A stretch of 40,000 nt of DNA, from positions 532,520 through 572,519 of the forward strand of contig CAWJHX010000009.1 of the NCBI GenBank assembly GCA_963842825.1. The letters are read 5' to 3'. Origin of the DNA: Terriglobia bacterium. Its GTDB lineage: Bacteria; Acidobacteriota; Terriglobia; Bryobacterales; Bryobacteraceae. A program made the position numbers and the translations under genes. How positions within the stretch are numbered: position 1 is the first letter of the stretch; the number at the start of each line of letters is the position of its first letter. Below the pieces are notes generated by a model, which saw nothing but the letters and a program-made list of their open reading frames with translations, did not search any database and was not told the DNA's origin. Of this stretch, positions 1-40,000 are shown piece after piece.

Positions 1-1410
1 AAGTACAAAGCGTGGATACGTTCTGAGGAGTGCATCAAGATCGACGACGTGGAGTTTCGAGTTATGGCTTAATGCGGTCATTGTAAGCGAATCGGTGTCG
101 TGACCGAAGTACCGCAAGTCCAGGCCGCTGCTGGCGGGATAGATGAGACGCTCGCGGATCCGCGGTGGTGCATAGTAGGACAGTTCCATGAACACGTGAT
201 TACTGGCGACGATAACGGGTTCTGAGCCGCCCTGCAGTGACGCTAACTCTCTTTGCACCATCTCAGCCTCTGCGCTAAGCACCAGCCTTGCGCGGAAGCT
301 GTGCACCTCGCGCAGGGCTATCAGGGCCACCAGCATGCCCAGCAGGCTGACAACCACCAGAATGTTGCCGCGTGCCGTTGCGTACAAGAGCGCCGTAGCC
401 AGCACCGCGATGCCGGGTACCGCCCACAGAACATAACGATCCACAAACACGTGTGTCGTGAATAACGCCAAAATTACAATGCAAAGCGGCATCAGCAAAA
501 ACGCACCGCCCGCTACCCATTCAGGCAGGGTCAAGGACGACTGGCTTGCACTTCGGCGGTCCAGCCTCGCTGACAACATCGCCAGCGAGCATAGAGGCAG
601 AACACATAATTCCAGAAACACGTAGCGGAAGTACCACCCCGGAATGGCGGTCCAGACAGCGGGAGACCAGTAGTGTGCCTGGAGCGGTTTGGTCGCCGCA
701 ATCAACGGGTAATGCAAGCCAAGCACGAGCAGGGCCGGTAGCATGGCGGCGAGGATGGGGAGGTCCAATTTCCCGGACCTTCGCCACCGCGCCATCTCCC
801 CCAAAAACAGCGGGACGAAAAAGAACAACGTGTAATAATGCAAGGCGATCATCAGTGCCAGACAGACGGCAAGAAGCGGTATCGCCAACGTCCTCCGATT
901 ACCGTCGATCGCAGATTGCCAGCACAGCAGCGCGCCCGCGACGCAGCAGAGAATAACGCCATAACTGCGGCCTTCGGTGGCGTATGGCTCGCAAACCTGG
1001 CAGGCAAGTAGCGCGGCAGCCAATGAATAAAGAACTGGAAGTCGCCGGCGGCAGAATGCCAGCAGGCAGAGAAACATGCCACAGTAGCCGAGAGTGGAGG
1101 GCAAGCGAACAGCTAGCGCGTCGTTCCGGACCCACGGCAGAATCGAATGGACAACCATAGCGTACAGGGGGGGTTGACTGTCGGCACTCTCCAGCGTCGC
1201 CCTGATGATTTCGCTTGAACTTGCCTGCTGCGCCATGCGGAGCGTATAAAATTCGTCGTTCCACATCTTGGTCCGTAGATCCTTTGCGATGCTGACGCCC
1301 AGAAGCACCAGTGCAAAGAGAACTGCGAAGAGCCAGCAATGCCTTTCCAGAGTAAAGTTCGTCTCGTCGACTGCGCGAAGGAAGACAGATCGCTTGGGGA
1401 ACGAAGTCAT
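1..1410 (-). CDS. GT-C fold membrane glycosyltransferase, family 39/83 (ArnT/PMT-like); 3' end lies beyond the window edge
   Basis: Absent from the supplied ORF track because it is open to position 1. Manual minus-strand translation from the ATG at 1410-1408 gives 470 uninterrupted codons: MTSFPKRSVFLRAVDETNFTLERHCWLFAVLFALVLLGVSIAKDLRTKMWNDEFYTLRMAQQ...QPPLYAMVVHSILPW..., with many hydrophobic spans. The DEFY / PPLY first-loop pattern is typical of ArnT/PMT_2 enzymes. The listed overlapping ORFs (275..520, 521..787, 899..1462) are Arg/Ser-rich off-frame shadows. Confidence 0.6.
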   Translation of the reverse strand, partial: MTSFPKRSVFLRAVDETNFTLERHCWLFAVLFALVLLGVSIAKDLRTKMWNDEFYTLRMAQQASSSEIIRATLESADSQPPLYAMVVHSILPWVRNDALAVRLPSTLGYCGMFLCLLAFCRRRLPVLYSLAAALLACQVCEPYATEGRSYGVILCCVAGALLCWQSAIDGNRRTLAIPLLAVCLALMIALHYYTLFFFVPLFLGEMARWRRSGKLDLPILAAMLPALLVLGLHYPLIAATKPLQAHYWSPAVWTAIPGWYFRYVFLELCVLPLCSLAMLSARLDRRSASQSSLTLPEWVAGGAFLLMPLCIVILALFTTHVFVDRYVLWAVPGIAVLATALLYATARGNILVVVSLLGMLVALIALREVHSFRARLVLSAEAEMVQRELASLQGGSEPVIVASNHVFMELSYYAPPRIRERLIYPASSGLDLRYFGHDTDSLTMTALSHNSKLHVVDLDALLRTYPRFVL

Positions 1411-1646
1411 TGCTTGAGGATCTACAGTCACGTCTTGATAGACCGCCGAGTGTAATGAACATGGTAACCCACTTCCCTTGGCTAAATGGACTTGGCGGCG
1501 GGAGGATATTCCGGACAAACAGAACAGATGTGCACGAACGTTATGGCCGTTTTTGACGTGCGAGCGAATGCTGTTCCGCGCTCGGCGAGCTGACCTGACA
1601 CAGGTAAAAATAACAATCGGCAGCGGAATTCGATCATGATCGCTTT

Positions 1647-2909
1647 CTAGGCCAGCCCGCGTGCGACGTCCAGCACCGGCTTGCCGCTCGACCGGATCTT
1701 CGCGGCCAGCTCCGCGGAAGGCTTCTGCGTGATCACTAGACGGTCCGCCCATCCGGCTAGCTCGTCGAATCCGGCCGTGAGCAGCTTACCGATGTGCGGA
1801 ATGGCGTTCAGGATGTAATCACGATTCGATCCGTAAATCCGGTCCATCTGGATGTGCGGATCATACACGCGAAGATCGCGTCCTTTGCCGAGGAGCTGTT
1901 CGAGCATCGTCACCACGGGGCTTTCGCGCAGATCGTCTGTATTTTCCTTGAACGCCAGGCCCACTACACCGAGTTTCACCGCTCCGAGATCCAAGGCGGC
2001 TTGCGTGGCGCGCTTAAGATGCTGGTCGTTGCTTTCGAGAACCGATTCGAGCATCGGCAGCTTCAGATCCAGCCGCGCGGCGCGATATCGCAATGCCCGC
2101 AGATCCTTGGGCAGGCAGGATCCGCCGAAAGCGAATCCTGGTTTCAGATACGCGGCGGAGATGTTCAGTTTGTCATCGCGGCACAGCGTCCCGAGCACTT
2201 CCTCGGGCGGCACGCCCAGAGCTTCCGCGAGCGCGCCGACCTCATTGGCGAAACCGATCTTCACCGCGTGAAACGCATTGCAGGCGTACTTGATCATTTC
2301 GGCGGTTCGAAGAGCCACCAGGCAGGGCTCCACATCCAGGCTCGCGTATAACGAAGCCACCCTCTGCATCGCCTTCGAATCATGTCCCCCGACCACCACC
2401 AGAGCCGGTTCCATGAAGTCCTTAATCGCCGCGCCTTCGCGCAAAAACTCCGGATTGGCCACCACGCGAATCAGATCCAAGCCCTTTAAGGCGGGCATCA
2501 CCACCTGCTCGCAGGTGCCCGGAAAAACGGTGCTGCGGATCGCCACCACCAGCGGCCGGGTACGTCCCGCACACGCCGAAGCGACCTCTTCGGTGGCGCG
2601 CCGCAACTGATCGAGGCCCAGATTCCCGTTGCGCTCCGAGGGCGTGCCGACGCACACCAGCGCGACATCGGCTTCGTCCAGCGCCTCGGCGGTGGAGATG
2701 GATGCAGTCAGGCGCCCGGCCGAGACGTTTTCCTTCACCAGCGTTTCCAGGCCCGGCTCATAGAACGGAGCTTCCCCGCGGCGGACGCTCAAAACCTTGT
2801 GTTCGTCTCGATCGACACCGCAGACAGTGTGTCCGGTACTCGCCAGACACGCCGCCGTGACGCAGCCGACGTAACCCAATCCGAGCACCGCTACGTGCGA
2901 TTTTTCCAT
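1647..2909 (-). CDS. Nucleotide-sugar 6-dehydrogenase, GDP-mannose dehydrogenase (AlgD)-like
   Basis: N-terminal Rossmann motif VAVLGLGYVGCVTAACL. Catalytic-Cys motif GFAFGGSCLPKDLRAL (the SCLPKD form is typical of AlgD-like enzymes rather than the SCFPKD form of Ugd). Length is about 420 aa. Start placed at the ATG at 2909 (MEKSHVAVLG...); the track ORF extends to a GTG at 2942. Confidence 0.85.
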   Translation of the reverse strand: MEKSHVAVLGLGYVGCVTAACLASTGHTVCGVDRDEHKVLSVRRGEAPFYEPGLETLVKENVSAGRLTASISTAEALDEADVALVCVGTPSERNGNLGLDQLRRATEEVASACAGRTRPLVVAIRSTVFPGTCEQVVMPALKGLDLIRVVANPEFLREGAAIKDFMEPALVVVGGHDSKAMQRVASLYASLDVEPCLVALRTAEMIKYACNAFHAVKIGFANEVGALAEALGVPPEEVLGTLCRDDKLNISAAYLKPGFAFGGSCLPKDLRALRYRAARLDLKLPMLESVLESNDQHLKRATQAALDLGAVKLGVVGLAFKENTDDLRESPVVTMLEQLLGKGRDLRVYDPHIQMDRIYGSNRDYILNAIPHIGKLLTAGFDELAGWADRLVITQKPSAELAAKIRSSGKPVLDVARGLA

Positions 2910-3076
2910 TTCAGAGGTCACAGGATTCCAGTTTCCCACCACGGCGGAGGGAAAGGCGACTTTTTCCCGCGGCTATTGCCGGCCGGGCGGGACGAAATCT
3001 TCTATTGCCGCGCATCTACGAGCCGCGACCAGAGGGAGCGGTTAAGCACTGCTATTGTTATGACCGGGACCTCTTA

Positions 3077-3802
3077 CTAGATCCAGCCGCGCGCCCAGTA
3101 ATAGGCGATCTTGGAGGTCTCCACCGAAAGCACCAGGAAAACCTCCCAGCGCCGATACCAAACCGATGTCCGCTTGAGCAAGTCCGGAATCGGCCGCGGC
3201 CGGGCCCGCAGGCCTACCTTGCGCGCTGCGCGGATGGCGCGGAACATATGGTAATCGCTGGTGAGCAGAACGACGCCGGCGTCGTTGCGACGGCTACCGG
3301 CGAGCCCATCCTGATCCACCAGCCGCTTCGCTTCCATCGCGTTCTCGCGCGTGCTACGGGAGGTGCGATCCACCAGCACGCGGTTGGGATCGACACCCTG
3401 GCTGACGACAAACTGGCGCATCGCCTCCGCGACCGGATTCGCCGGGGGGCCGCCGCATAGAATCATGCGCTGAAACCTGCCTTCGCGCCAGGCCCACACG
3501 GCATAAACCGTGCGCCAGTAGGATACCTCGCCGATCATGCCATCGCCTTGCACCTCGTTGCCGAACACCACCAGCGTATTTCCCGTGGGATCCCTCCAAT
3601 CGCCGGCCAGCGCTCGCGTCCACCACTCCGTCACGGGCGTCGCGACGATCAGCAATTGCAGCAGTCCCAGGATCGCCAGGGCGCCGGTGATCGTCCGGAC
3701 CATCCCCGGCTTTTGTGATTGGCCGGCCCTGCTTCGCTGGCCGAAACTTTGCGGCCGGCGCGGTCGTGGTTGAGAAAAAGAAGACATGATCGTGACTGTC
3801 AA
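3077..3802 (-). CDS. DUF218 (YdcF/ElyC-like) envelope-biogenesis protein with N-terminal membrane anchor
   Basis: TM segment ITGALAILGLLQLLIVATPV followed by a DUF218-like core: ILCGGPPANP...STRENA...VVLLTSDYHMFRA. Confidence 0.7.
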   Translation of the reverse strand: MTVTIMSSFSQPRPRRPQSFGQRSRAGQSQKPGMVRTITGALAILGLLQLLIVATPVTEWWTRALAGDWRDPTGNTLVVFGNEVQGDGMIGEVSYWRTVYAVWAWREGRFQRMILCGGPPANPVAEAMRQFVVSQGVDPNRVLVDRTSRSTRENAMEAKRLVDQDGLAGSRRNDAGVVLLTSDYHMFRAIRAARKVGLRARPRPIPDLLKRTSVWYRRWEVFLVLSVETSKIAYYWARGWI

Positions 3803-3842
3803 ACGTGGCGACGGTCATCCCCGGGACGGCGGAATCGGTGTC

Positions 3843-5333
3843 TCAAATGAACTTGATGCGCCGCATGGCCAGAAGCACCATGCGCAACAGGATCATGCCA
3901 TGCTTCCAGCGCTGGATATTGGTGTCCCCATACACCCTCTCGGCGTAACGGATCGGCAGATCCACCATCTTGAGATTGTACTTGGCGGCGCCGAAGATCA
4001 GATCGAAATCCCCGAACGGATCGATTTCGCCGAAGTAGGCGCGATTGCGCGCGATCACTTCGTAGTGCGCGCGGCTCAGCACCTTGGTGCCGCACAACGT
4101 GTCCTTGATGCTTTGATTCAGGAGCCATGAAAACGCCAGGCTGAAAAACTTGTTGCCGACCAGATTGAAGAATCGCATGGCGCGATCCTCCATGGGATAA
4201 ACTAGGCGGACGCCGTTGATATATTCCCCTTTCCCCGAGCGCCAGGCTTCGTAAAAACGCGGCAGATCCTCGGGCGGAACGGTCATATCCGCGTCCAGGA
4301 TCATGAGTACGTCGCCGGTGGCGTGGGCAAATCCCAGGCGTACGGCGTCGCCCTTGCCTTTGCCGGTCTGGCGAAATAGCCGGGCGTCGCGTCCCGGACG
4401 AAGCGCGAGTTCTCTTTCGATCGCCGCGTACGTATCGTCGGTGGAGTTGCCTTCGACGAAAATCAGTTCGGTCCCGCCGCCCATGTCAGGAACACGATCC
4501 AGGATGTGCGAGATGTTGCCGGCCTCGTTGCGCGCCGGGACCACTACACTAACCCGCGGCTCCGGCGGCGTAACGGGAACAGGCGCCGGCCGGGCCACCA
4601 GAAAATGCGTGATCGAGAAAATATTCCACGGCCACATCTTCACCAGGTAGCGATTCGCCAGCGCGTCGAGCCCCGGGGTGGGCACCGGCCACAGAATTTC
4701 CGGGCGCGTTTGAATCGTCTCAAATCCGGCGAGGTACAGGAGATTGTTCACGTCCGGAACGGTGAGCCAGTTCTGGCCCAGCTGCGGGCGCGCAATGCGG
4801 AGCGCTTCGGCAACGCGGCGCGGCCCCTCCCATAACCGGCTGTAGAAATTCATCACGACGCGGGTTCCGGGATGAACGCAATGATGCAAAGTTTCGAGCG
4901 TCTGCTGCACGTCCCACAGATCGTTGATCAGATCCGAGGCCACGACGAAATCGAAACGTTCTCCGCCAAGATCGAACGAATGAGCGTCGCCGGTCAGCAG
5001 ACGCAGGTTCGGATACTTGCGCCGGCCCTGCTCGAGGCGCGCGGGCGAAAGATCCAGTCCAACGCCTTCAGAGGGTCGCAGGGCCGCGAGCAGATCGCCT
5101 TCCCCGCATCCCAGTTCCAGAACGCGAGAGCCGGGAGGGATGACAAAGCGGTACAGTTCCGCGAGCCTCTGCCGGTAGAAGCGCCGGGGTCCGTCCCAGC
5201 CGGGCTGCTTGCGCGCGTAGGCATCCCAATAACGGCGGCGCTCCTCGGTGTAGGCCGCCTGTTTCGCCGCCGCCGCAACACCGTCGGAGGAAGCGCTGTT
5301 TTTGATGGGGACTTCGGTCTTCATGCCGGCCAT
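3843..5333 (-). CDS. Bifunctional class I SAM-dependent methyltransferase (N-terminal) :: family 2 glycosyltransferase (C-terminal)
   Basis: The methyltransferase motif I is VLELGCGEGDLL. The GT2 part has VSVVVPARNEAGNI (GT-A N-terminus) and the ILDADMT DxD motif. The protein is 496 aa. Confidence 0.8.
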   Translation of the reverse strand: MAGMKTEVPIKNSASSDGVAAAAKQAAYTEERRRYWDAYARKQPGWDGPRRFYRQRLAELYRFVIPPGSRVLELGCGEGDLLAALRPSEGVGLDLSPARLEQGRRKYPNLRLLTGDAHSFDLGGERFDFVVASDLINDLWDVQQTLETLHHCVHPGTRVVMNFYSRLWEGPRRVAEALRIARPQLGQNWLTVPDVNNLLYLAGFETIQTRPEILWPVPTPGLDALANRYLVKMWPWNIFSITHFLVARPAPVPVTPPEPRVSVVVPARNEAGNISHILDRVPDMGGGTELIFVEGNSTDDTYAAIERELALRPGRDARLFRQTGKGKGDAVRLGFAHATGDVLMILDADMTVPPEDLPRFYEAWRSGKGEYINGVRLVYPMEDRAMRFFNLVGNKFFSLAFSWLLNQSIKDTLCGTKVLSRAHYEVIARNRAYFGEIDPFGDFDLIFGAAKYNLKMVDLPIRYAERVYGDTNIQRWKHGMILLRMVLLAMRRIKFI

Positions 5334-5489
5334 GCAACGCCGTGTCCTGATTCACAACTTCCGCGGGCAGACCATCAGTGTCAGGATTCCGGGAATGTCA
5401 ATGATTCCAGTTTAGAGGAAGGGCCGCTCATCGGCGGTCTTCCGGCAAGGCCGATATGACTTTGTTTTCGCGCGCCGGTTTCCGGTGAG

Positions 5490-6317
5490 CTACTTTACCG
5501 TGACCTTCACGAACGCGTTGGTCCAGCAGCACTGATAACCGCCGCCGCCGGGACCCGAAAGATCGTTGGCGACGACGCGCAGCAGATACTCGCCGGGTTC
5601 GCTGAAGGTTGCCGTGGTGGAGGTCTTGCCGTTGAACGCCGCCTCGCCCGTGGTCTTTTCGATCGCCGGCTTGGTGGCCGCGAAAGTCACGTTGCCCGGC
5701 CCGCGATATTTGCTCCAGGTGATCGCCACCGGAATCGGACGCGGCCGTGGATTCGCGGAAGGGAGCTTCGCGTCGTCGGCGATCGAAAGCGGCAGCGGCA
5801 GCGGATTCGACGCGCTCACCGCCATATTGACGGTGATAGGCTTCGGTCCTTGGTTGGATTCCCCGTTTTCGAAACGCAGCACCGGCGGGGTGTTCCCGGT
5901 CGCTTCTTTATACGGCGAGATCTCCCACAGCGGATCGAGGCTCGCGGGGATGGAGGCCGTCTGGCCGTTCACCGTCAGCGTCCAGGTGACTTTGTTCTTT
6001 CCGAAATCCTTCGGGACGTTCACCATGAAGATGCCCCACTGCCGGCCCGGGATGAAATGCGTGGGCTGCCCGCGATCCGGCCCGCCCGGCTCGATGCGAT
6101 TGTTCGCTCCGGTGGGGACATCCAGCTCCTGCACCTGATTGCGGCTGAAGTATCCGAACGAGAGGCTATAGGTGCCGTCCGGATTCTGGAACCAGCCTTC
6201 GTAAGCGGGCGTCACGCCCTGGCCGCGATCGTGAAACGGCTCGATCGGCAGCGACTGCGCGGATAAGATCGTCGCGACGGCGCTGGTCACAACGCAAAAA
6301 CAGAACAGGTCCCGCAT
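5490..6317 (-). CDS. Secreted hypothetical protein, downstream in the operon with the cytochrome c/PHM-like gene
   Basis: Start placed at the internal ATG at 6317 (MRDLFCFCVVTSAVATILSAQS, signal-peptide-like), 11 nt after the stop of the upstream gene. No recognisable family. The antisense ORFs 5566..6138 and 5850..6266 are shadows. Confidence 0.6.
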   Translation of the reverse strand: MRDLFCFCVVTSAVATILSAQSLPIEPFHDRGQGVTPAYEGWFQNPDGTYSLSFGYFSRNQVQELDVPTGANNRIEPGGPDRGQPTHFIPGRQWGIFMVNVPKDFGKNKVTWTLTVNGQTASIPASLDPLWEISPYKEATGNTPPVLRFENGESNQGPKPITVNMAVSASNPLPLPLSIADDAKLPSANPRPRPIPVAITWSKYRGPGNVTFAATKPAIEKTTGEAAFNGKTSTTATFSEPGEYLLRVVANDLSGPGGGGYQCCWTNAFVKVTVK

Positions 6318-6328
6318 GGTTTTTTCGC

Positions 6329-7705
6329 TTACTTGCTGGCTTGCGCCCCCGCCTGTGCGACGGTCGCGCCCTTCTTGGCGAGATACGACTGATACTCCTC
6401 GTCGCTGAGGAACGTCACGTTGACCCACGCGTGCGCCATTTCATCGACCGTGCGCTCGCCCCATCCCACCCACTGCGTTGGATCCGGATTGTTCGGATTG
6501 TTGGCGGTGTTATCGTGCCAGGCGGTGACGTGAATCACGGTCCCCGCCGGCAGCACCGGCGCCGCGTCTTCCGCGTAAATATAATTGGTCATCCAGTTGA
6601 AGTTGAAGCGATCGACGTAACTCAGCATCTGCGTCGAGCCATCCGGCAGGATCGCTTCCATCGCCATGGCCTTGCCTCGCAGATGCATATGCGGCTGGAA
6701 ATTTTCCAACTTCGCGGGATGCCGCAACACGTGAAATCCCTGCGTCTCGGTTACGCTGTTCGGCGGAATATCAAGCGTCTGCTCGTGTTCGCCGCCGACA
6801 TAACTACCGGCCGTGAACGACAGCAAATAGGTGCGATCCTTCGGCTCCTGTCCCTTGGGATAGAAATAAATGGCGAGCTGCGTCTGACCCGTGATCTCCT
6901 CGCCCACCGCATGGAGGTGCAGCTCCCACCAGATCCGCGAACCGGGCAGAAGCAGCTTGCCCGTGCCGGGCGCGTACAGGTCGTAGCTCTTTCCGATGGC
7001 CCATTCCATCAGCATCCCCGGGCCGCTGTTGTTGGCGTCGACGGCGGTCAGCAGCGAGCTGCGCAGGTCCGGCTCCTCCTGCTGTAGCCGCGCGATCGCG
7101 TGATGCACGATGCGCCGGGCTTGCGGCGTGGTCGGCCGGATCTCCACGGCGCGCACCCACCGGGGCTCGGTGATCGGCACGTTCGCGTACGGCTTCCACC
7201 ATACGTCCTGACCGTGCGCAGGCATCGTATAAGGTTCCGACTCGATCACCAAATCGGGTTGGCCGAGCGTCTTCGCAAGCTGCCACTCTTTGAAATCCGG
7301 AAATTCCTTGGGAGGCGGCATGTCCTTGGGATCGCCCATGGGCGCGCCCGCGTCCACCCAGCGCGAAATCGTCGCGATCTGGTCGTCGCTGAGCGAGAAG
7401 TCGTTGGCGAATTTCTGGATGCCGACGGTCTTATCCAGGTGCCACGGAGGCATGGCCCGCGTCACCACCTTTTGCTTGATGGCTTTGGCCCACGGACGAG
7501 TTTCGTCGTAAGTGACGAGCGACATCGGCGCGCTCGATCCGACGCGGTGGCACTCCTGGCACTTTTCCTGAAAGATCGGAGCGATATCCTTTGTAAACGT
7601 GACCGGCTTCGCGGTCAGCTCCGCACCCGCCAATGATCCTGCCAGCAAGGTTCCCAACAAACCCGCGCCGATGCCTATTCCACCCCGGAATCCGCAAATG
7701 GGCAT
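6329..7705 (-). CDS. Cytochrome c domain fused to a PHM/DBH-like (copper type II ascorbate-dependent monooxygenase-like) two-domain beta-sandwich; secreted
   Basis: Signal-like N-terminus. Heme c motif CQECH in FTKDIAPIFQEKCQECHR...MPPW. All six PHM copper ligands are present in the canonical order: VHHAI (CuH His-His), WELHLHAV (CuH His), QPHMHLRGKAM (CuM HxH; compare PHM VHTHHLGK) and TVDEMAHAW (CuM Met; compare PHM SSDEMCNLY). AAGGAG RBS 7 nt upstream of the ATG. Confidence 0.7.
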   Translation of the reverse strand: MPICGFRGGIGIGAGLLGTLLAGSLAGAELTAKPVTFTKDIAPIFQEKCQECHRVGSSAPMSLVTYDETRPWAKAIKQKVVTRAMPPWHLDKTVGIQKFANDFSLSDDQIATISRWVDAGAPMGDPKDMPPPKEFPDFKEWQLAKTLGQPDLVIESEPYTMPAHGQDVWWKPYANVPITEPRWVRAVEIRPTTPQARRIVHHAIARLQQEEPDLRSSLLTAVDANNSGPGMLMEWAIGKSYDLYAPGTGKLLLPGSRIWWELHLHAVGEEITGQTQLAIYFYPKGQEPKDRTYLLSFTAGSYVGGEHEQTLDIPPNSVTETQGFHVLRHPAKLENFQPHMHLRGKAMAMEAILPDGSTQMLSYVDRFNFNWMTNYIYAEDAAPVLPAGTVIHVTAWHDNTANNPNNPDPTQWVGWGERTVDEMAHAWVNVTFLSDEEYQSYLAKKGATVAQAGAQASK

Positions 7706-7749
7706 ACACGACTCCTTTGTGCAGCAGTTTACTGGGTTTAGGGGTTGGA

Positions 7750-7763
7750 GTCAATGCGGTCGG
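7750..7763. repeat. Left copy of the 14-bp direct repeat GTCAATGCGGTCGG (putative target-site duplication of the casposon)
   Basis: Identical 14-mer at 24743..24756 in the same orientation. Each copy directly abuts the outer end of a terminal inverted repeat. Confidence 0.85.
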
Positions 7764-7799
7764 GGGTTAGGAGATAGAGGGTTTTGAAACCGCACCCCC
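7764..7799 (+). repeat. Left terminal inverted repeat (TIR-L) of the casposon
   Basis: GGGTTAGGAGATAGAGGGTTTTGAAACCGCACCCCC. The reverse complement of 24707..24742 is GGGTTAGGAGATAGAGGGGTTTGAAACCGCACCCCC, so 35/36 positions are identical. This also explains the shared peptide GCGFK(T/P)LYLLT in spurious ORFs 7738..8118(-) and 24637..24927(+). Confidence 0.9.
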
Positions 7800-8111
7800 T
7801 ATCTAACCGCGCGGTGCTCCATGTTTGTCGTGGCGACGCCGCGCCGCGATTTTGTGGGTGCAGCGTTGCGTAGCCGTCGGGTCTTGGATGAAACCGTGTC
7901 GGCTGTGAAGCCGAGAAAACACGGCTCTGCTGATTTAATTTAGTGCAGGGTGGAATAGCCCGCCGTAGCAGACCTTGCCGGTGACGCTCCTGTGGAAGCT
8001 GGTGTACTGGCCGCCACAGGCAACTTCTCCGGTCACGCCTTCGTGATAGCTGGTGTGACGGGCCAGAGATAAAGGACCAGAGGCGCGGCACACGTTTTAT
8101 ACTTTGGGGAA

Positions 8112-8624
8112 ATGCCAATTGACGCCTGCACCAGTACTTTCGCAGAGATGGCCGCGAGCATCCTGCCGGGTGATATGGCGAGGCTCCGGGCGGCTCTAGC
8201 TACACCGGTTCCAATGTCTTCGTTTTGTGAACATGGGTTCGGCGTCAAATCCATCGTTGCAAAGTTGCGACGAAGTACAGATTTTTCAGGGTGCTATGTG
8301 CTGCTGCGGGAAGGAAAGCCGTTCTACGTTGGCATTTCACGAACCGTGGTTCAACGACTTCGCCAACATGTGACAGGAAAAACCCATTTCGACGCAAGTC
8401 TTGCCTACCTAATGGCGACCGATAAAACAGGCCACAAAATGAAACGGGCCGATGCCATGCTAGACCCTGTCTTCCGCACGGCCTTCGATCAAGCCAAGGC
8501 GCTGCTTCGAGATTGCAGTGCCGCGTTTATCGACATCGAAAACCCTCTCGAACTCTACCTGTTTGAAGCCTACTGCGCGATGGAGTTGGACACCTGCGAG
8601 TGGAACACGTTTCGGACCCATTGA
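8112..8624 (+). CDS. GIY-YIG nuclease superfamily-like protein (casposon cargo)
   Basis: GCYVLLREGKPFYVGISRTVVQRLRQH matches the GIY...YVG...R...H pattern. A downstream conserved Glu is plausible in LELYLFEAYCAMEL. The true start is uncertain, since several in-frame Met codons lie downstream of 8112. Confidence 0.5.
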   Translation: MPIDACTSTFAEMAASILPGDMARLRAALATPVPMSSFCEHGFGVKSIVAKLRRSTDFSGCYVLLREGKPFYVGISRTVVQRLRQHVTGKTHFDASLAYLMATDKTGHKMKRADAMLDPVFRTAFDQAKALLRDCSAAFIDIENPLELYLFEAYCAMELDTCEWNTFRTH

Positions 8625-8770
8625 TCGGCACTGGTTGCGCAAAGGACCCTTTGTGAGACACAACAAATTAGGTGGAGGACTTCGGAATCTGACTTAATCG
8701 ATAATCAAAGCATTCTCGAACAACCGCTAAATCCACCGCACAACTGTCACGCGGGGGAAGGAGTGAATTT

Positions 8771-9574
8771 ATGGGGGATGAGCGACTGCCTACACCAACA
8801 ACGCCGGTCGACCCCATTGCGGATGACGACCCCGTAAAGCTGCATCTTGAGGAGCGCGCTCAGCTCATCGACGCGGCCAGAGAGAACGCGCGAACGTTCG
8901 ACAAGGCTGTACTGACATTTGGCTCAGCCGTTTTCGGCTTCTCTATCGCATTCCTAAAGGATGTAGCCCCTCATCCTGCGCCCGGCACTCTGTGGTGGTT
9001 GGGTGGCGCATGGGCATCTTTCTCATTCGGTTTACTCAGCATACTTACGTCATTTCTCTGTGGCCAACAAGCTTTTCAGTTTGAAATTACCGAAAGTACC
9101 AACGCTCTGGCCCCAGGGTATCAGCGCAAAAAGAATCGCTGGAGTACGGCGGCCCAGTGCGGCAATGTTCTTTGCGTTGTGTTTCTCTTCTTTGGATTGC
9201 TGTGTTGGTCAAAGTTTGCATTTGATAACCTTAGCCGTGTAGACACCACGGCGACTACGGTTCAGACCCCGGTGGGAAAAGAGGGGCCAAAGGAAGGCGC
9301 ATTGAAACCTACGAAAGATACTTCAGACACTTTACCACTCAAAAAAACGTACACACCACCCCGAACACCGCCACCGCCTAACAGGCTGTTGAAGAATATT
9401 GGCGAGCTGAGCAGGAGAGCGTTCTTAGGGGCGAAGAAAGAGTTTCCGAGGGCGTGGGCAGGGGTTTCAGCGCCTGAGGAAGAGCCTCAGGCGGCGGCCT
9501 GGCGGCCTTTTACGCAGCCGCTTCCATCAGATTACGGATTCGGATCATATTATAGGCAGCGGCGGCGAAGGTGA
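8771..9574 (+). CDS. Membrane protein with proline-rich C-terminal tail; 3' end interrupted by IS insertion at 9381/9382 (reading frame continues into the IS)
   Basis: GGAAGGAG RBS upstream of the ATG at 8771. Predicted TM segments: VLTFGSAVFGFSIAFL, WWLGGAWASFSFGLLSILTSFL and NVLCVVFLFFGLLCW. From 9382 onward the translated sequence (NRLLKNIGELS...) is IS-derived. Removing the IS and one CTAA copy restores ...TYTPPRTPPPPKRNPPPPPSQKP*, ending at 10691. Confidence 0.6.
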   Translation: MGDERLPTPTTPVDPIADDDPVKLHLEERAQLIDAARENARTFDKAVLTFGSAVFGFSIAFLKDVAPHPAPGTLWWLGGAWASFSFGLLSILTSFLCGQQAFQFEITESTNALAPGYQRKKNRWSTAAQCGNVLCVVFLFFGLLCWSKFAFDNLSRVDTTATTVQTPVGKEGPKEGALKPTKDTSDTLPLKKTYTPPRTPPPPNRLLKNIGELSRRAFLGAKKEFPRAWAGVSAPEEEPQAAAWRPFTQPLPSDYGFGSYYRQRRRR

Positions 9575-10647
9575 ACATCCAAGCGACTCTGTCGCGGCCT
9601 CGATGCCTGGTCTTGCGAAGCCCCGCCGTGGTCTTGATCCAGCCGAATACCTGTTCGACTAACTTACGCTTCTTCTGACTCGCCCGATATCCATCGTGCC
9701 GCGTGGTGCGGACATCGATGCGGCTCCGCCGCCGGGTGTTGTTCTGCGCGATGTGCGGAGTTACGGCCCACTGTCGCAGACCTTCTACAAACGCACTGGT
9801 GTCATAACCCTTGTCCGCGCCCAACGTCACGCGCCGCCGATGGCCCGGAAGCCGAGCCGCCATCACCAGCGCCGCATCCCGCTCGGCTCGTCCGTTTGCT
9901 TCGGTGAGTTCGGCATCCACCGCCAGGCCATGCCGATTGTCGATGATCACATGACCGAGATACGCCATCTGCGCTTCCTTTCCGCTGCTCTTGCGATAGA
10001 GCTTCGCTTCCGGATCGGTGGTCGATTGATGCGTATCGTTGCGGCGTTTCTGTCCGCGGAATCCGCCCTCGCCATTCGTGTCGTCATCCGAGCCACCGTC
10101 TTTCGGACGGAAGCTCTTGTGCGATGCCCAGGCCTCGATCAGCGTGCCATCGACCGTGAAGTGTTCGTTGGAGAGCAACCGTAACGCGCGGGCTTGTTCC
10201 ACCACGCAAGAGAATAGTTCCTGCGCCACATCGCCCGCCAGCAGCCGTTCGCGATTCTTCGAAAACACCGCATGATTCCATGCCGGCTCGGTCATGTTCA
10301 ATCCCACGAACCACCGGAACAACAGGTTGTATTCCAGTTGCTCGACCAGCATTCGCTCGCTGCGAATCGAGTACAACGCCTGCAGCAACAGGGCGCGCAG
10401 TAATCTTTCCGGTGCAATCGAGGGACGTCCCGCTTTCGCGTACATCTCATCAAAGCGCCTCGACATCGATTCCAGCGCCGCATCCACCATGGCCCGCAGC
10501 GGACGCAACGGATGCTCTTGCGGCACCCGCTCCTCCAGCGTCCCGTATAGAAATAGCTCGTTATCTTGCCGATCGTCTCCGCGCATGATTGTAGGGCGTC
10601 GCCACTTTCCTTCAGGTCACAGCGATAAAGTGTTTTTCAACATTCTG
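9382..10647 (-). mobile_element. IS5-family insertion sequence nested in the casposon
   Basis: Single DDE transposase ORF. Imperfect terminal IRs: CAGGCTGTTGAAGAATA (left) versus CAGAATGTTGAAAAACA (reverse complement of the right end), 13/17 identical. Flanked by a 4-bp direct repeat CTAA (9378..9381 and 10648..10651), which matches the YTAR target duplication known for IS5-group elements. Confidence 0.75.
9510..10586 (-). CDS. IS5-family DDE transposase (InsH-like N-terminal DUF772 domain + DDE_Tnp_1)
   Basis: The sequence HPLRPLRAMVDAALESMSRRFDEMYAKAGRPSIAPERLLRALLLQALYSIRSERMLVEQLEYNLLFRWFVGL is a textbook IS5/IS1182-type transposase N-terminus. The C-terminal DDE region includes ...LGADKGYDT... 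and ...VEQVFGWIK. Confidence 0.9.
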   Translation of the reverse strand: MRGDDRQDNELFLYGTLEERVPQEHPLRPLRAMVDAALESMSRRFDEMYAKAGRPSIAPERLLRALLLQALYSIRSERMLVEQLEYNLLFRWFVGLNMTEPAWNHAVFSKNRERLLAGDVAQELFSCVVEQARALRLLSNEHFTVDGTLIEAWASHKSFRPKDGGSDDDTNGEGGFRGQKRRNDTHQSTTDPEAKLYRKSSGKEAQMAYLGHVIIDNRHGLAVDAELTEANGRAERDAALVMAARLPGHRRRVTLGADKGYDTSAFVEGLRQWAVTPHIAQNNTRRRSRIDVRTTRHDGYRASQKKRKLVEQVFGWIKTTAGLRKTRHRGRDRVAWMFTFAAAAYNMIRIRNLMEAAA

Positions 10648-10726
10648 CTAAACGCAATCCACCGCCACCACCACCTTCCCAAAAGCCGTAAGGTAGAAAC
10701 AGCACTCAAGGGCGAAACACACTCTT

Positions 10727-10859
10727 ATGAAAACCACGAACGATACCCCTGGCAAGTTGCCGCTAAAAGAGACCTACACGCCGCCACGGACGCCGCCACC
10801 ATCACCGAGACGGGCTCCTCCTACTCCTCCTCCCCCACCGCCACCATCTAAGAAAACTT
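10727..10859 (+). CDS. Small proline-rich ORF paralogous to the C-terminal tail of the 8771 gene
   Basis: Manual translation (below the track size cutoff): MKTTNDTPGKLPLKETYTPPRTPPPSPRRAPPTPPPPPPPSKKT*. It shares LPLK(K/E)TYTPPRTPPP with the 8771 product, but with many synonymous nucleotide differences. Coding status is uncertain. Confidence 0.3.
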
Positions 10860-11150
10860 AGTCGGTCACCTCGATGAACGGTCGAGGAAAACTCGCGGCA
10901 CGGCTCCGCCGCGAAAAACGGGCGAGCGAAGGACTCCTTTATGGAATGCGAGGATGTTGCGTGAGGAGCGTGGCGGCTCGGACGCGGCGAAGCTGGGCGG
11001 CTCAACGCCTTCTAAACGACTAGACTACTACATAAGAGCCTCGGACGATCGACAGCCAACGACGGGCGTTTCGCAAGGATAAGTTGAAACCTCGCCGGAA
11101 GACCAAGAAGCAAGCCCCCGCCCTGAGATTCAGGTAGCGATGTGAGGCAA

Positions 11151-14084
11151 TCATCTGTGAATGCCTTCCAACAAATTCCAGCGCCGAATTCCGCCTTTCG
11201 CGTCGCCAGAGATGGCGCTGTGTTGATCGGGACACCAGTCAACATCGCGTACATCAGCAGTATGGCCTTCTAAGATCCGAAGGCACTGCCGCGTCTCGAC
11301 GTCCCATTGCCGCACAGTGTTGTCTGCGGAGCCGGAGAGAGCGTGGCGACCGTCGGCAGCCCACGCCAGCGTCACTACATACTCAATGTGACCTTCGAAG
11401 GTGCGCAAGCATTGTTCCGTTTCAACATCCCAAAGCCGCAAAGAGCCGTCCTCAGAACTGGAAAGAAAGCGGGATTGATCCGGACTCCACTTCACACAAT
11501 ACACGGGAGAGTCATGGCCTCTGAAAATTCGCAGGCATTGGTGCGTCTCGACGTCCCATAGCCGCACGGTGTTGTCTTCGGAGCTAGAGAGTACGCGAGA
11601 CTGATCCGCATTCCATTCCGCGCTCGTAACTGTGTCAGTGTGTCCTTCAAGAACCCCAACGCAGCTTCCCATCTCAACGTTCCAAAGTCGCACGCTGTGG
11701 TCACAAGAGCCGGAACAGGCGTAGCGCTGATCACGGCTCCAAGCGACACTCCAGACTTGTTCTGTATGACCTTCGAGAATGCGCAAGCATAGACCCGTAT
11801 TGACGTCCCATAGCCTTACGGTATGATCATCAGCCGCAGACAACGCGGAACATCGGTCGTTGCTCCAGGCAACACATTCAACAGGTTTTGTATGCCCTTC
11901 GAATAGACGTAGGCAGTGCCCTGTTTCCAAGTCCCATAGCCGCACGGTCTTGTCCCGACCTCCCGTTAGAGCCCGTCTTGAATCCGGGCTGAATGCGTAG
12001 CAATAGAAGGGGCCCTTATCCGCGAGTTGGATGGCTTTGTTGATAAGCCCTTCCGGTGCCGTCGATGGTTCGAATGTCGTTGAGCGCTGAGTGGGGTCTT
12101 CGGCAACTGACTCGCGGCTGGCCCCCCACTTGTCGTGAGTGGTAGCGCCGAAGGAGAGCCGATTTTGAGTTCTTATGAACGTGAGCCGAGCCGAGCTTCG
12201 AAACCACCATTGACCGTCGGCATCCCTATACGTGACGCTGACGGTAATGCAATAATCTGGACCTCCATATATTCCACCGCCACCAGACTTCGAATCAGCT
12301 TCGGCGAAAGCCGCTGGCAGGTTCCATTTTTGCCCCGCTATCGCAAGCCCCGAATAACCTTCCAGCCACACCAAGGCAAATCCGGCCCTGCCTTTATCGA
12401 TCCGTGCAATTGTCTCGGCAGCGGCTCTCACCGATGGCGCAATCTCAAATCCCTCTATCGTTACGTCGTACGCCACTGTGCCATCGTTCACCAGATAAAA
12501 CCCGGCTTGGCCCGAACGTATTGGCACAGGGTGTTCCTCTGGGATTTCACCCCACTCGCGAAAGACAATTCGAGGACGCTTAGAAGGCGGGCGTGATCGG
12601 TTTTCTGTTGGATGATTGGATAAGAAATTGACTTGAGACGCCCCGCGCGGACGAAAGATTCCTTGGGGCAGAGCTCGCAAGAGCGCAAAAAATAGAGAAG
12701 CAGCTGTATTGCAAGCATAGTTTGTCCATGCTGGGTCTCTCCTGAACCCTACGACATCGCTAATGCCACGAATAGCTAGGATTGGGTATTCCTTATCCAT
12801 CCGCCGCGCTGCGGCGTAGACGCCCGAAAGCTCCATCTCAACAGCCACCAGATCACGTGCCGCTTGGCTCCACTGTTGGATGGTTACAGTATCTTTGATG
12901 AGGTGGCCGCTGGACGCGATCGAGCGAGCGGTTACAATCGGGTGTTCCCGCCTAGCCATCGATCCGAAGCGGGCATTGAGGGCTTCCTGAACTTTCTGCT
13001 TCCACTCCTTGGAACCGTAAAACCTATCGGGACTTGTATCAACGTCCGGACGCGGGAGTTGAATATGAGCTTCCGTGTTCCAATCCTCTAATGGCAAGGC
13101 ACGGAACGAAGCGATGAGGTCTTGTACCGCCTTGTTCATCGGGCCGCCTTGGTTGGCTAACTCCGGGTTTGTGCCTTCTATAAGCGCACTAACCGTAAAA
13201 TCGTGCAATCGATTTGCTACGACGACATCTCCCAATGTGAATTCAGTGTTTGGGATAGCGCCGCCAATACCGACGAGGGCCAGCCAGTGTGGGCTTAGGT
13301 CCTCGATGATATCGCGGGCTGCATCCTGCCCCGCATTGGGACCCTGTTCGATGGCTCGCAGGACAGCGACACGGTAGGAATCGCCGTTCTGACTAGATAC
13401 CGTTCCAATGACATATGTCCGGTGTTTAAGTCTGATGACGTTTTGTTCTGGTAGGCGACTCAAGACAGCATCGTATTCATCCTCTCGAACCGTGATGACC
13501 GCAATGTCTATTGGCGTTGGCTTGCCATACGCACCGCCAGTGTCATCACTTGGATGGCCCGGACGAACATAGAATTTGGAGGAGGGTTCACGCAAGGTCT
13601 CTTCGTTCGACTCACCCGCGTTGAATGAAGGCGTATTTTGGGCGGAAGAACTGATTGAGGGTGCCGGTATTAGACGTTTATAACCTTCGCCAATCCAGTG
13701 ACCGATCCGCTGTTGAATGACATGAAACTGCTGATCCCCCGGCATCGGTTGAAGTATTTCCGGTGGACATCCGAGGTAGTCTTGCCAAGCTTGGCGCCCG
13801 AGTGCGTTTGCCAGCGTCATGAATGCCTCTTGAGACTCCATGTTTCCTACGAGCTCAAGATAAGCTGTGGCGCGAATGTCGAGCTGGCGTAACACCACTT
13901 CGAGTCGAGCTGGAGTTGCCCACCGCTTTTCCTCCTCGGTGAGACTATCCACAAGCTGATTGGTGTCATTGATTATTCGAACCTGGGCAGCAGGAAACCC
14001 TGGATTGCGCTTTAGAATGTTCTCTGCTCTTTCTATAGCTTGCTGACGGGCGCGAGCGGCACGCCTCTCATGTCGCGTCATCAT
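11151..14084 (-). CDS. Multidomain protein: N-terminal helical region + PNP_UDP_1 nucleoside phosphorylase/nucleosidase-like domain + beta-rich linker + 7-bladed WD40 propeller (candidate conflict/defence effector; casposon cargo)
   Basis: Phosphorylase-superfamily signatures: ALVGIGGAIP, VAVEMELSGVYAAARR and ILAIRGISDVVG (about aa 195-470). Seven very regular ~42-aa WD40 units (GHTxxVxxVAWSxDxxxxLSxSxDxTVRLWDVETGQCLRxxE) span about aa 690-977. I found no Walker A/P-loop between them. Confidence 0.8.
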   Translation of the reverse strand: MMTRHERRAARARQQAIERAENILKRNPGFPAAQVRIINDTNQLVDSLTEEEKRWATPARLEVVLRQLDIRATAYLELVGNMESQEAFMTLANALGRQAWQDYLGCPPEILQPMPGDQQFHVIQQRIGHWIGEGYKRLIPAPSISSSAQNTPSFNAGESNEETLREPSSKFYVRPGHPSDDTGGAYGKPTPIDIAVITVREDEYDAVLSRLPEQNVIRLKHRTYVIGTVSSQNGDSYRVAVLRAIEQGPNAGQDAARDIIEDLSPHWLALVGIGGAIPNTEFTLGDVVVANRLHDFTVSALIEGTNPELANQGGPMNKAVQDLIASFRALPLEDWNTEAHIQLPRPDVDTSPDRFYGSKEWKQKVQEALNARFGSMARREHPIVTARSIASSGHLIKDTVTIQQWSQAARDLVAVEMELSGVYAAARRMDKEYPILAIRGISDVVGFRRDPAWTNYACNTAASLFFALLRALPQGIFRPRGASQVNFLSNHPTENRSRPPSKRPRIVFREWGEIPEEHPVPIRSGQAGFYLVNDGTVAYDVTIEGFEIAPSVRAAAETIARIDKGRAGFALVWLEGYSGLAIAGQKWNLPAAFAEADSKSGGGGIYGGPDYCITVSVTYRDADGQWWFRSSARLTFIRTQNRLSFGATTHDKWGASRESVAEDPTQRSTTFEPSTAPEGLINKAIQLADKGPFYCYAFSPDSRRALTGGRDKTVRLWDLETGHCLRLFEGHTKPVECVAWSNDRCSALSAADDHTVRLWDVNTGLCLRILEGHTEQVWSVAWSRDQRYACSGSCDHSVRLWNVEMGSCVGVLEGHTDTVTSAEWNADQSRVLSSSEDNTVRLWDVETHQCLRIFRGHDSPVYCVKWSPDQSRFLSSSEDGSLRLWDVETEQCLRTFEGHIEYVVTLAWAADGRHALSGSADNTVRQWDVETRQCLRILEGHTADVRDVDWCPDQHSAISGDAKGGIRRWNLLEGIHR

Positions 14085-14383
14085 TCCTCTTTTGTCAGAA
14101 CGAGAGGGTTACGACGGTGTCTGAAGATTCGCACCGAAACACTCTCGTGTGTCACACCTTTCAGCTAGGAAACTATTTTAGCGATTTGGCTATCTTTGAG
14201 CACAGCGAAGCCGGAGCCGCTGGAGCAAGCCGATGGCTGGTTTGCCCAAAACATTTCCACGGGCCCCCGGCGCATTTCCTCTCCGGATGGCATTCGTAGC
14301 CACACTTCCGTACGAAGATGACCAAAAAGCAATCTGAGTCTCCATTTAAATTGCGGGAAACATCGCGGTCTTCGACCAGTGAA

Positions 14384-16000
14384 TTATCGAATAACCTCCC
14401 GTTCAACTGGTGCGGGCTCCATTTCCGGATATCTTAAGATTCCGGTCAGTTCCGCCAGCTTCACCCAATGCCTCGGATGCGGAATTCGCTTGCCATTGCG
14501 AACGTTCGCAGCGTACGGCAGAGAAACGCCGAGCACCGATGCGATAGACGACCTCGTAACCGTCGCAAGCAATGGCACGATCTTGGCCCTATAAACATCT
14601 TCGTTCAACCAGGTGGGCAAGCTGGCCGCGTCCCAGTTCTTGGCAGCAGCAACATTCTTGCGCAGAGTAGCAGCGCGCCGGCTTTGAGCATCCGAAGAAT
14701 GTGCAACTGAGCGACCTTTCACGGCTGCAACTTTCATATGCTCTGTTGCGACGATCATCCCGCATGACTTGCAGTGTTCCGTTCCCCGGCGCGTTGTCTT
14801 TCCGCAAATGCGGCAAACGCCGTCCGGAAAGATTGGCCTAATCGAGGCATCGTCGAAACTGCTACCTTTCACGATCCGCTTCTGTTCTTGAGTCAGGCGT
14901 GTTGGTGTGGACCTGTAGCGCGCGTGTTTCGGACCTTTTGACCACAATGCCCGCGCCACATATTCCGCCAGCGGAGCTATTGCGCGACGCCACGTTTGTG
15001 CGGTTTCCGAAAGTAGCGCCGCGAGCGGTGCCATCAGGCGGCAGTTCCCATCGCTCTGCTCGAAAAACCATTCCCGCCTGAGCGGTTCGCGAGCGATCCA
15101 GTTCAACACGAAAGCGTCAACCTGAGGGCGAACCGGCTCCATCAGATCTGCAGGCAGACTATCGCGATGGGTAGCGTCCGCGTGCATAAAGCCAAGGCAC
15201 GGATCGAGACCTAGCATTGCCGTGGCGAGGCGGGCCTCGGCCTCCAGGATTGCGTAAAGGTAGTTCAGCATCGCATTGGCGGGATTCGATGCAAGTCGCG
15301 GTGATCCGGAAAGCGGAGATCTGCGGGCGCGAAACGTCCTCCAGTGATCCGGCATGCATTGCAAGTCCCTCTGCGGAAATTGAATCTGCACGTCTCGCCA
15401 CGCTCCCCAATATGCCGCGCCTGCTTGGGATTCAAGCAAACGGATCGAATCGAAAGCGCTCAGCGACGGAATCTCTGAACGAAGGCGGGCGATTGCATCT
15501 GCCGCGACCGGATTTCGAAGGTGTGAGCGCGCGATCTCTTCCTGACCTAGGAGTTTCCTGGTAATCAAATCGCGCGTGATTTGAATTCCGATGCCAGATT
15601 GCCGCGCGAGCGCCTGGGCGCGCCTGAGGTGGACTTCGGATTTCCGAACCGGCCCTGTAACGGTCAGAATCTTACCATCCCTTTCTAGCATGACGAACGC
15701 CGCGTTTTGATCCGCAAGCCAGCGCAACGCGGCCAGCGAAACCATTCCATCGTGACCAATGACCACGAGCCTTTCGAGCCCGTGAGCGACGCGCGGTAAT
15801 CGGGCGTAGCGACGATCAGCCGCGATGCCATCTTCCAGAATCAAATGGCCACTATCGACACGGACTTGAATTCCGTAGCCGAAAAGCGTTATGACGCCGT
15901 GGCGGGGTGTGATTGCTAATTGGGGATTTGCGGCCAGAATTTCTGGCACGTTGGATTTGCGCAGGCGTAGCCGATGCGCTACGGTTTTCGTAGCTGCCAT
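14384..16000 (-). CDS. cas1: Cas1-family integrase (casposase) with C-terminal zinc ribbon and HTH extension
   Basis: Cas1 N-terminal beta domain: GVITLFGYGIQVRVDSGHLILEDG...LERLVVIGHDGMVSLAALRWLADQNAAFVMLERDGKIL. Catalytic alpha domain: SNPANAMLNYLYAILEAEARLATAMLGLDPCLGFMHADATHRDSLPADLMEPVRPQVD (Glu / His / Asp-Glu triad context). C-terminal CRICGKTTRRGTEHCKSCG and an HTH-like SSIASVLGVSLPYAANVRNGKRIPHPRHW. GGAGGG RBS upstream of the ATG at 16000. No cas2 gene or repeat array in the window. Confidence 0.9.
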   Translation of the reverse strand: MAATKTVAHRLRLRKSNVPEILAANPQLAITPRHGVITLFGYGIQVRVDSGHLILEDGIAADRRYARLPRVAHGLERLVVIGHDGMVSLAALRWLADQNAAFVMLERDGKILTVTGPVRKSEVHLRRAQALARQSGIGIQITRDLITRKLLGQEEIARSHLRNPVAADAIARLRSEIPSLSAFDSIRLLESQAGAAYWGAWRDVQIQFPQRDLQCMPDHWRTFRARRSPLSGSPRLASNPANAMLNYLYAILEAEARLATAMLGLDPCLGFMHADATHRDSLPADLMEPVRPQVDAFVLNWIAREPLRREWFFEQSDGNCRLMAPLAALLSETAQTWRRAIAPLAEYVARALWSKGPKHARYRSTPTRLTQEQKRIVKGSSFDDASIRPIFPDGVCRICGKTTRRGTEHCKSCGMIVATEHMKVAAVKGRSVAHSSDAQSRRAATLRKNVAAAKNWDAASLPTWLNEDVYRAKIVPLLATVTRSSIASVLGVSLPYAANVRNGKRIPHPRHWVKLAELTGILRYPEMEPAPVEREVIR

Positions 16001-16100
16001 GGGAGTTTTACCCTCCTTTGGTTGTCAGGGCTCGCCGCCTGCTCGCAACAGACAGCAGGCCCGAACTACTTGTAATATCTATAACTTAGAATACCGCAAA

Positions 16101-16679
16101 CTATCCTTTTTTGCTCGGTTTAGAAGCCTTTCCGAGCAAAGAATTCCGGCGTCTCATTTCCGTTTCGTATTTTCGTCGGAGTGTTCTTGGCTTGAGCCCA
16201 ACCTCGGGAGCAAAACGCGAGTAAAGGTTTTTCAAGGATTCGGCTTCCTCTCCCTTCGCACGGTTTATCTTGTCCACAATTTCACCAATCTGCACGCTGC
16301 TCGCCAGCTTCTCCGACGGCCCACCCAATGGTTTTAGTGTATTTCTTGCTTTATCGAGGAGATGGCGAAATCCCGGCGCGATTGATCTAAAGATTAAACG
16401 CACCCTATCAAAATCTTCCGGCTTCGGCTCTTCCAAACTGAGCATTAAATTCTCAAATTTCTCACGAGTTTCGATTCGATCGAGATACCCTTCAAATGTC
16501 TTTCGGTTGTCGGCACCGGGTAACGACCTTCCGAAAACTGGCAGGAAAAGCGCACGGAACGCAGGAGATCGGAGCGCGGCTCGCACACGGACTACCACGT
16601 CTTCGTAGGTCTCCGACTGGGTCTCGGCAATGAGCCGATCAATTTCCTTCCAGATTTGTTGGAGAGTTTCGCGTGTCAC
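16101..16679 (-). CDS. Hypothetical protein upstream of and co-oriented with cas1 (casposon core)
   Basis: 192-aa ORF with a GTG start, charged and helical in character, with a basic C-terminus (RTLRRKYETEMRRRNSLLGKASKPSKKG). No family recognised. Confidence 0.5.
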   Translation of the reverse strand: MTRETLQQIWKEIDRLIAETQSETYEDVVVRVRAALRSPAFRALFLPVFGRSLPGADNRKTFEGYLDRIETREKFENLMLSLEEPKPEDFDRVRLIFRSIAPGFRHLLDKARNTLKPLGGPSEKLASSVQIGEIVDKINRAKGEEAESLKNLYSRFAPEVGLKPRTLRRKYETEMRRRNSLLGKASKPSKKG

Positions 16680-16825
16680 TGCGTGCTGCGACCCCTACTT
16701 GGATTGAACCCAGCGTACCAAAGAGCAAAACCGGCTGATGCCGGATGGCCAAGACACCCCCCATCTGGACCCGGCCCTTTTTTACCTCTACAACCCTGGT
16801 GTGACCTGTTGGCGAAAGGAAATTC

Positions 16826-17380
16826 ATGAAAAAGCAAAAACCAAAATCGAAATCGAATCAAAGAACAAAAAGAGATCTGATTCAAACGCGTACAGCATCC
16901 GCAAATAAACGACGCTCCGGCAAAAAGGCGCAGCTTCAGCAAAGTTTTCCCAAAGTGACCAGCGCGCTCTCAAAAATGCGAGCCGGTGCTTCGCTGCGAA
17001 AAGCCTCGCGAGAGTCCGGGGTGGCAGCCCGTACGGTGCTGAAACGAGCCGCTTCTGTCTTGCGCAAAAACAAGAGCGGGCGATACACCGCGAAGGCGGG
17101 CGATCGTCTGGTTCGGGTGCTCAAGATTCCAACACCCCAAGGTCCGGAGGAGATCAGTGTTCGCGGTCTGCGCGCCGCAAGTTTGCTGGGACGCTATTGG
17201 GCTGCCTTAGACAATTACTACGAAACGGGGGACATCTCAGCACTTAAGAAATTTGAGGGTGAGTCCGTTACTGCGGTCGATGGCACCAAGTACCCGTTGC
17301 TGACGGATCTCAATTTGCTTAATCGTCTAGGGTACGCGGGAGTGCTTTCGTTCGAATCCCTCTACGGGAGGAACGCGTAA
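16826..17380 (+). CDS. Basic HTH-containing hypothetical protein, first gene of the HNH-PolB operon
   Basis: Lys/Arg-rich N-terminus (MKKQKPKSKSNQRTKRD...). HTH-like LRKASRESGVAARTVLKRA. The TAA stop is followed immediately by the ATG of the next gene (taaATG at 17378-17383). Confidence 0.55.
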   Translation: MKKQKPKSKSNQRTKRDLIQTRTASANKRRSGKKAQLQQSFPKVTSALSKMRAGASLRKASRESGVAARTVLKRAASVLRKNKSGRYTAKAGDRLVRVLKIPTPQGPEEISVRGLRAASLLGRYWAALDNYYETGDISALKKFEGESVTAVDGTKYPLLTDLNLLNRLGYAGVLSFESLYGRNA

Positions 17381-17899
17381 ATGCCAAAGAAAATGCCCCA
17401 ACGAGATCCCATCAGTGCCTCCCAGCGAAAATCTGCCGCCGCTCGGCGTGTAGGGAAGAACGCACAGTGCACGCACTGCGGTGAAACGCGGCCTGAAGCC
17501 CTGATCGCGAATAGCAAACCACTCACATGCGCGGAATGCCAACGGAGGAGCCAAGGGAAATCGATCATAGATGATCACCACGTCGCCATGCGGGCAAACA
17601 ATCCGACGACGATGCCGGTTCCCGTGAACGATCACCGCGCCGAACTCAGCGCCGCCCAACATGATTGGCCCAAAAAGACGCGGGAGAATCCCGATGGCAG
17701 TCCGCTCATCGCCGCTGCCGGGTGTATTCGCGGATTCATGGACCAGCTTTTCTACTTGGTTGAAAAATTCTTGCACTGGACTGCTGGGATGCTTGAAGAC
17801 CTCGATTCTTACCTAATCGAAAAACTGGGGCCACAGTGGTGGTTACAGACTCCGCTGAAACAATTCGCGCCCCACGGAGGCTGCGATGCCAAATCCTAA
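17381..17899 (+). CDS. Zn-finger / HNH-like nuclease protein
   Basis: CTHCGE...(x19)...CAECQRR, followed by IIDDHHVAMRANNPTTMPVPVNDHRAEL (an H-N-H-like arrangement). It overlaps the PolB start by 14 nt. Confidence 0.5.
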   Translation: MPKKMPQRDPISASQRKSAAARRVGKNAQCTHCGETRPEALIANSKPLTCAECQRRSQGKSIIDDHHVAMRANNPTTMPVPVNDHRAELSAAQHDWPKKTRENPDGSPLIAAAGCIRGFMDQLFYLVEKFLHWTAGMLEDLDSYLIEKLGPQWWLQTPLKQFAPHGGCDAKS

Positions 17900-20800
17900 G
17901 CCAACTCCGTTGACGCTTGCCCTTCGGGTCTATCCCGAGCCCACGAACGCCAAGCGGGAACCGGCATCGCCCAAGCCATGGAAGTGCCCAAAGGCGATGC
18001 TCGTTTTTGACACCGAGACGCGGACCGACGCGACGCAACGCTTGACCTTTGGAAGCTACCGCTATTTTCATGAAGGCCGGTGCCTCGAAGAGGGCTTGTT
18101 CTACGCTGACGATTTGCCGGAAAAAGACCGTCGAGTTCTCGAAGAATACGTCGCAACGCACAGGCCTGAGACGGCTGGTGACGGCGTGCGGAATCTGAAG
18201 TTTCTTTCGCGCAGCCAGTTCGTTGACAAGTTCTATAGCTCCGTCTATAAGGGCCGTTGTCTTCTGGTTGGCTTCAATCTTCCCTTTGATCTCTCGCGCA
18301 TCGCCTGCGACTTCACAACCGCGCGCGGTCGCTTCGCGGGTGGTTTCTCCCTCGGCTTTTGGCTGTGGACGGATAAGACGGGCCGCGAGCGGGGGGATCA
18401 TTTCAGGCCCAGAATTGGGATCAAGCACATTGACAGCAAGCGCGCGCTGAAAGGTTTCACTGCGCGGAACGGCCCTGATCAAACGGACTTGATTCCAGAA
18501 GATTGCGAGACCGGGAGCCCCCAGAAGGGCTATAAGTTTCGGGGGCACTTCTTGGATCTGCGCACGCTGGCATTTGCGCTGACGGATAAGGGCTATTCTC
18601 TTGAGGCGGCTTGCGAAGCCTTCGGAGTGGAGCACGGAAAGCAGAAAGTCGCCAAGCATGGCGAGGTCACGGAAGAATACATCGACTACAATAGGCGCGA
18701 CGTTTTGGCCACTTCCGAACTCGCGGTGAAGCTCCTTGAAGAATACGACAAGCATCCAATCACGCTTCAGGCGACGAAGGCATATTCCCCGGCCTCCATC
18801 GGCAAGGCCTACTTGCGGGCGATGGGAATCGTGCCAATCCTGGAACGGCAACCGGGCTTCCCGAAGGAGTATCTCGGATACGCGCAGTCGGCCTTCTTTG
18901 GCGGACGAACGAGCGCACATATTCGAAAGCTTGCGGTCCCTGTTGTTTACACGGATTTTCTTTCGATGTATCCCACGGTAAACAGTCTCATGGATCTATG
19001 GCGCTTCGTTACTGCGCGTGAGATTCGGATCGTGAAGAACTGCAAGCGGGAGACCGAAGCATTCCTGGGCCGCGTGACCGTCGACGATCTTTTCAAGCCC
19101 GCCACGTGGAAATACCTGCCCGCGTTCGTCCGCATAATCCCGGACGGCGACATCCTGCCGACGCGCGCGAAATACAGCACCGTGAGCAACGATTGGCAGG
19201 TGGCCGTGAATCATGTGTATGCCGACAAGGACAGTTCGATCAATCAGGAACTGTGGTTTTCGCTTCCGGATATTGTTGCTTCGGTAATTCTGACGGGGCA
19301 AGTTCCCAAGATCGTGGATGCGTTCCGGATTGAGCCGAAAGGTAAAATGCAGGGGCTTACTCCAACCAAGCTGCGCGGATCGATTGAGATTGATCCAACG
19401 CGTCAAGACTTCTTCAAAGTGGCGATTGAAGAACGGAAACGCCTGCATTCGCACGCCGATCTTCCCGAAGCCGAAAAGAAGCGGCTCGACAAGGCCCTCA
19501 AGGTGCTGGCGAATGCCGCAAGCTACGGCATTTACGCCGAAATGAATCCTCAGGAGACGGATGAAAAGACGCAGGTAACGTGCCACGGCGTCGACTGCGA
19601 ACCGTTCACGTGCCGTGTTGCCCATCCCGACGTGCCGGGCGAATATTGCTTTCCGCCGCTTGCATCCTTAATAACAGGGGCAGCGCGTCTCATGTTGGCG
19701 CTGTTGGAACATTGCGTCTCGGCTTTGAATGGCACATACGCGATGGAGGACACCGATTCCATGGCGATTGTCGCGACCAAACGCGGCGGATTGGTGCCCT
19801 GTCCGGGAGGGTCCTTCAAGACCAAAGACGGTCGACCGGCGGTGAAAGCGCTCTCCTGGAAGCAGGTTGAAGAAATCTCGGAACGATTCGCGGCGCTGAA
19901 CCCGTACAATCGCGAAGCGGTGCCAGGATCAGTTCTCAAGATCGAAGAGGATAATTTTGATGCAAAAACAGGTCATCAGCGACAGCTCTCCTGCTTTGCA
20001 ATCTCGGCGAAGCGTTACACGCTATTCACGCTCGACAAGAGTGGTGAGCCCGTGATGCTGCGAAAGGAAGCCAACAACAAAAGTGACCGCTGGTCTCAGC
20101 ATGGCCTCGGGCATCTTTTGAATCCAACTGACACAAGCAGCGCGGATCGGGATTGGATCGGGCAAGTGTGGCTGAACATGTTGCGCAGATCTTATCGTCT
20201 GCCCGTTCAAAAGCTCAGTTTCGAAAAGTTACCCGCTGTTGGCCGCGTCAGTGTGGGCAGTCCCGCCACAATGCGCTCTTTTTCGAGTTTCAACGCTGGG
20301 AAGGCGTATTCCCAGCAAATTAAGCCCTTCAACTTTGTTCTGACTTGCCAAGTAAAGCAGCTTGGACATCCCAACGGCGTCGATCCAGAACATTTTCATC
20401 TGATCGCGCCGTCCGATGGCGAACCCGGCCGGTGGATCGAGACGGATTGGATCGACCAATATACCGGCAACCTATACAGGATCACAACCCAGGGTCACTA
20501 CGGAAGCCAAGATGCTGCGCGTGTAAAAACGTACGGCGAGATTCTGCGCGAATACGAATTTCATCCGGAGGCAAAGTGCGCCGACCAAGACGGAAATGCC
20601 TGCGAAAGGCGTGCGACTGGTTTGCTTCAACGAAGGCACGTCATAATTGACGGCATACGATTCATTGGAAAAGAATCGAATGCTCTGGAAGACGTTGAGG
20701 CCGGGCTGGTTCACTCCGCAGAAAGTGCCTACACCGAATACTGCGATCCGAAATACGACGAATGGACTACGAAAATCGCACCTGCATTGAAGAAAGCTCC

Positions 20801-20951
20801 GCTCTCGGTGCTGATCAAGCAAACGGGTCTTTCGCGCCGGGCGTTGATCAGTCTGCGCGTGGGTGACAGCAGGCCGCGCCGGAAGAACTGGGAACTAATC
20901 GCCGAAATACTCCGAAAACTTGGCGCTATCGGAAATTCGCGGCAGTCCTGA
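17886..20951 (+). CDS. polB: Family B DNA polymerase with 3'-5' exonuclease domain (casposon PolB)
   Basis: ExoI is LVFDTETRTD (FDTET at 18006-18020). ExoII is GFNLPFDLSRI and ExoIII is YIDYNRRDVLAT. Pol motif A is DFLSMYPT (18954-18977), motif B is KVLANAASYGIYAE (19500-19541) and motif C is YAMEDTDSMAIV (19737-19772). The protein is 1021 aa. Confidence 0.9.
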   Translation: MPNPKPTPLTLALRVYPEPTNAKREPASPKPWKCPKAMLVFDTETRTDATQRLTFGSYRYFHEGRCLEEGLFYADDLPEKDRRVLEEYVATHRPETAGDGVRNLKFLSRSQFVDKFYSSVYKGRCLLVGFNLPFDLSRIACDFTTARGRFAGGFSLGFWLWTDKTGRERGDHFRPRIGIKHIDSKRALKGFTARNGPDQTDLIPEDCETGSPQKGYKFRGHFLDLRTLAFALTDKGYSLEAACEAFGVEHGKQKVAKHGEVTEEYIDYNRRDVLATSELAVKLLEEYDKHPITLQATKAYSPASIGKAYLRAMGIVPILERQPGFPKEYLGYAQSAFFGGRTSAHIRKLAVPVVYTDFLSMYPTVNSLMDLWRFVTAREIRIVKNCKRETEAFLGRVTVDDLFKPATWKYLPAFVRIIPDGDILPTRAKYSTVSNDWQVAVNHVYADKDSSINQELWFSLPDIVASVILTGQVPKIVDAFRIEPKGKMQGLTPTKLRGSIEIDPTRQDFFKVAIEERKRLHSHADLPEAEKKRLDKALKVLANAASYGIYAEMNPQETDEKTQVTCHGVDCEPFTCRVAHPDVPGEYCFPPLASLITGAARLMLALLEHCVSALNGTYAMEDTDSMAIVATKRGGLVPCPGGSFKTKDGRPAVKALSWKQVEEISERFAALNPYNREAVPGSVLKIEEDNFDAKTGHQRQLSCFAISAKRYTLFTLDKSGEPVMLRKEANNKSDRWSQHGLGHLLNPTDTSSADRDWIGQVWLNMLRRSYRLPVQKLSFEKLPAVGRVSVGSPATMRSFSSFNAGKAYSQQIKPFNFVLTCQVKQLGHPNGVDPEHFHLIAPSDGEPGRWIETDWIDQYTGNLYRITTQGHYGSQDAARVKTYGEILREYEFHPEAKCADQDGNACERRATGLLQRRHVIIDGIRFIGKESNALEDVEAGLVHSAESAYTEYCDPKYDEWTTKIAPALKKAPLSVLIKQTGLSRRALISLRVGDSRPRRKNWELIAEILRKLGAIGNSRQS

Positions 20952-21365
20952 GCCGCGCGGAGACGCCGAAAGCTTTCCACCGTGACATAACGGCGGATTC
21001 TCGGCGGAAACATCGGACGGCCCTGGGTATATGCTGGTCGGAAGAACGTGCTTCGGCTGGGACTAATCCGCTGGCTTCTCCTCTACCTCCTCGCAGCGGC
21101 CGGGTCTGTTCGCCTGCTGGCCGGGAGACGGGTCTGGGATTTCAAGACGAACAGGGAGGTGGTGTCGTGGCAGCTCAGATTTATAACTTACTCGACCACG
21201 CTCGATGGGGACGGTTTCAATCGGGACAGAAAACCCATCCCGTGCGCGATCTCGCCGGACGGTGAATACGTTGTTGAGGGTGGCGACGGAAAGTATGTTA
21301 TCGTCTACGACCGAACGAGGTCGCGACGAGAGGAGATTTCGAGGTTCTGCGCGAAAGCGGCGGAC

Positions 21366-21563
21366 CTATCTCTTTGTGCTTCGCTTCTTCCCGCGCTTCG
21401 CTTCCGCAAGAGCGGCCGCAATCGGGCCACGGTCTCTCTTCGGGGTCTTCGGGTCGCGCAGGTCTTTGCCAGCCTGCGAGGCAACTTTCTTGGAAGTCGG
21501 CATGCCCTCATTATACACCCAATAAATCATTTCCATACGTTCCTGTTTGTACTTCAGGCCCAT
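21366..21563 (-). CDS. Small basic hypothetical protein (65 aa)
   Basis: MGLKYKQERMEMIYWVYNEGMPTSKKVASQAGKDLRDPKTPKRDRGPIAAALAEAKRGKKRSTKR. The codon pattern looks more coding-like than the Arg/Leu/Ser-rich antisense half of ORF 21048..21602. There is no obvious RBS. Confidence 0.3.
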   Translation of the reverse strand: MGLKYKQERMEMIYWVYNEGMPTSKKVASQAGKDLRDPKTPKRDRGPIAAALAEAKRGKKRSTKR

Positions 21564-21610
21564 AAGGGACGTTATGTTGCTCTAAACTTGGAAAGGAGGT
21601 AGTCTCCTTT

Positions 21611-22327
21611 TTGATGAACAACCTCCCGAACAGCCCACCGGCCGGAGACACCTGCTACGCATGTGAGCGACGGGCCACCACGAGGGAACACGCGCCACCA
21701 AAAAGCTTTTTCCCGATGGAAAAACGCAAGAATTTAATTGTCGTTCCATCCTGCTCGGTCCACAATTGCGATAACTCTCCGGATGTCGAATACGTTCGAA
21801 ACGCAATCGCGTTTCTCGCGGGCCTAAACGGAACTGGCGAATTATTGATCGACACCGCAAAGCGATCGTTCGATCACAGTCCCGCCCTGTTTAAGCGGAC
21901 GTTTCAATCCTTCGTTGTCCATTCCCAAGAAGAACAAGTGGGCACATACAAGGCCGACCTACCACGGGTTAGAACAGTAATGACAGCGGTGGCCCAGGCG
22001 CTCCATTATCGAGATCAGCATCAAAAGTGGGGCCGTTGGCACGTGTTCGTACCGAGCCTCGGGTCAGAGGCATCGTTAATTCACAAACGCTCTGATGGCT
22101 GGGAAGCGTTCAGGGACTTATTAAGCCGCATCCCCTATGTAGATCAGCCCACGGCTGAACCGGAAGTCTTCAGATACGGAAGCCACGCACTTGATTGGGG
22201 CTGGATATATCAGTTCACCTTCTACGGCGGCTTCGTCGTCAATGCGTGGATGCTTCGCGAAGACGCTGATGACCCATATGCCACAGCAACCGAAACGAGA
22301 CACCCAGAGCGCGCGCCAAACCAATGA
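21611..22327 (+). CDS. HNH (beta-beta-alpha-Me)-like N-terminal domain protein (casposon cargo)
   Basis: CYACERRATTREHAPPKSFF...NLIVVPSCSVHN fits a CxxC...EH...N...CxxHN HNH-type finger. AAAGGAGG RBS at 21592-21599. The start is the TTG at 21611 or the ATG at 21614. The C-terminal ~170 aa are unassigned. Confidence 0.45.
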   Translation: MMNNLPNSPPAGDTCYACERRATTREHAPPKSFFPMEKRKNLIVVPSCSVHNCDNSPDVEYVRNAIAFLAGLNGTGELLIDTAKRSFDHSPALFKRTFQSFVVHSQEEQVGTYKADLPRVRTVMTAVAQALHYRDQHQKWGRWHVFVPSLGSEASLIHKRSDGWEAFRDLLSRIPYVDQPTAEPEVFRYGSHALDWGWIYQFTFYGGFVVNAWMLREDADDPYATATETRHPERAPNQ

Positions 22328-22523
22328 ACGAGGTGTCATTCACCCGAGGGCACGGTGACCCCGAGCTTCCGGCACTCATACAGCCGCTTTTCATGCGATC
22401 CATTTCGCACTAGACATTTGCAACATGCGAGACCCTTTGTTTTCGGGCCTTCGGCGAACGTTGCAAAACTTACCCTTTGCGAAACATGACACGGCCAAGC
22501 CCTTCCCGAGGAATGGTGATTCC

Positions 22524-24620
22524 TCACCTATTCTCATTAGGGGTCAACACCCGGATTCGATTGTGGTCGGTCAAGTAAACTACGCCACGAGCGTCTACCG
22601 CTACACTGTTTGGAAAAATCGGTGCCTTGAGCGCGGGCCCACCGTCCCCAGAGAATCCTGTTTCATGATTTCCGGCTATGGTGTGAATGATTCCATCTCG
22701 CGTTATTTTGCGTATACGCCAATTGGCGCGATCTGCGATGTAGACATTCCCTTGGGTGTCGATAGCCAGCGAATCTGGATCGCCCAATCCAGCCTTGACA
22801 GCGGGCCCATCATCTCCACTAAATTCCTGCTTACCGATACCAGCTACGGTGCGAACAATACCATCTCGATCCAGCCTCCGAATGCGGTGGTTGAAGGTGT
22901 CCGCTACGTAAAGGAGGCCCTCACGGTCTATGGCCACACCGTGTGGGAAATCCAACCTGATAGAACGAGCCGGTCCGTCTCCGCTAGGACCCTTCTCACC
23001 GTTTCCGATTATCGTGCGTATGATTCCTTGCGGATCGATCTGGCGAACACGATTGTTCTCCCGATCCGCAAAATATACATCGCCCTGGGCATCAACAGCC
23101 AACCCCATAGGATTCGCTAGCTCTGCCGTCAACGCTGGTCCGTTATCCCCCGCAAATCCCTTCTTGCCAGTCCCGGCGATTGTTTGAATGCGACCGTCAG
23201 CCGATACCTTCCGGATTCGATTGTTCAAGGAATCGGAAATGTAGACGTTCCCTCGGAGATCTGCTGCGACCCCACTGGGATTGTCGATGTTGGCCTCAAC
23301 AGCCGGTCCTCCGTCTCCACTGAACTGCGGGGGTGGACCAGTCCCCTCCATTCTGATTGTCGGGATGCCCTTGCCCGCGATTCTGGAAAAGCGCCCATCG
23401 CGAGTGATGCGCACGATACGATTCCTCCCCGTGTCGGCGATCAAGATGTCCCCCGATGGACCGACGGCGACGCTCCAAGGATTCAACAGTCGCGCCAACT
23501 CGGCGGGACCGCCTTCTTTTTCCTCGGGCAAGGCGCTCAAACCGGCGACCACAGTTACCGCGCCGCCGGGTGCCATTCGCAGCACACGGTGACCGAGGGT
23601 ATCAGCCACGTAGATTGTGCCCTTTTCGTCGACGACAACATCGGCTGGGGAATGGAGGCCCGTTTTGAGCGGGTCGCCGTCTTCCACAATTGGACCGTTC
23701 TTTGCACCCAGAAGCGTGGTGATGATTCCATTTCCGTCAACCTGCCTAATGTTCCCGGCGGCAATAAGTAGATTGCCCTGTGGATTAAAGGCGACCGCCA
23801 TCGGGTAGAAAACGACAGCAGCTAACGCGGAGCCACCGTCGCCGGTTGACGGCGCACCTCGATTTACACCTTCGCCTGCGATGGTCGTTACTGTCCGCGA
23901 TGGGTCAATTCTGGCGGTCCGCGCATGGTTTCGATCTGCAATGTAAATGGCTCCATCCGGACCCAAAGCGATACCTCGGGGACTCGCCAAAGGGCTTACC
24001 GGATTGCGCGGTCCCACTCCTGGTTGTCCCACGACGCTCGTGATAACTCCGTCGGTGTTTATCTTGCGAACGGTATTGTTCATGCTCTCCGTGAAGTAGA
24101 GAACATCCGAGCGGTCGATGGCAATGCCATTCGGCCAGGAAAGCTTTGCCTTTGCTGCTGGCCCGCCATCGCCATCATAGCCGTGCTCTCCCGTTCCGGC
24201 GAACGTCGAAATGATTCCGTCCGGAGTGACGCGACGAACGCGGTGGTTCATGGTATCGGCAATATACAAGTTACCGTGTGAATCGAGCGCGATACCTCTT
24301 GGGAACAATAGCTGCGCCTGGATTGCAGGCCCTCCGTCCCCTCCGTATCCCTGCGCACCGTTGCCCGCGATAGTTCTGATTCGCCCCGACGCGTCAACGA
24401 CCCGCACGACCTGGTTCCCGGTATCGGCGATGTACAGGTCTCCATCGCGACGGAGCGCCAGCCCTCCAGGCTTGTTTAGCCTGGCTTGGGTCGCTGGACC
24501 ACCATCGCCGGTGTAGCCATCGAGTGTCGATCCTGCGCCAGTGAGCGTAGTGATTGTGTACGTACCTTGACCCAGGAGCGCGGAGGCAAACACAACCAGC
24601 CATAATGGTCTAAGGCTCAT
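22524..24620 (-). CDS. Secreted NHL-repeat protein (GDGGPA-motif repeats, probably two six-bladed propellers); casposon cargo next to TIR-R
   Basis: Start placed at the ATG at 24620 (MSLRPLWLVVFASALLGQG signal peptide). The track ORF start at 24722 lies inside the TIR. There are more than 10 repeats of the pattern GDGGPAxxAxLxxPxGxAxDxxGNLYIADxxNxRIRxV. Confidence 0.8.
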   Translation of the reverse strand: MSLRPLWLVVFASALLGQGTYTITTLTGAGSTLDGYTGDGGPATQARLNKPGGLALRRDGDLYIADTGNQVVRVVDASGRIRTIAGNGAQGYGGDGGPAIQAQLLFPRGIALDSHGNLYIADTMNHRVRRVTPDGIISTFAGTGEHGYDGDGGPAAKAKLSWPNGIAIDRSDVLYFTESMNNTVRKINTDGVITSVVGQPGVGPRNPVSPLASPRGIALGPDGAIYIADRNHARTARIDPSRTVTTIAGEGVNRGAPSTGDGGSALAAVVFYPMAVAFNPQGNLLIAAGNIRQVDGNGIITTLLGAKNGPIVEDGDPLKTGLHSPADVVVDEKGTIYVADTLGHRVLRMAPGGAVTVVAGLSALPEEKEGGPAELARLLNPWSVAVGPSGDILIADTGRNRIVRITRDGRFSRIAGKGIPTIRMEGTGPPPQFSGDGGPAVEANIDNPSGVAADLRGNVYISDSLNNRIRKVSADGRIQTIAGTGKKGFAGDNGPALTAELANPMGLAVDAQGDVYFADRENNRVRQIDPQGIIRTIIGNGEKGPSGDGPARSIRLDFPHGVAIDREGLLYVADTFNHRIRRLDRDGIVRTVAGIGKQEFSGDDGPAVKAGLGDPDSLAIDTQGNVYIADRANWRIRKITRDGIIHTIAGNHETGFSGDGGPALKAPIFPNSVAVDARGVVYLTDHNRIRVLTPNENR

Positions 24621-24706
24621 CGAACACCAGCCCCCTTTGGGAACATCTTTCTGCCCTATTCTACTTTGCCGGACACACGGGTGGGTCCGACGACTAAAGA
24701 GTGTGG

Positions 24707-24742
24707 GGGGGTGCGGTTTCAAACCCCTCTATCTCCTAACCC
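24707..24742 (-). repeat. Right terminal inverted repeat (TIR-R) of the casposon
   Basis: The reverse complement matches TIR-L at 35/36 positions (see 7764..7799). Confidence 0.9.
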
Positions 24743-24756
24743 GTCAATGCGGTCGG
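24743..24756. repeat. Right copy of the 14-bp direct repeat GTCAATGCGGTCGG (putative TSD)
   Basis: Identical to 7750..7763, and it abuts TIR-R. Confidence 0.85.
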
Positions 24757-24939
24757 CGACGGCGCCGGGAGAGCTCAGAAGAAGGTTACAGTGCCAGCCG
24801 TGACCTCAATTTTGGGATTGGCGCCCACCATTCCGAACGGCGCGAGGACACACAAGATGCGCGGGTGTATACTCTTCCTGTTGTCCACTCTAACGGCTAT
24901 GCGCGCAGTCCTCTGCGACGCCGATAAGGAGCTTTTTCC

Positions 24940-26187
24940 ATGGAGATGAAGACGTACCGGTCGCGCACGATCTGGGTTGCGGCGATCACACTCTGCCTTC
25001 TGGCCGTTTCGCTGGCGCCCGCGGCGCTTGCGCAGCCCGTGCCGGTCTATAAAGTGGACCCCTTCTGGCCGAAGATGCCGCTAAAGAACAAATGGATCAT
25101 TCAGGGCGTGCCCACGATGGTCACCGACAAGGACGACCACATCTGGGTGATGAACCGCCCCCGCGACATCAATCCGGACGAAAACGGCGCGTCGACCAAT
25201 CCCCCGCGCACCGATTGCTGCATCGCGGCGCCCGCCGTCCTGGAGTTCGATACCGCGGGCAATCTGCTGAACGCCTGGGGCGGTCCCGGCTATGTGGAGG
25301 GCTGGCCGGCGAAAGGCATCCCCCGTCCGGGCGCGGCTTCGGAACACAACATTATTGTGGATCGCGAAGGCAACGTGTGGATGTCCGGCAGCAGCCAGGG
25401 CGATAGCATCCAGAAGTTCACCGCCGACGGGAAGCTCCTGTGGGATTTCGGGCATCGCGCGCCGCGGCCACCCGCCGCACGGCTCCCTGAAAATAATCAG
25501 AACACCGACGTGTTCCCCGGCGGCATTTTCTTTTTCGATCTGGATGAGAACGCCCAGGAGATTTACATCGTCGACGCCAAGCGCGTGCTGGTTTACGGCT
25601 ACGACGGCAAGTTCAAGCGCGGCTGGGGCGGGCACGGCATTCCTCTGAGCGAGATCGACAACAACCCGACGCCTCCCTACGATACGTCGGGGCCGCCGCC
25701 CGACCAGAAGCAGTTCGCCCCGGCGCTGCACTGCGTGCACTTTTCAGTCGACAACCTGGTTTATATATGCGAGCGCGGCAGCGACCGCGTGCAGGTGTTC
25801 ACCAAGGACGGCAAATTCGTTTCGAGCTTCTTCGTGCATCCCTCGACGATCGCCCGCGGCAAGGAATGCGGCGGACCGGGCAGCCTGTTGTATGGGATGT
25901 GCGGAACGATCTACAACCTGACGTTCTCCCACGACAAGGACGAAAAGTACGTGTTCATCGCCGACGGGACCAACGATAAGGTCTGGATTCACGACCGGAA
26001 GACAGGGGAAAAGGTCGGCGAAATCGGCGACAACGGCCGCATGGCCGGCATGTTCCACTGGATCGACGCGATCGCCATCGATTCCAAGGGCAACATGTAT
26101 ACCGGCGAGGTCGACACCGGCAAGCGCGTGCAGAAGTTCATTCTCATGAACGGAGACAAGGCCTCGCGTCCACGCCCGCACGAATAG
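24940..26187 (+). CDS. Secreted NHL-repeat six-bladed beta-propeller, peptidylamidoglycolate lyase (PAL)-like
   Basis: Signal peptide: MKTYRSRTIWVAAITLCLLAVSLAPAALA. Blade motifs resemble the PAL domain of PAM: EHNIIVDREGNVWMSG...IQKFTADGKLL, VDNLVYICERGSDRVQVFTKDGKFV (compare PAL CVADRENGRIQCF) and IAIDSKGNMYTGEVDTGKRVQKFIL (compare PAL VASEDGTVYIGDAHTNTVWKFTL). AAGGAG RBS upstream. Confidence 0.6.
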   Translation: MEMKTYRSRTIWVAAITLCLLAVSLAPAALAQPVPVYKVDPFWPKMPLKNKWIIQGVPTMVTDKDDHIWVMNRPRDINPDENGASTNPPRTDCCIAAPAVLEFDTAGNLLNAWGGPGYVEGWPAKGIPRPGAASEHNIIVDREGNVWMSGSSQGDSIQKFTADGKLLWDFGHRAPRPPAARLPENNQNTDVFPGGIFFFDLDENAQEIYIVDAKRVLVYGYDGKFKRGWGGHGIPLSEIDNNPTPPYDTSGPPPDQKQFAPALHCVHFSVDNLVYICERGSDRVQVFTKDGKFVSSFFVHPSTIARGKECGGPGSLLYGMCGTIYNLTFSHDKDEKYVFIADGTNDKVWIHDRKTGEKVGEIGDNGRMAGMFHWIDAIAIDSKGNMYTGEVDTGKRVQKFILMNGDKASRPRPHE

Positions 26188-26308
26188 AGCGGTGCGGAAC
26201 TTCAAGCCCGCGCGCGACCTTCCGGGCAGGTAACGGCGACTTCGACCACAGCAACGAATGCGGTCGTCGCATTTGCGGGCGAGCCGCTCGCGCCCGGCAC
26301 CGTGCGGT

Positions 26309-26992
26309 TTATAAAGGTCCGAGAGGCACGTCCGAACGCAGCGTGAATGTGACGGTCGATTCCGCTGGAAGGCTCACGTCGCGCTTTCCGGTGAAGGCTG
26401 CGCCAACGGTCCCCGCCGCAGCCCCGGCTCCCGCGCCGATCAGCGCTCCAGCTCCGCCGCCGGCGATCGCACCGAGGGCGGCGCCACCGCCGGATCCGCC
26501 GCCGATGAAGAGCCAGTTGCGTTTCTTGTGGGCCGCGCTGACGCGCGCCGGCGTGTTCGTGCTTACCGAATAGGCGGCGCCGTTCAGATGAAAGGAGTCG
26601 AGGCTCAGGGCCAGGTCGGCGCGGCCCTTGAAGCGTCCGGATTCGATGGATGTCACGACGTGCCCTTCAAACGGCGTGCCCGCCGGCACTGCGACGCGGT
26701 CTCCCGCGACCAGAGCTTCCGCGAGAGTGGCCGAAAACGGATCGCCCGCGCGATTCCGCTTCGTGTCGATGGTTTGGTCCAATCGAACATGCACATGCGT
26801 ACCAGCCGTCAGCACTACAGGTGGCGCGGCAGGCACGACAGCGGGGGCGGGGCTCTGAGAATTTTGAGCGGCAGGGGAACTACCTGCTGCTTGGACTGGC
26901 GCGACGTTTCCCCGGCCGCATCCGGCCGCGCTGAGCGCCGCCGCGACACCGACAGCCGCAAGAAAACCGCGTAAGAAAAAGGATTGTTTCAT
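26309..26992 (-). CDS. Probable lipoprotein with C-terminal glycine-zipper region
   Basis: Signal plus a lipobox-like sequence ALSAAGC. C-terminal GGGSGGGAALGAIAGGGAGALIGAGAGAAAGTVGAAF. Confidence 0.65.
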   Translation of the reverse strand: MKQSFFLRGFLAAVGVAAALSAAGCGRGNVAPVQAAGSSPAAQNSQSPAPAVVPAAPPVVLTAGTHVHVRLDQTIDTKRNRAGDPFSATLAEALVAGDRVAVPAGTPFEGHVVTSIESGRFKGRADLALSLDSFHLNGAAYSVSTNTPARVSAAHKKRNWLFIGGGSGGGAALGAIAGGGAGALIGAGAGAAAGTVGAAFTGKRDVSLPAESTVTFTLRSDVPLGPL

Positions 26993-27197
26993 GTTTCTCC
27001 TTTATCTGGTCGATTCACTTGCAGTAGGCGGACCAAATCAGCAATGCCCGTATAATCAGCAAGTTGCGATTTTTCATTTGAGCTAGCTACGCGAACTTAC
27101 GTTCGGGATTCAGTAAGAATTACGCGGCTCTACTGGAGATCGTGCCAGCTTCCGCACGGGTTATCGGTGAGACAAAGGAAGCATCGATTCGGCAAAG

Positions 27198-27246
27198 AAA
27201 AAGGAGGGATCTCCGGATGCCAGACGACATCGCGAAAATCCCTCCC
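27198..27246 (-). terminator. Possible rho-independent terminator downstream of the 27286..27711 gene
   Basis: On the minus strand, GGAGGGAT...(loop)...ATCCCTCC is followed by TTTTT. The 8-bp stem arms are at 27238-27245 and 27203-27210. The loop is long, so this is only a moderate candidate. Confidence 0.35.
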
Positions 27247-27285
27247 TTAGAACCTTAAACCGCACTCGCTGCGGCTGATGAAGAA

Positions 27286-27711
27286 TTAATCTTCAAATAG
27301 CGGTAGCGACTCGCCGTGGGGATCCACCAGCTTGCGAATCCAGAGCGTGTTTCCGCCACTCTGCACGCGGAATCCGGTCACTTCAATCACGTCGCCCGGC
27401 TGCAGGGTTTTCTTGGTCCACCCGGCGCGAGCCAGCTTATTCGGGGCCGTCAGCTCGCCCTGCCATTTCTCCATCTCGCCCTTGTCGTTCTTCACGTCAA
27501 AGTAGATTTGCACGTGCGGGTTCAAGAAAACGAATTCCGTGACCGTGCCTTTTACCGTCACGGCTTTCGAGGTATCGAATGCAGCCGTTCCATGATGCGC
27601 GAACATCGGGACGGCGATCATAAGTGCAACCACTGCGGTGGCGAAAACCATAAAAAATCTTTGAGTCGCCTGTTTCACAAAGAAACCTCCAATCGTTCCG
27701 TATTTTCGCAT
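27286..27711 (-). CDS. DUF6152-like small secreted protein
   Basis: Signal/TM MVFATAVVALMIAVPMFA followed by HHGTAAFDTSKAVTVKGTVTEFVFLNPHVQIYFDV...WQGEL...LARAGWTKKTLQPGDVIEVTG, the typical pattern of this family. The start could alternatively be the ATG at 27651. Confidence 0.6.
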   Translation of the reverse strand: MRKYGTIGGFFVKQATQRFFMVFATAVVALMIAVPMFAHHGTAAFDTSKAVTVKGTVTEFVFLNPHVQIYFDVKNDKGEMEKWQGELTAPNKLARAGWTKKTLQPGDVIEVTGFRVQSGGNTLWIRKLVDPHGESLPLFED

Positions 27712-27777
27712 CGCCTACGGCAGGTGTCAACCGGATCTTATTGGCCGTATTCCGGGCGGATTGTCTAAAAACCGGAT

Positions 27778-28947
27778 CTACTTCGCCCCGGCTCTCTTGG
27801 TCTGGGGAGGCGCGGGTTTCACGAACTTCGCGGCATCGACGTTCGCGTTCGGCTGAACCTCGCTCAGTTCGATGATCACTCGGCCGTCGACCCAACTGAT
27901 GACACGCTTGAAGGGCATTTTGACGCCGGCCACGTCCCGGTAATCCGAGTAGTCCACCTGGGTGGGGGTCAATCCAACGGGCGAATCCGCGAAGCGCAGC
28001 GAACGCATTAGCAGGTTGGTTTTCTCATCGAAGTACAAATCGATCGGATATTTTCCGTTCATGGTGCCCTGGATAAGCACGACATCCTTATCGTCGATGG
28101 TCGTCGGAAGCAGCGAGCGCCACTGCGTGAGTGCCTGCTTGATGCGCGCGGGGAAGAAAAGTTCGCCGTCGAGCTTGGCTCCGTCCAGATCGCCGCCCGT
28201 CATCTCGAACACCTGTACGGGCCGGTCCGTAGTCGGTCCGGCGATCCAGCCCATGGTTCCATCGAAAGTCGTGATGGTGTCGCCGCTGCCCCCATGGGAA
28301 ATGGTCATGTGCTGGTTGGGAGCCTTGGCGTACATTTCCATGGGCACTCTTTCATCCGCGAAGCCCTGGTAAATTCCTTTGGCCGTGAAGCTCGTCAGCG
28401 CGGCGATTTTCTGCATCCCGCCGATGGCTTGCAAGTAACGATCGAGAACCTGTTCGGGCGCAGCGGTCTTCGGAGCCGCCGCGACCATGGTGTCGGGCGT
28501 GTCGTCGGGCGGCACCGGGCCGTAGAGATCCACCAGGCTCGGCGTGACCTTGGGCTTCTGGCCGCCGCGATGGCACGAATAACAGGTAAGCTCGCGGCGT
28601 CCGTTGAAGTAATTCTTGTTGATGGTATTGACCATCGCGATCATGCGCCGCGCGGTGTTTTTGTGCTCGTTGTCCTCGGCGAACTTCGACCAATCCCCGG
28701 CGCTTTCGAGGACGTGACAATACAAACAGTTCTCGGCGAGCGACGACGAGAAAAATCCCATGGTCGCCATGAATTCGTCGACTGGGATACCCTTCAATAC
28801 TTTAACGTTCTTGAACGCCTGATCGGAGAGAAGCGGCTTCGCGGGCGCCGGCGTTTGGGCGCTGGCCACGCTGGATGCCGACATAAACAGCACCATCGCG
28901 GCAATGAGGAAAAGAATAAATTGCCCCGAATATAGGCTTTGCCACAA
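27778..28947 (-). CDS. c-type cytochrome (photosynthetic-reaction-centre cytochrome c subunit-like N-terminal domain) with C-terminal beta-rich domain
   Basis: Two heme c motifs, CLYCH and CYSCH, in FKNVKVLKGIPVDEFMATMGFFSSSLAENCLYCH...TARRMIAMVNTINKNYFNGRRELTCYSCHRG. Signal-like N-terminus. TTG start at 28947. Confidence 0.75.
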   Translation of the reverse strand: MWQSLYSGQFILFLIAAMVLFMSASSVASAQTPAPAKPLLSDQAFKNVKVLKGIPVDEFMATMGFFSSSLAENCLYCHVLESAGDWSKFAEDNEHKNTARRMIAMVNTINKNYFNGRRELTCYSCHRGGQKPKVTPSLVDLYGPVPPDDTPDTMVAAAPKTAAPEQVLDRYLQAIGGMQKIAALTSFTAKGIYQGFADERVPMEMYAKAPNQHMTISHGGSGDTITTFDGTMGWIAGPTTDRPVQVFEMTGGDLDGAKLDGELFFPARIKQALTQWRSLLPTTIDDKDVVLIQGTMNGKYPIDLYFDEKTNLLMRSLRFADSPVGLTPTQVDYSDYRDVAGVKMPFKRVISWVDGRVIIELSEVQPNANVDAAKFVKPAPPQTKRAGAK

Positions 28948-28964
28948 GCTTCGATAACAGCTTC

Positions 28965-29243
28965 ATGATGCCTTCTTTCTTTGAATGGAGGGGAACGACG
29001 ACAACCCCTGTTTTGATTTATGATGACGCGGGATTTGCAAAAACTCCCGATTGCTCATCAGTATACAACCGAACCGTGCGCGATGGCTTCGGAAACTATC
29101 CCTCGGGTGGAACGATCGCCACGAGCTACGATTTGGCGAGCCGTCCATCGAGCCTATCTGGAAGCCTCAGCGGCAATGGCACCAGCTATGCGAACGCGTT
29201 CACATACGCCCCGCACGGTGGAGTGACTTCGCTGATCCTCTAA
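28965..29243 (+). pseudogene. Possible Rhs/YD-repeat protein fragment
   Basis: The 92-aa ORF contains YD-repeat-like text (TSYDLASRPSSLSGSLSGNGTSYANAFTYAPHGGVTSL). It is isolated, with no full-length Rhs context, and adjoins RAYT/REP debris. Confidence 0.3.
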
Positions 29244-29310
29244 AAGGGACAAAGCGTTCTGCCTCTTTTTCCGCCTCCTGAAAAGGGGTAAGATCAGGCT
29301 GACCCGTTTT

Positions 29311-29401
29311 TGACAATGCAGGTGCTGCTGGCGGACTCGGCGCGTGCGTGAGAAGTGAGTGACAAGACAGACTACATGCGTCTTGAAATATGGGGAACGA
29401 G
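29311..29401 (+). pseudogene. Remnant of a RAYT gene 3' end plus its downstream region (third, degraded unit of the RAYT array)
   Basis: GACAATGCAGGTGCTGCTGGCGGACTCGGCGCGTGCGTGAGAAGTGAGTGACAAGACAGACTACATGCGTCTTGAAATATGGGGAACG aligns, with a few substitutions, to 30947..31034 at the end of the intact copy. Confidence 0.6.
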
Positions 29402-29424
29402 ACGCTTCCTTTTCTAAAAAACCA

Positions 29425-29586
29425 CTGTCATCCCGAGCGATAGTCGAGGGACCTGCTGTTAGCGCGACCGGCATCACGGCGTAGCGGGGGAACTGCACTC
29501 ATCGCGGCGGGAAGTCAACACGCGAGGATTGCGCCTTGGGAGCGGAAACGAAAAGCAGGTCCCTCGACTATCGCTCGGGATGACAG
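29425..29586. repeat. Perfect 33-bp inverted repeat separated by 96 bp (MITE/REP-like palindromic element)
   Basis: CTGTCATCCCGAGCGATAGTCGAGGGACCTGCT lies at 29425-29457. Its exact reverse complement lies at 29554-29586. Confidence 0.8.
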
Positions 29587-29661
29587 GCAGAGAGGTGCAA
29601 GGGTCCAGCAGGTATTACACCAGCAGGTATTACGCTTGAGGGAAAAACCGGGAAAAAAACC

Positions 29662-29683
29662 GGGGACGGAGGAGACGTTCCCC
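29662..29683 (+). repeat. REP core copy 1 (GGGGACGGAGGAGACGTTCCCC)
   Basis: The same 22-mer occurs at 30208-30229 (+), 31623-31644 (+) and inverted at 31027-31048. Conserved flanks are AAAAACC...AGGTTTTGAG. Confidence 0.8.
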
Positions 29684-29735
29684 AGGTTTTGAGAGAACCT
29701 TTTCCATCCTTCGGCACTAGATGGAGGTGGCTCGA

Positions 29736-30266
29736 ATGGCACGTGTGATCGCGGTCGGGTTACCGCATCACATCACACAGCGCGGCAACGGTCGGCGCGA
29801 CGTCTTCCTCACCGACGCGCTCAGGCAGACTTATCTCAGTCTGCTGCGCGAGCAGGCCGAGCATTATCACTTGCGCATTCTTGCGTACTGCCTCATGACG
29901 AATCACGTCCATGTCGTAGCGCTGCCGCTCACGGACAACGCGATGGCGGGTACCCTTCGGCACGCGCACGGGCGGTTTGCTCAATACTGGAACACGGAGC
30001 GCGGAATGGTCGGCCACATGTGGCAAAATCGCTACTATTCGTGCGCGCTGCAGCCATCGAGAGCATGGTCCGTGATCCGGTACGTGGAACTGAATCCTGT
30101 GCGAGCGGGGATGGTCCAGTGCGCCGAGGAGTATGCTTGGTCGAGCGCCGCTTCGCATGTAGGCGGTCTCGATGCCAGTGGCCTGCTGGACATGGATTGG
30201 AAAAACCGGGGACGGAGGAGACGTTCCCCAGGTTTTGAGAGAACTTCCTCCATCCTTCGGCACTAG
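29736..30266 (+). pseudogene. RAYT / IS200-like Y1 (HUH) transposase, 3'-truncated tandem copy
   Basis: Matches copy 2 over 465 nt with 7 substitutions (6 synonymous, 1 Q/R). It retains the HUH motif (TNHVHVV) and the catalytic Tyr region (WQNRYYS). It diverges after ...LLDMDW, where a REP plus leader sequence replaces the 3' end. Confidence 0.7.
30208..30229 (+). repeat. REP core copy 2
   Basis: Exact 22-mer GGGGACGGAGGAGACGTTCCCC at the junction between the two RAYT copies. Confidence 0.8.
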
Positions 30267-30281
30267 ATCGAGGTGGCTCGA

Positions 30282-30986
30282 ATGGCACGTGTGATCGCGG
30301 TCGGGTTGCCGCATCACATCACGCAGCGCGGCAACGGTCGGCGCGACGTCTTCCTCACCGATGCGCTCAGGCAGACCTATCTCAGTCTGCTGCGCGAGCA
30401 GGCCGAGCATTATCACTTGCGCATTCTTGCGTACTGCCTCATGACGAATCACGTCCATGTCGTAGCGCTGCCGCTCACGGACAACGCGATGGCGGGTACC
30501 CTTCGGCACGCGCACGGGCGATTTGCTCAATACTGGAACACGGAGCGCGGAATGGTCGGCCACATGTGGCAAAATCGCTACTATTCGTGCGCGTTGCAGC
30601 CATCGAGAGCATGGTCCGTGATCCGGTACGTGGAACTGAATCCTGTGCGAGCGGGGATGGTCCGGTGCGCCGAGGAGTATGCTTGGTCGAGCGCCGCTTC
30701 GCATGTAGGCGGTCTCGATGCCAGTGGCCTGCTGGACATGGATTGGTGGCGCAGGCACTGGACCGAGGGATGCTGGGCCGACGCGCTAAAGTGGGCGGGA
30801 GTAGACCCCGGCGCGGATGCCATTCGCAAAGCCACCCACACGGGGTGTCCCTTCGGAGACCGGGAGTTCGTCGCGGGTCTCGAGCGGAGGCTCGGACGAA
30901 AGTTGGAGGCGCGGCGAGGTGGCCGCCCGAAGAAAGTCGCTCAGGATACAATGCAAGTGCCGCTGGCGGACTCGGCGCCTGCGTGA
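30282..30986 (+). CDS. REP-associated tyrosine transposase (RAYT), IS200/IS605-like Y1 HUH family, intact copy
   Basis: MARVIAVGLPHHITQRGNGRRDVFLTD...YHLRILAYCLMTNHVHVVALP...HMWQNRYYSCAL...YVELNPVRAGMV...YAWSSAASH is the typical RAYT/Y1_Tnp pattern. It is flanked by REP cores in inverted orientation (30208 + and 31027 -). Confidence 0.85.
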   Translation: MARVIAVGLPHHITQRGNGRRDVFLTDALRQTYLSLLREQAEHYHLRILAYCLMTNHVHVVALPLTDNAMAGTLRHAHGRFAQYWNTERGMVGHMWQNRYYSCALQPSRAWSVIRYVELNPVRAGMVRCAEEYAWSSAASHVGGLDASGLLDMDWWRRHWTEGCWADALKWAGVDPGADAIRKATHTGCPFGDREFVAGLERRLGRKLEARRGGRPKKVAQDTMQVPLADSAPA

Positions 30987-31026
30987 GAAGTGAGTGACAA
31001 GACAGACCACATGCGGCTCGAAATAT

Positions 31027-31048
31027 GGGGAACGTCTCCTCCGTCCCC
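31027..31048 (-). repeat. REP core copy 3 (inverted orientation)
   Basis: GGGGAACGTCTCCTCCGTCCCC is the exact reverse complement of the REP core. Confidence 0.8.
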
Positions 31049-31089
31049 GAGTTTTGCCCCGAGTTTTGCCGGGCCGAGTAGCCAGAGTG

Positions 31090-31533
31090 ATGGATATGCG
31101 AGCTAAGGTCCGGAATCAGTCGTTCGTTTACACCTTCATGGGATACGTAATGATCGTAGTATTGCTTGTTCTGTTGGTGGGCGGCTTAGTCGCTCTAAGA
31201 TTTTGGACTCTGGATCATAACGTCTCCGATGAGTCATTGGCAAAGTGGGGCAACTGGGTTGGCTTTCTTATCCTCACTTCGGCACTATTTGGATACGTAA
31301 TTAAGCGCTACCGGCGATCTTGGCGCAGCGCCGTATTTTGGGCGACTCTGGCCGGCTTCCTGGTTGTTCACGTTACCTCCTTCTGGATCATCGTTGGGTA
31401 CATTGACCGCTGGAAGATGGTTTGGTCTCTGATGATCTGGCCAATCGAGTTCGCTGTCATTGTCACGACTTTGAACTGGACGACAGATCGCCTCGGAAGG
31501 CGGCACCGCAAGAACCTGGGGCTCCATTCCTAG
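31090..31533 (+). CDS. Small integral membrane protein (about 4 TM segments)
   Basis: Start placed at the internal ATG at 31090 (MDMRAKVRNQSFVYTFMGYVMIVVLLVLLVGGLVAL...). The upstream part of track ORF 30994..31533 is REP-derived sequence. Confidence 0.5.
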   Translation: MDMRAKVRNQSFVYTFMGYVMIVVLLVLLVGGLVALRFWTLDHNVSDESLAKWGNWVGFLILTSALFGYVIKRYRRSWRSAVFWATLAGFLVVHVTSFWIIVGYIDRWKMVWSLMIWPIEFAVIVTTLNWTTDRLGRRHRKNLGLHS

Positions 31534-31622
31534 AAAATGGGAAACGCGGGACAGACGAAACATTTCCCGATTCCGTGAGAAAGCTGCGGGGGCAAAAACC
31601 GGAAAAACCGGGGAGAAAAACC

Positions 31623-31644
31623 GGGGACGGAGGAGACGTTCCCC
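31623..31644 (+). repeat. REP core copy 4
   Basis: Exact 22-mer, preceded by short AAAAACCGG(G) iterations as at copy 1. Confidence 0.8.
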
Positions 31645-31834
31645 AGGTTTTGAGGAAACCGGTCGACCTGAATCTTGTCCTGCGCACCATCGAAGCGGGC
31701 GTGGCCTACTGCAGAAGACCTTTGGCGGTCGACCCCGCGCTGGGCGACGTGGTTGGCCTGCCTGGAAACCGCTTTGTAAACACCGCACTTGACCGCAACC
31801 CCGGTTGGGCACATACTCGTTCTGAGGCTGAATT

Positions 31835-32908
31835 ATGCCGTCTGGCCGCGCGTCTGTTTCGTCCGGATCTGTGTCCGTCCTAACCGCGTTCCTCGCGGTT
31901 CTGCTCCCGGCCGGCGCCCAATCGGTGATCTCCATCCACGCGGGCGTTATCCACTTTTTCGAAGGCAACGTCTACCTGGGCGGTCAGGCGCTCGAAGCCC
32001 ATCTGGGGAAATACCCGGCGATCCCGCAAGGCGCGGAACTGCGCACCGCCGACGGCCGGGCGGAAGTGCTGCTTACGCCCGGCGTTTTCCTCCGCATGGG
32101 CGGGCAGACCACGATTCGCATGGTTGCCAACGATCTCGCGGACACGCAAGTAGAGTTGCGGACGGGGTCCGTGGTCGTGGATTCGGGAGAACCGAATCCG
32201 AATACGTCCGTCACGGTTATTTATAAGGATTGGAAAGTTCACTTCGTCCAGAAAGGCGTCTACCGCGTGGATGCGGATCCGCCGCGCTTGTCGGTTCAAC
32301 AGGGCCAGGCGGAAGTGTCATCCGCCGCCGGCGAGCCTGTGAGCGTGGAACAGGGGATGACGCTGCCGTTCGCGGGCGTGCTGGTAACCGAGCGGTCGAA
32401 CGACCTGGGCGGCAAGGACGCGCTCAACGATTGGTCCAACGGACGCAGCGACTCGATTTCCGCCGACAATGCGATCACCGCGCAGCTCGACCAGGACCCC
32501 GCTGCGACGGCGGCCGATCCGAGCGGCTTTACTTACTTCCCCATGCTCGGCGTGCCTTCCGTCGGCCTGAGTTCGCTCGGCGGTTCAGTGGTCCCCTATA
32601 GCTCTTATCCGGCTCAGCCGGGATTCAGCTCGATCTATCTCCCCGGTTATACCTACCGGCCCGTCATTCTGGGCCTCATGGGATTGGGAGCGATCAGAGG
32701 CCGGCCTGGGGTCTATCTGCCTTCCGGGCCGCACATCGGCGGGACGATTCCAGGAAGCGGCGTTTACATTCCAAGAGGCGGCGTTTACATTCCAGGTCGC
32801 GTTGTGCCGTTACCCCGTCCAGCGCCGGTGCGAGTGGGGGCGCCGGTGCGAGTGGGGGCGCCGGTCGGAGTGCGCGGTGGAATGCACGCCGGCGGCGGCC
32901 ATCGTTAG
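31835..32908 (+). CDS. Secreted FecR-domain-like protein with Gly/Pro-rich C-terminus
   Basis: Signal: SVSVLTAFLAVLLPAGAQS. The FecR-like stretch is GAELRTADGRAEVLLTPGVFLRMGGQTTIRMVANDLADTQVELRTGSVVVD. The C-terminal repeat is PVRVGAPVRVGAPVGVRGG. Confidence 0.5.
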   Translation: MPSGRASVSSGSVSVLTAFLAVLLPAGAQSVISIHAGVIHFFEGNVYLGGQALEAHLGKYPAIPQGAELRTADGRAEVLLTPGVFLRMGGQTTIRMVANDLADTQVELRTGSVVVDSGEPNPNTSVTVIYKDWKVHFVQKGVYRVDADPPRLSVQQGQAEVSSAAGEPVSVEQGMTLPFAGVLVTERSNDLGGKDALNDWSNGRSDSISADNAITAQLDQDPAATAADPSGFTYFPMLGVPSVGLSSLGGSVVPYSSYPAQPGFSSIYLPGYTYRPVILGLMGLGAIRGRPGVYLPSGPHIGGTIPGSGVYIPRGGVYIPGRVVPLPRPAPVRVGAPVRVGAPVGVRGGMHAGGGHR

Positions 32909-32923
32909 TTTCCCGGGCTAGAT

Positions 32924-33943
32924 TTACTGCATAGGCGCATAGTAGCCGAGCCGCCAGTGGGCCTTCAGCGGGGACACGCCAGGCGGTTGCGCCAGCTTCA
33001 CTTCCACTTTGCGATATTTCCCGTCGGTCGCCTCATTCTTGGGGTAGTAGCCGACCATATATTGATTCCGCAGTTCGACGGCAATTCTGGCCGCGACGCT
33101 CGGCAGGTCGCTGGTAAGCGCAGCCGCGAAAGCGCGCCCGCCGGTTTGTGTCGCAATCTCCGAAAGCAGCTTCGGCCCCGAGACCTCCTCGTTGGGCAGG
33201 CCGAGCGAAAAGGTGGGCTCGAACACGCCCATGGCGTAAATCTGCACATCGGCTTCCCGAACCAGCGACTCGATCTGGTCCGCGGTGTACTTGCTGTGGT
33301 TATCGCCGCCATCGGAAATGATGACGATCGCCTTGCGCGAGTTCTTCGCCTTCTTCATCTCGGCCAAGGCGGTTTGAACAGCGTCCAGCAGCGCGGTCAG
33401 GCCGTTGGGTTGAGCTTTTTTCAGCGCGGTCTCCACCTCCTCGGTGCGGGAGGTGAACGGCACGGAAAGCTTGGCGCTTTCGTTGAACTCCACCAGAAAC
33501 GCCTCGTCGTTTGCGTTCATGGTTTTCAGGAAGTGGATCACGGCCGCCTGTGAAGTCCGCAGCTTGTAGTCCATGCTGCCGCTCTCGTCGAACACCAGGC
33601 CCACCGAGAGAGGCGCATCCTCGCCGGAGAAGTGCACCACAGTCTGTTCCACACCATCCTCCAGAAGATGGAAGTCTTCTTTTTGAAGGCCCAGAACAAA
33701 ACGATTCTGCGAGTCCGTCACGGCGATGGGGATCTGCACCAAGGTGGTGTCGACTCGCAAGCTGAGTCCGGTTTCGGGCGAGGAAGCCGCCGGCGAGGAG
33801 GAAGGCGAACGAGGAGAAGACGCGGCCGAATTGCCGGATTTTGCGCCCGCGGATTCCTGGCCATGAGCCGCGTACGAAAAAAGCAGCGAGAGGGCCGCCA
33901 CACCCGCCCCAAAGGTCTTGTAAGGAGCCCATTTTCTCAACAT
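32924..33943 (-). CDS. VWA domain protein of the acidobacterial VWFA-related family (TIGR03436-like)
   Basis: Signal peptide, then LRVDTTLVQIPIAVTDSQNRFVLGLQKEDFHLLEDGVEQTVVHFSGEDAPLSVGLVFDESGSM (MIDAS DxSGS). Also AIVIISDGGDNHS. Confidence 0.8.
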   Translation of the reverse strand: MLRKWAPYKTFGAGVAALSLLFSYAAHGQESAGAKSGNSAASSPRSPSSSPAASSPETGLSLRVDTTLVQIPIAVTDSQNRFVLGLQKEDFHLLEDGVEQTVVHFSGEDAPLSVGLVFDESGSMDYKLRTSQAAVIHFLKTMNANDEAFLVEFNESAKLSVPFTSRTEEVETALKKAQPNGLTALLDAVQTALAEMKKAKNSRKAIVIISDGGDNHSKYTADQIESLVREADVQIYAMGVFEPTFSLGLPNEEVSGPKLLSEIATQTGGRAFAAALTSDLPSVAARIAVELRNQYMVGYYPKNEATDGKYRKVEVKLAQPPGVSPLKAHWRLGYYAPMQ

Positions 33944-34718
33944 GGTCCTACTCCAGACGTTGTCCTATACGGACTCTCACTGAGCCTAGCATGGCACACT
34001 TTCGGGAAGGTTAACCCCACCGTGTCACCAAAGCGATGGCGACACAAGGAATTCCGTGGCGGGCACTCTTATTTGAACTTCTTGGAGGGTACGCGCTCTT
34101 GCGCCGGATCGCCTGACGTCCGCGCTTGTGCCGTCGCGGGCGGGCGGCGCTTCGCACTACCGTGGTCCAATGCGGCCCCATCGCTCCAGATCAGAAGGCA
34201 AGCCCAACGAAACCAGTAGGCGAACAGCAGAGCCGCGCTCACCGTGATGACGATGTTGGAGACAAGCTCAAGCATGAGGCTGCGCTTCCTCTTCCACGGG
34301 CCGGGCGGCGGCGCTTGAGATCGTCAACCGATGTACGAGAGCGTCCACGCTGGTGAATATATTCGCAACTGGATCGCGTTGGGCTAAATCACCCATCTGT
34401 ACTCTTCTTGGCTAGCTCGTACAGTCCAGTACGTTTCGGCGCGATCCGGTACTTTCGCGCAGTGGTTGCGGGCCTACCCGCTGGCTTGAGACACGACGAG
34501 GGGGATTGAACAGCGAAACCTGTTTTGTGAGCGATAAGAGTTTCCGATCGGAGCTTACCCGCCGGAAAGGCATCGGAGGGTGTTCGGAGTGTCGCAGGAA
34601 ACTTTTTCGATGGAGAACCAGCGCCTGGACGTGAGGAATGAATACCCGATCACCGCCGTTATCGGAATGTGATCACATCCGCGCAGAAAAGAGGTCAGCC
34701 GGGGTCGAACCGGATGCG

Positions 34719-34931
34719 TCATTTCTGTGCGGCGAGGAAAGCAACACGCGCGGCGACCTTTTGGTGCGCGGACCTGCTTTTGGCCGATTCTGTTTTGCCT
34801 GGTTTCATCAGCCAAGCCATGAAGGAGCTTCTCCTCGCCCCAGGCGCCGGCTCTCCGCAGACATAACATTTCAGCTCGTTCTTCGTAATGATGCTGTTGC
34901 ATTCCAAGCAGCGGGAGTTGCAATTTGGCAT
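34719..34931 (-). CDS. Small zinc-ribbon protein
   Basis: MPNCNSRCLECNSIITKNELKCYVCGEP has two CxxC pairs and a basic tail. 70 aa. Confidence 0.4.
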   Translation of the reverse strand: MPNCNSRCLECNSIITKNELKCYVCGEPAPGARRSSFMAWLMKPGKTESAKSRSAHQKVAARVAFLAAQK

Positions 34932-35149
34932 GGCTCATTAAAGACGAAAAAGTTCTATCTGTCCATGGAACAGATGTACCAGCCAGGATTGTGCCTTTCG
35001 TTCTAAGGCCTGCTTCCGGTCAACCACAATTAACGTATGTACTAGCGAACAGATGGTCTCCGAACGGATTGGGGAGCTCAACAGCGCGCCAGTCCGCGGG
35101 CGAGCGGCGAAAGACGCGCTGAGAAATCTGTGGTATTAAGATCAGGATA

Positions 35150-35785
35150 ATGAAACGTTCACGTGTTCTCCTGGCAGACGATCACGTACTGATATTGGAA
35201 GGGCTCCAAAAGATCCTTGAACCCTATCACGAGGTCGTAGGAGCAGTCCGCGATGGCAGATCCCTGGTCGATGCGGCTCTTCGCCTCAAGCCTGACCTAA
35301 TCATTCTGGGCATCACCATGCCGCTCCTTAATGGTATCGATGTGGCCCGGCAGATCCGGAAGAGCTTGCCTCGGGTAAAACTGCTTTTTCTGACCGCCCA
35401 TGCAAACCCAGCAAACCTCCGGGAGGCATTGAATGCTGGGGCAACGGGATACATTCTCAAGTCGTCGACCCGGGAGGAAATCCTGGACGGGGTAAACAAA
35501 GCTCTGGCGGGACAGACATACATATCACGCGGTATCGTCGCGGAGGACTTCGATCTATCGCGATGGCAAAGGGGAAAGGGTACGGGGTCCCCCGCGGCGC
35601 TAACTTCCCGCGAGAGGGAGATTCTCCAAATGCTTTCCGAGGGTCGGACGGCCAAGGAAGCTGGGTCCATGCTGAGTATCTCGCCCAAGACTGTTGCGTT
35701 CCATAGGAACAACATCAAACGAAAGCTTGGCGTGCGGAAAACCGTCGAACTGATTCGACGCGCGATCCACGACGGATTAGTCTGA
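35150..35785 (+). CDS. NarL/FixJ (LuxR)-family two-component response regulator
   Basis: The receiver domain is RVLLADDHVLILEGL...DLIILGITMP...LFLTAH. The C-terminal LuxR HTH is LTSREREILQMLSEGRTAKEAGSMLSISPKTVAFHRNNIKRKLG. Confidence 0.9.
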   Translation: MKRSRVLLADDHVLILEGLQKILEPYHEVVGAVRDGRSLVDAALRLKPDLIILGITMPLLNGIDVARQIRKSLPRVKLLFLTAHANPANLREALNAGATGYILKSSTREEILDGVNKALAGQTYISRGIVAEDFDLSRWQRGKGTGSPAALTSREREILQMLSEGRTAKEAGSMLSISPKTVAFHRNNIKRKLGVRKTVELIRRAIHDGLV

Positions 35786-36150
35786 TATTGCATTCGCGTT
35801 AAATATTAAGAATTTTTTATAAACCTAGTCTTTTGCCCAGGTCTCGCTTTAGTACTCCTAGCCTATACTCAGTCCGACCAGTACAGTTGGCCACACTTTT
35901 TGCTGATACCTGCACGAGCGCACACGGGAGCGAAAGCGTGCCGTGGCAATTAAAGTGGCAGTTAAACAGGGCGAATAAGAAGGTGGACTGATATGTCTAA
36001 CGTTGCTATCGAGAAATGTCCTGACTCGGGAGCGCTTCCCGACGCACTGTGGCAAAGAATGAACGTAATTGCCGATGAGATCCGGCAGGGAGCCTTTCAC
36101 TAACGACCACGGCGAAGGCCTGACGAGCGAGCAACGCAGGCGCCCCACCG

Positions 36151-37233
36151 ATGCGGACGATTAACAAAATGATCACAAACAAACCTGGAGAAGGACGCGC
36201 CGAGAAGGCCATTCTCGCGGAGCCGGAGGCGGCAGTTAACTCCATGCTGCCCTTCGCGCCCCATCGGGATGGTTCCCCTCTGCTCGGGCGGCGCTGGGGA
36301 GTCATCCTCGCCGGCGGAGACGGGACACGCCTCCAAAAATTGACGCGCCACATCTGTGGCGATGACCGCCCGAAGCAGTTCTGTCCCCTGGTCGGCAGCG
36401 ACTCCCTACTGGAGCAGACCCGAATCAGGGCGGAACGGAGCATGCCGCGGGAGCAGATCTTAATTCCCTTAAGTCGGAGCCATCGGGCCTTTTATCTTCA
36501 AGAGCGAGGGATTCGTCCGTCGCAACGAGTTGTGCAACCGGCGAATAAAGGCACCGCGCCACCGATATTGCATAGTCTTCTGAGCATCGAACAGATAGAT
36601 GATAACGCCATCGTGGCGATTCTGCCCTGCGACCACCATTATTCGGAGGAGCAAACGTTCACGGACGCTTTGGAGTCTGCCTTTGATATCGCATCGCGGA
36701 ATGCTGAATCGGTGGTGCTCCTGGGAGCTCATCCACAGGGCCCGGAGGTCGAATACGGCTGGATCGAGTTGGGGCCGCCTGCATGCGCCTCCTCCTTCTA
36801 CGTGCGGGGATTTCGTGAGAAGCCATCGATCCAGGCGGCCCGCGAGCTCATGGAGCGAGGATCCCTCTGGAATACGTTCGTGATGGTAGGGCACGTGCGC
36901 GGCTTTCTGGAGATGATCCGCGCGGTTCTTCCGGAGATGGTAGAGCTCCTGCGCAAGAGCGAGTTGTGGGCTGGCTCCGAGACGAACATCGGGGAGCCGG
37001 TCTATGAAGGCATTCGGTCGGTCGATTTTTCGCAGGACGTTTTATCGGTTCAAACCCGGAGGCTGGTCACTTTGCGGATGGGCCTCACGGGCTGGAGCGA
37101 CTTGGGACACCCCGAACGGGCGATGGCCGTACTTCAGGCGGCTGGCCTGGAACCCTGGTGGATGAAGGAATGGAAAAACCCCAAGCGATCTCCGGCGCTT
37201 GAGCCGTCACGGGTAAGCTCCGCTGTTGCGTGA
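36151..37233 (+). CDS. Sugar-phosphate nucleotidyltransferase, mannose-1-phosphate guanylyltransferase-like
   Basis: WGVILAGGDGTRLQKLTRHICGDDRPKQFCPLVGSDSLLEQT (GxGTRL + PKQF signature). The start may lie further downstream (for example the Met at 36244). Confidence 0.7.
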   Translation: MRTINKMITNKPGEGRAEKAILAEPEAAVNSMLPFAPHRDGSPLLGRRWGVILAGGDGTRLQKLTRHICGDDRPKQFCPLVGSDSLLEQTRIRAERSMPREQILIPLSRSHRAFYLQERGIRPSQRVVQPANKGTAPPILHSLLSIEQIDDNAIVAILPCDHHYSEEQTFTDALESAFDIASRNAESVVLLGAHPQGPEVEYGWIELGPPACASSFYVRGFREKPSIQAARELMERGSLWNTFVMVGHVRGFLEMIRAVLPEMVELLRKSELWAGSETNIGEPVYEGIRSVDFSQDVLSVQTRRLVTLRMGLTGWSDLGHPERAMAVLQAAGLEPWWMKEWKNPKRSPALEPSRVSSAVA

Positions 37234-37994
37234 GGAAGACGACCGGATTCAAGCAGCGTCTTCCTCAGTTGCGGCCATTTGTCTTGCTGGCCGTCTGTCC
37301 CTGCGCCCAAACCAGAAGAAAATTGCCGCCCCACAGCTTCGCGACATCGCGTTCGGAATAGCCTCGCCGCGGTAGTTTCACCGTGACGTTCTACGCCTCG
37401 TCTTCGTTCTGCCATCCGGCGACACGCCCGCCGTGGTTGAAGTCCGATGAAATGCCCGCGTGTCTATTCCGATCTTCACCGCGTATGAAATCGATTCGAC
37501 GGGTTGCGCAATCGCCGCAGGCGGAGCCGCGCACGGCCCTCGGCTGCCTCCAAGGCCTTGGGAAGATAGTCGCTGGACGCGACCACGGGCAATCGCAAAA
37601 AAGGTATACTCCCATTCGGTTCCGCCGTTCATGAAAGCCAAGCTCTTTGCGATCGTCCTCGCGGTCCTGATGATGATCGGCATCGCGATCCTCCGACAAC
37701 GGATCATCAAGAAGCCATTGCCAACACAGCCGGGCGTCTTTGATCAGAAGCCACGGCGTCGTTAACGGGTCCGCGGTTTATGCACGTGAATTACCGACGA
37801 CGCGAGTAGCCGCCTGTTCAGACGTGTTGTCGGAAACCACTACGCTGACTCCGCGCTCGCGAATCGGAGCTGCAAACTTCCGCTGCCTTCAAGGTCTAAA
37901 GCGTAGCCGGCTCTTCGTTTCGTAGCGAGCCCACGCGGCTGGTGGTGCACTGCACTTAAACTCTAAAAGTGGGCTTAGACTGGAACAAATAGAA

Positions 37995-39323
37995 ATGAAG
38001 AAGCGTCTTCGATTGCTGCTTCGCGAAGCCACGTACAACTTGCGTGGCGGGTTTCTGGTGCGCCCACTGACCATCGCGCTTGCGCTGGGCTGTGCCGGCG
38101 CGATCCTGTCGTGGCTGGAAGAGACTTTCCCCGCGGTCAGCGACATCGCGCCGAGGGCTCTCTTTCCCTCCCACTCCGATCCGCAAGTCGCGCAATTCGT
38201 TCTGGGCGGCATCGCAGCTTCCATCATGACGGTGGTCTCTATTGTTTTCGCGATCCTGCTGATGACGCTCACGCTGGCCTCCATGCAGTTCTCGCCGCGC
38301 ATCATCGTCAGTTTTGCCAGGGACCGCGTGACTCAATGGACGCTTGGCATATTCCTTGGCACCTTCTGCTATTGCATGGCCGCGCTGCCGGCGGCGCGCA
38401 TGCTGCCGCAGCCCTTCGCGCCGGTCGCCACCGTGATGGGCGCGATGCTGCTGGCGCTGGCCTGTGTAGCTTGGTTGCTGTTCTTCATTCACCACATTTC
38501 CGAGTCCATCAGTGTCAGCCATATCGTCGACAGGATTGCCTCGGAAACAGAAGCCATGATCGATGAGGTGATGCCCTGGCCGCACCGGCTGAATGCCATG
38601 GCCGATCCGCATCTGTTGGAGGCTAGCACTTGGGAGACGCCGGTCCTGAGCCCTAAGTCAGGCTATATCCGCTTCATCGACACCGTGAGGTTGGTTGCTC
38701 TGGCGAGGTCGTATCACGTAAAGGTACACGTGGTTCGCCGCATAGGGCACTTCGTACCTGCGGGGACGACCCTTTTCATGATGCACAGAGGGAATCGGCT
38801 CTCTCCCGACCAATACGAAGAACTGCTTGGCGCGGTGGACCTGGGTCCATCCAGAACCTTGCAGCAGGACGTCGAGTTCGGAGTTTTGCAGATCGTCGAT
38901 ATCGCCCTAAAGGCGATCTCGCCCGCGGTGAACGATCCCAGCACCGGCGTCAGTTGCGTGGACCAATTGAGCAGGATCCTGATCCGTTTTGCTTCTCGGG
39001 AGATGCCGGCTCCTTTGCTGTACGATCCGCCGGGTGTCGTTCGGGCCAGCATTCCGTGGATCGATTTCGGCGGTTTGCTGACTTCGGCGTTTGAGCAGAT
39101 ACGCCTCTATTCGAAAGCCGATATCGCGGTCAGCTTGCGGATGTTGAGGGCCCTGAGCGACATTGCGGGGACCGTGGAAGACCCCGCGTATCGCCTGAAA
39201 CTCCTTGAGCTTGGAATACGGGTCGCGAATGGCTGCGCCGAAGAACTGACGGAAGAGGAAGTGAGACCGATCCGCGTTCGCCTGGCTACGCTGGAGAAAT
39301 TAGCGGCGTCTCCGGCACCTTAG
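37995..39323 (+). CDS. DUF2254-family membrane protein
   Basis: N-terminal MKKRLRLLLREATYNLRGGFLVRPLTIALALG and four TM segments, followed by a soluble C-terminal domain. This is the typical DUF2254 layout. Confidence 0.65.
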   Translation: MKKRLRLLLREATYNLRGGFLVRPLTIALALGCAGAILSWLEETFPAVSDIAPRALFPSHSDPQVAQFVLGGIAASIMTVVSIVFAILLMTLTLASMQFSPRIIVSFARDRVTQWTLGIFLGTFCYCMAALPAARMLPQPFAPVATVMGAMLLALACVAWLLFFIHHISESISVSHIVDRIASETEAMIDEVMPWPHRLNAMADPHLLEASTWETPVLSPKSGYIRFIDTVRLVALARSYHVKVHVVRRIGHFVPAGTTLFMMHRGNRLSPDQYEELLGAVDLGPSRTLQQDVEFGVLQIVDIALKAISPAVNDPSTGVSCVDQLSRILIRFASREMPAPLLYDPPGVVRASIPWIDFGGLLTSAFEQIRLYSKADIAVSLRMLRALSDIAGTVEDPAYRLKLLELGIRVANGCAEELTEEEVRPIRVRLATLEKLAASPAP

Positions 39324-39642
39324 AATGGCATGACGGTACTCATCTGGCCGCGTTCCTCAAACGAGGTTCCGCAAACTCGCCGGAACAATGCCAGCGACGA
39401 AGGGCCTGAATCCGAAATGAGTAACCGATCGCGACGATATGCGCAAAGGGGTAAGGGAGTCATAGAAAAGCCGTAAGGAAGTAATGAAGGCGCGCGATCT
39501 GCCTGACTTCAATACACGCATGGGGGCGGCTATGATAGGATGCTCCTGCGCCGCTGGCCGTCCCTGAACCGTCATCCGGCCGGCACTCCGGCGCTCCGAG
39601 CCGGACGAACCGGCCACAACGATGATCAAGGAGAACGCGAGT

Positions 39643-40000
39643 ATGGATGATCCGACAAGACGCGACATACTAGCAGCGGGGGCCGCGGCAACGGCGATGG
39701 CCGCGACGACGCGCGTGTTCGCTCAGCAGACCGGGCGCTTCTACGAAAAAGGCTCCGTTCGCATCCGCTATGAGGAGGCCGGTTCCGGCTTTCCGTTGTT
39801 GCTCATCGCCGGCGGCGGATTGAACTCCAGGATGGCCGGCTTGGTCACCAGCCCCTTCAACCCGATCGAAGAGTTCAAGGGAGAGTACCGCTGCATCTTC
39901 GCGGACCTGCGCAACGCCAATGGCGGCGAGTCCTCCGGTCCGCTCGAGATCGAACGGCCGTGGGATTCCTATGCCGATGACCATCTCGGTCTGATGGATC
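39643..40000 (+). CDS. Alpha/beta-hydrolase-fold protein with Tat-type signal (5' part only; runs off the window)
   Basis: Not in the ORF track because it is open to the window end. Manual translation from the ATG at 39643 (AAGGAGAA RBS at 39628-39635): MDDPTRRDILAAGAAATAMAATTRVFAQQTGRFYEKGSVRIRYEEAGSGFPLLLIAGGGLNSRM... This has a twin-arginine signal and the start of an alpha/beta hydrolase. Confidence 0.6.
   Translation, partial: MDDPTRRDILAAGAAATAMAATTRVFAQQTGRFYEKGSVRIRYEEAGSGFPLLLIAGGGLNSRMAGLVTSPFNPIEEFKGEYRCIFADLRNANGGESSGPLEIERPWDSYADDHLGLMD

Follow-up and report, generated by a model that had tools for sequence, protein, structure and literature searches.

A c-type cytochrome joined to a predicted PHM/DBH-type two-copper core in a large bacterial protein family

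Introduction

The copper enzymes PHM and DBH are treated as eukaryotic and ascorbate-dependent, and in the animal enzymes ascorbate reduces both coppers. PHM, the catalytic core of PAM (PDB 1PHM, 1SDW and 4E4Z), works in secretory granules and is built of two beta-sandwich domains, with an HH...H set of ligands for the electron-transfer copper, CuH, and an HxH...M set for the catalytic copper, CuM. The same catalytic core is found in DBH, tyramine beta-monooxygenase and MOXD1 (PDB 4ZEL), and DBH carries an extra domain N-terminal to its CuH domain. That domain, DOMON, is an Ig-like sandwich without heme ligands, and it shares the fold of the heme-binding cytochrome domain of cellobiose dehydrogenase (PMC4846438). 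A review of metalloproteomes places PHM and DBH under eukaryotes only (PMC7435645). Two questions about these enzymes are of long standing, namely, how the second electron reaches CuM from CuH and which conformer, the open or the closed one, is active (PMC12164859, PMC4846438). Bacterial proteins in which Cu2_monoox_C occurs with Haem_bd, cytochrome c or AhpC/TSA are uncharacterised architectures and distant relatives of the protein described here; unlike them, our query and its close orthologs are not reached by the Pfam models at all.

In the three-domain CuNiR, for example that of Ralstonia pickettii, electrons pass in the periplasm from a tethered c-type cytochrome to an electron-transfer copper and from there to a catalytic copper; the enzyme has a cupredoxin fold with type 1 and type 2 copper, and it reduces nitrite rather than activating oxygen. 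With LPMOs, cellobiose dehydrogenase or a PQQ pyranose dehydrogenase provides a route from dehydrogenase to cytochrome to copper monooxygenase, and a coupling of methanol dehydrogenase/cytochrome cL to pMMO has been proposed only.

Here we analyze a gene in a window (the whole 40,000-nucleotide stretch of DNA under study) for which an initial annotation had proposed a cytochrome c fused to a PHM/DBH-type core. We consider it probable that the product is a secreted, periplasmic oxygenase with one heme c and two coppers, and the results suggest a very large, unstudied family of bacterial enzymes that take electrons from heme rather than from vitamin C.

Results

The fusion gene and its immediate surroundings

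6329..7705, minus strand: fusion gene, 458 aa, with signal peptide, c-type cytochrome domain and PHM/DBH-type CuH/CuM two-domain core (ORF, Foldseek, hhalign)
7712..7716, minus strand: ribosome-binding site AGGAG, 7 nt 5' of the ATG (read from sequence)
7622..7705, minus strand: predicted Sec signal peptide, residues 1-28, hydrophobic core, AGA/EL (translation inspected)
5490..6317, minus strand: gene of a 275-aa secreted partner with tandem Ig-like beta-sandwiches predicted and a C-terminal GGGGYQCCWTNA motif (ORF, model, fold search)

The open reading frame at 6329-7705 is present as it had been described; it lies on the minus strand, starts with ATG, stops with TAA at 6331-6329 and encodes 458 aa. 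Each of the motifs that had been quoted from it is found in the translation: CQECH at residues 49-53, VHHAI with H201 and H202, HLHAV with H263 and H265, HMHLRGK with H339 and H341, and TVDEMAHAW with M423. The order of the domains is signal peptide, heme domain, CuH and CuM. On inspection alone, the N-terminal sequence MPICGFRGGIGIGAGLLGTLLAGSLAGA/EL looks like a Sec signal peptide, and the corresponding N-termini in an alignment of 33 orthologs are hydrophobic and variable.

A spacer of 11 nt (GCGAAAAAACC) separates the TAA of the fusion gene from the ATG of the partner gene at 6317. The statement that a secreted-type reading frame (5490-6317) begins at this distance downstream is thus correct, and the frame has a signal-like N-terminus of its own. 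Co-transcription of the two genes, which had also been proposed, is inferred from the spacing and from the conserved adjacency described below. Scans of the locus for promoters and terminators gave no excess over the shuffled expectation, and a single promoter-like site at 7754-7726 was discounted as evidence.

The N-terminal cytochrome c domain

7331..7606, minus strand: mono-heme c-type cytochrome domain, about residues 34-125 (Pfam Cytochrome_CBB3, below its curated cut-off)
7547..7561, minus strand: heme-attachment motif CQECH, with C49, C52 and H53 (sequence; kept in 65/65 relatives)
7451..7453, minus strand: M85 in an RxMPPW motif, probable distal heme ligand (kept in 65/65 relatives)

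Residues 40-90 of the query match Pfam Cytochrome_CBB3 (PF13442) with an E value of 6e-5 and 23.7 bits against a cut-off of 27. The same model is matched by 46 of 65 diverse relatives, with a best E value of 4e-9 and scores of up to 37.1 bits. The CXXCH motif occurs in all 65. The cytochrome c part of the proposed fusion holds up. There are two candidates for the distal methionine, of which M85 is kept in every relative and M61 in 58/65; M85 is therefore the probable distal (sixth) heme ligand, a role that is inferred.

Fold of the predicted two-copper core

6836..7258, minus strand: CuH (electron-transfer copper) beta-sandwich domain, about residues 150-290 (hhalign from residue 153; beta-strand pattern of the model; PF01082 on the equivalent region of relative P0218)
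6404..6835, minus strand: CuM (catalytic copper) beta-sandwich domain, about residues 291-434 (hhalign to residue 434; PF03712 on the equivalent region of relatives, e.g., P0201 residues 313-434)
7100..7105, minus strand: H201 and H202, equivalent to PHM H107 and H108, CuH ligands (hhalign; 65/65 and 64/65 relatives)
6917..6919, minus strand: H263, equivalent to PHM H172, third CuH ligand (hhalign; 65/65 relatives)
6683..6691, minus strand: H339-M-H341, equivalent to PHM H242 and H244, CuM ligands (hhalign; each in 65/65 relatives)
6437..6439, minus strand: M423 in a DEM motif, equivalent to PHM M314, CuM ligand (hhalign; 63/65 relatives)

The AlphaFold2 model of the fusion protein is of moderate confidence, with a mean pLDDT of 67.9; values in the core are mostly 70-93, and the heme domain, at 26-60, is predicted poorly. 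When this model was compared with the PDB by Foldseek, ranks 1-31 were all PHM or DBH (human DBH), and unrelated folds came next. The PHM/DBH matches had E values of 4e-10 to 2e-7 (1.2e-8 for the DBH entry 4ZEL), a probability of 1.00 and 300-330 aligned columns. The TM-scores, normalised on PHM, were moderate at 0.53-0.64 and lower for the longer DBH chains, and the rmsd was 6-8 A. An hhalign comparison of a 65-sequence family profile with the catalytic core of rat PHM, the sequence of which was verified against 4e4z_A, gave a probability of 95.9% and an E value of 5.6e-9 over 249 columns, and PHM was also the best match in fold. Sequence identity to PHM is only 11-14%. Together, the fold matches and the profile alignment uphold the assignment of a PHM/DBH-type core.

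The hhalign alignment paired all six copper ligands one-to-one, and the DEM and H-x-H-x-x-G-K contexts aligned as well, so that the DEM around the methionine ligand and the G-K after HxH are shared with PHM. The ligands follow the same order as in PHM and have a similar spacing, the third CuH histidine lying about 60 residues after HH and the CuM methionine about 70-80 residues after HxH. The claim that the full PHM ligand set is present in the correct order thus holds. The two-domain PHM/DBH fold and the equivalence of the ligands are shown by these comparisons; copper binding is inferred, and there are no metal, activity or expression data.

The fusion protein differs from PHM in that it has an N-terminal c-type heme domain and an Ig-like partner, lacks a fused PAL domain, and is bacterial and, by prediction, periplasmic. 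It resembles DBH in having an extra domain N-terminal to the CuH domain. Unlike the DOMON domain of DBH, however, this is a helical CXXCH cytochrome c with covalent heme, the loading of which is inferred; nor does the protein have the C-terminal dimerisation domain of DBH or, as we infer, its dependence on ascorbate. In its inferred design principle it resembles the three-domain CuNiR.

Conservation of the putative ligands and absence of the PHM substrate-binding residues

In 33 orthologs (65-92% identity), C49, C52, H53, M85, H201, H202, H263, H265, H339, H341 and M423 are all invariant. Among the 65 diverse relatives (30-56% identity), CXXCH, M85, H201, H263, H339 and H341 are present in every sequence, H202 in 64 and M423 in 63, and the positions around the copper-ligand residues vary freely. 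The wider comparison also identifies the third CuH ligand as the first histidine of HLH, H263, and not H265, which is kept in only 42/65. As judged from these sequences, the motifs are not chance.

The substrate-binding residues R240, N316 and Y318 of PHM are absent in the hhalign alignment, where Q337, H425 and W427 occupy the aligned positions; these are invariant in the orthologs and variable across the wider family. Because the carboxylate- and peptide-binding residues of PHM are replaced, the substrate is not expected to be a glycine-extended peptide bound as in PHM. The whole translation has three cysteines, one in the signal peptide (C4) and two in the heme motif (C49 and C52); the core has none and therefore cannot form any of the conserved intradomain disulfides of PHM. 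Given that the substrate-binding residues are not conserved and core disulfides are lacking, the chemistry could differ from C-H hydroxylation.

Database recognition and family size

The query had no match to PF01082 or PF03712 at E<=1 in Pfam and no copper-monooxygenase match in NCBIfam. Sequence searches of the PDB (phmmer and a 33-sequence profile) found no PHM and, at most, weak cytochrome c matches. The initial annotation had named the lack of a significant Cu2-monooxygenase match as a result that would refute it, and for the single protein alone that result was formally obtained. The HMM check thus failed for the query itself, but it gave weak matches in relatives: PF03712 was matched by 28 of the 65 diverse relatives (best E 1.5e-6) and PF01082 by 8 (best E 9.2e-5), in both cases in the expected regions. 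The PF01082 matches lie below the curated cut-off, with a best score of 23.1 bits against 30, and for PF03712 the scores in ten of the relatives were 15.9-18.5 bits against a cut-off of 23. The relationship to PHM is visible only by profile-profile comparison with a diverse profile and by comparison of folds. Other Pfam domains among the 65 relatives were Haem_bd (14/65) and AhpC-TSA (3/65).

At 50% identity the family comprises about 17,000 representatives, most of them from soil Acidobacteriota, and a genome often carries several paralogs. Its members are publicly named 'cytochrome c', 'mono/diheme cytochrome c family protein' or 'hypothetical protein', and no Cu2 domain is precomputed among the query and its close orthologs. 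In a full-text search of the literature that did not cover subscription journals, we found no bacterial PHM/DBH-type enzyme, no such enzyme fused to cytochrome c and no experimental study of any family member; absence is thereby unproven.

The Ig-like partner protein

In about 71 of the 77 loci with room for it, the partner gene adjoins the enzyme gene and has the same orientation. In clusters P0130, P0136 and P0123, which are independent and comprise many contigs, the partner is fused in-frame to the enzyme. It is likely that the partner is a subunit of the enzyme, an association that the conserved adjacency and the natural fusions support. Homologs of the partner make up at least 7416 clusters, all named hypothetical and without a Pfam domain, and the partner itself had no match in Pfam or NCBIfam. 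A fold search with its model returned only generic Ig-like matches (TM <=0.3), and no function is suggested by the fold. The vicinal Cys-Cys motif of the partner was considered as a metal or redox site and rejected; it is not family-wide and is absent from the naturally fused forms.

Neighboring genes in relatives and a possible parallel to PAM

The loci of relatives were located by a genome scan with ortholog alignment. PAL-related NHL propellers lie within 5 kb of the gene in 19 of 83 loci. One type of PAL-like neighbor shares 33-45% identity with rat PAL and has H585, H690 and R706 conserved; genes of a second type immediately precede the enzyme gene in the same orientation, at intergenic distances of -47 to +15 nt. 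The protein encoded at L058:2901-4118 retains all six PAL catalytic residues. In about 14 loci, a PQQ dehydrogenase (PF01011, E 2.5e-181) and a cytochrome c of about 150 aa are encoded downstream on the same strand. The accessory genes, that is, those for the PAL-like protein, the PQQ dehydrogenase and the small cytochrome c, are scattered across a number of subclades, among them the sister group of the clade to which the enzyme in the window belongs.

One hypothesis that would account for these neighbors is that the system is a bacterial counterpart of two-step PAM, in which the carbon next to N (or O) is hydroxylated, the PAL-like propeller cleaves the carbinolamide, and the PQQ dehydrogenase oxidises the product and returns electrons via cytochrome c. 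This would be a special case of the secreted heme c and two-copper oxygenase that we favor, and we think that it is unlikely. The window's own locus consists of the two-gene core only, and no PAL domain is present in the fusion protein or beside its gene within the window. A 732-aa NHL protein encoded 15 kb away in the window was considered as a PAL partner and rejected, as it showed only a generic repeat match with 23% identity. Most of the PAL-like neighbors have one catalytic residue altered (Y654 to H, or H690 to V), and R240 of PHM, which binds the glycine carboxylate, is not conserved. Moreover, NHL propellers are frequent in the genomes concerned, and no background rate for such neighbors is available for comparison with the 19 loci.

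Discussion

The mechanism that we propose for the heme c and two-copper oxygenase is drawn largely by analogy with PHM and DBH. The protein would be exported by Sec, after which heme would be attached covalently at C49-x-x-C52-H53, and Met85 would probably be its sixth ligand; here the motif is observed and heme loading is inferred. H201, H202 and H263 would form the electron-transfer site CuH, and H339, H341 and M423 the oxygen-activating site CuM, provided that copper is bound as inferred. By the same analogy, O2 would bind reduced CuM, and a copper-superoxo species would abstract H from a substrate C-H in the interdomain cleft, after which a second electron from CuH would yield the hydroxylated product. 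We further infer that the tethered cytochrome c, which directly precedes the CuH domain, may pass single electrons from periplasmic carriers to CuH. In a subset of relatives, the donor could plausibly be the small cytochrome c together with the PQQ dehydrogenase of the same cluster. Such clusters, which occur in about 14 loci, parallel the electron routes to LPMO and pMMO, although the copper sites and folds are different and the heme resides on the dehydrogenase in those systems and on the oxygenase here. The downstream Ig-like protein is probably a stoichiometric subunit, which may act in substrate recognition or as a scaffold.

The fused cytochrome c implies, by inference, a donor other than ascorbate. 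A periplasmic, ascorbate-independent electron supply via heme, as the initial annotation had suggested, is a reasonable inference in which the direction of electron flow is assumed.

The lack of any conserved PHM substrate-binding residue allows another scenario, namely, that the copper core merely passes heme electrons to O2 or H2O2 and that the protein is an oxidase or peroxidase; it would then act in the periplasm as an electron sink or a detoxifier and would hydroxylate no substrate. The extra AhpC/TSA, Redoxin or thioredoxin-like domains of some distant relatives, such as P0132, would fit such a role. We nevertheless regard it as quite improbable. The characterised members of the PHM/DBH fold are all tightly coupled monooxygenases, as is established for PHM and DBH (PMC9064607). 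In addition, a dedicated and conserved partner, many paralogs per genome and neighbors of a catabolic type better fit diversification of substrates.

One could also envision that the protein is merely a cytochrome c with a structural beta-sandwich appendage that has lost copper binding, given that public names stop at cytochrome c family or hypothetical protein and that no curated model matches the C-terminal 300 residues of the query; this is very hard to reconcile with six equivalents of the PHM ligands that are invariant or nearly so down to 30% identity in surroundings that vary, which would be unexpected for a decayed site. Reversed electron flow, in which a substrate is oxidised at the copper core and electrons exit through the heme to the respiratory chain as from a dehydrogenase, is compatible with the present data, which do not fix the direction, and a tethered cytochrome c is the electron exit in many periplasmic dehydrogenases, but it appears highly improbable, since a separate pair of His3 and His2Met copper sites is known only from O2-activating monooxygenases and the protein has no additional cofactor-binding motif.

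If the heme c and two-copper oxygenase is as we propose, its built-in c-type heme would provide an optical and electrochemical handle at the point where electrons enter. Triggered electron transfer from heme to copper within one polypeptide could then be used to test both how electrons cross between CuH and CuM and which conformer is active. The recurrent PAL-like neighbors are relevant to the question of how PAM, the bifunctional enzyme of amidation, arose in evolution. As a tentative and rather doubtful extension, one may imagine in Acidobacteriota a widespread, ascorbate-free periplasmic system for oxidative cleavage, parallel to animal PAM in evolution and mechanism, in which a heme c-fed hydroxylase with its Ig-like subunit and a separate PAL-like lyase would be joined with a PQQ dehydrogenase and cytochrome c in a closed redox loop and would act on abundant organic compounds of the soil. 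The Acidobacteriota that carry the family are dominant in soil. Because public annotation labels this very large and very conserved family as nothing more than cytochrome c, an oxygen-activating activity that is abundant in soil may be overlooked.

The fusion gene and its signals

The initial annotation had described a heme- and copper-motif protein encoded at 6329-7705, followed 11 nt downstream by the gene for a secreted protein. The reading frame and the quoted motifs were accurate, all of the motifs being found in the translation, and the spacer and a signal-like N-terminus of the downstream product (hereafter the partner) were also seen:

7712-7716 (-): AGGAG, 7 nt 5′ of the fusion-gene ATG, read from the sequence
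6329-7705 (-): fusion gene, ATG start, 458 aa
6331-6329 (-): stop codon of the fusion gene
Between this stop and the partner ATG (-): 11-nt spacer, GCGAAAAAACC
5490-6317 (-): partner ORF, ATG at 6317, 275 aa, with its own signal-like N-terminus

In the fusion protein, CQECH occupies residues 49-53, VHHAI holds H201 and H202, HLHAV holds H263 and H265, HMHLRGK holds H339 and H341, and TVDEMAHAW holds M423. By inspection, the hydrophobic N-terminal stretch up to AGA/EL reads as a putative Sec signal peptide.

Family-model and sequence searches

The initial annotation was to be considered refuted if no significant match to the Cu2-monooxygenase families was found. Taken literally, this is what the Pfam scan of the fusion protein gave, as neither PF01082 nor PF03712 matched even at E≤1; the only Pfam match, Cytochrome_CBB3, was sub-threshold (E 6e-5, 23.7 bits vs a cut-off of 27). 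The NCBIfam scan of the protein returned nothing useful, phmmer against all PDB sequences detected nothing beyond a weak resemblance of the heme-motif region to PccH, and a profile of 33 orthologs searched against the PDB added only hydrazine synthase. As a transitive test, 65 diverse family members (30-56% identical to the query) were each scanned individually against Pfam. Whereas the fusion protein itself had no such match, PF03712 matched 28 of these relatives (best E 1.5e-6) and PF01082 matched eight (best E 9.2e-5); Cytochrome_CBB3 matched 46 and Haem_bd 14. The copper-domain matches lay in the expected regions (PF01082 at residues 150-254 of the relative P0218, PF03712 at 313-434 of the relative P0201), and those with positions given were under Pfam's curated cut-offs. 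Judged from sequence, the family lies at or beyond the edge of existing Pfam models, which explains why its public annotation is uninformative: relatives are named 'cytochrome c', 'mono/diheme cytochrome c family protein' or 'hypothetical protein'.

The core has the PHM/DBH fold and a complete set of copper ligands

The ortholog alignment was used to build an AlphaFold2 model, which was of moderate confidence (mean pLDDT 67.9). Its beta-rich core, at about residues 140-440, mostly reached pLDDT 70-93; the heme domain was poorly predicted, as expected since the cofactor is absent from the model. When the model was compared with the PDB by Foldseek, ranks 1-31 were all rat PHM or human DBH (E 4e-10 to 2e-7, probability 1.00, 299-332 columns, identity 10-14%, TM up to 0.64 normalised on PHM), and from rank 32 onward the matches were unrelated proteins with TM <0.25.

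The 65-sequence family profile was then aligned by hhalign with the rat PHM catalytic core, a single-sequence template checked against PDB 4e4z_A residues 1-312 (chain residue i is PAM residue i+44). The alignment (95.9% probability, E 5.6e-9, 249 columns) ran from query residues 153-434 to PHM chain residues 21-280. At the electron-transfer site, CuH, it paired H201/H202 with PHM H107/H108 and H263 with H172; at the catalytic site, CuM, it paired H339/H341 with H242/H244 and M423 with M314. All six copper ligands thus correspond one to one, and the H-x-H-x-x-G-K and D-E-M contexts likewise agree. The proposals of a PHM/DBH-type core and of a full PHM ligand set in the right order were both borne out by these comparisons and by conservation among relatives. 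All proposed ligands are invariant in 33 of 33 orthologs, and the sole residues invariant in the 65 diverse representatives are C49, C52, H53, M85, P86, W116, G124, P150, H201, H263, H339 and H341. H202 is kept in 64 and M423 in 63; H265 occurs in only 42, so that within HLH the conserved histidine is H263.

Several positions differ from PHM. In PHM the substrate carboxylate is bound by R240, whose counterpart here is Q337; N316 aligns with H425, Y318 with W427 and Q170 with E261; these positions are fixed in the ortholog group and variable across the wider family. The translated mature protein has no cysteines except in the heme motif, and the disulfides of PHM are therefore absent. We conclude, by inference from homology, that the enzyme works like PHM and DBH at its metal sites, and that, strictly speaking, it is no peptidylglycine hydroxylase; its substrate is unidentified.

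Family size and distribution

A word-indexed search found at least 8000 clusters of relatives, the best 120 of which are 66-92% identical to the fusion protein. When 1.84 billion representatives were searched exhaustively with a profile, relatives numbered 17,183 at E≤1e-3, 10,656 at E≤1e-10 and 2,665 at E≤1e-30; some of the weakest of the 17,183 may cover the heme domain only. At least 581 loci with the fusion gene were found in a genome scan, and the best 80 are almost all from Acidobacteriota (Terriglobia, Bryobacterales, Solibacteraceae, one Blastocatellia). The closest relative of the window locus among the matches listed is 93% identical and comes from a Terriglobia MAG. Within the best 80 loci, at least two paralogs per genome were seen on contigs CAVROL010000010.1, CAWBGF010000002.1, CAWDNV01, DATJAK01 and CAWIKC01, which hints at a possible diversification over substrates.

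Some distant relatives have further domains. P0132 (1251 aa) appears to hold AhpC/TSA, cytochrome c, thioredoxin-like, second heme and copper-core domains, P0140 (1064 aa) has EF-hands and the unit in two copies, and P0243 has an extra 5′-nucleotidase C-terminal domain.

The partner protein

Of the 77 loci with enough flanking sequence, about 71 have a partner homolog (48-86% identity) immediately 3′ of the fusion gene and in the same orientation; in two more it is about 3 kb away. In-frame fusions join the partner to the enzyme C-terminus in two independent clusters, P0130 (represented many times, by distinct contigs in JGI, ENA, NCBI and Logan) and P0136 (6 members), and to the N-terminus in P0123. 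Natural fusions and adjacency are classical evidence for a physical complex, which these sequences would predict; a role in substrate recognition or scaffolding is a guess. The partner family comprises at least 7416 clusters, all named hypothetical, and no Pfam domain was found in it. The model (mean pLDDT 71.3) consists of tandem Ig-like beta-sandwiches, for which a fold search of the PDB gave generic matches only. The motif GGxGxQCCWTNA, invariant in the ortholog group, corresponds to the following loop:

5490-5540 (-): GGGGYQCCWTNA, partner residues about 257-268, with two adjacent cysteines

The motif with its adjacent cysteines is absent from the naturally fused partner domains. In a 91%-identical ortholog locus (L003/L005:2619-3444), what looks like a frameshift divides the partner gene in two; this copy is either misassembled or pseudogenised.

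Gene neighbourhood

Beyond the pair, the same strand of the window encodes a methyltransferase-GT2 fusion, a DUF218 protein and UDP-glucose dehydrogenase, an order in common with the closest relative, L004. Synteny with L004 ends at about 7759, just upstream of the fusion gene, where the window has:

8112-8624: GIY-YIG-like ORF
9510-10586: IS5/DDE (IS5-type) transposase
Within 7759-10586: 267-aa ORF without assigned function

This content suggests that 7759-10586 may be a mobile-element insertion zone. Other genes were seen farther along:

11151-14084 (-): 977-aa WD40 protein, a large repeat protein
14384-16000 (-): long Cas1 homolog (538 aa, PF01867, E 8.7e-40)
17886-20951 (+): 1021-aa protein, weakly matching family-B DNA polymerase (PF03175, E 4.6e-6), about 2 kb from the Cas1 homolog

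Cas1 and PolB together are the signature of casposon-type mobile elements.

ORFs near the fusion gene were clustered across 83 loci.

Recurrent neighbours of the fusion gene (loci of 83)
PQQ-dependent dehydrogenase (PF01011, E 2.5e-181): 27
NHL propellers: 22
292-aa protein of unknown kind: 20
Cytochrome c, about 150 aa: 15
DUF6152: 10

One strand carries the genes for NHL propeller, fusion enzyme, partner, PQQ dehydrogenase (about 700 aa) and cytochrome c (~150 aa) consecutively, in that order, in about 14 loci; the larger one-strand cluster is seen in L021, L022, L027, L028, L031, L035, L036 and L045 (about 3500-9800 in each). The accessory genes are scattered over the fusion-protein tree, and the group sister to the window's clade has them too; the clade of the window itself mainly keeps the two-gene core. 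Beside the module, a DUF6152 protein and, after it, an unannotated ~290-aa protein recur in 10-20 loci (L002:4395-5834, L014, L015, L016, L009, L001:9511-10647).

PAL, the other half of animal PAM, is an NHL propeller, and the NHL neighbours were therefore compared with rat PAL (reference checked against PDB 3fvz_A). A PAL-related propeller lies within 5 kb of the fusion gene in 19 of the 83 loci. Type A, of about 330-375 aa and with 33-45% identity to rat PAL, keeps H585, H690 and R706, with Y654 usually His; propellers at L035:1111-2238, L045:1033-2070 and L001:4204-5229 show this same range of identity. Type B (about 410-458 aa), immediately 5′ of the fusion gene and co-oriented with it, keeps Y654, R706 and H585 and has Val at the H690 position. 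One protein, at L058:2901-4118 (+), keeps all six catalytic residues (R533, H585, Y654, H690, R706, H786). Because the genome-wide frequency of such genes is unmeasured, we regard the PAL-like neighbours as a lead rather than a finding. Separately, the window's own 732-aa NHL protein of several propellers (22524-24722, -) was rejected as a PAL, its similarity being only generic.

Discussion

The analysis demonstrates a CXXCH motif with an invariant Met, a PHM/DBH fold with complete conserved copper ligands, the order heme-CuH-CuM, and a conserved, sometimes fused partner. All functional statements on the enzyme are inferences from homology and gene context, without expression, metal or activity data. 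By established PHM/DBH chemistry, O2 would be activated at CuM, a C-H bond would lose its hydrogen, and CuH would supply the second electron. The architecture implies that the tethered cytochrome c may stand in ascorbate's place as CuH reductant and may be fed by periplasmic cytochromes; in some genomes the donors would probably be the PQQ dehydrogenase and the cytochrome c whose genes lie next to it. One could speculate that, at loci with PAL-like and PQQ genes, hydroxylation, lyase cleavage and product oxidation form a closed redox loop.

We found no description in the full-text literature of bacterial members of the PHM/DBH type or of the cytochrome c fusion. A metalloproteome review gives PHM and DBM as eukaryotic cuproproteins (PMC7435645), and the N-terminal DOMON domain of DBH has a fold in common with a heme-binding cytochrome domain, without the heme ligands (PMC4846438). 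It is possible that superfamily-level annotations in databases already mark some entries as having this combination of domains. What is known, then, is the two-copper core, which by model and sequence appears to be the same as that of PHM and DBH. With the substrate unidentified and function inferred, what we rate as new is a putative built-in electron supply, an apparently obligate subunit and the taxonomic home of the family.

Follow-up and report, generated by a model that had tools for sequence, protein, structure and literature searches.

The segment of 16,979 bp at positions 7764-24742 of the window (the whole stretch of 40,000 nucleotides that was analysed) is very probably a recently active casposon of the bacterial family-3 lineage. 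Casposons are self-synthesizing DNA transposons that use a Cas1 homologue as their integrase. The element is one of a large, previously unreported group of casposons in soil Acidobacteriota, and the members of this clade appear, from the sequences surrounding them, to insert nearly always with one end placed precisely on the -35 box of a predicted host promoter.

As shown in Table 1, the element is bounded by 36-bp terminal inverted repeats (TIRs), with GGGTTAGGAGATAGAGGGTTTTGAAACCGCACCCCC on the left and an inverted copy on the right, identical at 35 of 36 positions and differing only at position 18 (T versus G). Each TIR is abutted externally by GTCAATGCGGTCGG in direct orientation, and the bases neighbouring the two copies differ on both sides, in such a way that the target-site duplication (TSD) is exactly 14 bp. 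These repeats and the perfect duplication had been described in a first-pass annotation of this DNA, and were found again here together with the lower GC content that it ascribed to the interior (55.6%, against 60.8% and 59.1% in the flanks). A search for the 36-mer allowing up to three mismatches gave two matches in the window, both at the ends of the element, and 0 in 100 shuffled controls. When JGI metagenome contigs were scanned with the first 27 TIR bases, leaving one position free, three contigs were matched, and each match was an end of a related casposon, which sets the 36-mer apart from dispersed repeats. No CRISPR-like array was found in the window, and neither cas2 nor a tyrosine or serine recombinase among its scanned ORFs; the first-pass annotation had listed these same absences, but overlooked a nested IS5 insertion sequence.

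Table 1. Position of the casposon, its genes and its insertion site in the window.
Feature	Position	Strand	Remarks
Predicted host sigma-70-type promoter of the cytochrome c gene	7726..7754	-	gene ATG at 7705
TSD, left copy GTCAATGCGGTCGG	7750..7763	+	promoter-adjacent
Left TIR, 36 bp	7764..7799	+	small palindrome GGTTT-n-AAACC within
GIY-YIG nuclease-domain protein, cargo, 170 aa	8112..8624	+	PF01541 E = 7.7e-5; weak PADLOC UzuA, PDC-S14
Predicted membrane protein, cargo	8771..9381	+	3' part replaced by IS insertion
Nested IS5-family insertion sequence	~9382..10647	-	transposase 9510-10586; PF05598, PF01609; NF033581 287 bits
Cargo protein, 977 aa	11151..14084	-	PNP_UDP_1 (nucleoside-phosphorylase) domain and seven WD40 repeats
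Casposase, 538 aa	14384..16000	-	PF01867 E = 8.7e-40
192-aa protein, no assigned function	16101..16679	-	confined to this element and L001/L002
Basic protein, 184 aa	16826..17380	+	kept beside PolB in related casposons, 33-53% identity
Cys-rich HNH-like protein, 172 aa	17381..17899	+	directly upstream of PolB
Family-B DNA polymerase (PolB), intact, 1021 aa	17886..20951	+	weak PF03175 match; AlphaFold fold
Two cargo ORFs, 184 aa and 238 aa, no assigned function	21048..22327	+	second: CxxC and His motifs
Secreted NHL-repeat beta-propeller protein, cargo, 698 aa	22524..24620	-	NHL E = 2.9e-63
Right TIR	24707..24742	-	
TSD, right copy	24743..24756	+	promoter-distal

The casposase consists of a Cas1 core (around residues 40-323), a zinc ribbon (CxxC...CxxC, 396-413) and a C-terminal HTH (around 480-521), and its catalytic residues E190, H273, D285 and E288 are kept across relatives, in agreement with the intact catalytic context read earlier. 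Its top reference was the family-3 casposase of AceAut-C1, from a Ca. "Acetothermum autotrophicum" fosmid (45% identity, 217 bits), and the other family-3 casposases scored 212 (S. spinosa), 167 (StrAlb), 157 (NitAL212) and 122 bits (HenMar), whereas family 2 gave 80-107 bits, family 1 gave 65 and the CRISPR Cas1s at most 59. A neighbour-joining tree placed the protein inside family 3 (bootstrap 86%) as the sister of AceAut-C1 (bootstrap 74%) and not within the CRISPR Cas1 clades; judged by its sequence, this Cas1 is a member of the bacterial family-3 casposases adjoining AceAut-C1.

We also considered the region as a degenerate remnant of CRISPR-Cas adaptation, or as an island moved by, for example, the IS5 transposase, with inverted repeats that are incidental. 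In its favour, TIGR00287, a generic model of Cas1, scores above its cut-off, the JGI annotation labels the relatives "CRISPR-associated endonuclease Cas1", and a DDE transposase does lie inside the element. By contrast, none of the subtype-specific NCBIfam Cas1 models reaches its cut-off, the Cas1 falls within the casposase clade, cas2 and an array are both absent, and dozens of genomes show the same linkage of Cas1 to PolB together with TIRs and TSDs. As for the IS5 copy, it forms a separate insertion of 1.27 kb with its own (C)TAA duplication on either side, and is missing from the copy of the casposon on a second contig (L001, see below). This reading is extremely improbable and was rejected on the sequence evidence.

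The casposon polymerase was compared with 41 relatives, in which the residues of motifs Exo I-III and Pol A, B and C are invariant or nearly so, bearing out the full set of motifs reported before. Its AlphaFold model (pLDDT 76.9) gave structural matches to family-B polymerases only, and the modelled fold is that of family B. Profile PF03175 was matched by 31 of the 41 relatives, the top viral matches were His1, GA-1 and tectiviruses, and both sequence and fold lean towards the protein-primed PolBs. Family-3 casposons, compared here by their published description only, have been described with a PolB of the RNA-primed type (PMC4779613), and we count this difference as a point against our explanation.

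The HNH-like gene keeps its position in a PolB subgroup 58-69% identical, and the basic 184-aa protein may be an accessory DNA-binding protein. HNH-like proteins had been proposed in the first reading; Cys/His motifs are indeed present in the 172-aa and 238-aa ORFs, but profile searches of both gave no match. Among the cargo, the 977-aa protein (PF01048 E = 3e-13; PADLOC PDC-M60C, PN-superfamily effector; MTA/SAH nucleosidase-like) is a candidate defence protein from its domains. The mechanical ORF of the membrane protein extends to 9574, and its homologue in L001 is uninterrupted; the length of the NHL-repeat protein was counted from the Met preceding its signal peptide.

Relatives of this casposon are encoded in at least 305 species-level representative genomes, and its Cas1 matches 1087 clusters (clustering at 50% identity) at E <= 1e-30, figures at odds with the earlier remark that bacterial casposons are rare. 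The best 80 matches came almost all from Acidobacteriota MAGs, and our literature search found no paper linking casposons to this phylum. PolB adjoins Cas1 at 73 of these 80 loci. Resolvable TIRs were present at 31 of them, starting with GGG(G/A)TAG, and were accompanied by TSDs of 14 bp, except for one of 15 bp.

Mobility was studied by comparison with two further loci. L001, a second metagenome contig and the only further locus with this gene content, holds the element at 99.93% identity with the same TIRs and with site and TSD unchanged, but in inverted orientation, and the two copies bear different IS insertions. In L086, a relative around 83% identical, the flanking genes adjoin each other and no casposon lies between them; the promoter is the same, GTCAACGCGGGTGC occurs once, and the intergenic region has an indel of about 390 bp relative to the window. 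An empty homologous site, as sought by the first-pass annotation, is thus present in this relative, whereas a search for the exact empty site found none. The orientation polymorphism and the empty site in L086 support the mobility of the element, whose recent integration had been proposed from its perfect TSD. The three results that the first-pass annotation had named as refuting its reading all came out in favour of it, as seen from the 36-mer scans, from the TIRs and TSD of L001 and from the placement of the Cas1 outside the CRISPR clades.

Between the window and L001 the flanking sequences form a mosaic, being 100% identical beside the element and 70-90% further out, and the element itself shows patches of 89-93%, a pattern that shows population recombination or chimeric assembly. 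Such a pattern would also fit an inversion of one ancestral insertion by TIR-TIR recombination, with the shared element then spread by homologous recombination of its flanks, in which case this locus would hold no evidence of recent transposition; for M. mazei, an equivalent possibility was discussed by Krupovic et al. (PMC4779613). We consider it possible but rather doubtful, as the position-18 mismatch travels with its own internal end in L001, in such a way that a crossover would be confined to the outermost 17 bp of each TIR, from which the inversion could also stem. Moreover, both orientations are found at unrelated promoters across the family and the L086 site is empty, so insertion itself did take place, in either orientation.

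The first-pass annotation missed an overlap between the 14-mer and the -35 box in the promoter of the adjacent gene, the feature that we find most interesting. The element adjoins a cytochrome c gene (6329-7705) whose promoter, a consensus prediction like all those discussed here, has a -35 TTGACT (7754 to 7749), a 17-nt spacer and a -10 TAAACT (7731 to 7726), and the first five -35 bases fall within the duplication. An independent promoter scan of 7500-8100 returned the same site as the sole promoter-like one, and L086 retains this promoter at its empty site.

At 32 of 35 distinct resolved sites in the clade the last five bases of the TSD are TTGAC, with TTGTC instead in two of the 32. A TAnnnT was found 17-18 bp beyond TTGAC at 24 of 26 sites, compared with 8 of 260 other TTGAC occurrences in these host flanks (Fisher p = 6e-26), a background that is mostly coding DNA and where the expected rate of -10 boxes is therefore lower than in intergenic DNA. 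Three further fitting sites bring this count to 27 of 29, supporting that the target is a sigma-70-type promoter. The target sequences form 24 unrelated clusters, and the downstream genes vary (valS, thrS, nuoB, a thiolase, rodZ and a rhomboid gene among them). Relative to the promoter, 12 of 28 junctions had the element in the same orientation and 16 in the opposite one. One target was reused in tandem in L029, the AH_forest contig and L083, and at 18 of 26 sites the distal TSD is directly abutted by a foreign TIR; many sites hold further casposons, in tandem or as remnants, on the side away from the promoter. The promoter rule is broken by L077, cut 5 bp further upstream; by L034, with a degenerate -35 (TTGCT); and by the AH_forest contig, where the two casposons closest in PolB and TIR share the TSD GGCGAGTCGATGTT without promoter geometry.

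The promoter might be read by the casposase directly or through RNA polymerase, or be enriched by selection. Under the last alternative, the casposase would integrate loosely or read only a short motif bordering the 14-bp target, e.g., (G)GGTCAA, and only insertions just upstream of the -35 would survive because no gene is disrupted and the promoter is kept. The exceptions above and the coding background speak for it, and a short motif has a precedent in M. mazei, whose targets share only CGCA at the TSD edge (PMC4779613). However, a harmless intergenic choice alone requires neither a fixed cut position in the -35 nor a -10 box at exactly 17-18 bp, as seen in 27 of 29 sites, and characterised casposases do read a leader adjacent to the TSD (PMC6614799, PMC8464041). 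We therefore regard selection as the sole cause as possible but rather unlikely, and favour a promoter that would itself be recognised.

The element was further compared with known systems. Like AceAut-C1, in which a zinc finger and HTH are fused C-terminally to Cas1 (PMC4046053), its casposase carries this fusion, and like NitAL212-C1 of Nitrosomonas sp. AL212 (14.4 kb), it has a TIR of around 36 bp starting with GGGGTA, a 14-bp TSD and an intergenic location (Krupovic et al. 2014 and 2016, for both casposons). A PolB with a small Cys-rich HNH-like gene alongside and a variable, heterogeneous cargo are also family-3 traits. In contrast, the published family 3 comprises a handful of members, far fewer than the acidobacterial clade, from Actinobacteria, Alpha- and Betaproteobacteria and Ca. 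Acetothermum, and its TSDs (AGCCGGTACTGCCC, CCCCCCCCCGTATGAGG, T) lack TTGAC.

With the archaeal family 2 (Aciduliprofundum boonei AciBoo-C1, Methanosarcina mazei) the element shares a TSD of 14-15 bp, TIR termini GGG(G/T)A.. that lead into an A-rich tract (e.g., MetFor-C1 GGGTAATAGTTATCCCGAAAAAATGCC), a short invariant motif at one TSD extremity (CGCA there, GTCAA here), a C-terminal HTH in the casposase, and tandem arrays, solo TIRs and both orientations at one target; the leader needed beside the family-2 TSD would be a further likeness. Cas1 is only 24-28% identical, and the archaeal targets are 3' ends of tRNA genes, an elongation-factor gene and particular intergenic sites rather than promoters. 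Pipolins and Polintons also combine a family-B polymerase with variable, partly defence-like cargo, but the former use tyrosine recombinases at tRNA-derived direct repeats and the latter a retroviral-type integrase, both absent here.

Tn7 inserts at attTn7 downstream of glmS, and yeast Ty1 and Ty3 upstream of Pol III genes. These elements likewise reuse a conserved, non-disruptive position set by a host gene-expression signal, although their DDE transposases are unrelated to Cas1 and a role of RNA polymerase or sigma factor is here only putative; casposons have been compared with Tn7 before (PMC4046053). The homologous integrase of CRISPR Cas1-Cas2 also makes a staggered attack that duplicates a sequence of fixed length, next to a leader proximal to the transcription start, and its repeated inserts array up with the older ones leader-distal, a polarity that the arrangement in L029 and at the 18 of 26 sites suggests here as well. 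The differences are that Cas2 is missing and that the insert is an autonomous transposon of 12-20 kb instead of a spacer of around 30 bp.

By analogy with archaeal casposases, the Cas1 core, zinc ribbon and HTH would bind both TIRs of an element probably copied by its own family-B polymerase, and the 3' ends (...CTAACCC-3') would be joined to two target strands 14 bp apart, gap repair then producing the duplication. One cut would fall after the fifth base of the -35 hexamer (TTGAC/N) and the other 14 bp upstream, with the promoter core, namely the 17-18-bp spacer and the -10 box, standing in for the leader of archaeal casposases and CRISPR Cas1-Cas2. Duplication of the -35 box leaves a complete host promoter at one end of the element, where it would continue to drive the cytochrome c gene. 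Either orientation would be usable at such a target, and the repeated use of one promoter would lead to the accumulation of tandem and remnant casposons on its distal side.

The ends of the element were re-found as the first-pass annotation had described them. The 36-mer GGGTTAGGAGATAGAGGGTTTTGAAACCGCACCCCC recurs at the other end as its reverse complement with a single mismatch (T versus G at position 18, so that 35/36 bases are identical), and the 14-mer GTCAATGCGGTCGG lies directly outside both of these terminal inverted repeats (TIRs) in direct orientation. The adjoining bases are unlike on either side, so the target-site duplication (TSD) is exactly 14 bp. Only these two copies of the 36-mer were detected in the window when up to three mismatches were allowed, and 100 shuffles produced none. 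The 16,979 bp so delimited have a GC content of 55.6%, against 60.8% and 59.1% in the flanks, which bears out the first impression of a less GC-rich interior. The genes are listed in the table.

Features of the casposon and of its flanks in the window
Feature	Coordinates	Strand	Remarks
Cytochrome c gene	6329-7705	-	adjoins left end
Predicted promoter, -35 box TTGACT	7754 to 7749	-	17 nt spacer
Predicted promoter, -10 box TAAACT	7731 to 7726	-
Left TSD copy	7750-7763
Whole element	7764-24742
Left TIR	7764-7799
GIY-YIG domain protein	8112-8624
Membrane protein			truncated by nested IS5-family element
Nested IS5-family element	~9382-10647		transposase 9510-10586
977-aa protein, nucleoside-phosphorylase (PNP) domain and seven WD40 repeats	11151-14084	-	PADLOC candidate-defence models
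Cas1 homologue	14384-16000	-
192-aa ORF			between Cas1 gene and 184-aa basic protein gene
Conserved 184-aa basic protein			between 192-aa ORF and 172-aa Cys-rich ORF
Conserved 172-aa Cys-rich, HNH-like protein			upstream of polymerase gene
Family-B polymerase (PolB), 1021 aa	17886-20951
Two ORFs of no assigned function			between polymerase and NHL-repeat gene
Secreted NHL-repeat protein	22524-24620	-
Right TIR	24707-24742
Right TSD copy	24743-24756
Promoter-like site AGGACA-17-TATACT	24845-24873		right-flank gene
Right-flank gene, beta-propeller	24940-26187		divergent
IS200-like Y1 transposase gene	29721-30266		PF01797
IS200-like Y1 transposase gene	30273-30986		PF01797

Pfam scans of all ORFs of at least 100 aa found no tyrosine or serine recombinase, no Cas2 domain was present in any scanned ORF, and no tandem array with CRISPR periodicity was found in the 40-kb window, three absences that the first reading had already reported. 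The sole DDE transposase is that of the nested IS5 copy, which has ends of its own and is missing in L001, an ENA contig with the same Cas1. The lack of cas2 in the scanned ORFs and of an array in the window speaks strongly against a CRISPR-Cas adaptation module, and the lack of a recombinase, together with ends that are inverted repeats with a TSD and not att-type direct repeats, against a pipolin. The element is very probably a casposon. The 172-aa Cys/His-rich ORF, although conserved, gave no HNH match in Pfam, NCBIfam or PADLOC. Outside the element, the two tandem Y1 transposase genes lie at 29300-31700 amid 300-nt direct repeats of 97% identity and several inverted repeats of 36-56 nt (CCGGGGACGGAGGAGACGTTCCCCAGGTTTTGAG), a region that may be a REP/RAYT-type system.

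The Cas1 protein matches PF01867 (E = 8.7e-40), and its core is followed by a CxxC...CxxC zinc ribbon and a weak XRE-type HTH; the Cas1 of the published casposon AceAut-C1 likewise bears a C-terminal zinc finger and HTH. Residues E190, D285 and E288 are invariant among 35 relatives, H273 is at least 90% conserved, and, on alignment with the A. fulgidus Cas1 (4n06), the catalytic residues coincide with its active-site motifs, supporting the intact catalytic context claimed at first. When compared by blastp with the reference Cas1 alignment of Krupovic et al. 2014 (Additional file 2), the window's Cas1 scored 217 bits with AceAut-C1 (45% identity), 212 with S. spinosa, 167 with StrAlb-C1, 157 with NitAL212-C1 and 122 with HenMar-C1, with 80-107 bits for family 2, 65 for family 1 and at most 59 for CRISPR Cas1s. 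A neighbour-joining distance tree of 26 sequences with 100 bootstraps, simpler than a full maximum-likelihood analysis, joined the acidobacterial Cas1s in a clade (99%) sister to AceAut-C1 (74%) and within family 3 (86%). The Cas1 phylogeny proposed by the first-pass annotation puts this Cas1 with the casposases of family 3 and not in the CRISPR clades. Judged from its sequence, the element has the features that would make it a member of the casposon superfamily, with a predicted assignment to family 3 on Cas1 (neighbour-joining 86%). Among the NCBIfam models only the generic TIGR00287 passes its cut-off, and none of the subtype-specific Cas1 models does, the best being I-C with 93.6 and I-D with 86.7 (cut-off 385 each). 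JGI annotates relatives of this protein as "CRISPR-associated endonuclease Cas1", and they exceed the cut-off of the generic cas1 model of NCBIfam; where cas1 serves as the marker for CRISPR in soil studies (such as PMC7305122), casposons of Acidobacteria may be counted in.

The polymerase gave a borderline match to PF03175 (26.2 bits, just over the cut-off), and searches of the PDB, plasmids and phages with this very divergent sequence returned nothing useful. With 60 homologues as input, AlphaFold2 gave a model (pLDDT 76.9, pTM 0.74) that matched exclusively family-B polymerases in the PDB and BFVD, with E values down to 2e-14. Among 41 relatives the residues of motifs Exo I-III and Pol A/B/C vary little or not at all; fold and motifs both agree with the family-B polymerase with all Exo and Pol motifs seen at the outset. 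Regarding its type, PF03175 (protein-primed) was matched by 31 of the 41 relatives and PF00136 by none. The top BFVD matches of the model are protein-primed PolBs from His1, GA-1 and tectiviruses, while those in the PDB are mixed (phi29, Pol alpha, ASFV and archaeal PolBs). Family-3 casposons have been described as having an RNA-primed-type PolB that groups with the family-2/3 casposon PolBs (PMC4046053, PMC4779613), and the polymerase type leans away from that description. The polymerases nearest to the window's (P0005/P0024/P0121, P0014/P0122 and P0015/P0123) are 83% identical to it, whereas Cas1 proteins from contigs of equal size are 58-68% identical; the pairing of an 83%-identical PolB with a diverged Cas1 on one contig was confirmed for a contig of 67,979 bp. 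This mismatch suggests either an exchange of modules between casposon lineages or very unequal rates of change.

An exact look-up of the Cas1 protein led to two further contigs, L001 and L002. L002 matches the window without a difference for 11.4 kb, right junction included. In L001 (86 kb) the element, 99.93% identical, lies between the two flanking genes known from the window and is bounded by the same 14-bp duplication, but it is inverted, with the G-type TIR and the NHL end towards the cytochrome c gene. Either an independent insertion or a crossover within the outermost 17 bp of the TIRs could have produced this inversion. The IS5 copy is missing from L001, where an IS630-like element sits in the WD40 gene and the polymerase ORF is split; L001 is possibly a long-read assembly, so that a sequencing error may account for the split. 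The IS5-family element of the window's copy lies in a cargo gene with a (C)TAA duplication, and the IS630-like (DDE_3) element, at 12605-13657 of L001, in the PNP-WD40 gene; each insertion is missing from the other copy. The flanks of the element (6507-7763 and 24743-28251 in the window) form a mosaic when compared with L001: identity is 100% for ~170-300 bp beside the element and in some blocks further away, and 70-92% elsewhere; the left part of the element also shows patches of 89-93%. Either recombination among co-existing strains or a chimeric metagenome assembly would account for this pattern.

An exact look-up of the protein encoded by the left-flank gene returned no record. A locus without the casposon, L086, was reached through a homologue (91% identical) of the flanking cytochrome c protein. 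Both flanking genes are adjacent there, with one GTCAACGCGGGTGC, the same predicted promoter and no casposon; this empty site belongs to a ~83%-identical relative, and its intergenic region differs by ~390 bp. The empty site that the first-pass annotation had reconstructed was therefore recovered only in this homologous form, the exact junction 24-mer having no match among the JGI metagenome contigs. Empty in L086 and occupied by an inverted copy in L001, the site supports the mobility of the element. As for further copies, a scan of the JGI metagenome contigs with a 27-mer of the TIR found none of the window's own element and only the ends of related, different casposons.

Database relatives of this Cas1 number in the thousands, hundreds of them full-length at 55-69% identity, and 1087 clusters (50% identity) match it at E <= 1e-30. 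A scan of one genome per GTDB species yielded 305 loci, of which the best 80 are nearly all from Acidobacteriota MAGs (Terriglobia, Bryobacterales, Acidobacteriaceae and Acidiferrales). One of these 80, L080, is titled as a Candidatus Micrarchaeota archaeon MAG, all others being Acidobacteriota, and its archaeal label is likely a binning error. The polymerase adjoins Cas1 at 73 of the 80 loci, and the cargo genes of the window's element are not common to the related loci. With our own scripts, 31 related elements were delimited, with TIRs of 36-502 bp that start with GGG(G/A)TAG and a TSD of 14 bp in all except L054 (15 bp); the published TIRs of families 2 and 3 have similar termini and an A-rich tract like the acidobacterial ones. 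Proteins in the flanks of the element are named Terriglobia or Bryobacteraceae cytochrome c. A literature search found no paper tying casposons or casposases to Acidobacteria beyond two incidental mentions; the reference set still comprised 48 casposons in a comparative study of 2024 (PMC11551731), and casposase families other than family 2 have been described as little known (PMC8464041).

The insertion in the window is intergenic, between divergently transcribed genes. The TSDs of the related elements nearly always start with GTCAA or, in the other orientation, end with TTGAC, and when the host flanks are oriented on this motif they read TTGAC(C/T/A), 17-18 nt, and TAnnnT (mostly TAnACT). 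From these flanks, the target is a predicted sigma-70-type promoter, which would be cut after the fifth base of the -35 hexamer. A -10 box was present at 24 of 26 sites, compared with 8 of 260 other TTGAC motifs in the same host flanks (Fisher p = 6e-26), and three sites found later likewise fit the -35/-10 geometry. The 26 targets represent 24 unrelated sequence clusters, and the genes downstream include those for ValRS, ThrRS, NuoB, thiolase, RodZ, a rhomboid protease, a radical-SAM enzyme and an FAD oxidoreductase. Three loci depart from the rule: in L077 the cut lies 5 bp upstream of TTGAC, L034 has TTGCT, and the third is the AH_forest contig (ENA ERZ1759591 AH_forest_Scaff2153799). The element shows no preferred orientation with respect to the promoter: of the 28 junctions scored, 12 have the two in the same direction and 16 in opposite directions.

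In the window, a consensus scan of 7500-8100 gave one promoter-like site, on the minus strand; from its -10 box to the start codon of the cytochrome c gene (7705), downstream, the distance is 21 nt. Its -35 box lies within the duplicated 14-mer, so the predicted promoter survives the insertion. For the divergent right-flank gene there is a separate promoter-like site, ~90 bp outside the right TSD, whose -10 region is conserved in L086; the casposon would therefore sit between two divergent promoters, touching neither. A tRNA target in the style of family 2 was rejected, as ARAGORN found no tRNA in the window and, in 30 related loci, a single one ~100 bp from the site (L050); Rfam had no match in the window or in six loci. 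A hybrid promoter, in which the distal TTGAC would be joined to a TIR reading inward, was also discarded, since the TIR bases at 19-24 do not read TAnnnT (in the window they are GTTTGA). Sigma-factor mimicry by the casposase HTH was likewise set aside, the only matches being weak ones to HTH_3/HTH_31 (XRE-type), with no Sigma70_r4.

The promoter-distal TSD directly abuts a different casposon-type TIR, solo or remnant, at 18 of the 26 sites; examples are found in L033, L056, L059, L079, L036, L068 and others. The promoter-proximal side is the promoter core at every site, save for the inner member of an apparently nested pair of elements in L040. In L029 (2135-21365), the promoter is followed by a TSD, a 16.1-kb casposon, another TSD and a 3.1-kb remnant with its own TIRs, ending in a third TSD with one mismatch (GTTAAGAAACGCCC). 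Such a third copy was seen only in L029 among the fetched 21-kb loci, where most neighbouring elements run off the ends. In L083, a TIR, 14 bp ending in TTGAC and another TIR follow each other. Two complete casposons lie in the AH_forest contig (905-29714), with the identical 14-mer GGCGAGTCGATGTT at both outer ends and between them, three copies in all; this 14-mer is not promoter-like and falls outside the TTGAC rule, the TIR starts with GGGTTAGGAGATAAGGGG, and the PolB is 83% identical to the window's. The insertion in this contig lies ~10 nt upstream of a start codon, and the cargo of one copy includes a reverse transcriptase (RVT_1) and Fic. Tandem copies, solo TIRs and both orientations were already reported by Krupovic et al. 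(PMC4779613). The arrays fit a repeated use of the promoter-proximal TSD, and their arrangement suggests this polarity, by analogy with the leader-proximal acquisition of CRISPR, which casposon insertion at the promoter-proximal copy would resemble.

Integration by the characterised casposases of families 1 and 2 depends on a leader next to the TSD and on motifs within it (PMC6614799, PMC8464041), and the M. mazei targets have only a CGCA at the TSD edge in common (PMC4779613). The window's element works like the M. mazei and family 1-2 casposons, but it departs from the known ones in its host phylum and promoter target, and probably in its polymerase type. The regularity of the promoters is an observation; its cause may be direct reading, guidance by RNA polymerase or selection. 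With direct reading, the casposase would take the -35 box, the spacer and the -10 box as its "leader"; alternatively, it would reach the promoter through promoter-bound RNA polymerase. Integration would occur at a fixed position in the -35 hexamer, with new copies entering the promoter-proximal 14-mer and older ones pushed upstream, where they would decay to solo TIRs. To the idea that a large acidobacterial family-3 clade recognises sigma-70-type promoters, adding copies promoter-proximally while older copies decay upstream, we lend belief and doubt in equal measure.

These data add a whole bacterial phylum, with hundreds of species-level genomes, to this transposon superfamily, and provide natural evidence for the recent mobility of a family-3 casposon. 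If the target is the -35 box of housekeeping promoters, a short and universal site where insertion disrupts nothing, the phylum-wide spread would be explained; simple promoter variants are then enough for a direct test of how a Cas1-family integrase recognises its target. With a defined stagger of 14 bp and a compact DNA address, a Cas1 integrase is also a candidate tool for the insertion of large cargo. The combination of promoter or leader, 14-bp repeat and tandem inserts bears on the proposal that the ends and target duplications of casposons gave rise to CRISPR arrays. If the scheme is true, this would be the first Cas1-family integrase directed to a general transcription signal, and these loci would be natural leader-repeat-insert-repeat arrays made by a solo Cas1, the closest living analogue of the proposed transition from casposons to CRISPR.

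Follow-up and report, generated by a model that had tools for sequence, protein, structure and literature searches.

How might a nucleotide-cleaving effector of the immune type be controlled when the protein that carries it has no NTPase switch, and what is such a protein doing on a mobile element? The question is raised by a gene in the window analysed here, a stretch of 40,000 nucleotides (40 kb) of bacterial DNA. A first-pass annotation had read it as the cargo of a casposon, a nucleoside-phosphorylase-type (PNP) domain joined to a WD40 propeller, and had likened the product to an NLR without its STAND ATPase. Here we report a computational analysis of the gene, its homologues and the surrounding element, from which we lean, with somewhat better than even confidence, towards a self-contained, NTPase-independent sensor-effector of the prokaryotic conflict or immunity type, carried as variable cargo of an acidobacterial casposon.

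The casposon and its cargo gene

The gene lies within a complete, recently mobile casposon of ~17 kb (7764-24742). The element is bounded by TIRs, an inverted-repeat pair of 36 nt with 97% complementarity (left, 7764-7799; right, 24707-24742), and by a perfect 14-bp TSD, GTCAATGCGGTCGG, with copies at 7750-7763 and 24743-24756; the left TIR is related to that of another acidobacterial casposon (L010). The element encodes a Cas1 casposase extended at its C-terminus by a Cys-rich/HTH region (14384-16000, minus strand; PF01867, E=8.7e-40; TIGR00287, 99 bits; a weak HTH_3 match); its gene lies 299 nt upstream of the cargo gene on the same strand. Also encoded is a family-B DNA polymerase (PolB; 17886-20951, plus strand; PF03175, E=4.6e-6, 26.2 bits for a cutoff of 25.8), which shares 66% identity across its entire length (~1010 aa) with the PolB proteins of two related casposons, L006 and L010. 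The first description as casposon cargo thus holds, since Cas1, PolB, TIRs and the 14-bp TSD bracket the gene. The GC fraction is 0.50-0.585 in the casposon, against 0.605-0.633 in six 1-kb intervals to its left and 0.62-0.65 in two to its right. Pfam scans of the window ORFs of at least 150 aa found no other cas genes. The host seems to belong to the Acidobacteriota and is probably a soil acidobacterium.

The cargo gene occupies 11151-14084 on the minus strand and is a complete ORF of 977 aa, stop codon included, as called from the reading frame and Pfam; the protein first annotated there is therefore real as a reading frame. Its start codon is backed by two homologues, P0003 and P0004, that share this starting position, and a purine-rich AAGAGGA stands immediately 5' of the tandem ATG ATG. 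A terminator-like hairpin with a T-run follows ~240 nt past the stop codon (10892-10915, minus strand), a consensus match of a kind as frequent as expected from shuffled sequence; in the promoter and terminator scan as a whole, the number of sites was no higher than in shuffles. An assembly or fusion artefact was rejected because the order of PNP domain (C-terminal half), middle domain and WD40 propeller recurs in an independent contig (P0001 in L001), and it is also countered by P0002, in which the N-terminus, PNP and middle domains are arranged as here.

The same contig, L001, holds a second copy of the casposon that is 99.7-99.9% identical to the first, with flanks that are 89-97% identical, and its junction has the same TSD GTCAATGCGGTCGG and flank. 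In that copy an IS630-type element interrupts the PNP–WD40 gene and PolB is likewise split, while the window copy has gained an IS5-like insertion sequence (DDE_Tnp_1/DUF772 transposase by Pfam; 9382-10647, minus strand) ~0.5 kb downstream of the gene, which is missing from the otherwise collinear L001 copy. Such insertions would fit a decaying, non-functional passenger of a degenerating element. We consider this extremely unlikely, as the ORF in the window is uninterrupted across its 977 codons, the conserved catalytic and structural positions are all intact, neither Cas1 nor PolB is truncated, and TIRs and TSD are close to perfect. The break in the sister copy does indicate that the gene is dispensable, and its absence from related casposons that it is not required for casposon maintenance.

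That absence also bears on whether the gene serves the casposon and not the host, be it through addiction or post-segregational killing or by attacking competing mobile elements. The cargo has spread recently, to judge from the identity of the two copies relative to their flanks, genes for relatives, whether of the protein or of its middle domain, adjoin integrases, a primase and a ParB-methylase, and expressing an immune PNP domain by itself is toxic (10.1101/2023.01.24.525353). We nevertheless regard such a role as quite unlikely: related casposons do without the gene, no antitoxin-like or immunity partner was detected in the casposon, and a simple addiction toxin would not be expected to have a sensor propeller.

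Domains of the 977-aa protein

The protein consists, in order, of an N-terminal helical domain, the PNP domain, a beta-rich middle domain and a seven-blade WD40 propeller. The PNP domain, a predicted nucleosidase of the PNP_UDP_1 fold, spans aa ~191-470 (12675-13514, minus strand) by Pfam, PADLOC and alignments. PF01048 (PNP_UDP_1) matches aa 194-451 well above its gathering cutoff (E=6.8e-13, 49.0 bits against 25.1), and the three signatures noted at first reading are all present, GIGGA at aa 272, VEMEL at aa 415 and IRGISD at aa 438. The predicted catalytic residues E203, M417/E418 and S442/D443 pair in the alignment with E12, M173/E174 and S196/D197 of MtnN, whose roles we take to be those known from the E. 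coli MTAN active site. The same residues line up with a CBASS PNP-SAVED effector, and they are invariant or nearly so among 34 family members and in a six-way alignment that includes MtnN and the CBASS effector. The loss of catalytic residues on alignment, named beforehand as evidence against the annotation, was not seen at any MTAN/Cap17-type position, and the catalytic site is predicted to be intact. By motif position alone, D443 corresponds to the catalytic Asp that was mutated in Cap17 (D472A) and DtcC (D353A) (10.1101/2023.01.24.525353). Relative to MtnN, the domain has an insertion of ~60-90 aa (aa ~295-385).

In sequence comparisons the PNP domain groups with immune PNPs (Cap17/CBASS/Avs-associated) and not with housekeeping MtnN. 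A Nostoc PNP-SAVED protein, whose gene adjoins a CBASS cyclase, aligns over its full length (67 bits, E=7e-17), whereas E. coli MtnN aligns in local fragments only (24 bits, E=0.003), and the PADLOC effector models PDC-M60C (2.4e-18) and CBASS 'Effector PN-superfamily' (7.9e-12) match as well. Identity with housekeeping MtnN or futalosine hydrolase was rejected because the NCBIfam matches to both are weak and every housekeeping model scores far under its cutoff (MTAN model, 43 bits against 169). The phage collection searched held no relative of the domain. The fold is common to salvage enzymes, and Aravind and colleagues first predicted that conflict-system PNPases make nucleotide-derived signals (PMC7159879); the domain might thus be a signal-generating (second messenger) or a metabolic or salvage enzyme, with the WD40 and middle domains as scaffolds or regulatory modules. 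This is very unlikely in our estimation, given the housekeeping scores and the marginal similarity to MtnN, the finding that the tested immune-clade PNPs deplete ATP rather than signal (10.1101/2023.01.24.525353), and the lack of any detected receptor or downstream effector gene in the casposon.

Among the 120 relatives listed, those at 35-57% identity carry additional modules of the AAA_16, NACHT or other STAND, TPR, TIR, kinase, Roc-COR-LRR, ankyrin or WD40 type. P0010 is a PNP-STAND protein whose PNP domain shows 55% identity; P0104 is a second NTPase-less PNP-WD40 protein, whose gene adjoins CHAT, TCAD9 and NOV_C genes. Among the closest homologues the effector is constant and the C-terminus has been swapped, being a WD40 propeller in the window protein, another beta domain in P0002 and unrelated in P0004. 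The gene for P0004 lies in an ordinary chromosomal context, which we count against our main reading, though it adjoins a BrnT toxin gene.

Neither Walker A nor Walker B was found in the 977-aa protein, loose patterns included, and 'GK[ST]' occurs nowhere in it. Pfam at E<=10 returned only PF01048 for aa 1-690, with no NACHT, NB-ARC or AAA_16, and a PDB sequence search gave no match. Motif scan and Pfam thus agree with the initial observation that no Walker A lies between effector and repeats, and the linker holds, at the same threshold, no canonical NACHT or NB-ARC domain of the kind that would make the protein an ordinary NLR-like one. A cryptic NTPase at aa 480-690 was rejected because the region has no such motifs and is mostly beta. 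Among the features of STAND/NLR proteins, the terminal effector and the C-terminal repeat sensor are present and the central P-loop NTPase is absent. No STAND gene was found in the window, and no STAND, CD-NTase or histidine kinase gene in the casposon; in its ORFs of at least 150 aa, several small ORFs being unannotated, neither Pfam nor PADLOC revealed a cyclase, a histidine kinase or a receiver domain. Membership of CBASS or Detocs was rejected in view of the missing partner genes (CD-NTase; DtcA and DtcB), and PADLOC detected no complete known system at the locus.

The seven-bladed WD40 beta-propeller covers aa 677-970 (11175-12056, minus strand). PF00400 matches in seven stretches (E=1.5e-70), and repeat dissection resolved seven units of exactly 42 aa each with a mean pairwise identity of 43%, which agrees with the seven C-terminal blades counted originally. 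WD40 propellers are generic scaffolds, and the role of this one as a sensor is assumed by analogy.

The region between PNP domain and propeller had been described as a beta-rich linker of ~200 aa that fills the space. Family search and alignment define instead a conserved domain of ~150 aa (aa ~503-654; 12123-12578, minus strand), whose family comprises 179 representative clusters at E<=1e-3. On this evidence it is a discrete, recurrent and unannotated domain family, the profile of which had no match in Pfam, PADLOC or PDB sequences. Elsewhere the domain follows TIR (P0126), PNP or TM segments; N-terminal TM segments are its commonest context, found in 53 of the 73 short members extended at the N-terminus. 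A narrower alignment yielded eight loci, most of them short, in which no partner gene is conserved, and the window holds no paralogue of the domain. About nine strands and two helices are predicted, which makes the domain mostly beta. An AF2 model built on a four-sequence alignment has low confidence (pLDDT 52), and the weak Foldseek matches of this low-confidence model are all to Ig-like folds; the probable fold is an Ig-like beta-sandwich that includes one conserved helix. At this model confidence a cryptic regulatory nucleotide-binding function is conceivable, a point against our main reading. Identity with TRADD-N was rejected because size (~150 aa) and predicted fold differ; there was no Pfam match to PF09034 or PF13820 (TRADD_N/NCOA6), a negative that is one of size and sequence.

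Since the middle domain recurs after TIR and TM modules, the protein is more than an NLR minus its ATPase. The original likeness to an NLR without STAND ATPase stands as regards domain content and the absent NTPase, as an analogy and not as membership. A broader, doubtful proposal would make this domain a general NTP-independent trigger-sensing or oligomerisation switch for interchangeable death effectors (TM, TIR, PNP), which would here replace the STAND NTPase between effector and WD40 sensor and would define a new single-chain immune receptor family, largely of uncultured soil bacteria, with casposons as vehicles of innate immunity.

The N-terminus, initially given as ~190 helical residues, is helical at aa 1-140 (13665-14084, minus strand), where AF2 predicts a compact bundle of ~5 long helices (pLDDT 84.4, pTM 0.76). 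The remaining ~50 aa (aa ~141-190; 13515-13664, minus strand) are a low-complexity linker rich in Ser, Pro and Gly by inspection of the sequence, and pLDDT is under 50 from aa 142 on. The Foldseek comparison suggested in the first-pass annotation was run on this domain as well as on the middle domain, and the confident N-terminal model had no significant match in the PDB (best E=0.36, TM<=0.33). The domain is rare, with ~7 homologues; word-indexed searches returned three matches for it and one for the middle domain. It may be autoinhibitory or an adaptor.

An adaptor role is central to the proposal of a multi-component system in which the protein supplies the effector-sensor arm and its N-terminal, EAD/Death-like domain docks on a STAND or other NTPase in trans, encoded at another site in the genome. 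Two homologues have extra Pfam domains beside PNP, PF19955 in P0042 and PF19961 in P0083, which we take to be EAD-type families, and the N-terminal domain is a compact helical bundle on a flexible linker. According to Kaur et al., helical EADs fused N-terminally to PNPase effectors pair with core components (PMC7159879, PMC8195603). Set against this, the domain has no EAD or Death-like Pfam match even at E<=10 and no fold match, its full-length homologues all occur with PNP (the others being fragments) and none is a core component, and neither the 40-kb window, in which no STAND gene was found, nor the flanks of L001, L002 and L005 contain a paralogue. We therefore hold an NTPase in trans to be unlikely.

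Proposed mode of action

Under the favoured reading of a self-contained sensor-effector, the WD40 propeller would bind a protein derived from an invader, either a phage or a mobile element, and binding would lift autoinhibition and/or drive oligomerisation of the PNP domain. The Ig-like middle domain, which recurs beside effector-type modules (TIR, PNP, TM), might assist as a coupling or oligomerisation module. The activated PNP domain would then cleave the N-glycosidic bond of an adenine nucleotide, most likely ATP or dATP as in Cap17 and DtcC, the nucleotide pool would be depleted and the infection aborted, and the casposon would benefit through protection of its host. The abortive-infection or addiction function is one that we infer purely by reasoning.

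If this is true, a WD40 propeller controls an ATP-nucleosidase-type immune effector without an NTPase, and the effector-plus-sensor logic of Dsr1/Dsr2 would be extended to PNP effectors and beta-propeller sensors. It would also give a function to an unannotated family of 179 clusters that recurs with TIR, PNP and TM modules, and provide a clear case of a casposon spreading an innate-immunity gene, although surveys find casposons to be defence-poor.

Comparison with known systems

Immune PNP (ATP nucleosidase) effectors of the Cap17/DtcC type occur in CBASS, Detocs, pAgo and Avs systems (Rousset et al. 2023, 10.1101/2023.01.24.525353). The casposon protein resembles them in its PNP_UDP_1 fold, in the retained catalytic Asp and Glu, and in that the closest relatives of the domain combine it with immune modules of the STAND, TIR, SAVED-type or repeat kind. 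It differs in that the PNP domain, with its predicted nucleosidase activity, is fused to a helical N-terminus, an unannotated beta domain and WD40 repeats, and in lacking a cyclic-oligonucleotide sensor, a phosphorelay and a STAND NTPase; its activation therefore cannot come from any of these three.

NLR-like STAND proteins (Avs/bNACHT; fungal PNP_UDP-NACHT-WD40) share with it the order of effector, middle region and repeat sensor and the PNP type of effector, and STAND proteins also use regular WD40 repeats as sensors (PMC13581612). Their central NTPase is absent here, and the beta-rich domain of ~150 aa stands in its place. A sensor can work without a STAND NTPase, as in Dsr1, which shares its sensor with Avs7 (PMC13581612). 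Dsr1 and Dsr2, like the casposon protein, have a nucleotide-depleting effector fused directly to protein-sensing repeats with no NTPase switch, but they combine a SIR2 NADase with alpha-helical repeats, whereas the present protein combines PNP with WD40, has two extra domains and shows no sequence relationship to them. In TRADD-N proteins, a PNPase or TIR effector and repeats flank a central RRM-like alpha+beta TRADD-N domain of ~90 aa (uS motif), the proposed switch (Kaur et al. 2021, PMC8195603). The three-part layout without an NTPase is the same, with a central domain here that is larger (~150 aa) and mostly beta. Precedents such as Dsr1 and the TRADD-N proteins make an NTPase-less effector-plus-sensor design less surprising.

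Casposons (Krupovic et al. 2014-2017) are self-synthesising transposons with a Cas1-solo and PolB. CRISPR adaptation evolved from them. The present element resembles known casposons in its Cas1 with a C-terminal Zn/HTH extension, its PolB of the protein-primed type, its TIRs and its 14-bp TSD, and differs in its immune-type PNP-WD40 cargo and its apparently acidobacterial host. Reported casposon cargo consists mainly of nucleases and methyltransferases, with a low density of defence genes (PMC11551731, PMC9939771), and Acidobacteriota are not mentioned in the 2023 casposon review. With its apparently acidobacterial host, the element adds Acidobacteriota to the range of casposons and is evidence of a transfer that took place very recently.

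Domain architecture of the PNP-WD40 protein

The open reading frame at 11151-14084 (-) is real and encodes a protein of 977 aa, the length given in the first-pass annotation, which had also described a PNP_UDP_1-type domain and seven C-terminal WD40 blades. Both were recovered, the former as a Pfam match (aa 194-451, E=6.8e-13, above the gathering cutoff) with the named signatures at aa 272 (GIGGA), aa 415 (VEMEL) and aa 438 (IRGISD), the latter as seven stretches (E=1.5e-70). The propeller (aa 677-970) consists of 7 units of exactly 42 aa each, with a mean pairwise identity of 43%; the differences cluster at a few positions per blade. We favour, with modest confidence, a single-protein reading, in which the WD40 propeller would sense an invader, the PNP domain would cleave an adenine nucleotide and the infection would be aborted.

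A family profile of 34 members was aligned to solved MTA/SAH nucleosidases, and a six-way alignment included E. coli MtnN and a CBASS effector. In both alignments, E203, M417/E418 and S442/D443 match E12, M173/E174 and S196/D197, the catalytic positions of E. coli MTAN; all of these residues are kept, and they are invariant or nearly invariant across the PNP family. Judged by motif position, D443 would correspond to Cap17 D472 and DtcC D353, and the mutations D472A and D353A abolish defence (10.1101/2023.01.24.525353). A housekeeping nucleosidase was rejected because the NCBIfam MTAN equivalog scored far under its cutoff (43 bits vs. 169) and BLASTP similarity to E. coli MtnN was marginal (24 bits, two short segments only), whereas a CBASS effector, the PNP-SAVED protein of a Nostoc plasmid that adjoins a CBASS oligonucleotide cyclase, aligned end to end (67 bits, E=7e-17). 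This alignment takes in a C-terminal W..YA.N.AA helix, about 20 residues beyond the Pfam PNP_UDP_1 match. PADLOC matched the CBASS 'PN-superfamily' effector model and the candidate component PDC-M60C. The domain is shown by computation to be an immune-type nucleosidase, predicted to be catalytically intact; that the protein is a signalling or metabolic enzyme is very unlikely.

Among the 120 relatives listed, those at 35-57% identity have PF01048 along with various partners. About 10 of the matches listed carry AAA_16, NACHT or other STAND-type domains, three carry Roc-COR-LRR, and others have TIR, protein kinase, TPR, ankyrin or WD40 partners; most have no further recognised domain. This range is that of the network described for immune PNP effectors. 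A 576-aa 'hypothetical protein' on the Acaryochloris marina plasmid pREB2 (L013 5974-7704), whose PNP domain is 39% identical to that of the window protein, adjoins a plasmid replication gene and gives the family a cultured-organism handle.

The reported absence of a Walker A motif was confirmed by strict and loose regular expressions, which gave zero matches for Walker A or Walker B; GK[ST] occurs nowhere in the protein. In aa 1-690, no Pfam family besides PF01048 was found even at E<=10, NACHT and NB-ARC included; phmmer gave zero matches to PDB sequences for the same region. The "~200-aa beta-rich linker" of the first-pass annotation is more than a linker: it contains a discrete middle domain (aa ~503-654; 12123-12578), found in 179 representative clusters by exhaustive HMMER search (124 at E<=1e-10). 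The family has no Pfam, PADLOC or PDB-sequence match, and the members looked up are all unnamed metagenomic proteins. The domain follows PNP in the window protein and its homologue P0002, follows a TIR domain in P0126, and also occurs within large helical proteins, while its commonest setting is the C-terminus of ~250-aa proteins, 53 of which, among the 73 having an N-terminal extension, have N-terminal transmembrane segments. Its alignment has alternating beta-strand patterns, a GFxLxNDGxxA motif and a single conserved helix (KWDLLGAM). The AF2 model of the domain is mostly beta, albeit at low confidence (pLDDT 52), and Foldseek with this model gave weak matches, all to Ig-like sandwiches (ASH/SPD-2, PapD, MSP; E>=1.5e-3, TM<=0.35). 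We conclude that the middle domain is not an NTPase; it is probably an interaction module of Ig-like fold, although that fold is assigned tentatively. TRADD-N, which holds the same position in a published NTPase-less effector-repeat theme, was rejected as its identity, as it is a ~90-aa RRM-like unit (PMC8195603).

Most members of the middle-domain family (P0125-P0272) are ~250-aa proteins that combine transmembrane segments, a coiled coil and the middle domain; others are fusions to TIR or PNP, and P0149 and P0167 contain the domain twice. Five large members (P0131, P0133, P0143, P0166 and P0259) have in common a conserved C-terminal module of ~100 aa with the consensus …SRERLxLxxxLAxELAxIKxxLxGxxTPxxLxxKYPxFxLW…AYAENLTLxxFGxTSRETLKKDRxK….

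The N-terminal region (aa 1-140) is confidently predicted to be a helical bundle (pLDDT 84); no PDB structure resembles it significantly. Only about seven homologues were found; every full-length one has a PNP domain, and the remainder are fragments. An NTPase might be provided in trans by a partner to which the protein docks via this domain, which we consider unlikely; neither the window nor the related loci compared contain a paralogue of the domain, and no STAND NTPase, CD-NTase, histidine kinase or receiver domain was found among the casposon ORFs via Pfam or PADLOC.

The casposon and its second copy

The location in a casposon proposed in the first-pass annotation was borne out. Cas1 (14384-16000; PF01867, E=8.7e-40) has a C-terminal Cys-rich/HTH extension and lies on the same strand, with the PNP-WD40 gene 299 nt downstream; a family-B polymerase gene (17886-20951) is close by in divergent orientation. 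The three genes are enclosed by terminal inverted repeats of 36 nt (7764-7799 and 24707-24742, 97% complementary), and a perfect direct duplication of 14 bp (GTCAATGCGGTCGG) lies just outside the pair; the element is therefore a complete casposon of ~17 kb. Its G + C content is 0.50-0.585, compared with 0.605-0.633 in the left flank (six 1-kb windows) and 0.62-0.65 in the right (two).

Further cargo includes a large NHL-repeat beta-propeller protein (22524-24722, (-)) with a weak PADLOC PD-T4-6 match confined to the repeats. Because its listed TTG start overlaps the right inverted repeat, the real start is probably an ATG at about 24620; the N-terminus (MSLRPLWLVVFAS…) would then resemble a signal peptide. 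At the left end, a small GIY-YIG nuclease-like ORF (8112-8624, (+)) has weak Pfam and PADLOC (UzuA, PDC-S14) matches. An IS5-like element (9382-10647; DUF772 + DDE_Tnp_1 transposase, 358 aa) has inserted within the casposon; it is overlapped by a mechanical ORF (8771-9574) whose full extent probably does not represent a genuine gene.

A second copy of the casposon, without the IS5-like element, is present on an independent metagenome contig (L001; ENA ERZ25039467 contig_82083), the whole of which was set against 7764-30200. The two copies are 99.7-99.9% identical in the casposon body, 96.4% in the left-end segment with the GIY-YIG ORF (7764-9381) and 89-97% in the chromosomal flanks, and the contrast between body and flanks argues for recent mobility. 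At L001 14082-14131, compared with 7750-7799 and 24707-24756 here, the casposon end matching window 7764 (GIY-YIG side) abuts the target-site duplication and the flank found after window 24742; the target site is therefore the same and the orientation reversed, either by independent site-specific insertion or by inversion through recombination between the terminal repeats. In L001, an IS630/DDE_3 element (L001 8634-9743) interrupts the PNP domain and leaves the gene in pieces of 237 and 662 aa, and PolB is also split (500 + 540 aa). That the gene is decaying cargo is nevertheless highly improbable for the window, where the 977-aa reading frame is in one piece.

Casposase relatives at 51-66% identity came solely from Acidobacteriota MAGs, whose elements have Cas1, PolB (66% identity) and two small ORFs in common and lack the PNP-WD40 gene. 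The slot after Cas1 in one related locus (L006 11619-14863) holds genes for an N6/N4 DNA methylase, a Methyltransf_35 protein and a HATPase_c_3 (GHKL) protein, which may be different, defence-like cargo. Judged from this gene content, the PNP-WD40 gene is variable casposon cargo. A role of the gene in addiction or in competition between elements is quite unlikely. A related acidobacterial casposon of 12.2 kb (L010 2111-14356) has 40-nt terminal repeats clearly related to those of the window.

Elsewhere in the window, a cluster of REP-like inverted repeats (29425-31654; 39-56 nt, 81-87% complementary), together with a hairpin of 36 nt and 97% (29425-29460/29551-29586), surrounds two IS200-like Y1_Tnp ORFs (29721-30266 and 30273-30986) and looks like a RAYT/REP locus.

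Relatives, proposed function and known systems

The closest homologues keep the N-terminal and PNP domains and exchange the C-terminus: the WD40 propeller of the window protein is replaced by another beta domain after the middle domain in P0002, and P0004 has an unrelated domain after PNP. P0104 (688 aa) is a second PNP-WD40 protein that lacks an NTPase and has only a short linker; CHAT (caspase-like), TCAD9 and NOV_C genes lie alongside (L003 1-10067), and a further WD40 protein is encoded 5.5 kb downstream. The P0004 gene is chromosomal and adjoins a BrnT toxin gene, a ParB-methylase gene lies downstream of the P0002 gene, and middle-domain relatives have integrases and a primase alongside.

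In the favoured single-protein reading, the propeller would sense an invader protein and signal to the PNP domain by lifting autoinhibition, by oligomerisation or by both, a step in which the middle domain may assist. The PNP domain would then cleave an adenine nucleotide, which on the model of Cap17 and DtcC would be ATP/dATP, leading to abortive infection. The first-pass annotation had compared the protein to an NLR without its STAND ATPase. The missing NTPase stands (no Walker motif, no Pfam match to an NTPase family), but membership in the NLR/STAND proteins failed because there is no NTPase, and the likeness is limited to layout. Functionally nearest are Dsr1/Dsr2-type proteins, in which the effector is fused directly to the sensor. 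A 2026 study found the Dsr1 sensor to be common to Avs7, so the same sensor can work both with a STAND module and in its absence (PMC13581612). New here are the joining of PNP and WD40 with an unannotated beta domain in one protein, two undescribed domains, and the carrier, an acidobacterial casposon, a class of elements reported as poor in defence genes (PMC11551731; PMC9939771).

Follow-up and report, generated by a model that had tools for sequence, protein, structure and literature searches.

A probable complete casposon in an acidobacterial chromosome and the promoter-like target sites of its relatives

Background

Casposons have been proposed as the ancestors of the CRISPR adaptation machinery. 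Only a handful have been published from bacteria (family 3), and our searches brought up no biochemical characterisation of a family 3 casposase. Two of the bacterial elements are of particular relevance here. AceAut-C1, on the Ca. Acetothermum autotrophicum fosmid AP011671, encodes a Cas1-zinc-binding domain-HTH fusion that was published in 2014 (Krupovic et al., PMC4046053). NitAL212-C1 of Nitrosomonas sp. AL212 is an intergenic element of 14.4 kb with a 36-nt terminal inverted repeat (TIR) starting GGGGTA and a 14-bp target-site duplication (TSD), published as AGCCGGTACTGCCC and without the TTGAC motif discussed below. Published work on characterised casposases describes a 14-bp clamp, ...CCC-3' ends, an essential HTH and a requirement for ~30 bp beside the TSD.

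Results

Boundaries of the element

The window, i.e., the whole 40-kb stretch of DNA analysed here, contains a complete element of 16,979 bp (7764-24742) in an acidobacterial chromosome (Table 1). Its TIRs match at 35 of 36 positions and have ...CCC-3' termini, and the TSD copies that abut them form a perfect 14/14 direct repeat, a 12-nt core of which occurs twice in the window, both times as a TSD copy. The target reads CCGACCGCATTGAC, and the adjoining 30 bp begin with TCCAACCCCTAAACCCAGTAAACT. The element lies between genes, in the promoter region upstream of a host gene on the minus strand. Since cas1 and a polB gene are enclosed by 36-nt TIRs and a perfect 14-bp TSD, the element is identified as a casposon and the 538-aa Cas1-family protein as its casposase. 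We hold it very probable that the window carries a complete casposon with this casposase, operating by the mechanism proposed below.

An earlier note on this DNA had described a stand-alone Cas1 gene with neither Cas2 nor an array. The second part of that description stands: searches of the 40-kb window for CRISPR arrays, tRNAs and Rfam RNAs came up empty, a tandem-repeat scan of it gave nothing relevant, and none of the ORFs scanned, a set that covers small ORFs less than exhaustively, encodes a recognisable Cas2. The gene is not stand-alone, however, as the PolB gene on the plus strand and the TIR/TSD boundaries had been overlooked. No tyrosine or serine recombinase, capsid or packaging gene was found among the element ORFs scanned, and the sole other transposase is the DDE enzyme of a nested insertion sequence (IS), which is absent from a near-identical copy of the element (L001, see below).

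Table 1. Coordinates of the features in and around the element (positions in the window, or residues of the 538-aa protein where marked aa)
Feature	Position	Strand	Description
Host-gene promoter	7726..7754	-	Sigma70-like TTGACT-17 nt-TAAACT; gene 6329-7705(-)
Left TSD copy	7750..7763		14 bp, GTCAATGCGGTCGG; abuts TIR
Left TIR	7764..7799	+	36 nt, GGGTTAGGAGATAGAGGGTTTTGAAACCGCACCCCC; pair 97% complementary
GIY-YIG-motif cargo ORF	8112..8624	+	170 aa; PF01541 E=7.7e-5, weak, barely over curated cut-off
Nested IS, IS5 family	9382..10647	-	1266 bp; 4-bp CTAA duplication
DDE transposase of nested IS	9510-10586	-	DUF772 + DDE_Tnp_1
PN-superfamily effector/WD40 cargo gene	11151..14084	-	977 aa; nucleosidase-like domain and C-terminal WD40 propeller
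Casposase ORF	14384-16000	-	538 aa; Cas1-family integrase
Casposase Cas1 domain	aa 40-323		Pfam Cas_Cas1, E=8.7e-40
Casposase catalytic residues			E190, H273, E288; N246 conserved
Casposase zinc ribbon	14762-14815		C396/C399/C410/C413
Casposase XRE-type HTH	14444-14602		aa ~467-519
orf192	16101..16679	-	192 aa, orphan; hypervariable slot upstream of cas1
orf184a	16826..17380	+	Core gene divergent from cas1; synteny fixed
orf172	17381..17899	+	Core gene immediately upstream of PolB, overlapping it
PolB	17886..20951	+	Family B DNA polymerase, 1021 aa; 1.9 kb from casposase gene
Two cargo ORFs	21048..22327	+	184 aa and 238 aa; confined to copies of same element
NHL-repeat beta-propeller cargo gene	22524..24620	-	NHL E=2.9e-63
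Right TIR	24707..24742	-	36 nt; one mismatch to left TIR
Right TSD copy	24743..24756		14 bp, GTCAATGCGGTCGG; abuts TIR

The casposase and its family

All the motifs quoted in the earlier note are present in the 538-aa ORF (NAMLNYLYAILEAE, GLDPCLGFMHAD, DLMEPVRPQVD, CRICG-x9-CKSCG and IPHPRHWVKLAEL), and the Cas1 fold that it assigned to the first part of the protein is recovered by Pfam. In a PDB sequence search the protein matched Cas1 of A. fulgidus (4n06) and the casposase of M. mazei (6opm) best; the catalytic motifs align with both structures and the residues are intact, which answers the check on them proposed earlier. No sequence in the family alignment departs from E190, N246 or E288, and at least 90% retain H273. 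The extension of ~200 aa, previously described as a zinc ribbon plus HTH, is conserved in homologues: the four cysteines and a PHPRHW segment are invariant in an alignment of 27 sequences, and residues ~393-525 are folded in the AlphaFold2 (AF2) model with pLDDT of 70-89. The top fold match of the model is 6opm (E=2.9e-17). Domain models were matched by some of the 27 family members only (HTH_31 in 10, HTH_3 in nine, a zinc-ribbon model in four). Among the top 120 homologues, proteins of ~500-540 aa prevail and most span at least 91% of the query. The zinc ribbon had been called the less usual part, but fusion of such a domain and an HTH to Cas1 was already known from AceAut-C1.

In BLASTP, all five family 3 references rank above those of family 2, family 1 and CRISPR Cas1. 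The nearest is AceAut-C1 (45% identity, 217 bits), identity to the family 2 references is 24-28%, and the family 1 references score 63-65 bits. In the neighbour-joining (NJ) tree, which was built with few references and is read as unrooted bipartitions, the acidobacterial clade has a bootstrap of 99%, its union with all family 3 casposases 60% and that with AceAut 56%, placement in family 3 being supported at 56-67% overall. The family 2 clade (92%) excludes the acidobacterial protein, and in both analyses the references from CRISPR Cas1 lie farthest from it. The phylogeny that the earlier note had asked for places the protein with family 3 casposases and apart from CRISPR Cas1, and its sequence groups it, with moderate bootstrap, with the bacterial family 3 casposases. 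The protein exceeds the cut-off of the general NCBIfam model TIGR00287 (cas1) and falls far below those of all subtype-specific Cas1 models. On the family 3 grouping, the fold match to 6opm, the PolB gene and the TIR/TSD boundaries, the earlier view that this is a casposase-like protein holds: judged by its sequence, it is the casposase of a casposon and not a CRISPR adaptation Cas1.

Clade members occupy 243 loci in species-representative genomes, almost exclusively Acidobacteriota MAGs, several of which harbour two such loci each; IMG/VR contained one partial relative only. The searchable literature apparently contains no description of this large casposon clade from soil Acidobacteriota.

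Core genes

The gene order PolB<-orf172<-orf184a | ->cas1, with the two arms divergent, is conserved. Among 82 loci with a casposase cas1, PolB is present in 75, orf184a in 55 and orf172 in 21. PolB has intact Exo I-III and Pol A/B/C/KxY motifs, which are conserved across 50 homologues; its motif C reads EDTDS, and CDTDS or EDTDS occurs in 38 of the 50. This xDTDS motif matches the named casposon PolB_CDTDS group. PHROG DNA polymerase matches were also obtained, whereas a PDB sequence search gave no meaningful match. The affiliation of PolB is drawn from these motifs and a borderline Pfam match, PF03175 being the only family reported (26.2 bits, cut-off 25.8). A protein-primed polymerase, as PF03175 would imply, was downgraded once motif C proved to be xDTDS and Cas1 to have an affinity to family 3. 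Additionally, PolB ends in an HTH that is homologous to that of the casposase (HHalign 95.8%, E=8e-9).

For orf184a, a domain search returned no significant domain and no HTH; the gene stands where family 2/3 casposons have their 'conserved HTH protein'. orf172 encodes an HNH-like motif, CxxC...CxxC...DxHH...N...NDH, with invariant residues C30, C33, C50, C53, D64, H66, H67, N73, N83, D84 and H85, and its position matches that of the HNH gene in StrAlb-C1. It has no Pfam domain at E<=10, and none is precomputed for its homologues among the matches listed (best 120 of 462). A PDB profile search gave zinc-finger matches only; the motif region has pLDDT <50 in the AF2 model, and Foldseek found no match below E=0.9.

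Cargo and nested IS

The PN-effector/WD40, NHL and GIY-YIG genes, orf192 and the others are variable cargo. The 977-aa product matches WD40 (E=1.5e-70), PADLOC PDC-M60C (2.4e-18) and a PN-superfamily effector (7.9e-12), and from these matches it appears defence-like. The NHL gene is given the start of the 698-aa gene called in L001 and a second locus, L002. The nested IS disrupts a cargo ORF (8771-9574); L001, a copy otherwise identical, lacks this IS, the junctions of which are precise.

The earlier note had proposed orf192 as a possible partner protein. It is indeed co-oriented with cas1, 100 nt upstream, but it is present only in copies of the same element, bears no relation to the genes that fill this slot at other loci (HHalign probability 1-3%) and has no Pfam, NCBIfam, PHROG or PADLOC match. 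A role as conserved partner of the casposase was rejected; the check on co-occurrence suggested at the time points instead to PolB, orf184a and orf172.

Copies of the element

L001, a copy in another assembly, is 99.9-100% identical to the window copy (100% per 1-kb bin) and lies in the opposite orientation between the same TSDs. The flanks of the two copies share only 83-100% identity, the nested IS of L001 is a different one, and its PolB is divided into two ORFs, which may be a long-read indel error. At a further locus (L083), the same TIR is found at another 14-bp site. The near-identical inverted copy with diverged flanks and a distinct nested IS, together with L083, suggests from sequence comparison that the element has been mobile recently. 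The inverted copy at one site and the shared TIR at another also lend indirect support to the integration of TIR-ended DNA by the casposase. The inversion of L001 could have arisen by in situ TIR-TIR recombination instead of independent integration; an assembly error is less likely than such recombination. A search for the empty target site gave no match in JGI metagenomes.

Target sites

The TTGAC of the sigma70-like promoter of the host gene falls inside the left TSD copy, and a consensus scan found one promoter site at the insertion point against 0.1 expected. At about two dozen related loci the TIRs begin with GGG(G) and the TSDs match. Among the 24 bounded elements of the clade, chosen for a detectable TIR and TSD, all have a TSD of 14-15 bp that ends in TTGAC or TTGTC, and 23 have a -10-like TAnnnT beside the TSD at a spacer of 16-18 (background 4.2%, P~5e-31). 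The genes downstream of the TTGAC sites are diverse among loci, and a single conserved att site behind the motif was therefore ruled out. For TIR termini in distal flanks, no mate TIRs were found within the flanks fetched, where a solo TIR and a neighbouring full element look alike. We lean, with some reserve, towards an undescribed acidobacterial clade whose casposase would select sigma70-type promoters, cut at the -35 TTGAC, insert in either orientation and re-use the site with directional stacking. The motif could also be a recognition sequence of the casposase that merely resembles a promoter. The apparent promoter-targeting habit is probably new among casposons.

Discussion

Alternative explanations

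An orphan CRISPR adaptation Cas1, either the remnant of a degraded locus or an enzyme serving a distant array, would agree with the TIGR00287 score and with the JGI annotation of homologues as 'CRISPR-associated endonuclease Cas1', and the 40 kb examined are only part of the genome. Yet these 40 kb yielded no array or Cas2, the subtype-specific models score far below their cut-offs, CRISPR references are the most distant by BLASTP and tree, PolB accompanies the gene at 75 of 82 loci, and TIRs and a TSD bracket it; we give this origin practically no credence. A PolB element of another kind (a pipolin, a protein-primed linear plasmid or prophage, or a polinton-like element) that carries Cas1 as cargo and is integrated by some other enzyme is very improbable too. 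The PHROG polymerase matches and the sole Pfam match, to the organellar/viral protein-primed type, speak for it, but the scanned ORFs include no tyrosine or serine recombinase, capsid or packaging gene, there is no tRNA att site, and the only other transposase is that of a nested IS flanked by a separate 4-bp duplication. Moreover, the 14-bp TSD and ...CCC-3' termini fit casposase chemistry, the xDTDS motif C fits the PolB_CDTDS group, and a single partial relative is found in IMG/VR.

The element may instead be a casposon by descent of which this copy has been immobilised or domesticated as a genomic island with defence-like cargo. The IS5-family insertion implies some residence time, the PN-effector/WD40 gene is defence-like cargo, PolB lies in two ORFs in L001, and neither an empty site nor an excised form turned up. 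But cas1, PolB, orf172 and orf184a are intact here, as are the TIRs (35/36) and the perfect TSD, the IS has disrupted a cargo ORF only, and the L001 division may be a sequencing indel. With a 99.9%-identical copy in opposite orientation between diverged flanks, and two loci each in several MAGs, we regard immobilisation as unlikely and prefer a complete casposon with its own casposase.

Proposed mechanism

By analogy with the M. mazei and A. boonei enzymes, a tetramer of the casposase would clamp the 14-bp target. The C-terminal HTH, probably aided by the zinc ribbon, would read the TIR and/or the ~30 bp beside the target, and the 3'-OH ends of the element would attack both strands 14 bp apart, gap repair then producing the 14-bp duplication. 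The element's own PolB would replicate the casposon ('self-synthesizing'). As to the choice of site in the clade, the 24 bounded relatives suggest that the last five bases of the target would be the TTGAC of a sigma70-type -35 box. The element would insert, either way round, immediately upstream of the core promoter, which would stay whole thanks to the TSD copy nearest to it. Repeated use of a site would lead to stacked elements or solo TIRs spaced by 14-bp units.

Significance

Hundreds of acidobacterial relatives offer real comparative power. The TTGAC-ending 14-bp duplication and its -10-like box would amount to a concrete target-recognition code for a Cas1 integrase with zinc ribbon and HTH, and the polar stacking recalls leader-proximal spacer acquisition. 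If true, this would be the first promoter-targeting casposon group and an abundant natural bacterial model of a casposase reading a 'leader-like' sequence beside a duplicated unit, the step proposed as the origin of the CRISPR leader-repeat junction. Homologues of the casposase are labelled 'CRISPR-associated endonuclease Cas1' in JGI. Casposases being widely labelled in this way, CRISPR counts in soil metagenomes would be inflated.

Comparison with known systems

Pipolins, which have piPolB, a tyrosine recombinase and tRNA-linked direct repeats, differ from this element in that it has TIRs and a 14-bp TSD, with no tRNA and no tyrosine recombinase in the scanned ORFs. The CRISPR-Cas adaptation module shares with it the Cas1 fold and catalytic residues, duplication of the target on integration (the repeat in CRISPR), site choice governed by the sequence (the leader) next to the unit that is duplicated, and insertions that pile up at one end. 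In contrast, no Cas2, array or effector genes were found here, 14 bp are duplicated rather than 25-50 bp, and the inserted DNA is a 17-kb TIR element; CRISPR Cas1 has no zinc ribbon and HTH.

Among casposons, family 1 stands apart with a thaumarchaeal host, a protein-primed PolB and a Cas1 without extra domains, whereas the host here is bacterial and Cas1 has both the zinc ribbon and the HTH. Family 2 is closer. The M. mazei casposase (6opm; Hickman et al. 2020, PMC6977970) is the top structural match and has the 14-bp TSD, the ...CCC-3' ends and a similar HTH on casposase and PolB, the C-terminal HTH being essential in M. mazei. Tandem insertions that share a TSD and both orientations at one site are likewise seen in family 2. 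On the other hand, its hosts are euryarchaeal archaea, its Cas1 is 24-28% identical to ours and lacks the zinc ribbon, and it inserts at tRNA 3' ends or at specific intergenic sites rather than at promoter -35 boxes. The element resembles family 3 most in its bacterial host and Cas1-Zn-HTH order (as in AceAut-C1), in its 36-nt TIR, 14-bp TSD and intergenic position (as in NitAL212-C1), and in the xDTDS motif C of PolB, and it has a small Cys/His-rich gene immediately upstream of PolB, where StrAlb-C1 has its HNH gene. Unlike the published family 3 elements, it belongs to a separate clade (99% bootstrap) in a new host phylum, the Acidobacteriota, with hundreds of loci against the published 'handful'; its PolB has the HTH that has been described from family 2, and at promoter-like sites its TSD carries a conserved terminal TTGAC, which the NitAL212-C1 TSD lacks.

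Casposase, polymerase and element boundaries

We conclude from its sequence and its genomic surroundings that the 538-aa Cas1-family protein is a real casposase, residing in a complete casposon of the bacterial family 3 lineage. Its ORF carries, on the minus strand, all the motifs quoted in the earlier note. Cas_Cas1 (Pfam) covers residues 40-323 (E=8.7e-40). Among PDB sequences, A. fulgidus Cas1 (4n06) and the Methanosarcina mazei casposase (6opm) match best, and both align with it at the catalytic positions Glu (LESQ), His (FMHAD) and Glu (DLMEP). In a 27-sequence alignment, E190, N246, E288, C396, C399, C410 and C413 are invariant, as is a W..WL..Y..P...PH.R segment, and H273 is kept in at least 90% of sequences. 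The Cas1 fold signatures claimed from the sequence alone are thus borne out by profile, PDB alignment and conservation.

The C-terminal Zn-ribbon and HTH extension proposed in that note was likewise recovered. Pfam gives a weak HTH_3 match at residues 482-521, and individual scans of the 27 family members detect HTH_31 in 10, HTH_3 in nine and zinc-ribbon models in four. The AlphaFold2 model (mean pLDDT 75; residues ~393-525 at pLDDT 70-89) has a hairpin at CxxC...CxxC, two long helices and a four-helix bundle (467-519); of known structures, the 6opm casposase resembles it most (E=2.9e-17). The top 120 homologues are mostly ~500-540 aa long, with query coverage of at least 91% in most; the C-terminal ~200 aa is a conserved portion of a large protein family. 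Residues 385-538 alone matched 530 representatives at E<=1e-10, a number that rises to 1631 at E<=1e-3 (exhaustive HMMER, 50%-identity clusters). Full-length matches are ~476-519 aa long. Most of the 530 are short proteins (100-300 aa; P0241-P0390) that carry the module C-terminally, probably as pieces of genes cut off on short contigs; some could conceivably be stand-alone versions of the module. IMG/VR yielded one partial relative only.

The gene had been described as a stand-alone cas1 with no array nearby. No CRISPR-like array, tRNA or Rfam RNA was found in the 40-kb window, but the gene does not stand alone, being accompanied by a polymerase, terminal inverted repeats (TIRs) and a target-site duplication (TSD). 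The 1021-aa polymerase is of family B (PolB; PF03175 slightly over cut-off, with PHROG DNA-polymerase families matching too), and a 50-homologue alignment shows conservation of Exo I (DxE), Exo II, Exo III, motif A (DxxSxYP), motif B (KxxxNSxYG), motif C (xDTDS) and KxY, motif C being CDTDS in 24/50 and EDTDS in 14/50. Both genes are bracketed by 36-nt TIRs (35/36 complementary), which form the window's longest meaningful inverted repeat, and a perfect 14-bp direct repeat, GTCAATGCGGTCGG, whose 12-nt core occurs nowhere else in the window, abuts both TIRs on the outside. Because Cas1, PolB, TIRs and a ~14-bp TSD together, with no other conserved recombinase, are the published definition (PMC4046053), we regard this 16,979-bp element as a casposon.

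PolB ends in an HTH module homologous to the one at the casposase C-terminus (BLASTP E=8e-4; HHalign 95.8%, E=8e-9), which suggests a shared DNA target, perhaps the TIRs, to which the two proteins are recruited. Among the cargo, the 977-aa protein combines a PN-superfamily (nucleosidase-like) effector domain (aa 383-464, PADLOC) with a C-terminal WD40 propeller; its gene resembles a casposon-borne one for anti-phage defence. The 238-aa cargo ORF, which has no database match, contains an N-terminal CYAC...EHAPPK motif and a later SVHN, and may encode another HNH-like nuclease. Outside the casposon lie two tandem IS200-like Y1 transposase genes, their first 300 nt 97% identical. Around them, a ~56-nt repeat that contains a palindrome (core GGGGACGGAGGAGACGTTCCCC) occurs four times, and the whole resembles a RAYT/REP arrangement.

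Coordinates of features in the window
Feature	Position	Strand	Remark
Gene downstream of target site	6329-7705		
TTGACT-17-TAAACT	7754-7726	-	promoter-like site
GTCAATGCGGTCGG, left copy	7750-7763		TSD
Left TIR	7764-7799		
GIY-YIG ORF			leftmost cargo; weak match
IS5-family element	9382-10647		1266 bp; CTAA duplication; nested in cargo ORF
977-aa cargo protein	11151-14084	-	PN-superfamily effector domain, WD40 repeats
Casposase	14384-16000	-	C-terminal homology to PolB at 14444-14640
orf192	16101-16679	-	
orf184a	16826-17380	+	
orf172	17381-17899	+	
PolB	17886-20951	+	homology to casposase at 20760-20951
orf184b, orf238	21048-22327	+	two unknown ORFs right of PolB; orf238 at 21611-22327
NHL-repeat protein			rightmost gene of element
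Right TIR	24707-24742		
GTCAATGCGGTCGG, right copy	24743-24756		TSD
Y1 transposase genes and repeats	29313-31660		genes at 29721-30266 and 30273-30986

Conserved core and variable cargo

With one genome scanned for each GTDB species, 243 loci encoding relatives were identified. The best 80 of these are nearly all in Acidobacteriota MAGs (Terriglobia, Bryobacterales, Acidobacteriaceae, Acidiferrales), several of which hold two loci each, and the nearest relative among them comes from a Bryobacterales MAG (69% identity). Searching 82 loci with the proteins of the window element (tblastn), we detected PolB in 75, orf184a in 55 and orf172 in 21, the last being those loci where PolB identity reaches 55% or more. 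Gene order hardly varies across loci: PolB<-orf172<-orf184a, running divergently from cas1. Since orf192, orf184b, orf238 and the WD40, NHL and GIY-YIG genes were confined to copies of the window element, we consider them cargo. Both ends are present in about two dozen loci, giving elements of 7.6-19.6 kb with TIRs of ~36 to 175 nt that start GGG(G)T/A. Two MAG contigs with a relative (L020, 1-10550; L072, 1-11934) have inverted repeats of 98-139 nt at each end; they are either free linear forms or contigs whose assembly stopped within long TIRs.

Domain and fold searches did not confirm orf172 and orf184a as the two further core genes expected in such an element. orf172 has an invariant CxxC..CxxC..DxHH..N..NDH pattern. 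It gave no HMM match and only zinc fingers among PDB sequences, none of 120 listed homologues (of 462 found) contains a Pfam domain, and its model is of low confidence in the motif region and gave no fold match. No domain was detected in orf184a.

The earlier note had also put forward the 192-aa ORF as a partner protein whose co-occurrence should be checked, a role that its restriction to copies of the window element does not support. All 71 loci with a defined gap have a co-oriented ORF between the core genes and cas1, and these fall into 25 BLAST clusters: 19 singletons and six clusters of 32, 11, 3, 3, 2 and 2 ORFs. Among the singletons is orf192; against the two main clusters it reaches 1-3% profile-comparison probability, the sole link being a 28-residue match (E~1e-5). 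We therefore reject it as a conserved partner or Cas2 substitute; these comparisons make it an orphan whose slot is hypervariable.

Integration at promoter-like sites

For target analysis we set the TIR start at GGG in 24 bounded elements (loci L013-L082 and window 7726-7763). The TSD is 14 bp throughout, save 15 bp in two, and ends in TTGAC in 22 elements and TTGTC in the other two. Past the TSD, the host flank completes a −35 hexamer with its sixth base, and after a spacer of 16-18 nt TAnnnT follows in 23 of the 24, against 4.2% for that −10-like pattern after any TTGAC of the same loci (binomial P≈5e-31). Beyond the window site, on which an independent scan agrees, come AAGGAG and then the ATG of the downstream gene. 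Genes downstream of the sites encode ValRS-like proteins in four loci, a secreted protein of ~500-600 aa in another four or five, and ThrRS-like, NuoB-like, response regulator and other products. This diversity argues against a single att site and in favour of generic promoter-type targeting with recurrent hot spots; the pattern looks like systematic integration at σ70-type −35 boxes.

Orientation relative to the site is about equal (13 vs 11). The promoter-distal flank ends in a recognisable casposon-type TIR terminus (...CCCC) in at least 12 of the 24 (L015, L031, L035, L041, L051, L052, L055, L060, L063, L071, L077 and L078), with no mates inside the flanking DNA retrieved, and the intact cas1-bearing element is promoter-proximal in every case. 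This polarity is reminiscent of leader-proximal acquisition in CRISPR. In locus L039 (4055-18931), a 14.4-kb element lies between two ~224-bp units, each with both TIRs of a different casposon type; these units are possibly MITE-like derivatives, and the composite has separate inner and outer 14-bp duplications.

Signs of recent mobility

The window casposon has apparently been mobile recently. A near-identical copy in a different assembly (L001, 1244-18111) corresponds to window 7750-24756, with the same flanks and both TSD copies, and is exactly inverted, the lone TIR mismatch moving with the interior. Across ~14 kb of interior, each 1-kb bin is 100% identical between the copies; identity in the left flank drops to ~83% inside 200 nt, and the right flank is an 86-100% mosaic. 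Each copy has an insertion that the other lacks, the IS5-family element in the window and an IS630-like DDE_3 insertion inside the WD40 gene in L001 (12614-13723). An assembly flip is unlikely because the junctions share only 18 nt. The inversion could reflect either separate integrations at a single site, one per orientation, or in situ inversion between the TIRs, both of which were considered for the same situation in M. mazei. In a JGI contig (L083, 1391-1475), 14 nt that begin with GTCAA, GTCAACGCGGGTAC, separate the same right TIR from the left TIR of another, related element, which is a different site and a tandem arrangement. An empty-site search of JGI metagenomes gave no match.

Comparison with known casposons

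For the acidobacterial casposon, we infer every mechanistic step from analogy and from comparative genomics. The M. mazei casposase tetramer clamps 14 bp, its transferred strand ends ...CCC-3', removal of the HTH inactivates it, and specificity requires ~30 bp beside the TSD (PMC6977970), which is about as far as the −10-like box lies from the TSD edge here; the acidobacterial target pattern fits this M. mazei biochemistry. In literature outside subscription-only journals, we found no paper on casposons in Acidobacteriota or on promoter targeting by casposons. Beyond the earlier note, the analysis contributes the extent and the hosts of the acidobacterial clade, together with strong statistical support for a habit of inserting at σ70-type −35 boxes and stacking in a polar manner.

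Using reference Cas1 cores from a published alignment, five family 3 (bacterial) casposases outranked all other references in BLASTP (AceAut-C1 45%, 217 bits; S. spinosa 38%; StrAlb-C1 33%; NitAL212-C1 32%; HenMar-C1 31%), followed by family 2 (24-28%, 80-107 bits), family 1 (63-65 bits) and lastly CRISPR Cas1. An NJ tree (500 bipartition bootstraps) groups the acidobacterial sequences together (99%); their clade joins AceAut-C1 at 56% and all of family 3 at 60%, separate from families 2 (92%) and 1 (100%). The Cas1 phylogeny thus upholds the initial reading of a casposase-like protein rather than a CRISPR adaptation Cas1.

Published casposons agree with this in detail. NitAL212-C1 is intergenic and 14.4 kb long, with a 14-bp TSD and a TIR of 36 nt that starts GGGGTA. 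StrAlb-C1 has an HNH gene directly upstream of PolB, where orf172 lies here, and the A. boonei casposon PolB belongs to the 'PolB_CDTDS' group, named from motif C. The Cas1-Zn-HTH architecture is already published. The HTH common to casposase and polymerase, a further point of added value in the window element, was described earlier in archaeal family 2 casposons.

Follow-up and report, generated by a model that had tools for sequence, protein, structure and literature searches.

Peptide amidation in animals relies on one bifunctional enzyme, PAM, the two halves of which are PHM and PAL. Homologues of PAL from bacteria show activity in vitro and are used in protein chemistry, and their natural role is stated as unknown (PMC10900485). 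The PALME platform combines a bacterial PAL with rat PHM (PMC9155641). ExiPAL from Exiguobacterium sp. is a prokaryotic PAL with lyase activity demonstrated according to US patent 9,096,843, as referred to in PMC10900485; its catalytic set is complete, comprising H95, H210, H309, Y178, R225 and D310. In the literature searched, neither a characterised bacterial PHM nor a described bacterial PHM/PAL operon was found, and an earlier mention of prokaryotic PHM-like or PAL-like genes is possible.

The window analysed here, a 40,000-nucleotide stretch of DNA from a Terriglobia bacterium, contains a PHM-like gene and an NHL propeller gene on the two sides of a casposon. These genes had been described as a split bacterial PAM-like pair. 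The account that we consider probable is a different one: the propeller is a variant PAL-like protein, its adjacency to the PHM-like gene is lineage-specific, and the recurrent partner of the PHM-like gene is a propeller paralog with the full catalytic set. The relevant features are listed below.

5490–6317, minus strand: unk312, a secreted protein of unrecognised family, likely start ATG at 6317 (translation, conserved position)
6329–7705, minus strand: protein in which a copper monooxygenase-like domain of PHM/DBH fold is fused to cytochrome c (fold and motifs)
7726–7754, minus strand: predicted sigma-70-type promoter of the PHM-like gene, TTGACT-17-TAAACT, still intact beside the gene
7750–7763: left copy of the target site duplication (TSD), 14 bp, GTCAATGCGGTCGG, within which most of the −35 box predicted for the PHM-like gene falls
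7764–24742: casposon of 16,979 bp with 36-nt terminal inverted repeats (TIRs), Cas1 and a family-B polymerase, separating the two genes
24743–24756: right TSD copy, 14 bp, GTCAATGCGGTCGG (sequence match)
24845–24873, plus strand: predicted promoter of the propeller gene, AGGACA-17-TATACT, with its −10 region conserved in L003, L005 and L007
24940–26187, plus strand: secreted six-bladed NHL beta-propeller, assigned to a variant class of the PAL superfamily (ORF, translation, AlphaFold, Foldseek, residue map to rat PAL)
27286–27711, minus strand: DUF6152 protein with a predicted mature N-terminus His-His, the commonest conserved neighbour of the window's propeller class
27778–28947, minus strand: c-type cytochrome (PufC-like monohaem) fused to a ~250-aa domain of unrecognised family, conserved with the propeller and DUF6152

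The junction before and after casposon insertion

The TIRs of the casposon, at 7764–7799 and 24707–24742, are 36 nt long and 97% complementary. Its Cas1 is encoded at 14384–16000 on the minus strand (E 9e-40) and its PolB at 17886–20951 on the plus strand, where DNA_pol_B_2 scores 26.2 bits, barely over the gathering score of 25.8. Among the cargo of the element are a WD40 and an NHL protein.

Once the element is taken out together with one TSD copy, the divergent starts of 6329–7705 and the propeller gene are 58 + 183 = 241 bp apart. Moreover, contig L003 represents the empty site, with a single target copy (GTCAACGCGG), no casposon, and both genes as divergent neighbours; compared with the window, its PHM-like gene is 91% identical and the N-terminus of its propeller 82% identical. 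The exact 14-bp duplication, the distance after excision and this empty site bear out the first-pass annotation in its claim that the genes were divergent neighbours about 240 bp apart before the insertion. In L003, about 345 bp of unrelated sequence lie between the two genes, and the intergenic region is unconserved relative to the window. The insertion point itself falls between two predicted promoters that stand back to back, at a distance of 9 nt from the −35 box of the PHM-like gene on its upstream side, and both predicted core promoters survive intact.

If the two genes formed a functional split PAM-like pair whose shared control was disrupted by the casposon, a glycine-extended amide, or one akin to it, would be hydroxylated by the PHM-like enzyme, and the carbinolamide so formed would be the substrate that the propeller dealkylates. 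We hold this to be unlikely. The adjacency before insertion, seen again at the L003 empty site, speaks for such a pair, while the unconserved intergenic region and the separate predicted promoter of each gene, both of them intact, speak against it.

The propeller fold and its putative active site

The ORF encodes 415 aa from an ATG start with AAGGAG 8 nt 5' of it, and the N-terminus of the product resembles a Sec signal peptide (...APAALA/QP). Both peptides that had been quoted earlier, ICERGSDRVQVFTKDGKF and GNMYTGEVDTGKRVQKFIL, occur in the translation. The gene claimed to begin at 24940 on the plus strand is a real ORF. The AlphaFold model (pLDDT 85) contains six four-stranded blades, and Foldseek with this model retrieves NHL propellers including PAL (3fvz, E 1e-11), which gives the longest alignment and stands at rank 15. 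The best solved sequence matches in a phmmer search of the PDB are the NHL domains of Thin, TRIM2 and Brat, and PAL is absent among the matches at E ≤ 10. Pfam and NCBIfam return only generic propeller matches below their gathering thresholds (SGL, DUF5128, SBBP and ScyF); for instance, ScyF (NF035926) scores 47 bits versus a cut-off of 350.

Profile comparison points to a link between the family and PAL. The propeller family profile aligns with rat PAL by hhalign at a probability of 76% (E 2e-5), and a paralogous propeller class ('prop2'), which keeps the complete PAL catalytic set and is 33–39% identical to the window protein (given as 35% for the class), reaches 98.3% (E 1e-14, 280 columns). 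On these profiles the window propeller is probably a PAL homologue by transitivity, with the paralog class bridging the window's family and PAL. The resemblance is thus weaker than the earlier description of its blades as PAL-like implied: profile comparison supports membership of the PAL branch, but in direct searches phmmer lacks PAL and the fold ranks only 15th. In JGI annotation, the paralog family (P0244 onwards) is labelled 'DNA-binding beta-propeller fold protein YncE' and the window's family 'hypothetical protein'. The propeller family is hugely expanded in Acidobacteria, with thousands of soil sequences.

A check for the PAL zinc ligands and the catalytic Tyr and Arg, as proposed in the first-pass annotation, gave a divided result. 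R73 of the propeller corresponds to R533 of rat PAL, H136 to H585, H264 to H690 and R279 to R706. In contrast, the position of the third Zn ligand, H786, is occupied by an invariant D376, and the catalytic Tyr654 falls in a gap in the window propeller and in 13 of 15 sampled family members. A377 stands at the position of D787, whose side chain belongs to the structural Ca site of PAL. R73, H264 and D376 do not vary across the family, H136 and R279 are conserved in at least 90% of it, and R73 and R279 are kept in 15/15 sampled members. DSSP on the model places H136, H264 and D376 each as the second residue of the innermost strand, in blades 2, 4 and 6. The predicted metal site of the propeller thus consists of H136, H264 and D376, flanked by R73 and R279, as derived from alignment and the strand register of the model rather than from ligand distances. 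The match of H264 to H690 hinges on a one-residue hairpin indel in some alignments, and the Arg match is weak when taken alone, because some generic NHL repeats, too, have an Arg following the canonical blade Asp.

H373 is nearly invariant as well and lies outside the strand, three residues on the N-terminal side of D376. It was considered as the third ligand in place of D376 and provisionally set aside on strand register and spacing; the distance from D376 to Y387, 11 residues, equals that from H786 to Y797 in PAL. H373 or H267 could be the true third ligand or a general base, and a real ligand role for either would bring the site nearer to PAL than it is scored here.

The propeller would therefore be read as a periplasmic or secreted six-bladed NHL beta-propeller of a family homologous to PAL, with a putative variant active site at the mouth of the central channel, in which two of the three metal-binding histidines of PAL and both of its substrate-binding or catalytic arginines are kept, Asp replaces the third His and Tyr is absent. 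Such a site suggests a lyase or hydrolase that depends on a metal and acts on some small substrate with a carboxylate group, by chemistry that may be related to that of PAL and not identical to it. Retention of four of the six scored PAL active-site residues, both arginines included, would suit a functional pair with the PHM-like enzyme; the missing Tyr654 and the replaced His786 count against one.

The propeller might also be a non-catalytic NHL scaffold, a periplasmic binding or structural protein resembling PAL by shared fold only. Among solved structures it matches the NHL domains of TRIM, Thin and Brat best, both by sequence and by fold, and these are non-enzymatic; its Pfam matches stay under the gathering thresholds. 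This reading is nevertheless very improbable in our judgement: the polar residues at the PAL active-site positions are invariant or nearly so across the family, the paralog class combines a complete PAL catalytic set with an hhalign probability of 98% to PAL, and bacterial PAL homologues are enzymatically active in vitro (PMC10900485, PMC9155641).

The PHM-like protein and the neighbours of both genes

The PHM-like protein carries its CxxCH motif at residues 49–53. Its AlphaFold model is of moderate quality (pLDDT 71), and in the PDB every one of its first 31 Foldseek hits is a DBH or PHM structure (E 2e-10 to 1e-7). The candidate ligands are H201, H202 and H263 for CuH and H339, H341 and M423 for CuM, assigned by their motifs and order and not by an alignment with statistical support; their spacings are 61, 76 and 82 residues versus 64, 70 and 70 in PHM. 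Among 92 sequences, down to 20–40% identity, H201/H202 are conserved in 90, H263 in 92, H339/H341 in 90 and D-E-M423 in 90. Searches at the sequence level gave another picture. In Pfam, there was no match to Cu2_monooxygen or Cu2_monoox_C at E ≤ 0.01, and Pfam and NCBIfam together yielded a weak cytochrome-c match only. PDB searches with the sequence and with the family profile found no PHM or DBH, the profile search returning only cytochrome c, and hhalign against rat PHM gave a probability of 0.3%. Since none of these searches retrieves PHM or DBH, the PHM assignment rests on fold and motifs.

When the comparison is anchored on HxH and DEM, the residues of PHM that bind the peptidylglycine carboxylate, R240, N316 and Y318, correspond to Q337, H425 and W427, which are conserved in 87–89 of the 92 sequences. 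The PHM-like identity attributed to this gene therefore stands as regards the PHM/DBH fold and the copper motifs, and fails as regards the peptidylglycine-binding residues and membership by sequence profile. For a split pair, the fold of the left gene is a favourable point, and the unconserved substrate-carboxylate residues are an unfavourable one. Directly 3' of the PHM-like gene, unk312 is found in 46 of the 53 loci with room for it; it has no Pfam, NCBIfam or PDB match and no solved or annotated relatives.

The neighbourhood of the window's propeller is of a different kind. Within 3 kb of the propeller family, in locus samples centred on the query families and hence with frequencies that are conditional and not genome-wide, DUF6152 is present in 29/77 loci and the PHM-like gene in 2/77, never adjacent; at up to 10 kb, the PHM-like gene is present in 8/77. 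In a census of 124 propellers, the window's class, with the residue signature RH-HRD (n=34), has DUF6152 as a neighbour in 17 cases, the cytochrome fusion in 7 and the PHM-like gene in none, counted at 1.5 kb with the casposon-split window pair and the truncated copy in L003 left out. The propeller, DUF6152 and the cytochrome-c fusion are kept together in L004 and L007. DUF6152 itself has no solved or annotated relatives, and no mention of it was found in the literature searched. The conserved genomic partners of the propeller are thus the DUF6152 protein and the cytochrome-c fusion, both just downstream of it in the window.

The closest relatives of the propeller, L007 and L005 (88–89% identical), have a different gene at the junction. 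Likewise, at orthologous PHM-like loci (L168–L173, 86% identical, with the same downstream genes) the upstream position is taken by a cytochrome-c fusion or by other genes, and a propeller is absent; a paralog of the window's cytochrome-c fusion flanks these orthologs. A 110-aa ORF upstream of the orthologous PHM-like genes was checked as a DUF6152 candidate and is not DUF6152. The divergent adjacency of propeller and PHM-like gene predates the casposon and is confined to the window lineage and L003. Being situated at a synteny breakpoint, it is not a conserved two-enzyme unit. The expectations that the two families would be neighbours across genomes, and that related genomes would show the same pair at this junction, were thus contradicted, the latter by L005, L007 and L168–L173, with L003 as the one contig that has the pair. 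It appears that a lineage-specific adjacency arose and that the casposon later landed between the two promoters.

What recurs beside the PHM-like/unk312 module is a different propeller, the paralog with the full catalytic set. This class (for example, L107 5412–6653, L131 8663–9925 and P0241) has the PAL-type motifs IIHR, NHG, DGY, VHC, CDR and VHS, and in 11/45 loci, as well as in L174–L177, it is the gene immediately preceding the PHM-like gene on the same strand. The recurrent gene order is PAL-like, PHM-like, unk312 and PQQ dehydrogenase, divergent from HupE, a HupE/UreJ-type membrane protein. In the same census of 124, the full-PAL class RHYHRH (n ~23) has the PHM-like gene as a neighbour in 11 cases, unk312 in 9 and HupE in 6. 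Because a full-set paralog is recurrently operonic with the PHM-like gene, a bacterial PHM/PAL-like operon exists; the window pair is probably not such an operon. The suggested bacterial PHM/PAL-like pairing is therefore recurrent at the family level and does not extend to the window's own propeller.

For a functional pair in the window, it may be added that the same PHM-like family shares an operon with another propeller class, and that the presence of the PHM-like gene within 10 kb in 8/77 loci is seemingly above an order-of-magnitude guess at chance. The location of the PHM-like gene beside two propeller classes in different lineages, together with the neighbours shared by both modules (DUF6152, cytochrome fusions and PQQ dehydrogenases), could mean that the window pair cooperates. 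Opposing this are the absence of the PHM-like gene from the vicinity of all 34 counted class members and the presence of other genes at the junction, both in the closest relatives and in the loci of the orthologous PHM-like genes. With the altered PAL site, the unconserved pairing and the replaced PHM glycine-carboxylate residues, the description of the window genes as a split PAM-like pair is considered unlikely here.

It is also very improbable that the cytochrome-c fusion, DUF6152, the propeller, PHM-like/unk312 and the PQQ dehydrogenases form a looser periplasmic redox gene set, in which propeller and PHM-like enzyme would have related substrates or a shared electron or metal supply rather than consecutive steps: the same families do recur in shuffled order, the cytochrome-c fusion paralog adjoins orthologous PHM-like genes, DUF6152 lies directly upstream of the PHM-like gene in L103 (~100 nt) and 1.2–2.7 kb upstream in L084, L089, L090, L096 and L153, and PQQ dehydrogenases adjoin both modules, but each of these families is very abundant in Acidobacteria, in multiple copies, which makes loose clustering weak evidence.

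Beyond the variant propeller with its lineage-specific adjacency, a broader and quite tentative proposal is that Acidobacteria may possess a periplasmic PAM-like pathway running on respiratory electrons. One operon would supply a full-set PAL-type Zn lyase, a PHM-fold copper monooxygenase, unk312 and a PQQ dehydrogenase; the fused c-type cytochrome would take the place of ascorbate, and the adjoining HupE/UreJ-type protein would be a metal transporter. The chemistry might be oxidative N-dealkylation or C-terminal processing of some amide substrate. The His-His-Asp propeller of the window would then be a neofunctionalised offshoot, recruited beside the monooxygenase in one lineage. Such a pathway, if true, would give bacterial PALs a natural context and suggest a prokaryotic origin of both PAM halves.

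These comparisons have practical consequences. The signature RHYHRH separates likely true PAL-type lyases from the variant classes RH-HRD and RQFHRD. The recurrent operon ties the true-PAL class to a cytochrome-c-fused PHM-fold protein, which is thereby a candidate bacterial PHM with a candidate ascorbate-independent electron supply. Caution is needed with the window pair, which was adjacent before the casposon and is probably not the PHM/PAL-like system; its propeller gene is best annotated as a PAL-like NHL propeller of unknown activity, not as a lyase.

Comparison with known systems

Rat PAL (PDB 3FVZ) and the window propeller are both secreted six-bladed NHL propellers, with equivalents of R533, H585, H690 and R706 in blades 1, 2 and 4. 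Unlike rat PAL, the window protein has Asp for H786, no Tyr654 equivalent and Ala for the Ca ligand D787; identity is only ~14–25%, the protein exceeds rat PAL by about 90 residues, has inserts and a vicinal Cys-Cys pair, and is neither fused to a PHM nor conserved beside one. ExiPAL is likewise a bacterial NHL propeller homologous to PAL, whereas the window propeller lacks its Tyr and third His, as judged from the catalytic residues.

The NHL domains of TRIM, Thin and Brat, which bind RNA or protein, and the uncharacterised ScyF score highest in raw sequence and fold comparison, owing to the generic NHL repeat motif, but they are without the conserved His/Arg constellation at the channel mouth. 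PHM and DBH share with the gene at 6329–7705 two beta-sandwiches and CuH and CuM ligands in matching order and spacing (HH, H, HxH and (DE)M), with local motifs HMHLRGK versus HTHHLGK and VDEMAHAW versus SDEMCNLY. Unlike them, this protein has an N-terminal c-type cytochrome fused to it, presumably replacing ascorbate as electron donor, and it differs from PHM in having Q, H and W for R240, N316 and Y318 and no Pfam or hhalign match. A further counterpart of the window propeller, prop2, has the same fold, vicinal Cys-Cys and N-terminal PxF/YxVDPxWPKPLPN motif; it is operonic with PHM-like/unk312, whereas the window's class goes with DUF6152 and the cytochrome-c fusion.

Fold and active site of the propeller

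The gene to the right of the casposon is intact, and both blade peptides quoted from it in the first-pass annotation are found in its translation.

24940-26187, plus strand: propeller ORF, 415 aa, with a good ribosome-binding site and a Sec-type signal peptide

Its AlphaFold model, of high confidence (pLDDT 85), has six blades of four strands each. By raw score, the protein resembles generic NHL domains: phmmer matches Thin, TRIM2 and Brat, with PAL not among its matches, and Foldseek ranks PAL (3fvz) only 15th, yet with the longest alignment. A comparison of the family profile with PAL gives 76% probability. The residue map below rests on the profile alignment to PAL, a MAFFT alignment and a 124-sequence alignment; the rat PAL and PHM reference sequences are identical to the PDB chains.

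Table. Rat PAL residues and their counterparts in the window propeller
R533: R73, conserved
H585: H136, conserved
Y654: gap, absent
H690: H264, conserved
R706: R279, conserved
H786: D376 (invariant), replaced
D787: A377, replaced

The proposed PAL character thus holds for two histidines (H136, H264) and both arginines, but not for the third zinc histidine, replaced by aspartate, or for the catalytic tyrosine. By DSSP of the model, H136 (blade 2), H264 (blade 4) and D376 (blade 6) each come second in the innermost strand, a predicted placement that equals the three-fold arrangement of PAL. Model and alignments point to a relative of PAL in which the metal site is probably His-His-Asp and the catalytic tyrosine is absent; it is probably a metal-dependent lyase or hydrolase. 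Among PAL-like NHL propellers it represents a new variant class.

The PHM-like gene and its downstream partner

6329-7705, minus strand: PHM-like gene
5490-6317, minus strand: unk312, secreted protein of about 275 aa, no detectable family

Family libraries give the PHM-like gene no name beyond a weak cytochrome-c match at its CxxCH motif, which is present in 92/92 members of a family alignment that includes paralogs down to 20-40% identity. The AlphaFold model is of moderate quality (pLDDT 71), and its top 31 solved-structure matches are all dopamine beta-hydroxylase (DBH) or PHM (E about 1e-10). Candidate copper ligands are conserved among the 92 (H201/H202 in 90, H263 in 92, H339-x-H341 in 90, D-E-M423 in 90), and they agree with the CuH and CuM ligands of PHM in order, spacing and local context (HMHLRGK against HTHHLGK; VDEMAHAW against SDEMCNLY). 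A profile comparison of the family with rat PHM failed to match; fold and motifs are the basis of the assignment. The product is best described as a candidate cytochrome-c-fused copper monooxygenase of the PHM/DBH fold. The PHM residues that bind the glycine carboxylate, R240, N316 and Y318, become Q337, H425 and W427 in a motif-anchored comparison, and it is therefore unlikely that the substrate would be bound as PHM binds peptidylglycine. In other words, the PHM-like label stands for fold and copper-ligand motifs, but not for the peptidylglycine carboxylate-binding residues. The fused cytochrome may take the place of ascorbate as electron donor.

Of the 53 loci long enough to show it, 46 have unk312 directly after the PHM-like gene, making it a near-obligatory downstream partner. 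Its C-terminus carries a vicinal Cys-Cys (YQCCW); the propellers likewise have an invariant one (C93-C94, TDCCIAAP).

The junction between the two genes

7764-24742: casposon, 16,979 bp, with Cas1 and a family-B polymerase inside
7764-7799 and 24707-24742: terminal inverted repeats (TIRs), 36 nt each
7750-7763 and 24743-24756: target-site duplication (TSD) GTCAATGCGGTCGG, 14 bp, directly abutting the TIRs
7754-7726, minus strand: predicted PHM-like promoter, TTGACT-17-TAAACT
24845-24873, plus strand: predicted propeller promoter, intact after insertion
27286-27711, minus strand: DUF6152 protein, downstream of the propeller
27778-28947: cytochrome-c fusion

Deleting the casposon and one TSD copy in silico leaves 241 bp between the two gene starts, in agreement with the earlier estimate of about 240 bp between divergent neighbours. 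The related contig L003 offers an independent example of the empty site: there the target sequence occurs once, the casposon is absent, and the two genes are divergent neighbours (91% identity to the window in the PHM-like gene, 82% at the propeller N-terminus) with about 345 bp of unrelated DNA between them. This extra sequence holds a 62-aa ORF (region 634-1221) with a weak Flp/Fap pilin match (E 0.002). Genes on L003 are fragmented (the Asn synthase falls into four pieces, and the propeller breaks off at 185 aa), a pattern that points to frameshift errors in the assembly.

The casposon also carries a 977-aa WD40 protein, whose gene (11151-14084) contains 126-nt periodic repeats at 11262-11969, and, at 22524-24722, a secreted NHL-repeat protein of 732 aa. 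Related elements may occur more widely in Acidobacteriota: the acidobacterial MAG locus L016 has a Cas1 homologue (1-1119, 50% identical) at a distance of about 9 kb from another propeller gene.

Integration occurred between two back-to-back predicted promoters, 9 nt upstream of the predicted PHM-like -35 box (window 7726-7763). Most of that hexamer (TTGAC) is inside the left TSD copy, so the predicted core promoter is preserved; the propeller -10 region is kept in L003, L005 and L007. The casposon could cut off either predicted promoter from an upstream operator. The spacer is poorly conserved (241 bp in the window against about 586 bp in L003), which would argue against a shared control region.

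Conservation of the pairing across genomes, which the first-pass annotation had named as a check, is contradicted by 77 genome loci of the window propeller family: 2 have a PHM-like gene at 3 kb or less and 8 at 10 kb or less, and in none is it adjacent. For DUF6152 the corresponding counts are 29 (3 kb) and 44 (10 kb), and 22 loci have a second propeller within 3 kb. L004-L007, the closest relatives (88-89% identical propellers), share the downstream DUF6152 and cytochrome-c fusion genes with the window; upstream they have a different, divergent membrane-protein gene, and homology starts only at the propeller's own promoter. Conversely, downstream of orthologous PHM-like genes (86% identical) come the genes found there in the window, unk312 and methyltransferase-glycosyltransferase; upstream of these PHM-like genes lie a cytochrome-fusion paralog or other genes, with the propeller absent. 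The junction is a synteny breakpoint, its pairing common only to the window and L003: real, older than the casposon, and lineage-specific. The conserved partners of the propeller are DUF6152 and the cytochrome-c fusion.

A paralog 51% identical to that fusion is the divergent neighbour of the PHM-like gene in L168, L169, L171, L172 and L173; cytochrome fusions therefore flank both modules, in different lineages. DUF6152 proteins, for which no description in the literature searched and no solved relative was found, mostly have a predicted mature N-terminus of His-His (..FA/HHG.., the slash marking cleavage) and an internal NPH motif, and may be histidine-brace-like metal-binding proteins. Near propellers, as many as five copies can stand in tandem, and L025, L058, L063, L079 and L080 have many copies. 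An IS200-like Y1 transposase ORF (30273-30986, plus strand; Pfam Y1_Tnp, E 3e-11) lies downstream of the propeller module, at a distance of about 4 kb.

A sister class with the full PAL active site

In a PHM-like-centred sample of 80 metagenome loci, 45 extended 1.3 kb or more upstream of the gene, and 11 of these have a propeller as the next gene upstream, in the same orientation (gaps mostly 21-192 nt, one 488 nt). These upstream propellers share only 33-39% identity with that of the window and hold every PAL catalytic residue (IIHR, NHG, DGY, VHC, CDR, VHS); they align with rat PAL at 98.3% probability (E 1e-14, 280 columns).

Table. Propeller census by signature at six PAL active-site positions (- is a gap); neighbours within 1.5 kb
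RHYHRH (full PAL), n about 23: PHM-like 11, unk312 9, HupE/UreJ 6
RH-HRD (window propeller class), n=34: DUF6152 17, cytochrome fusion 7, PHM-like 0
RQFHRD, n=38: usually a second propeller beside the RH-HRD class

Sampling from the propeller side, five full-PAL proteins were looked up. Loci of two (L174-L177) carry the operon listed below, also found in L131, and those of the other three (L164-L167) are without the PHM-like module; the link is recurrent, not obligatory.

L131 7170-14383; L174-L177 3485-10596: HupE/UreJ_2 (divergent), full-PAL propeller, cytochrome-c-fused PHM-fold protein, unk312, PQQ dehydrogenase
Further loci listed for the operon: L092, L100, L107, L108, L114, L116, L117, L119, L125, L130

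The window genes are probably not the split PAM-like pair once proposed. The idea of bacterial PHM/PAL pairing gains substance in the full-PAL sister class, which is the more interesting lead: its recurrent acidobacterial operon is a candidate bacterial PAM-like pathway. No description of a bacterial PHM/PAL operon was found in the literature searched, and an earlier mention in papers on PAM evolution is possible. The natural functions of bacterial PAL homologues are stated as unclear (PMC10900485). Homologues with demonstrated lyase activity do exist, such as Exiguobacterium ExiPAL, with predicted zinc ligands H95, H210 and H309 and catalytic residues Y178 and R225 (PMC10900485), and rat PHM has been used jointly with ExiPAL (PMC9155641).
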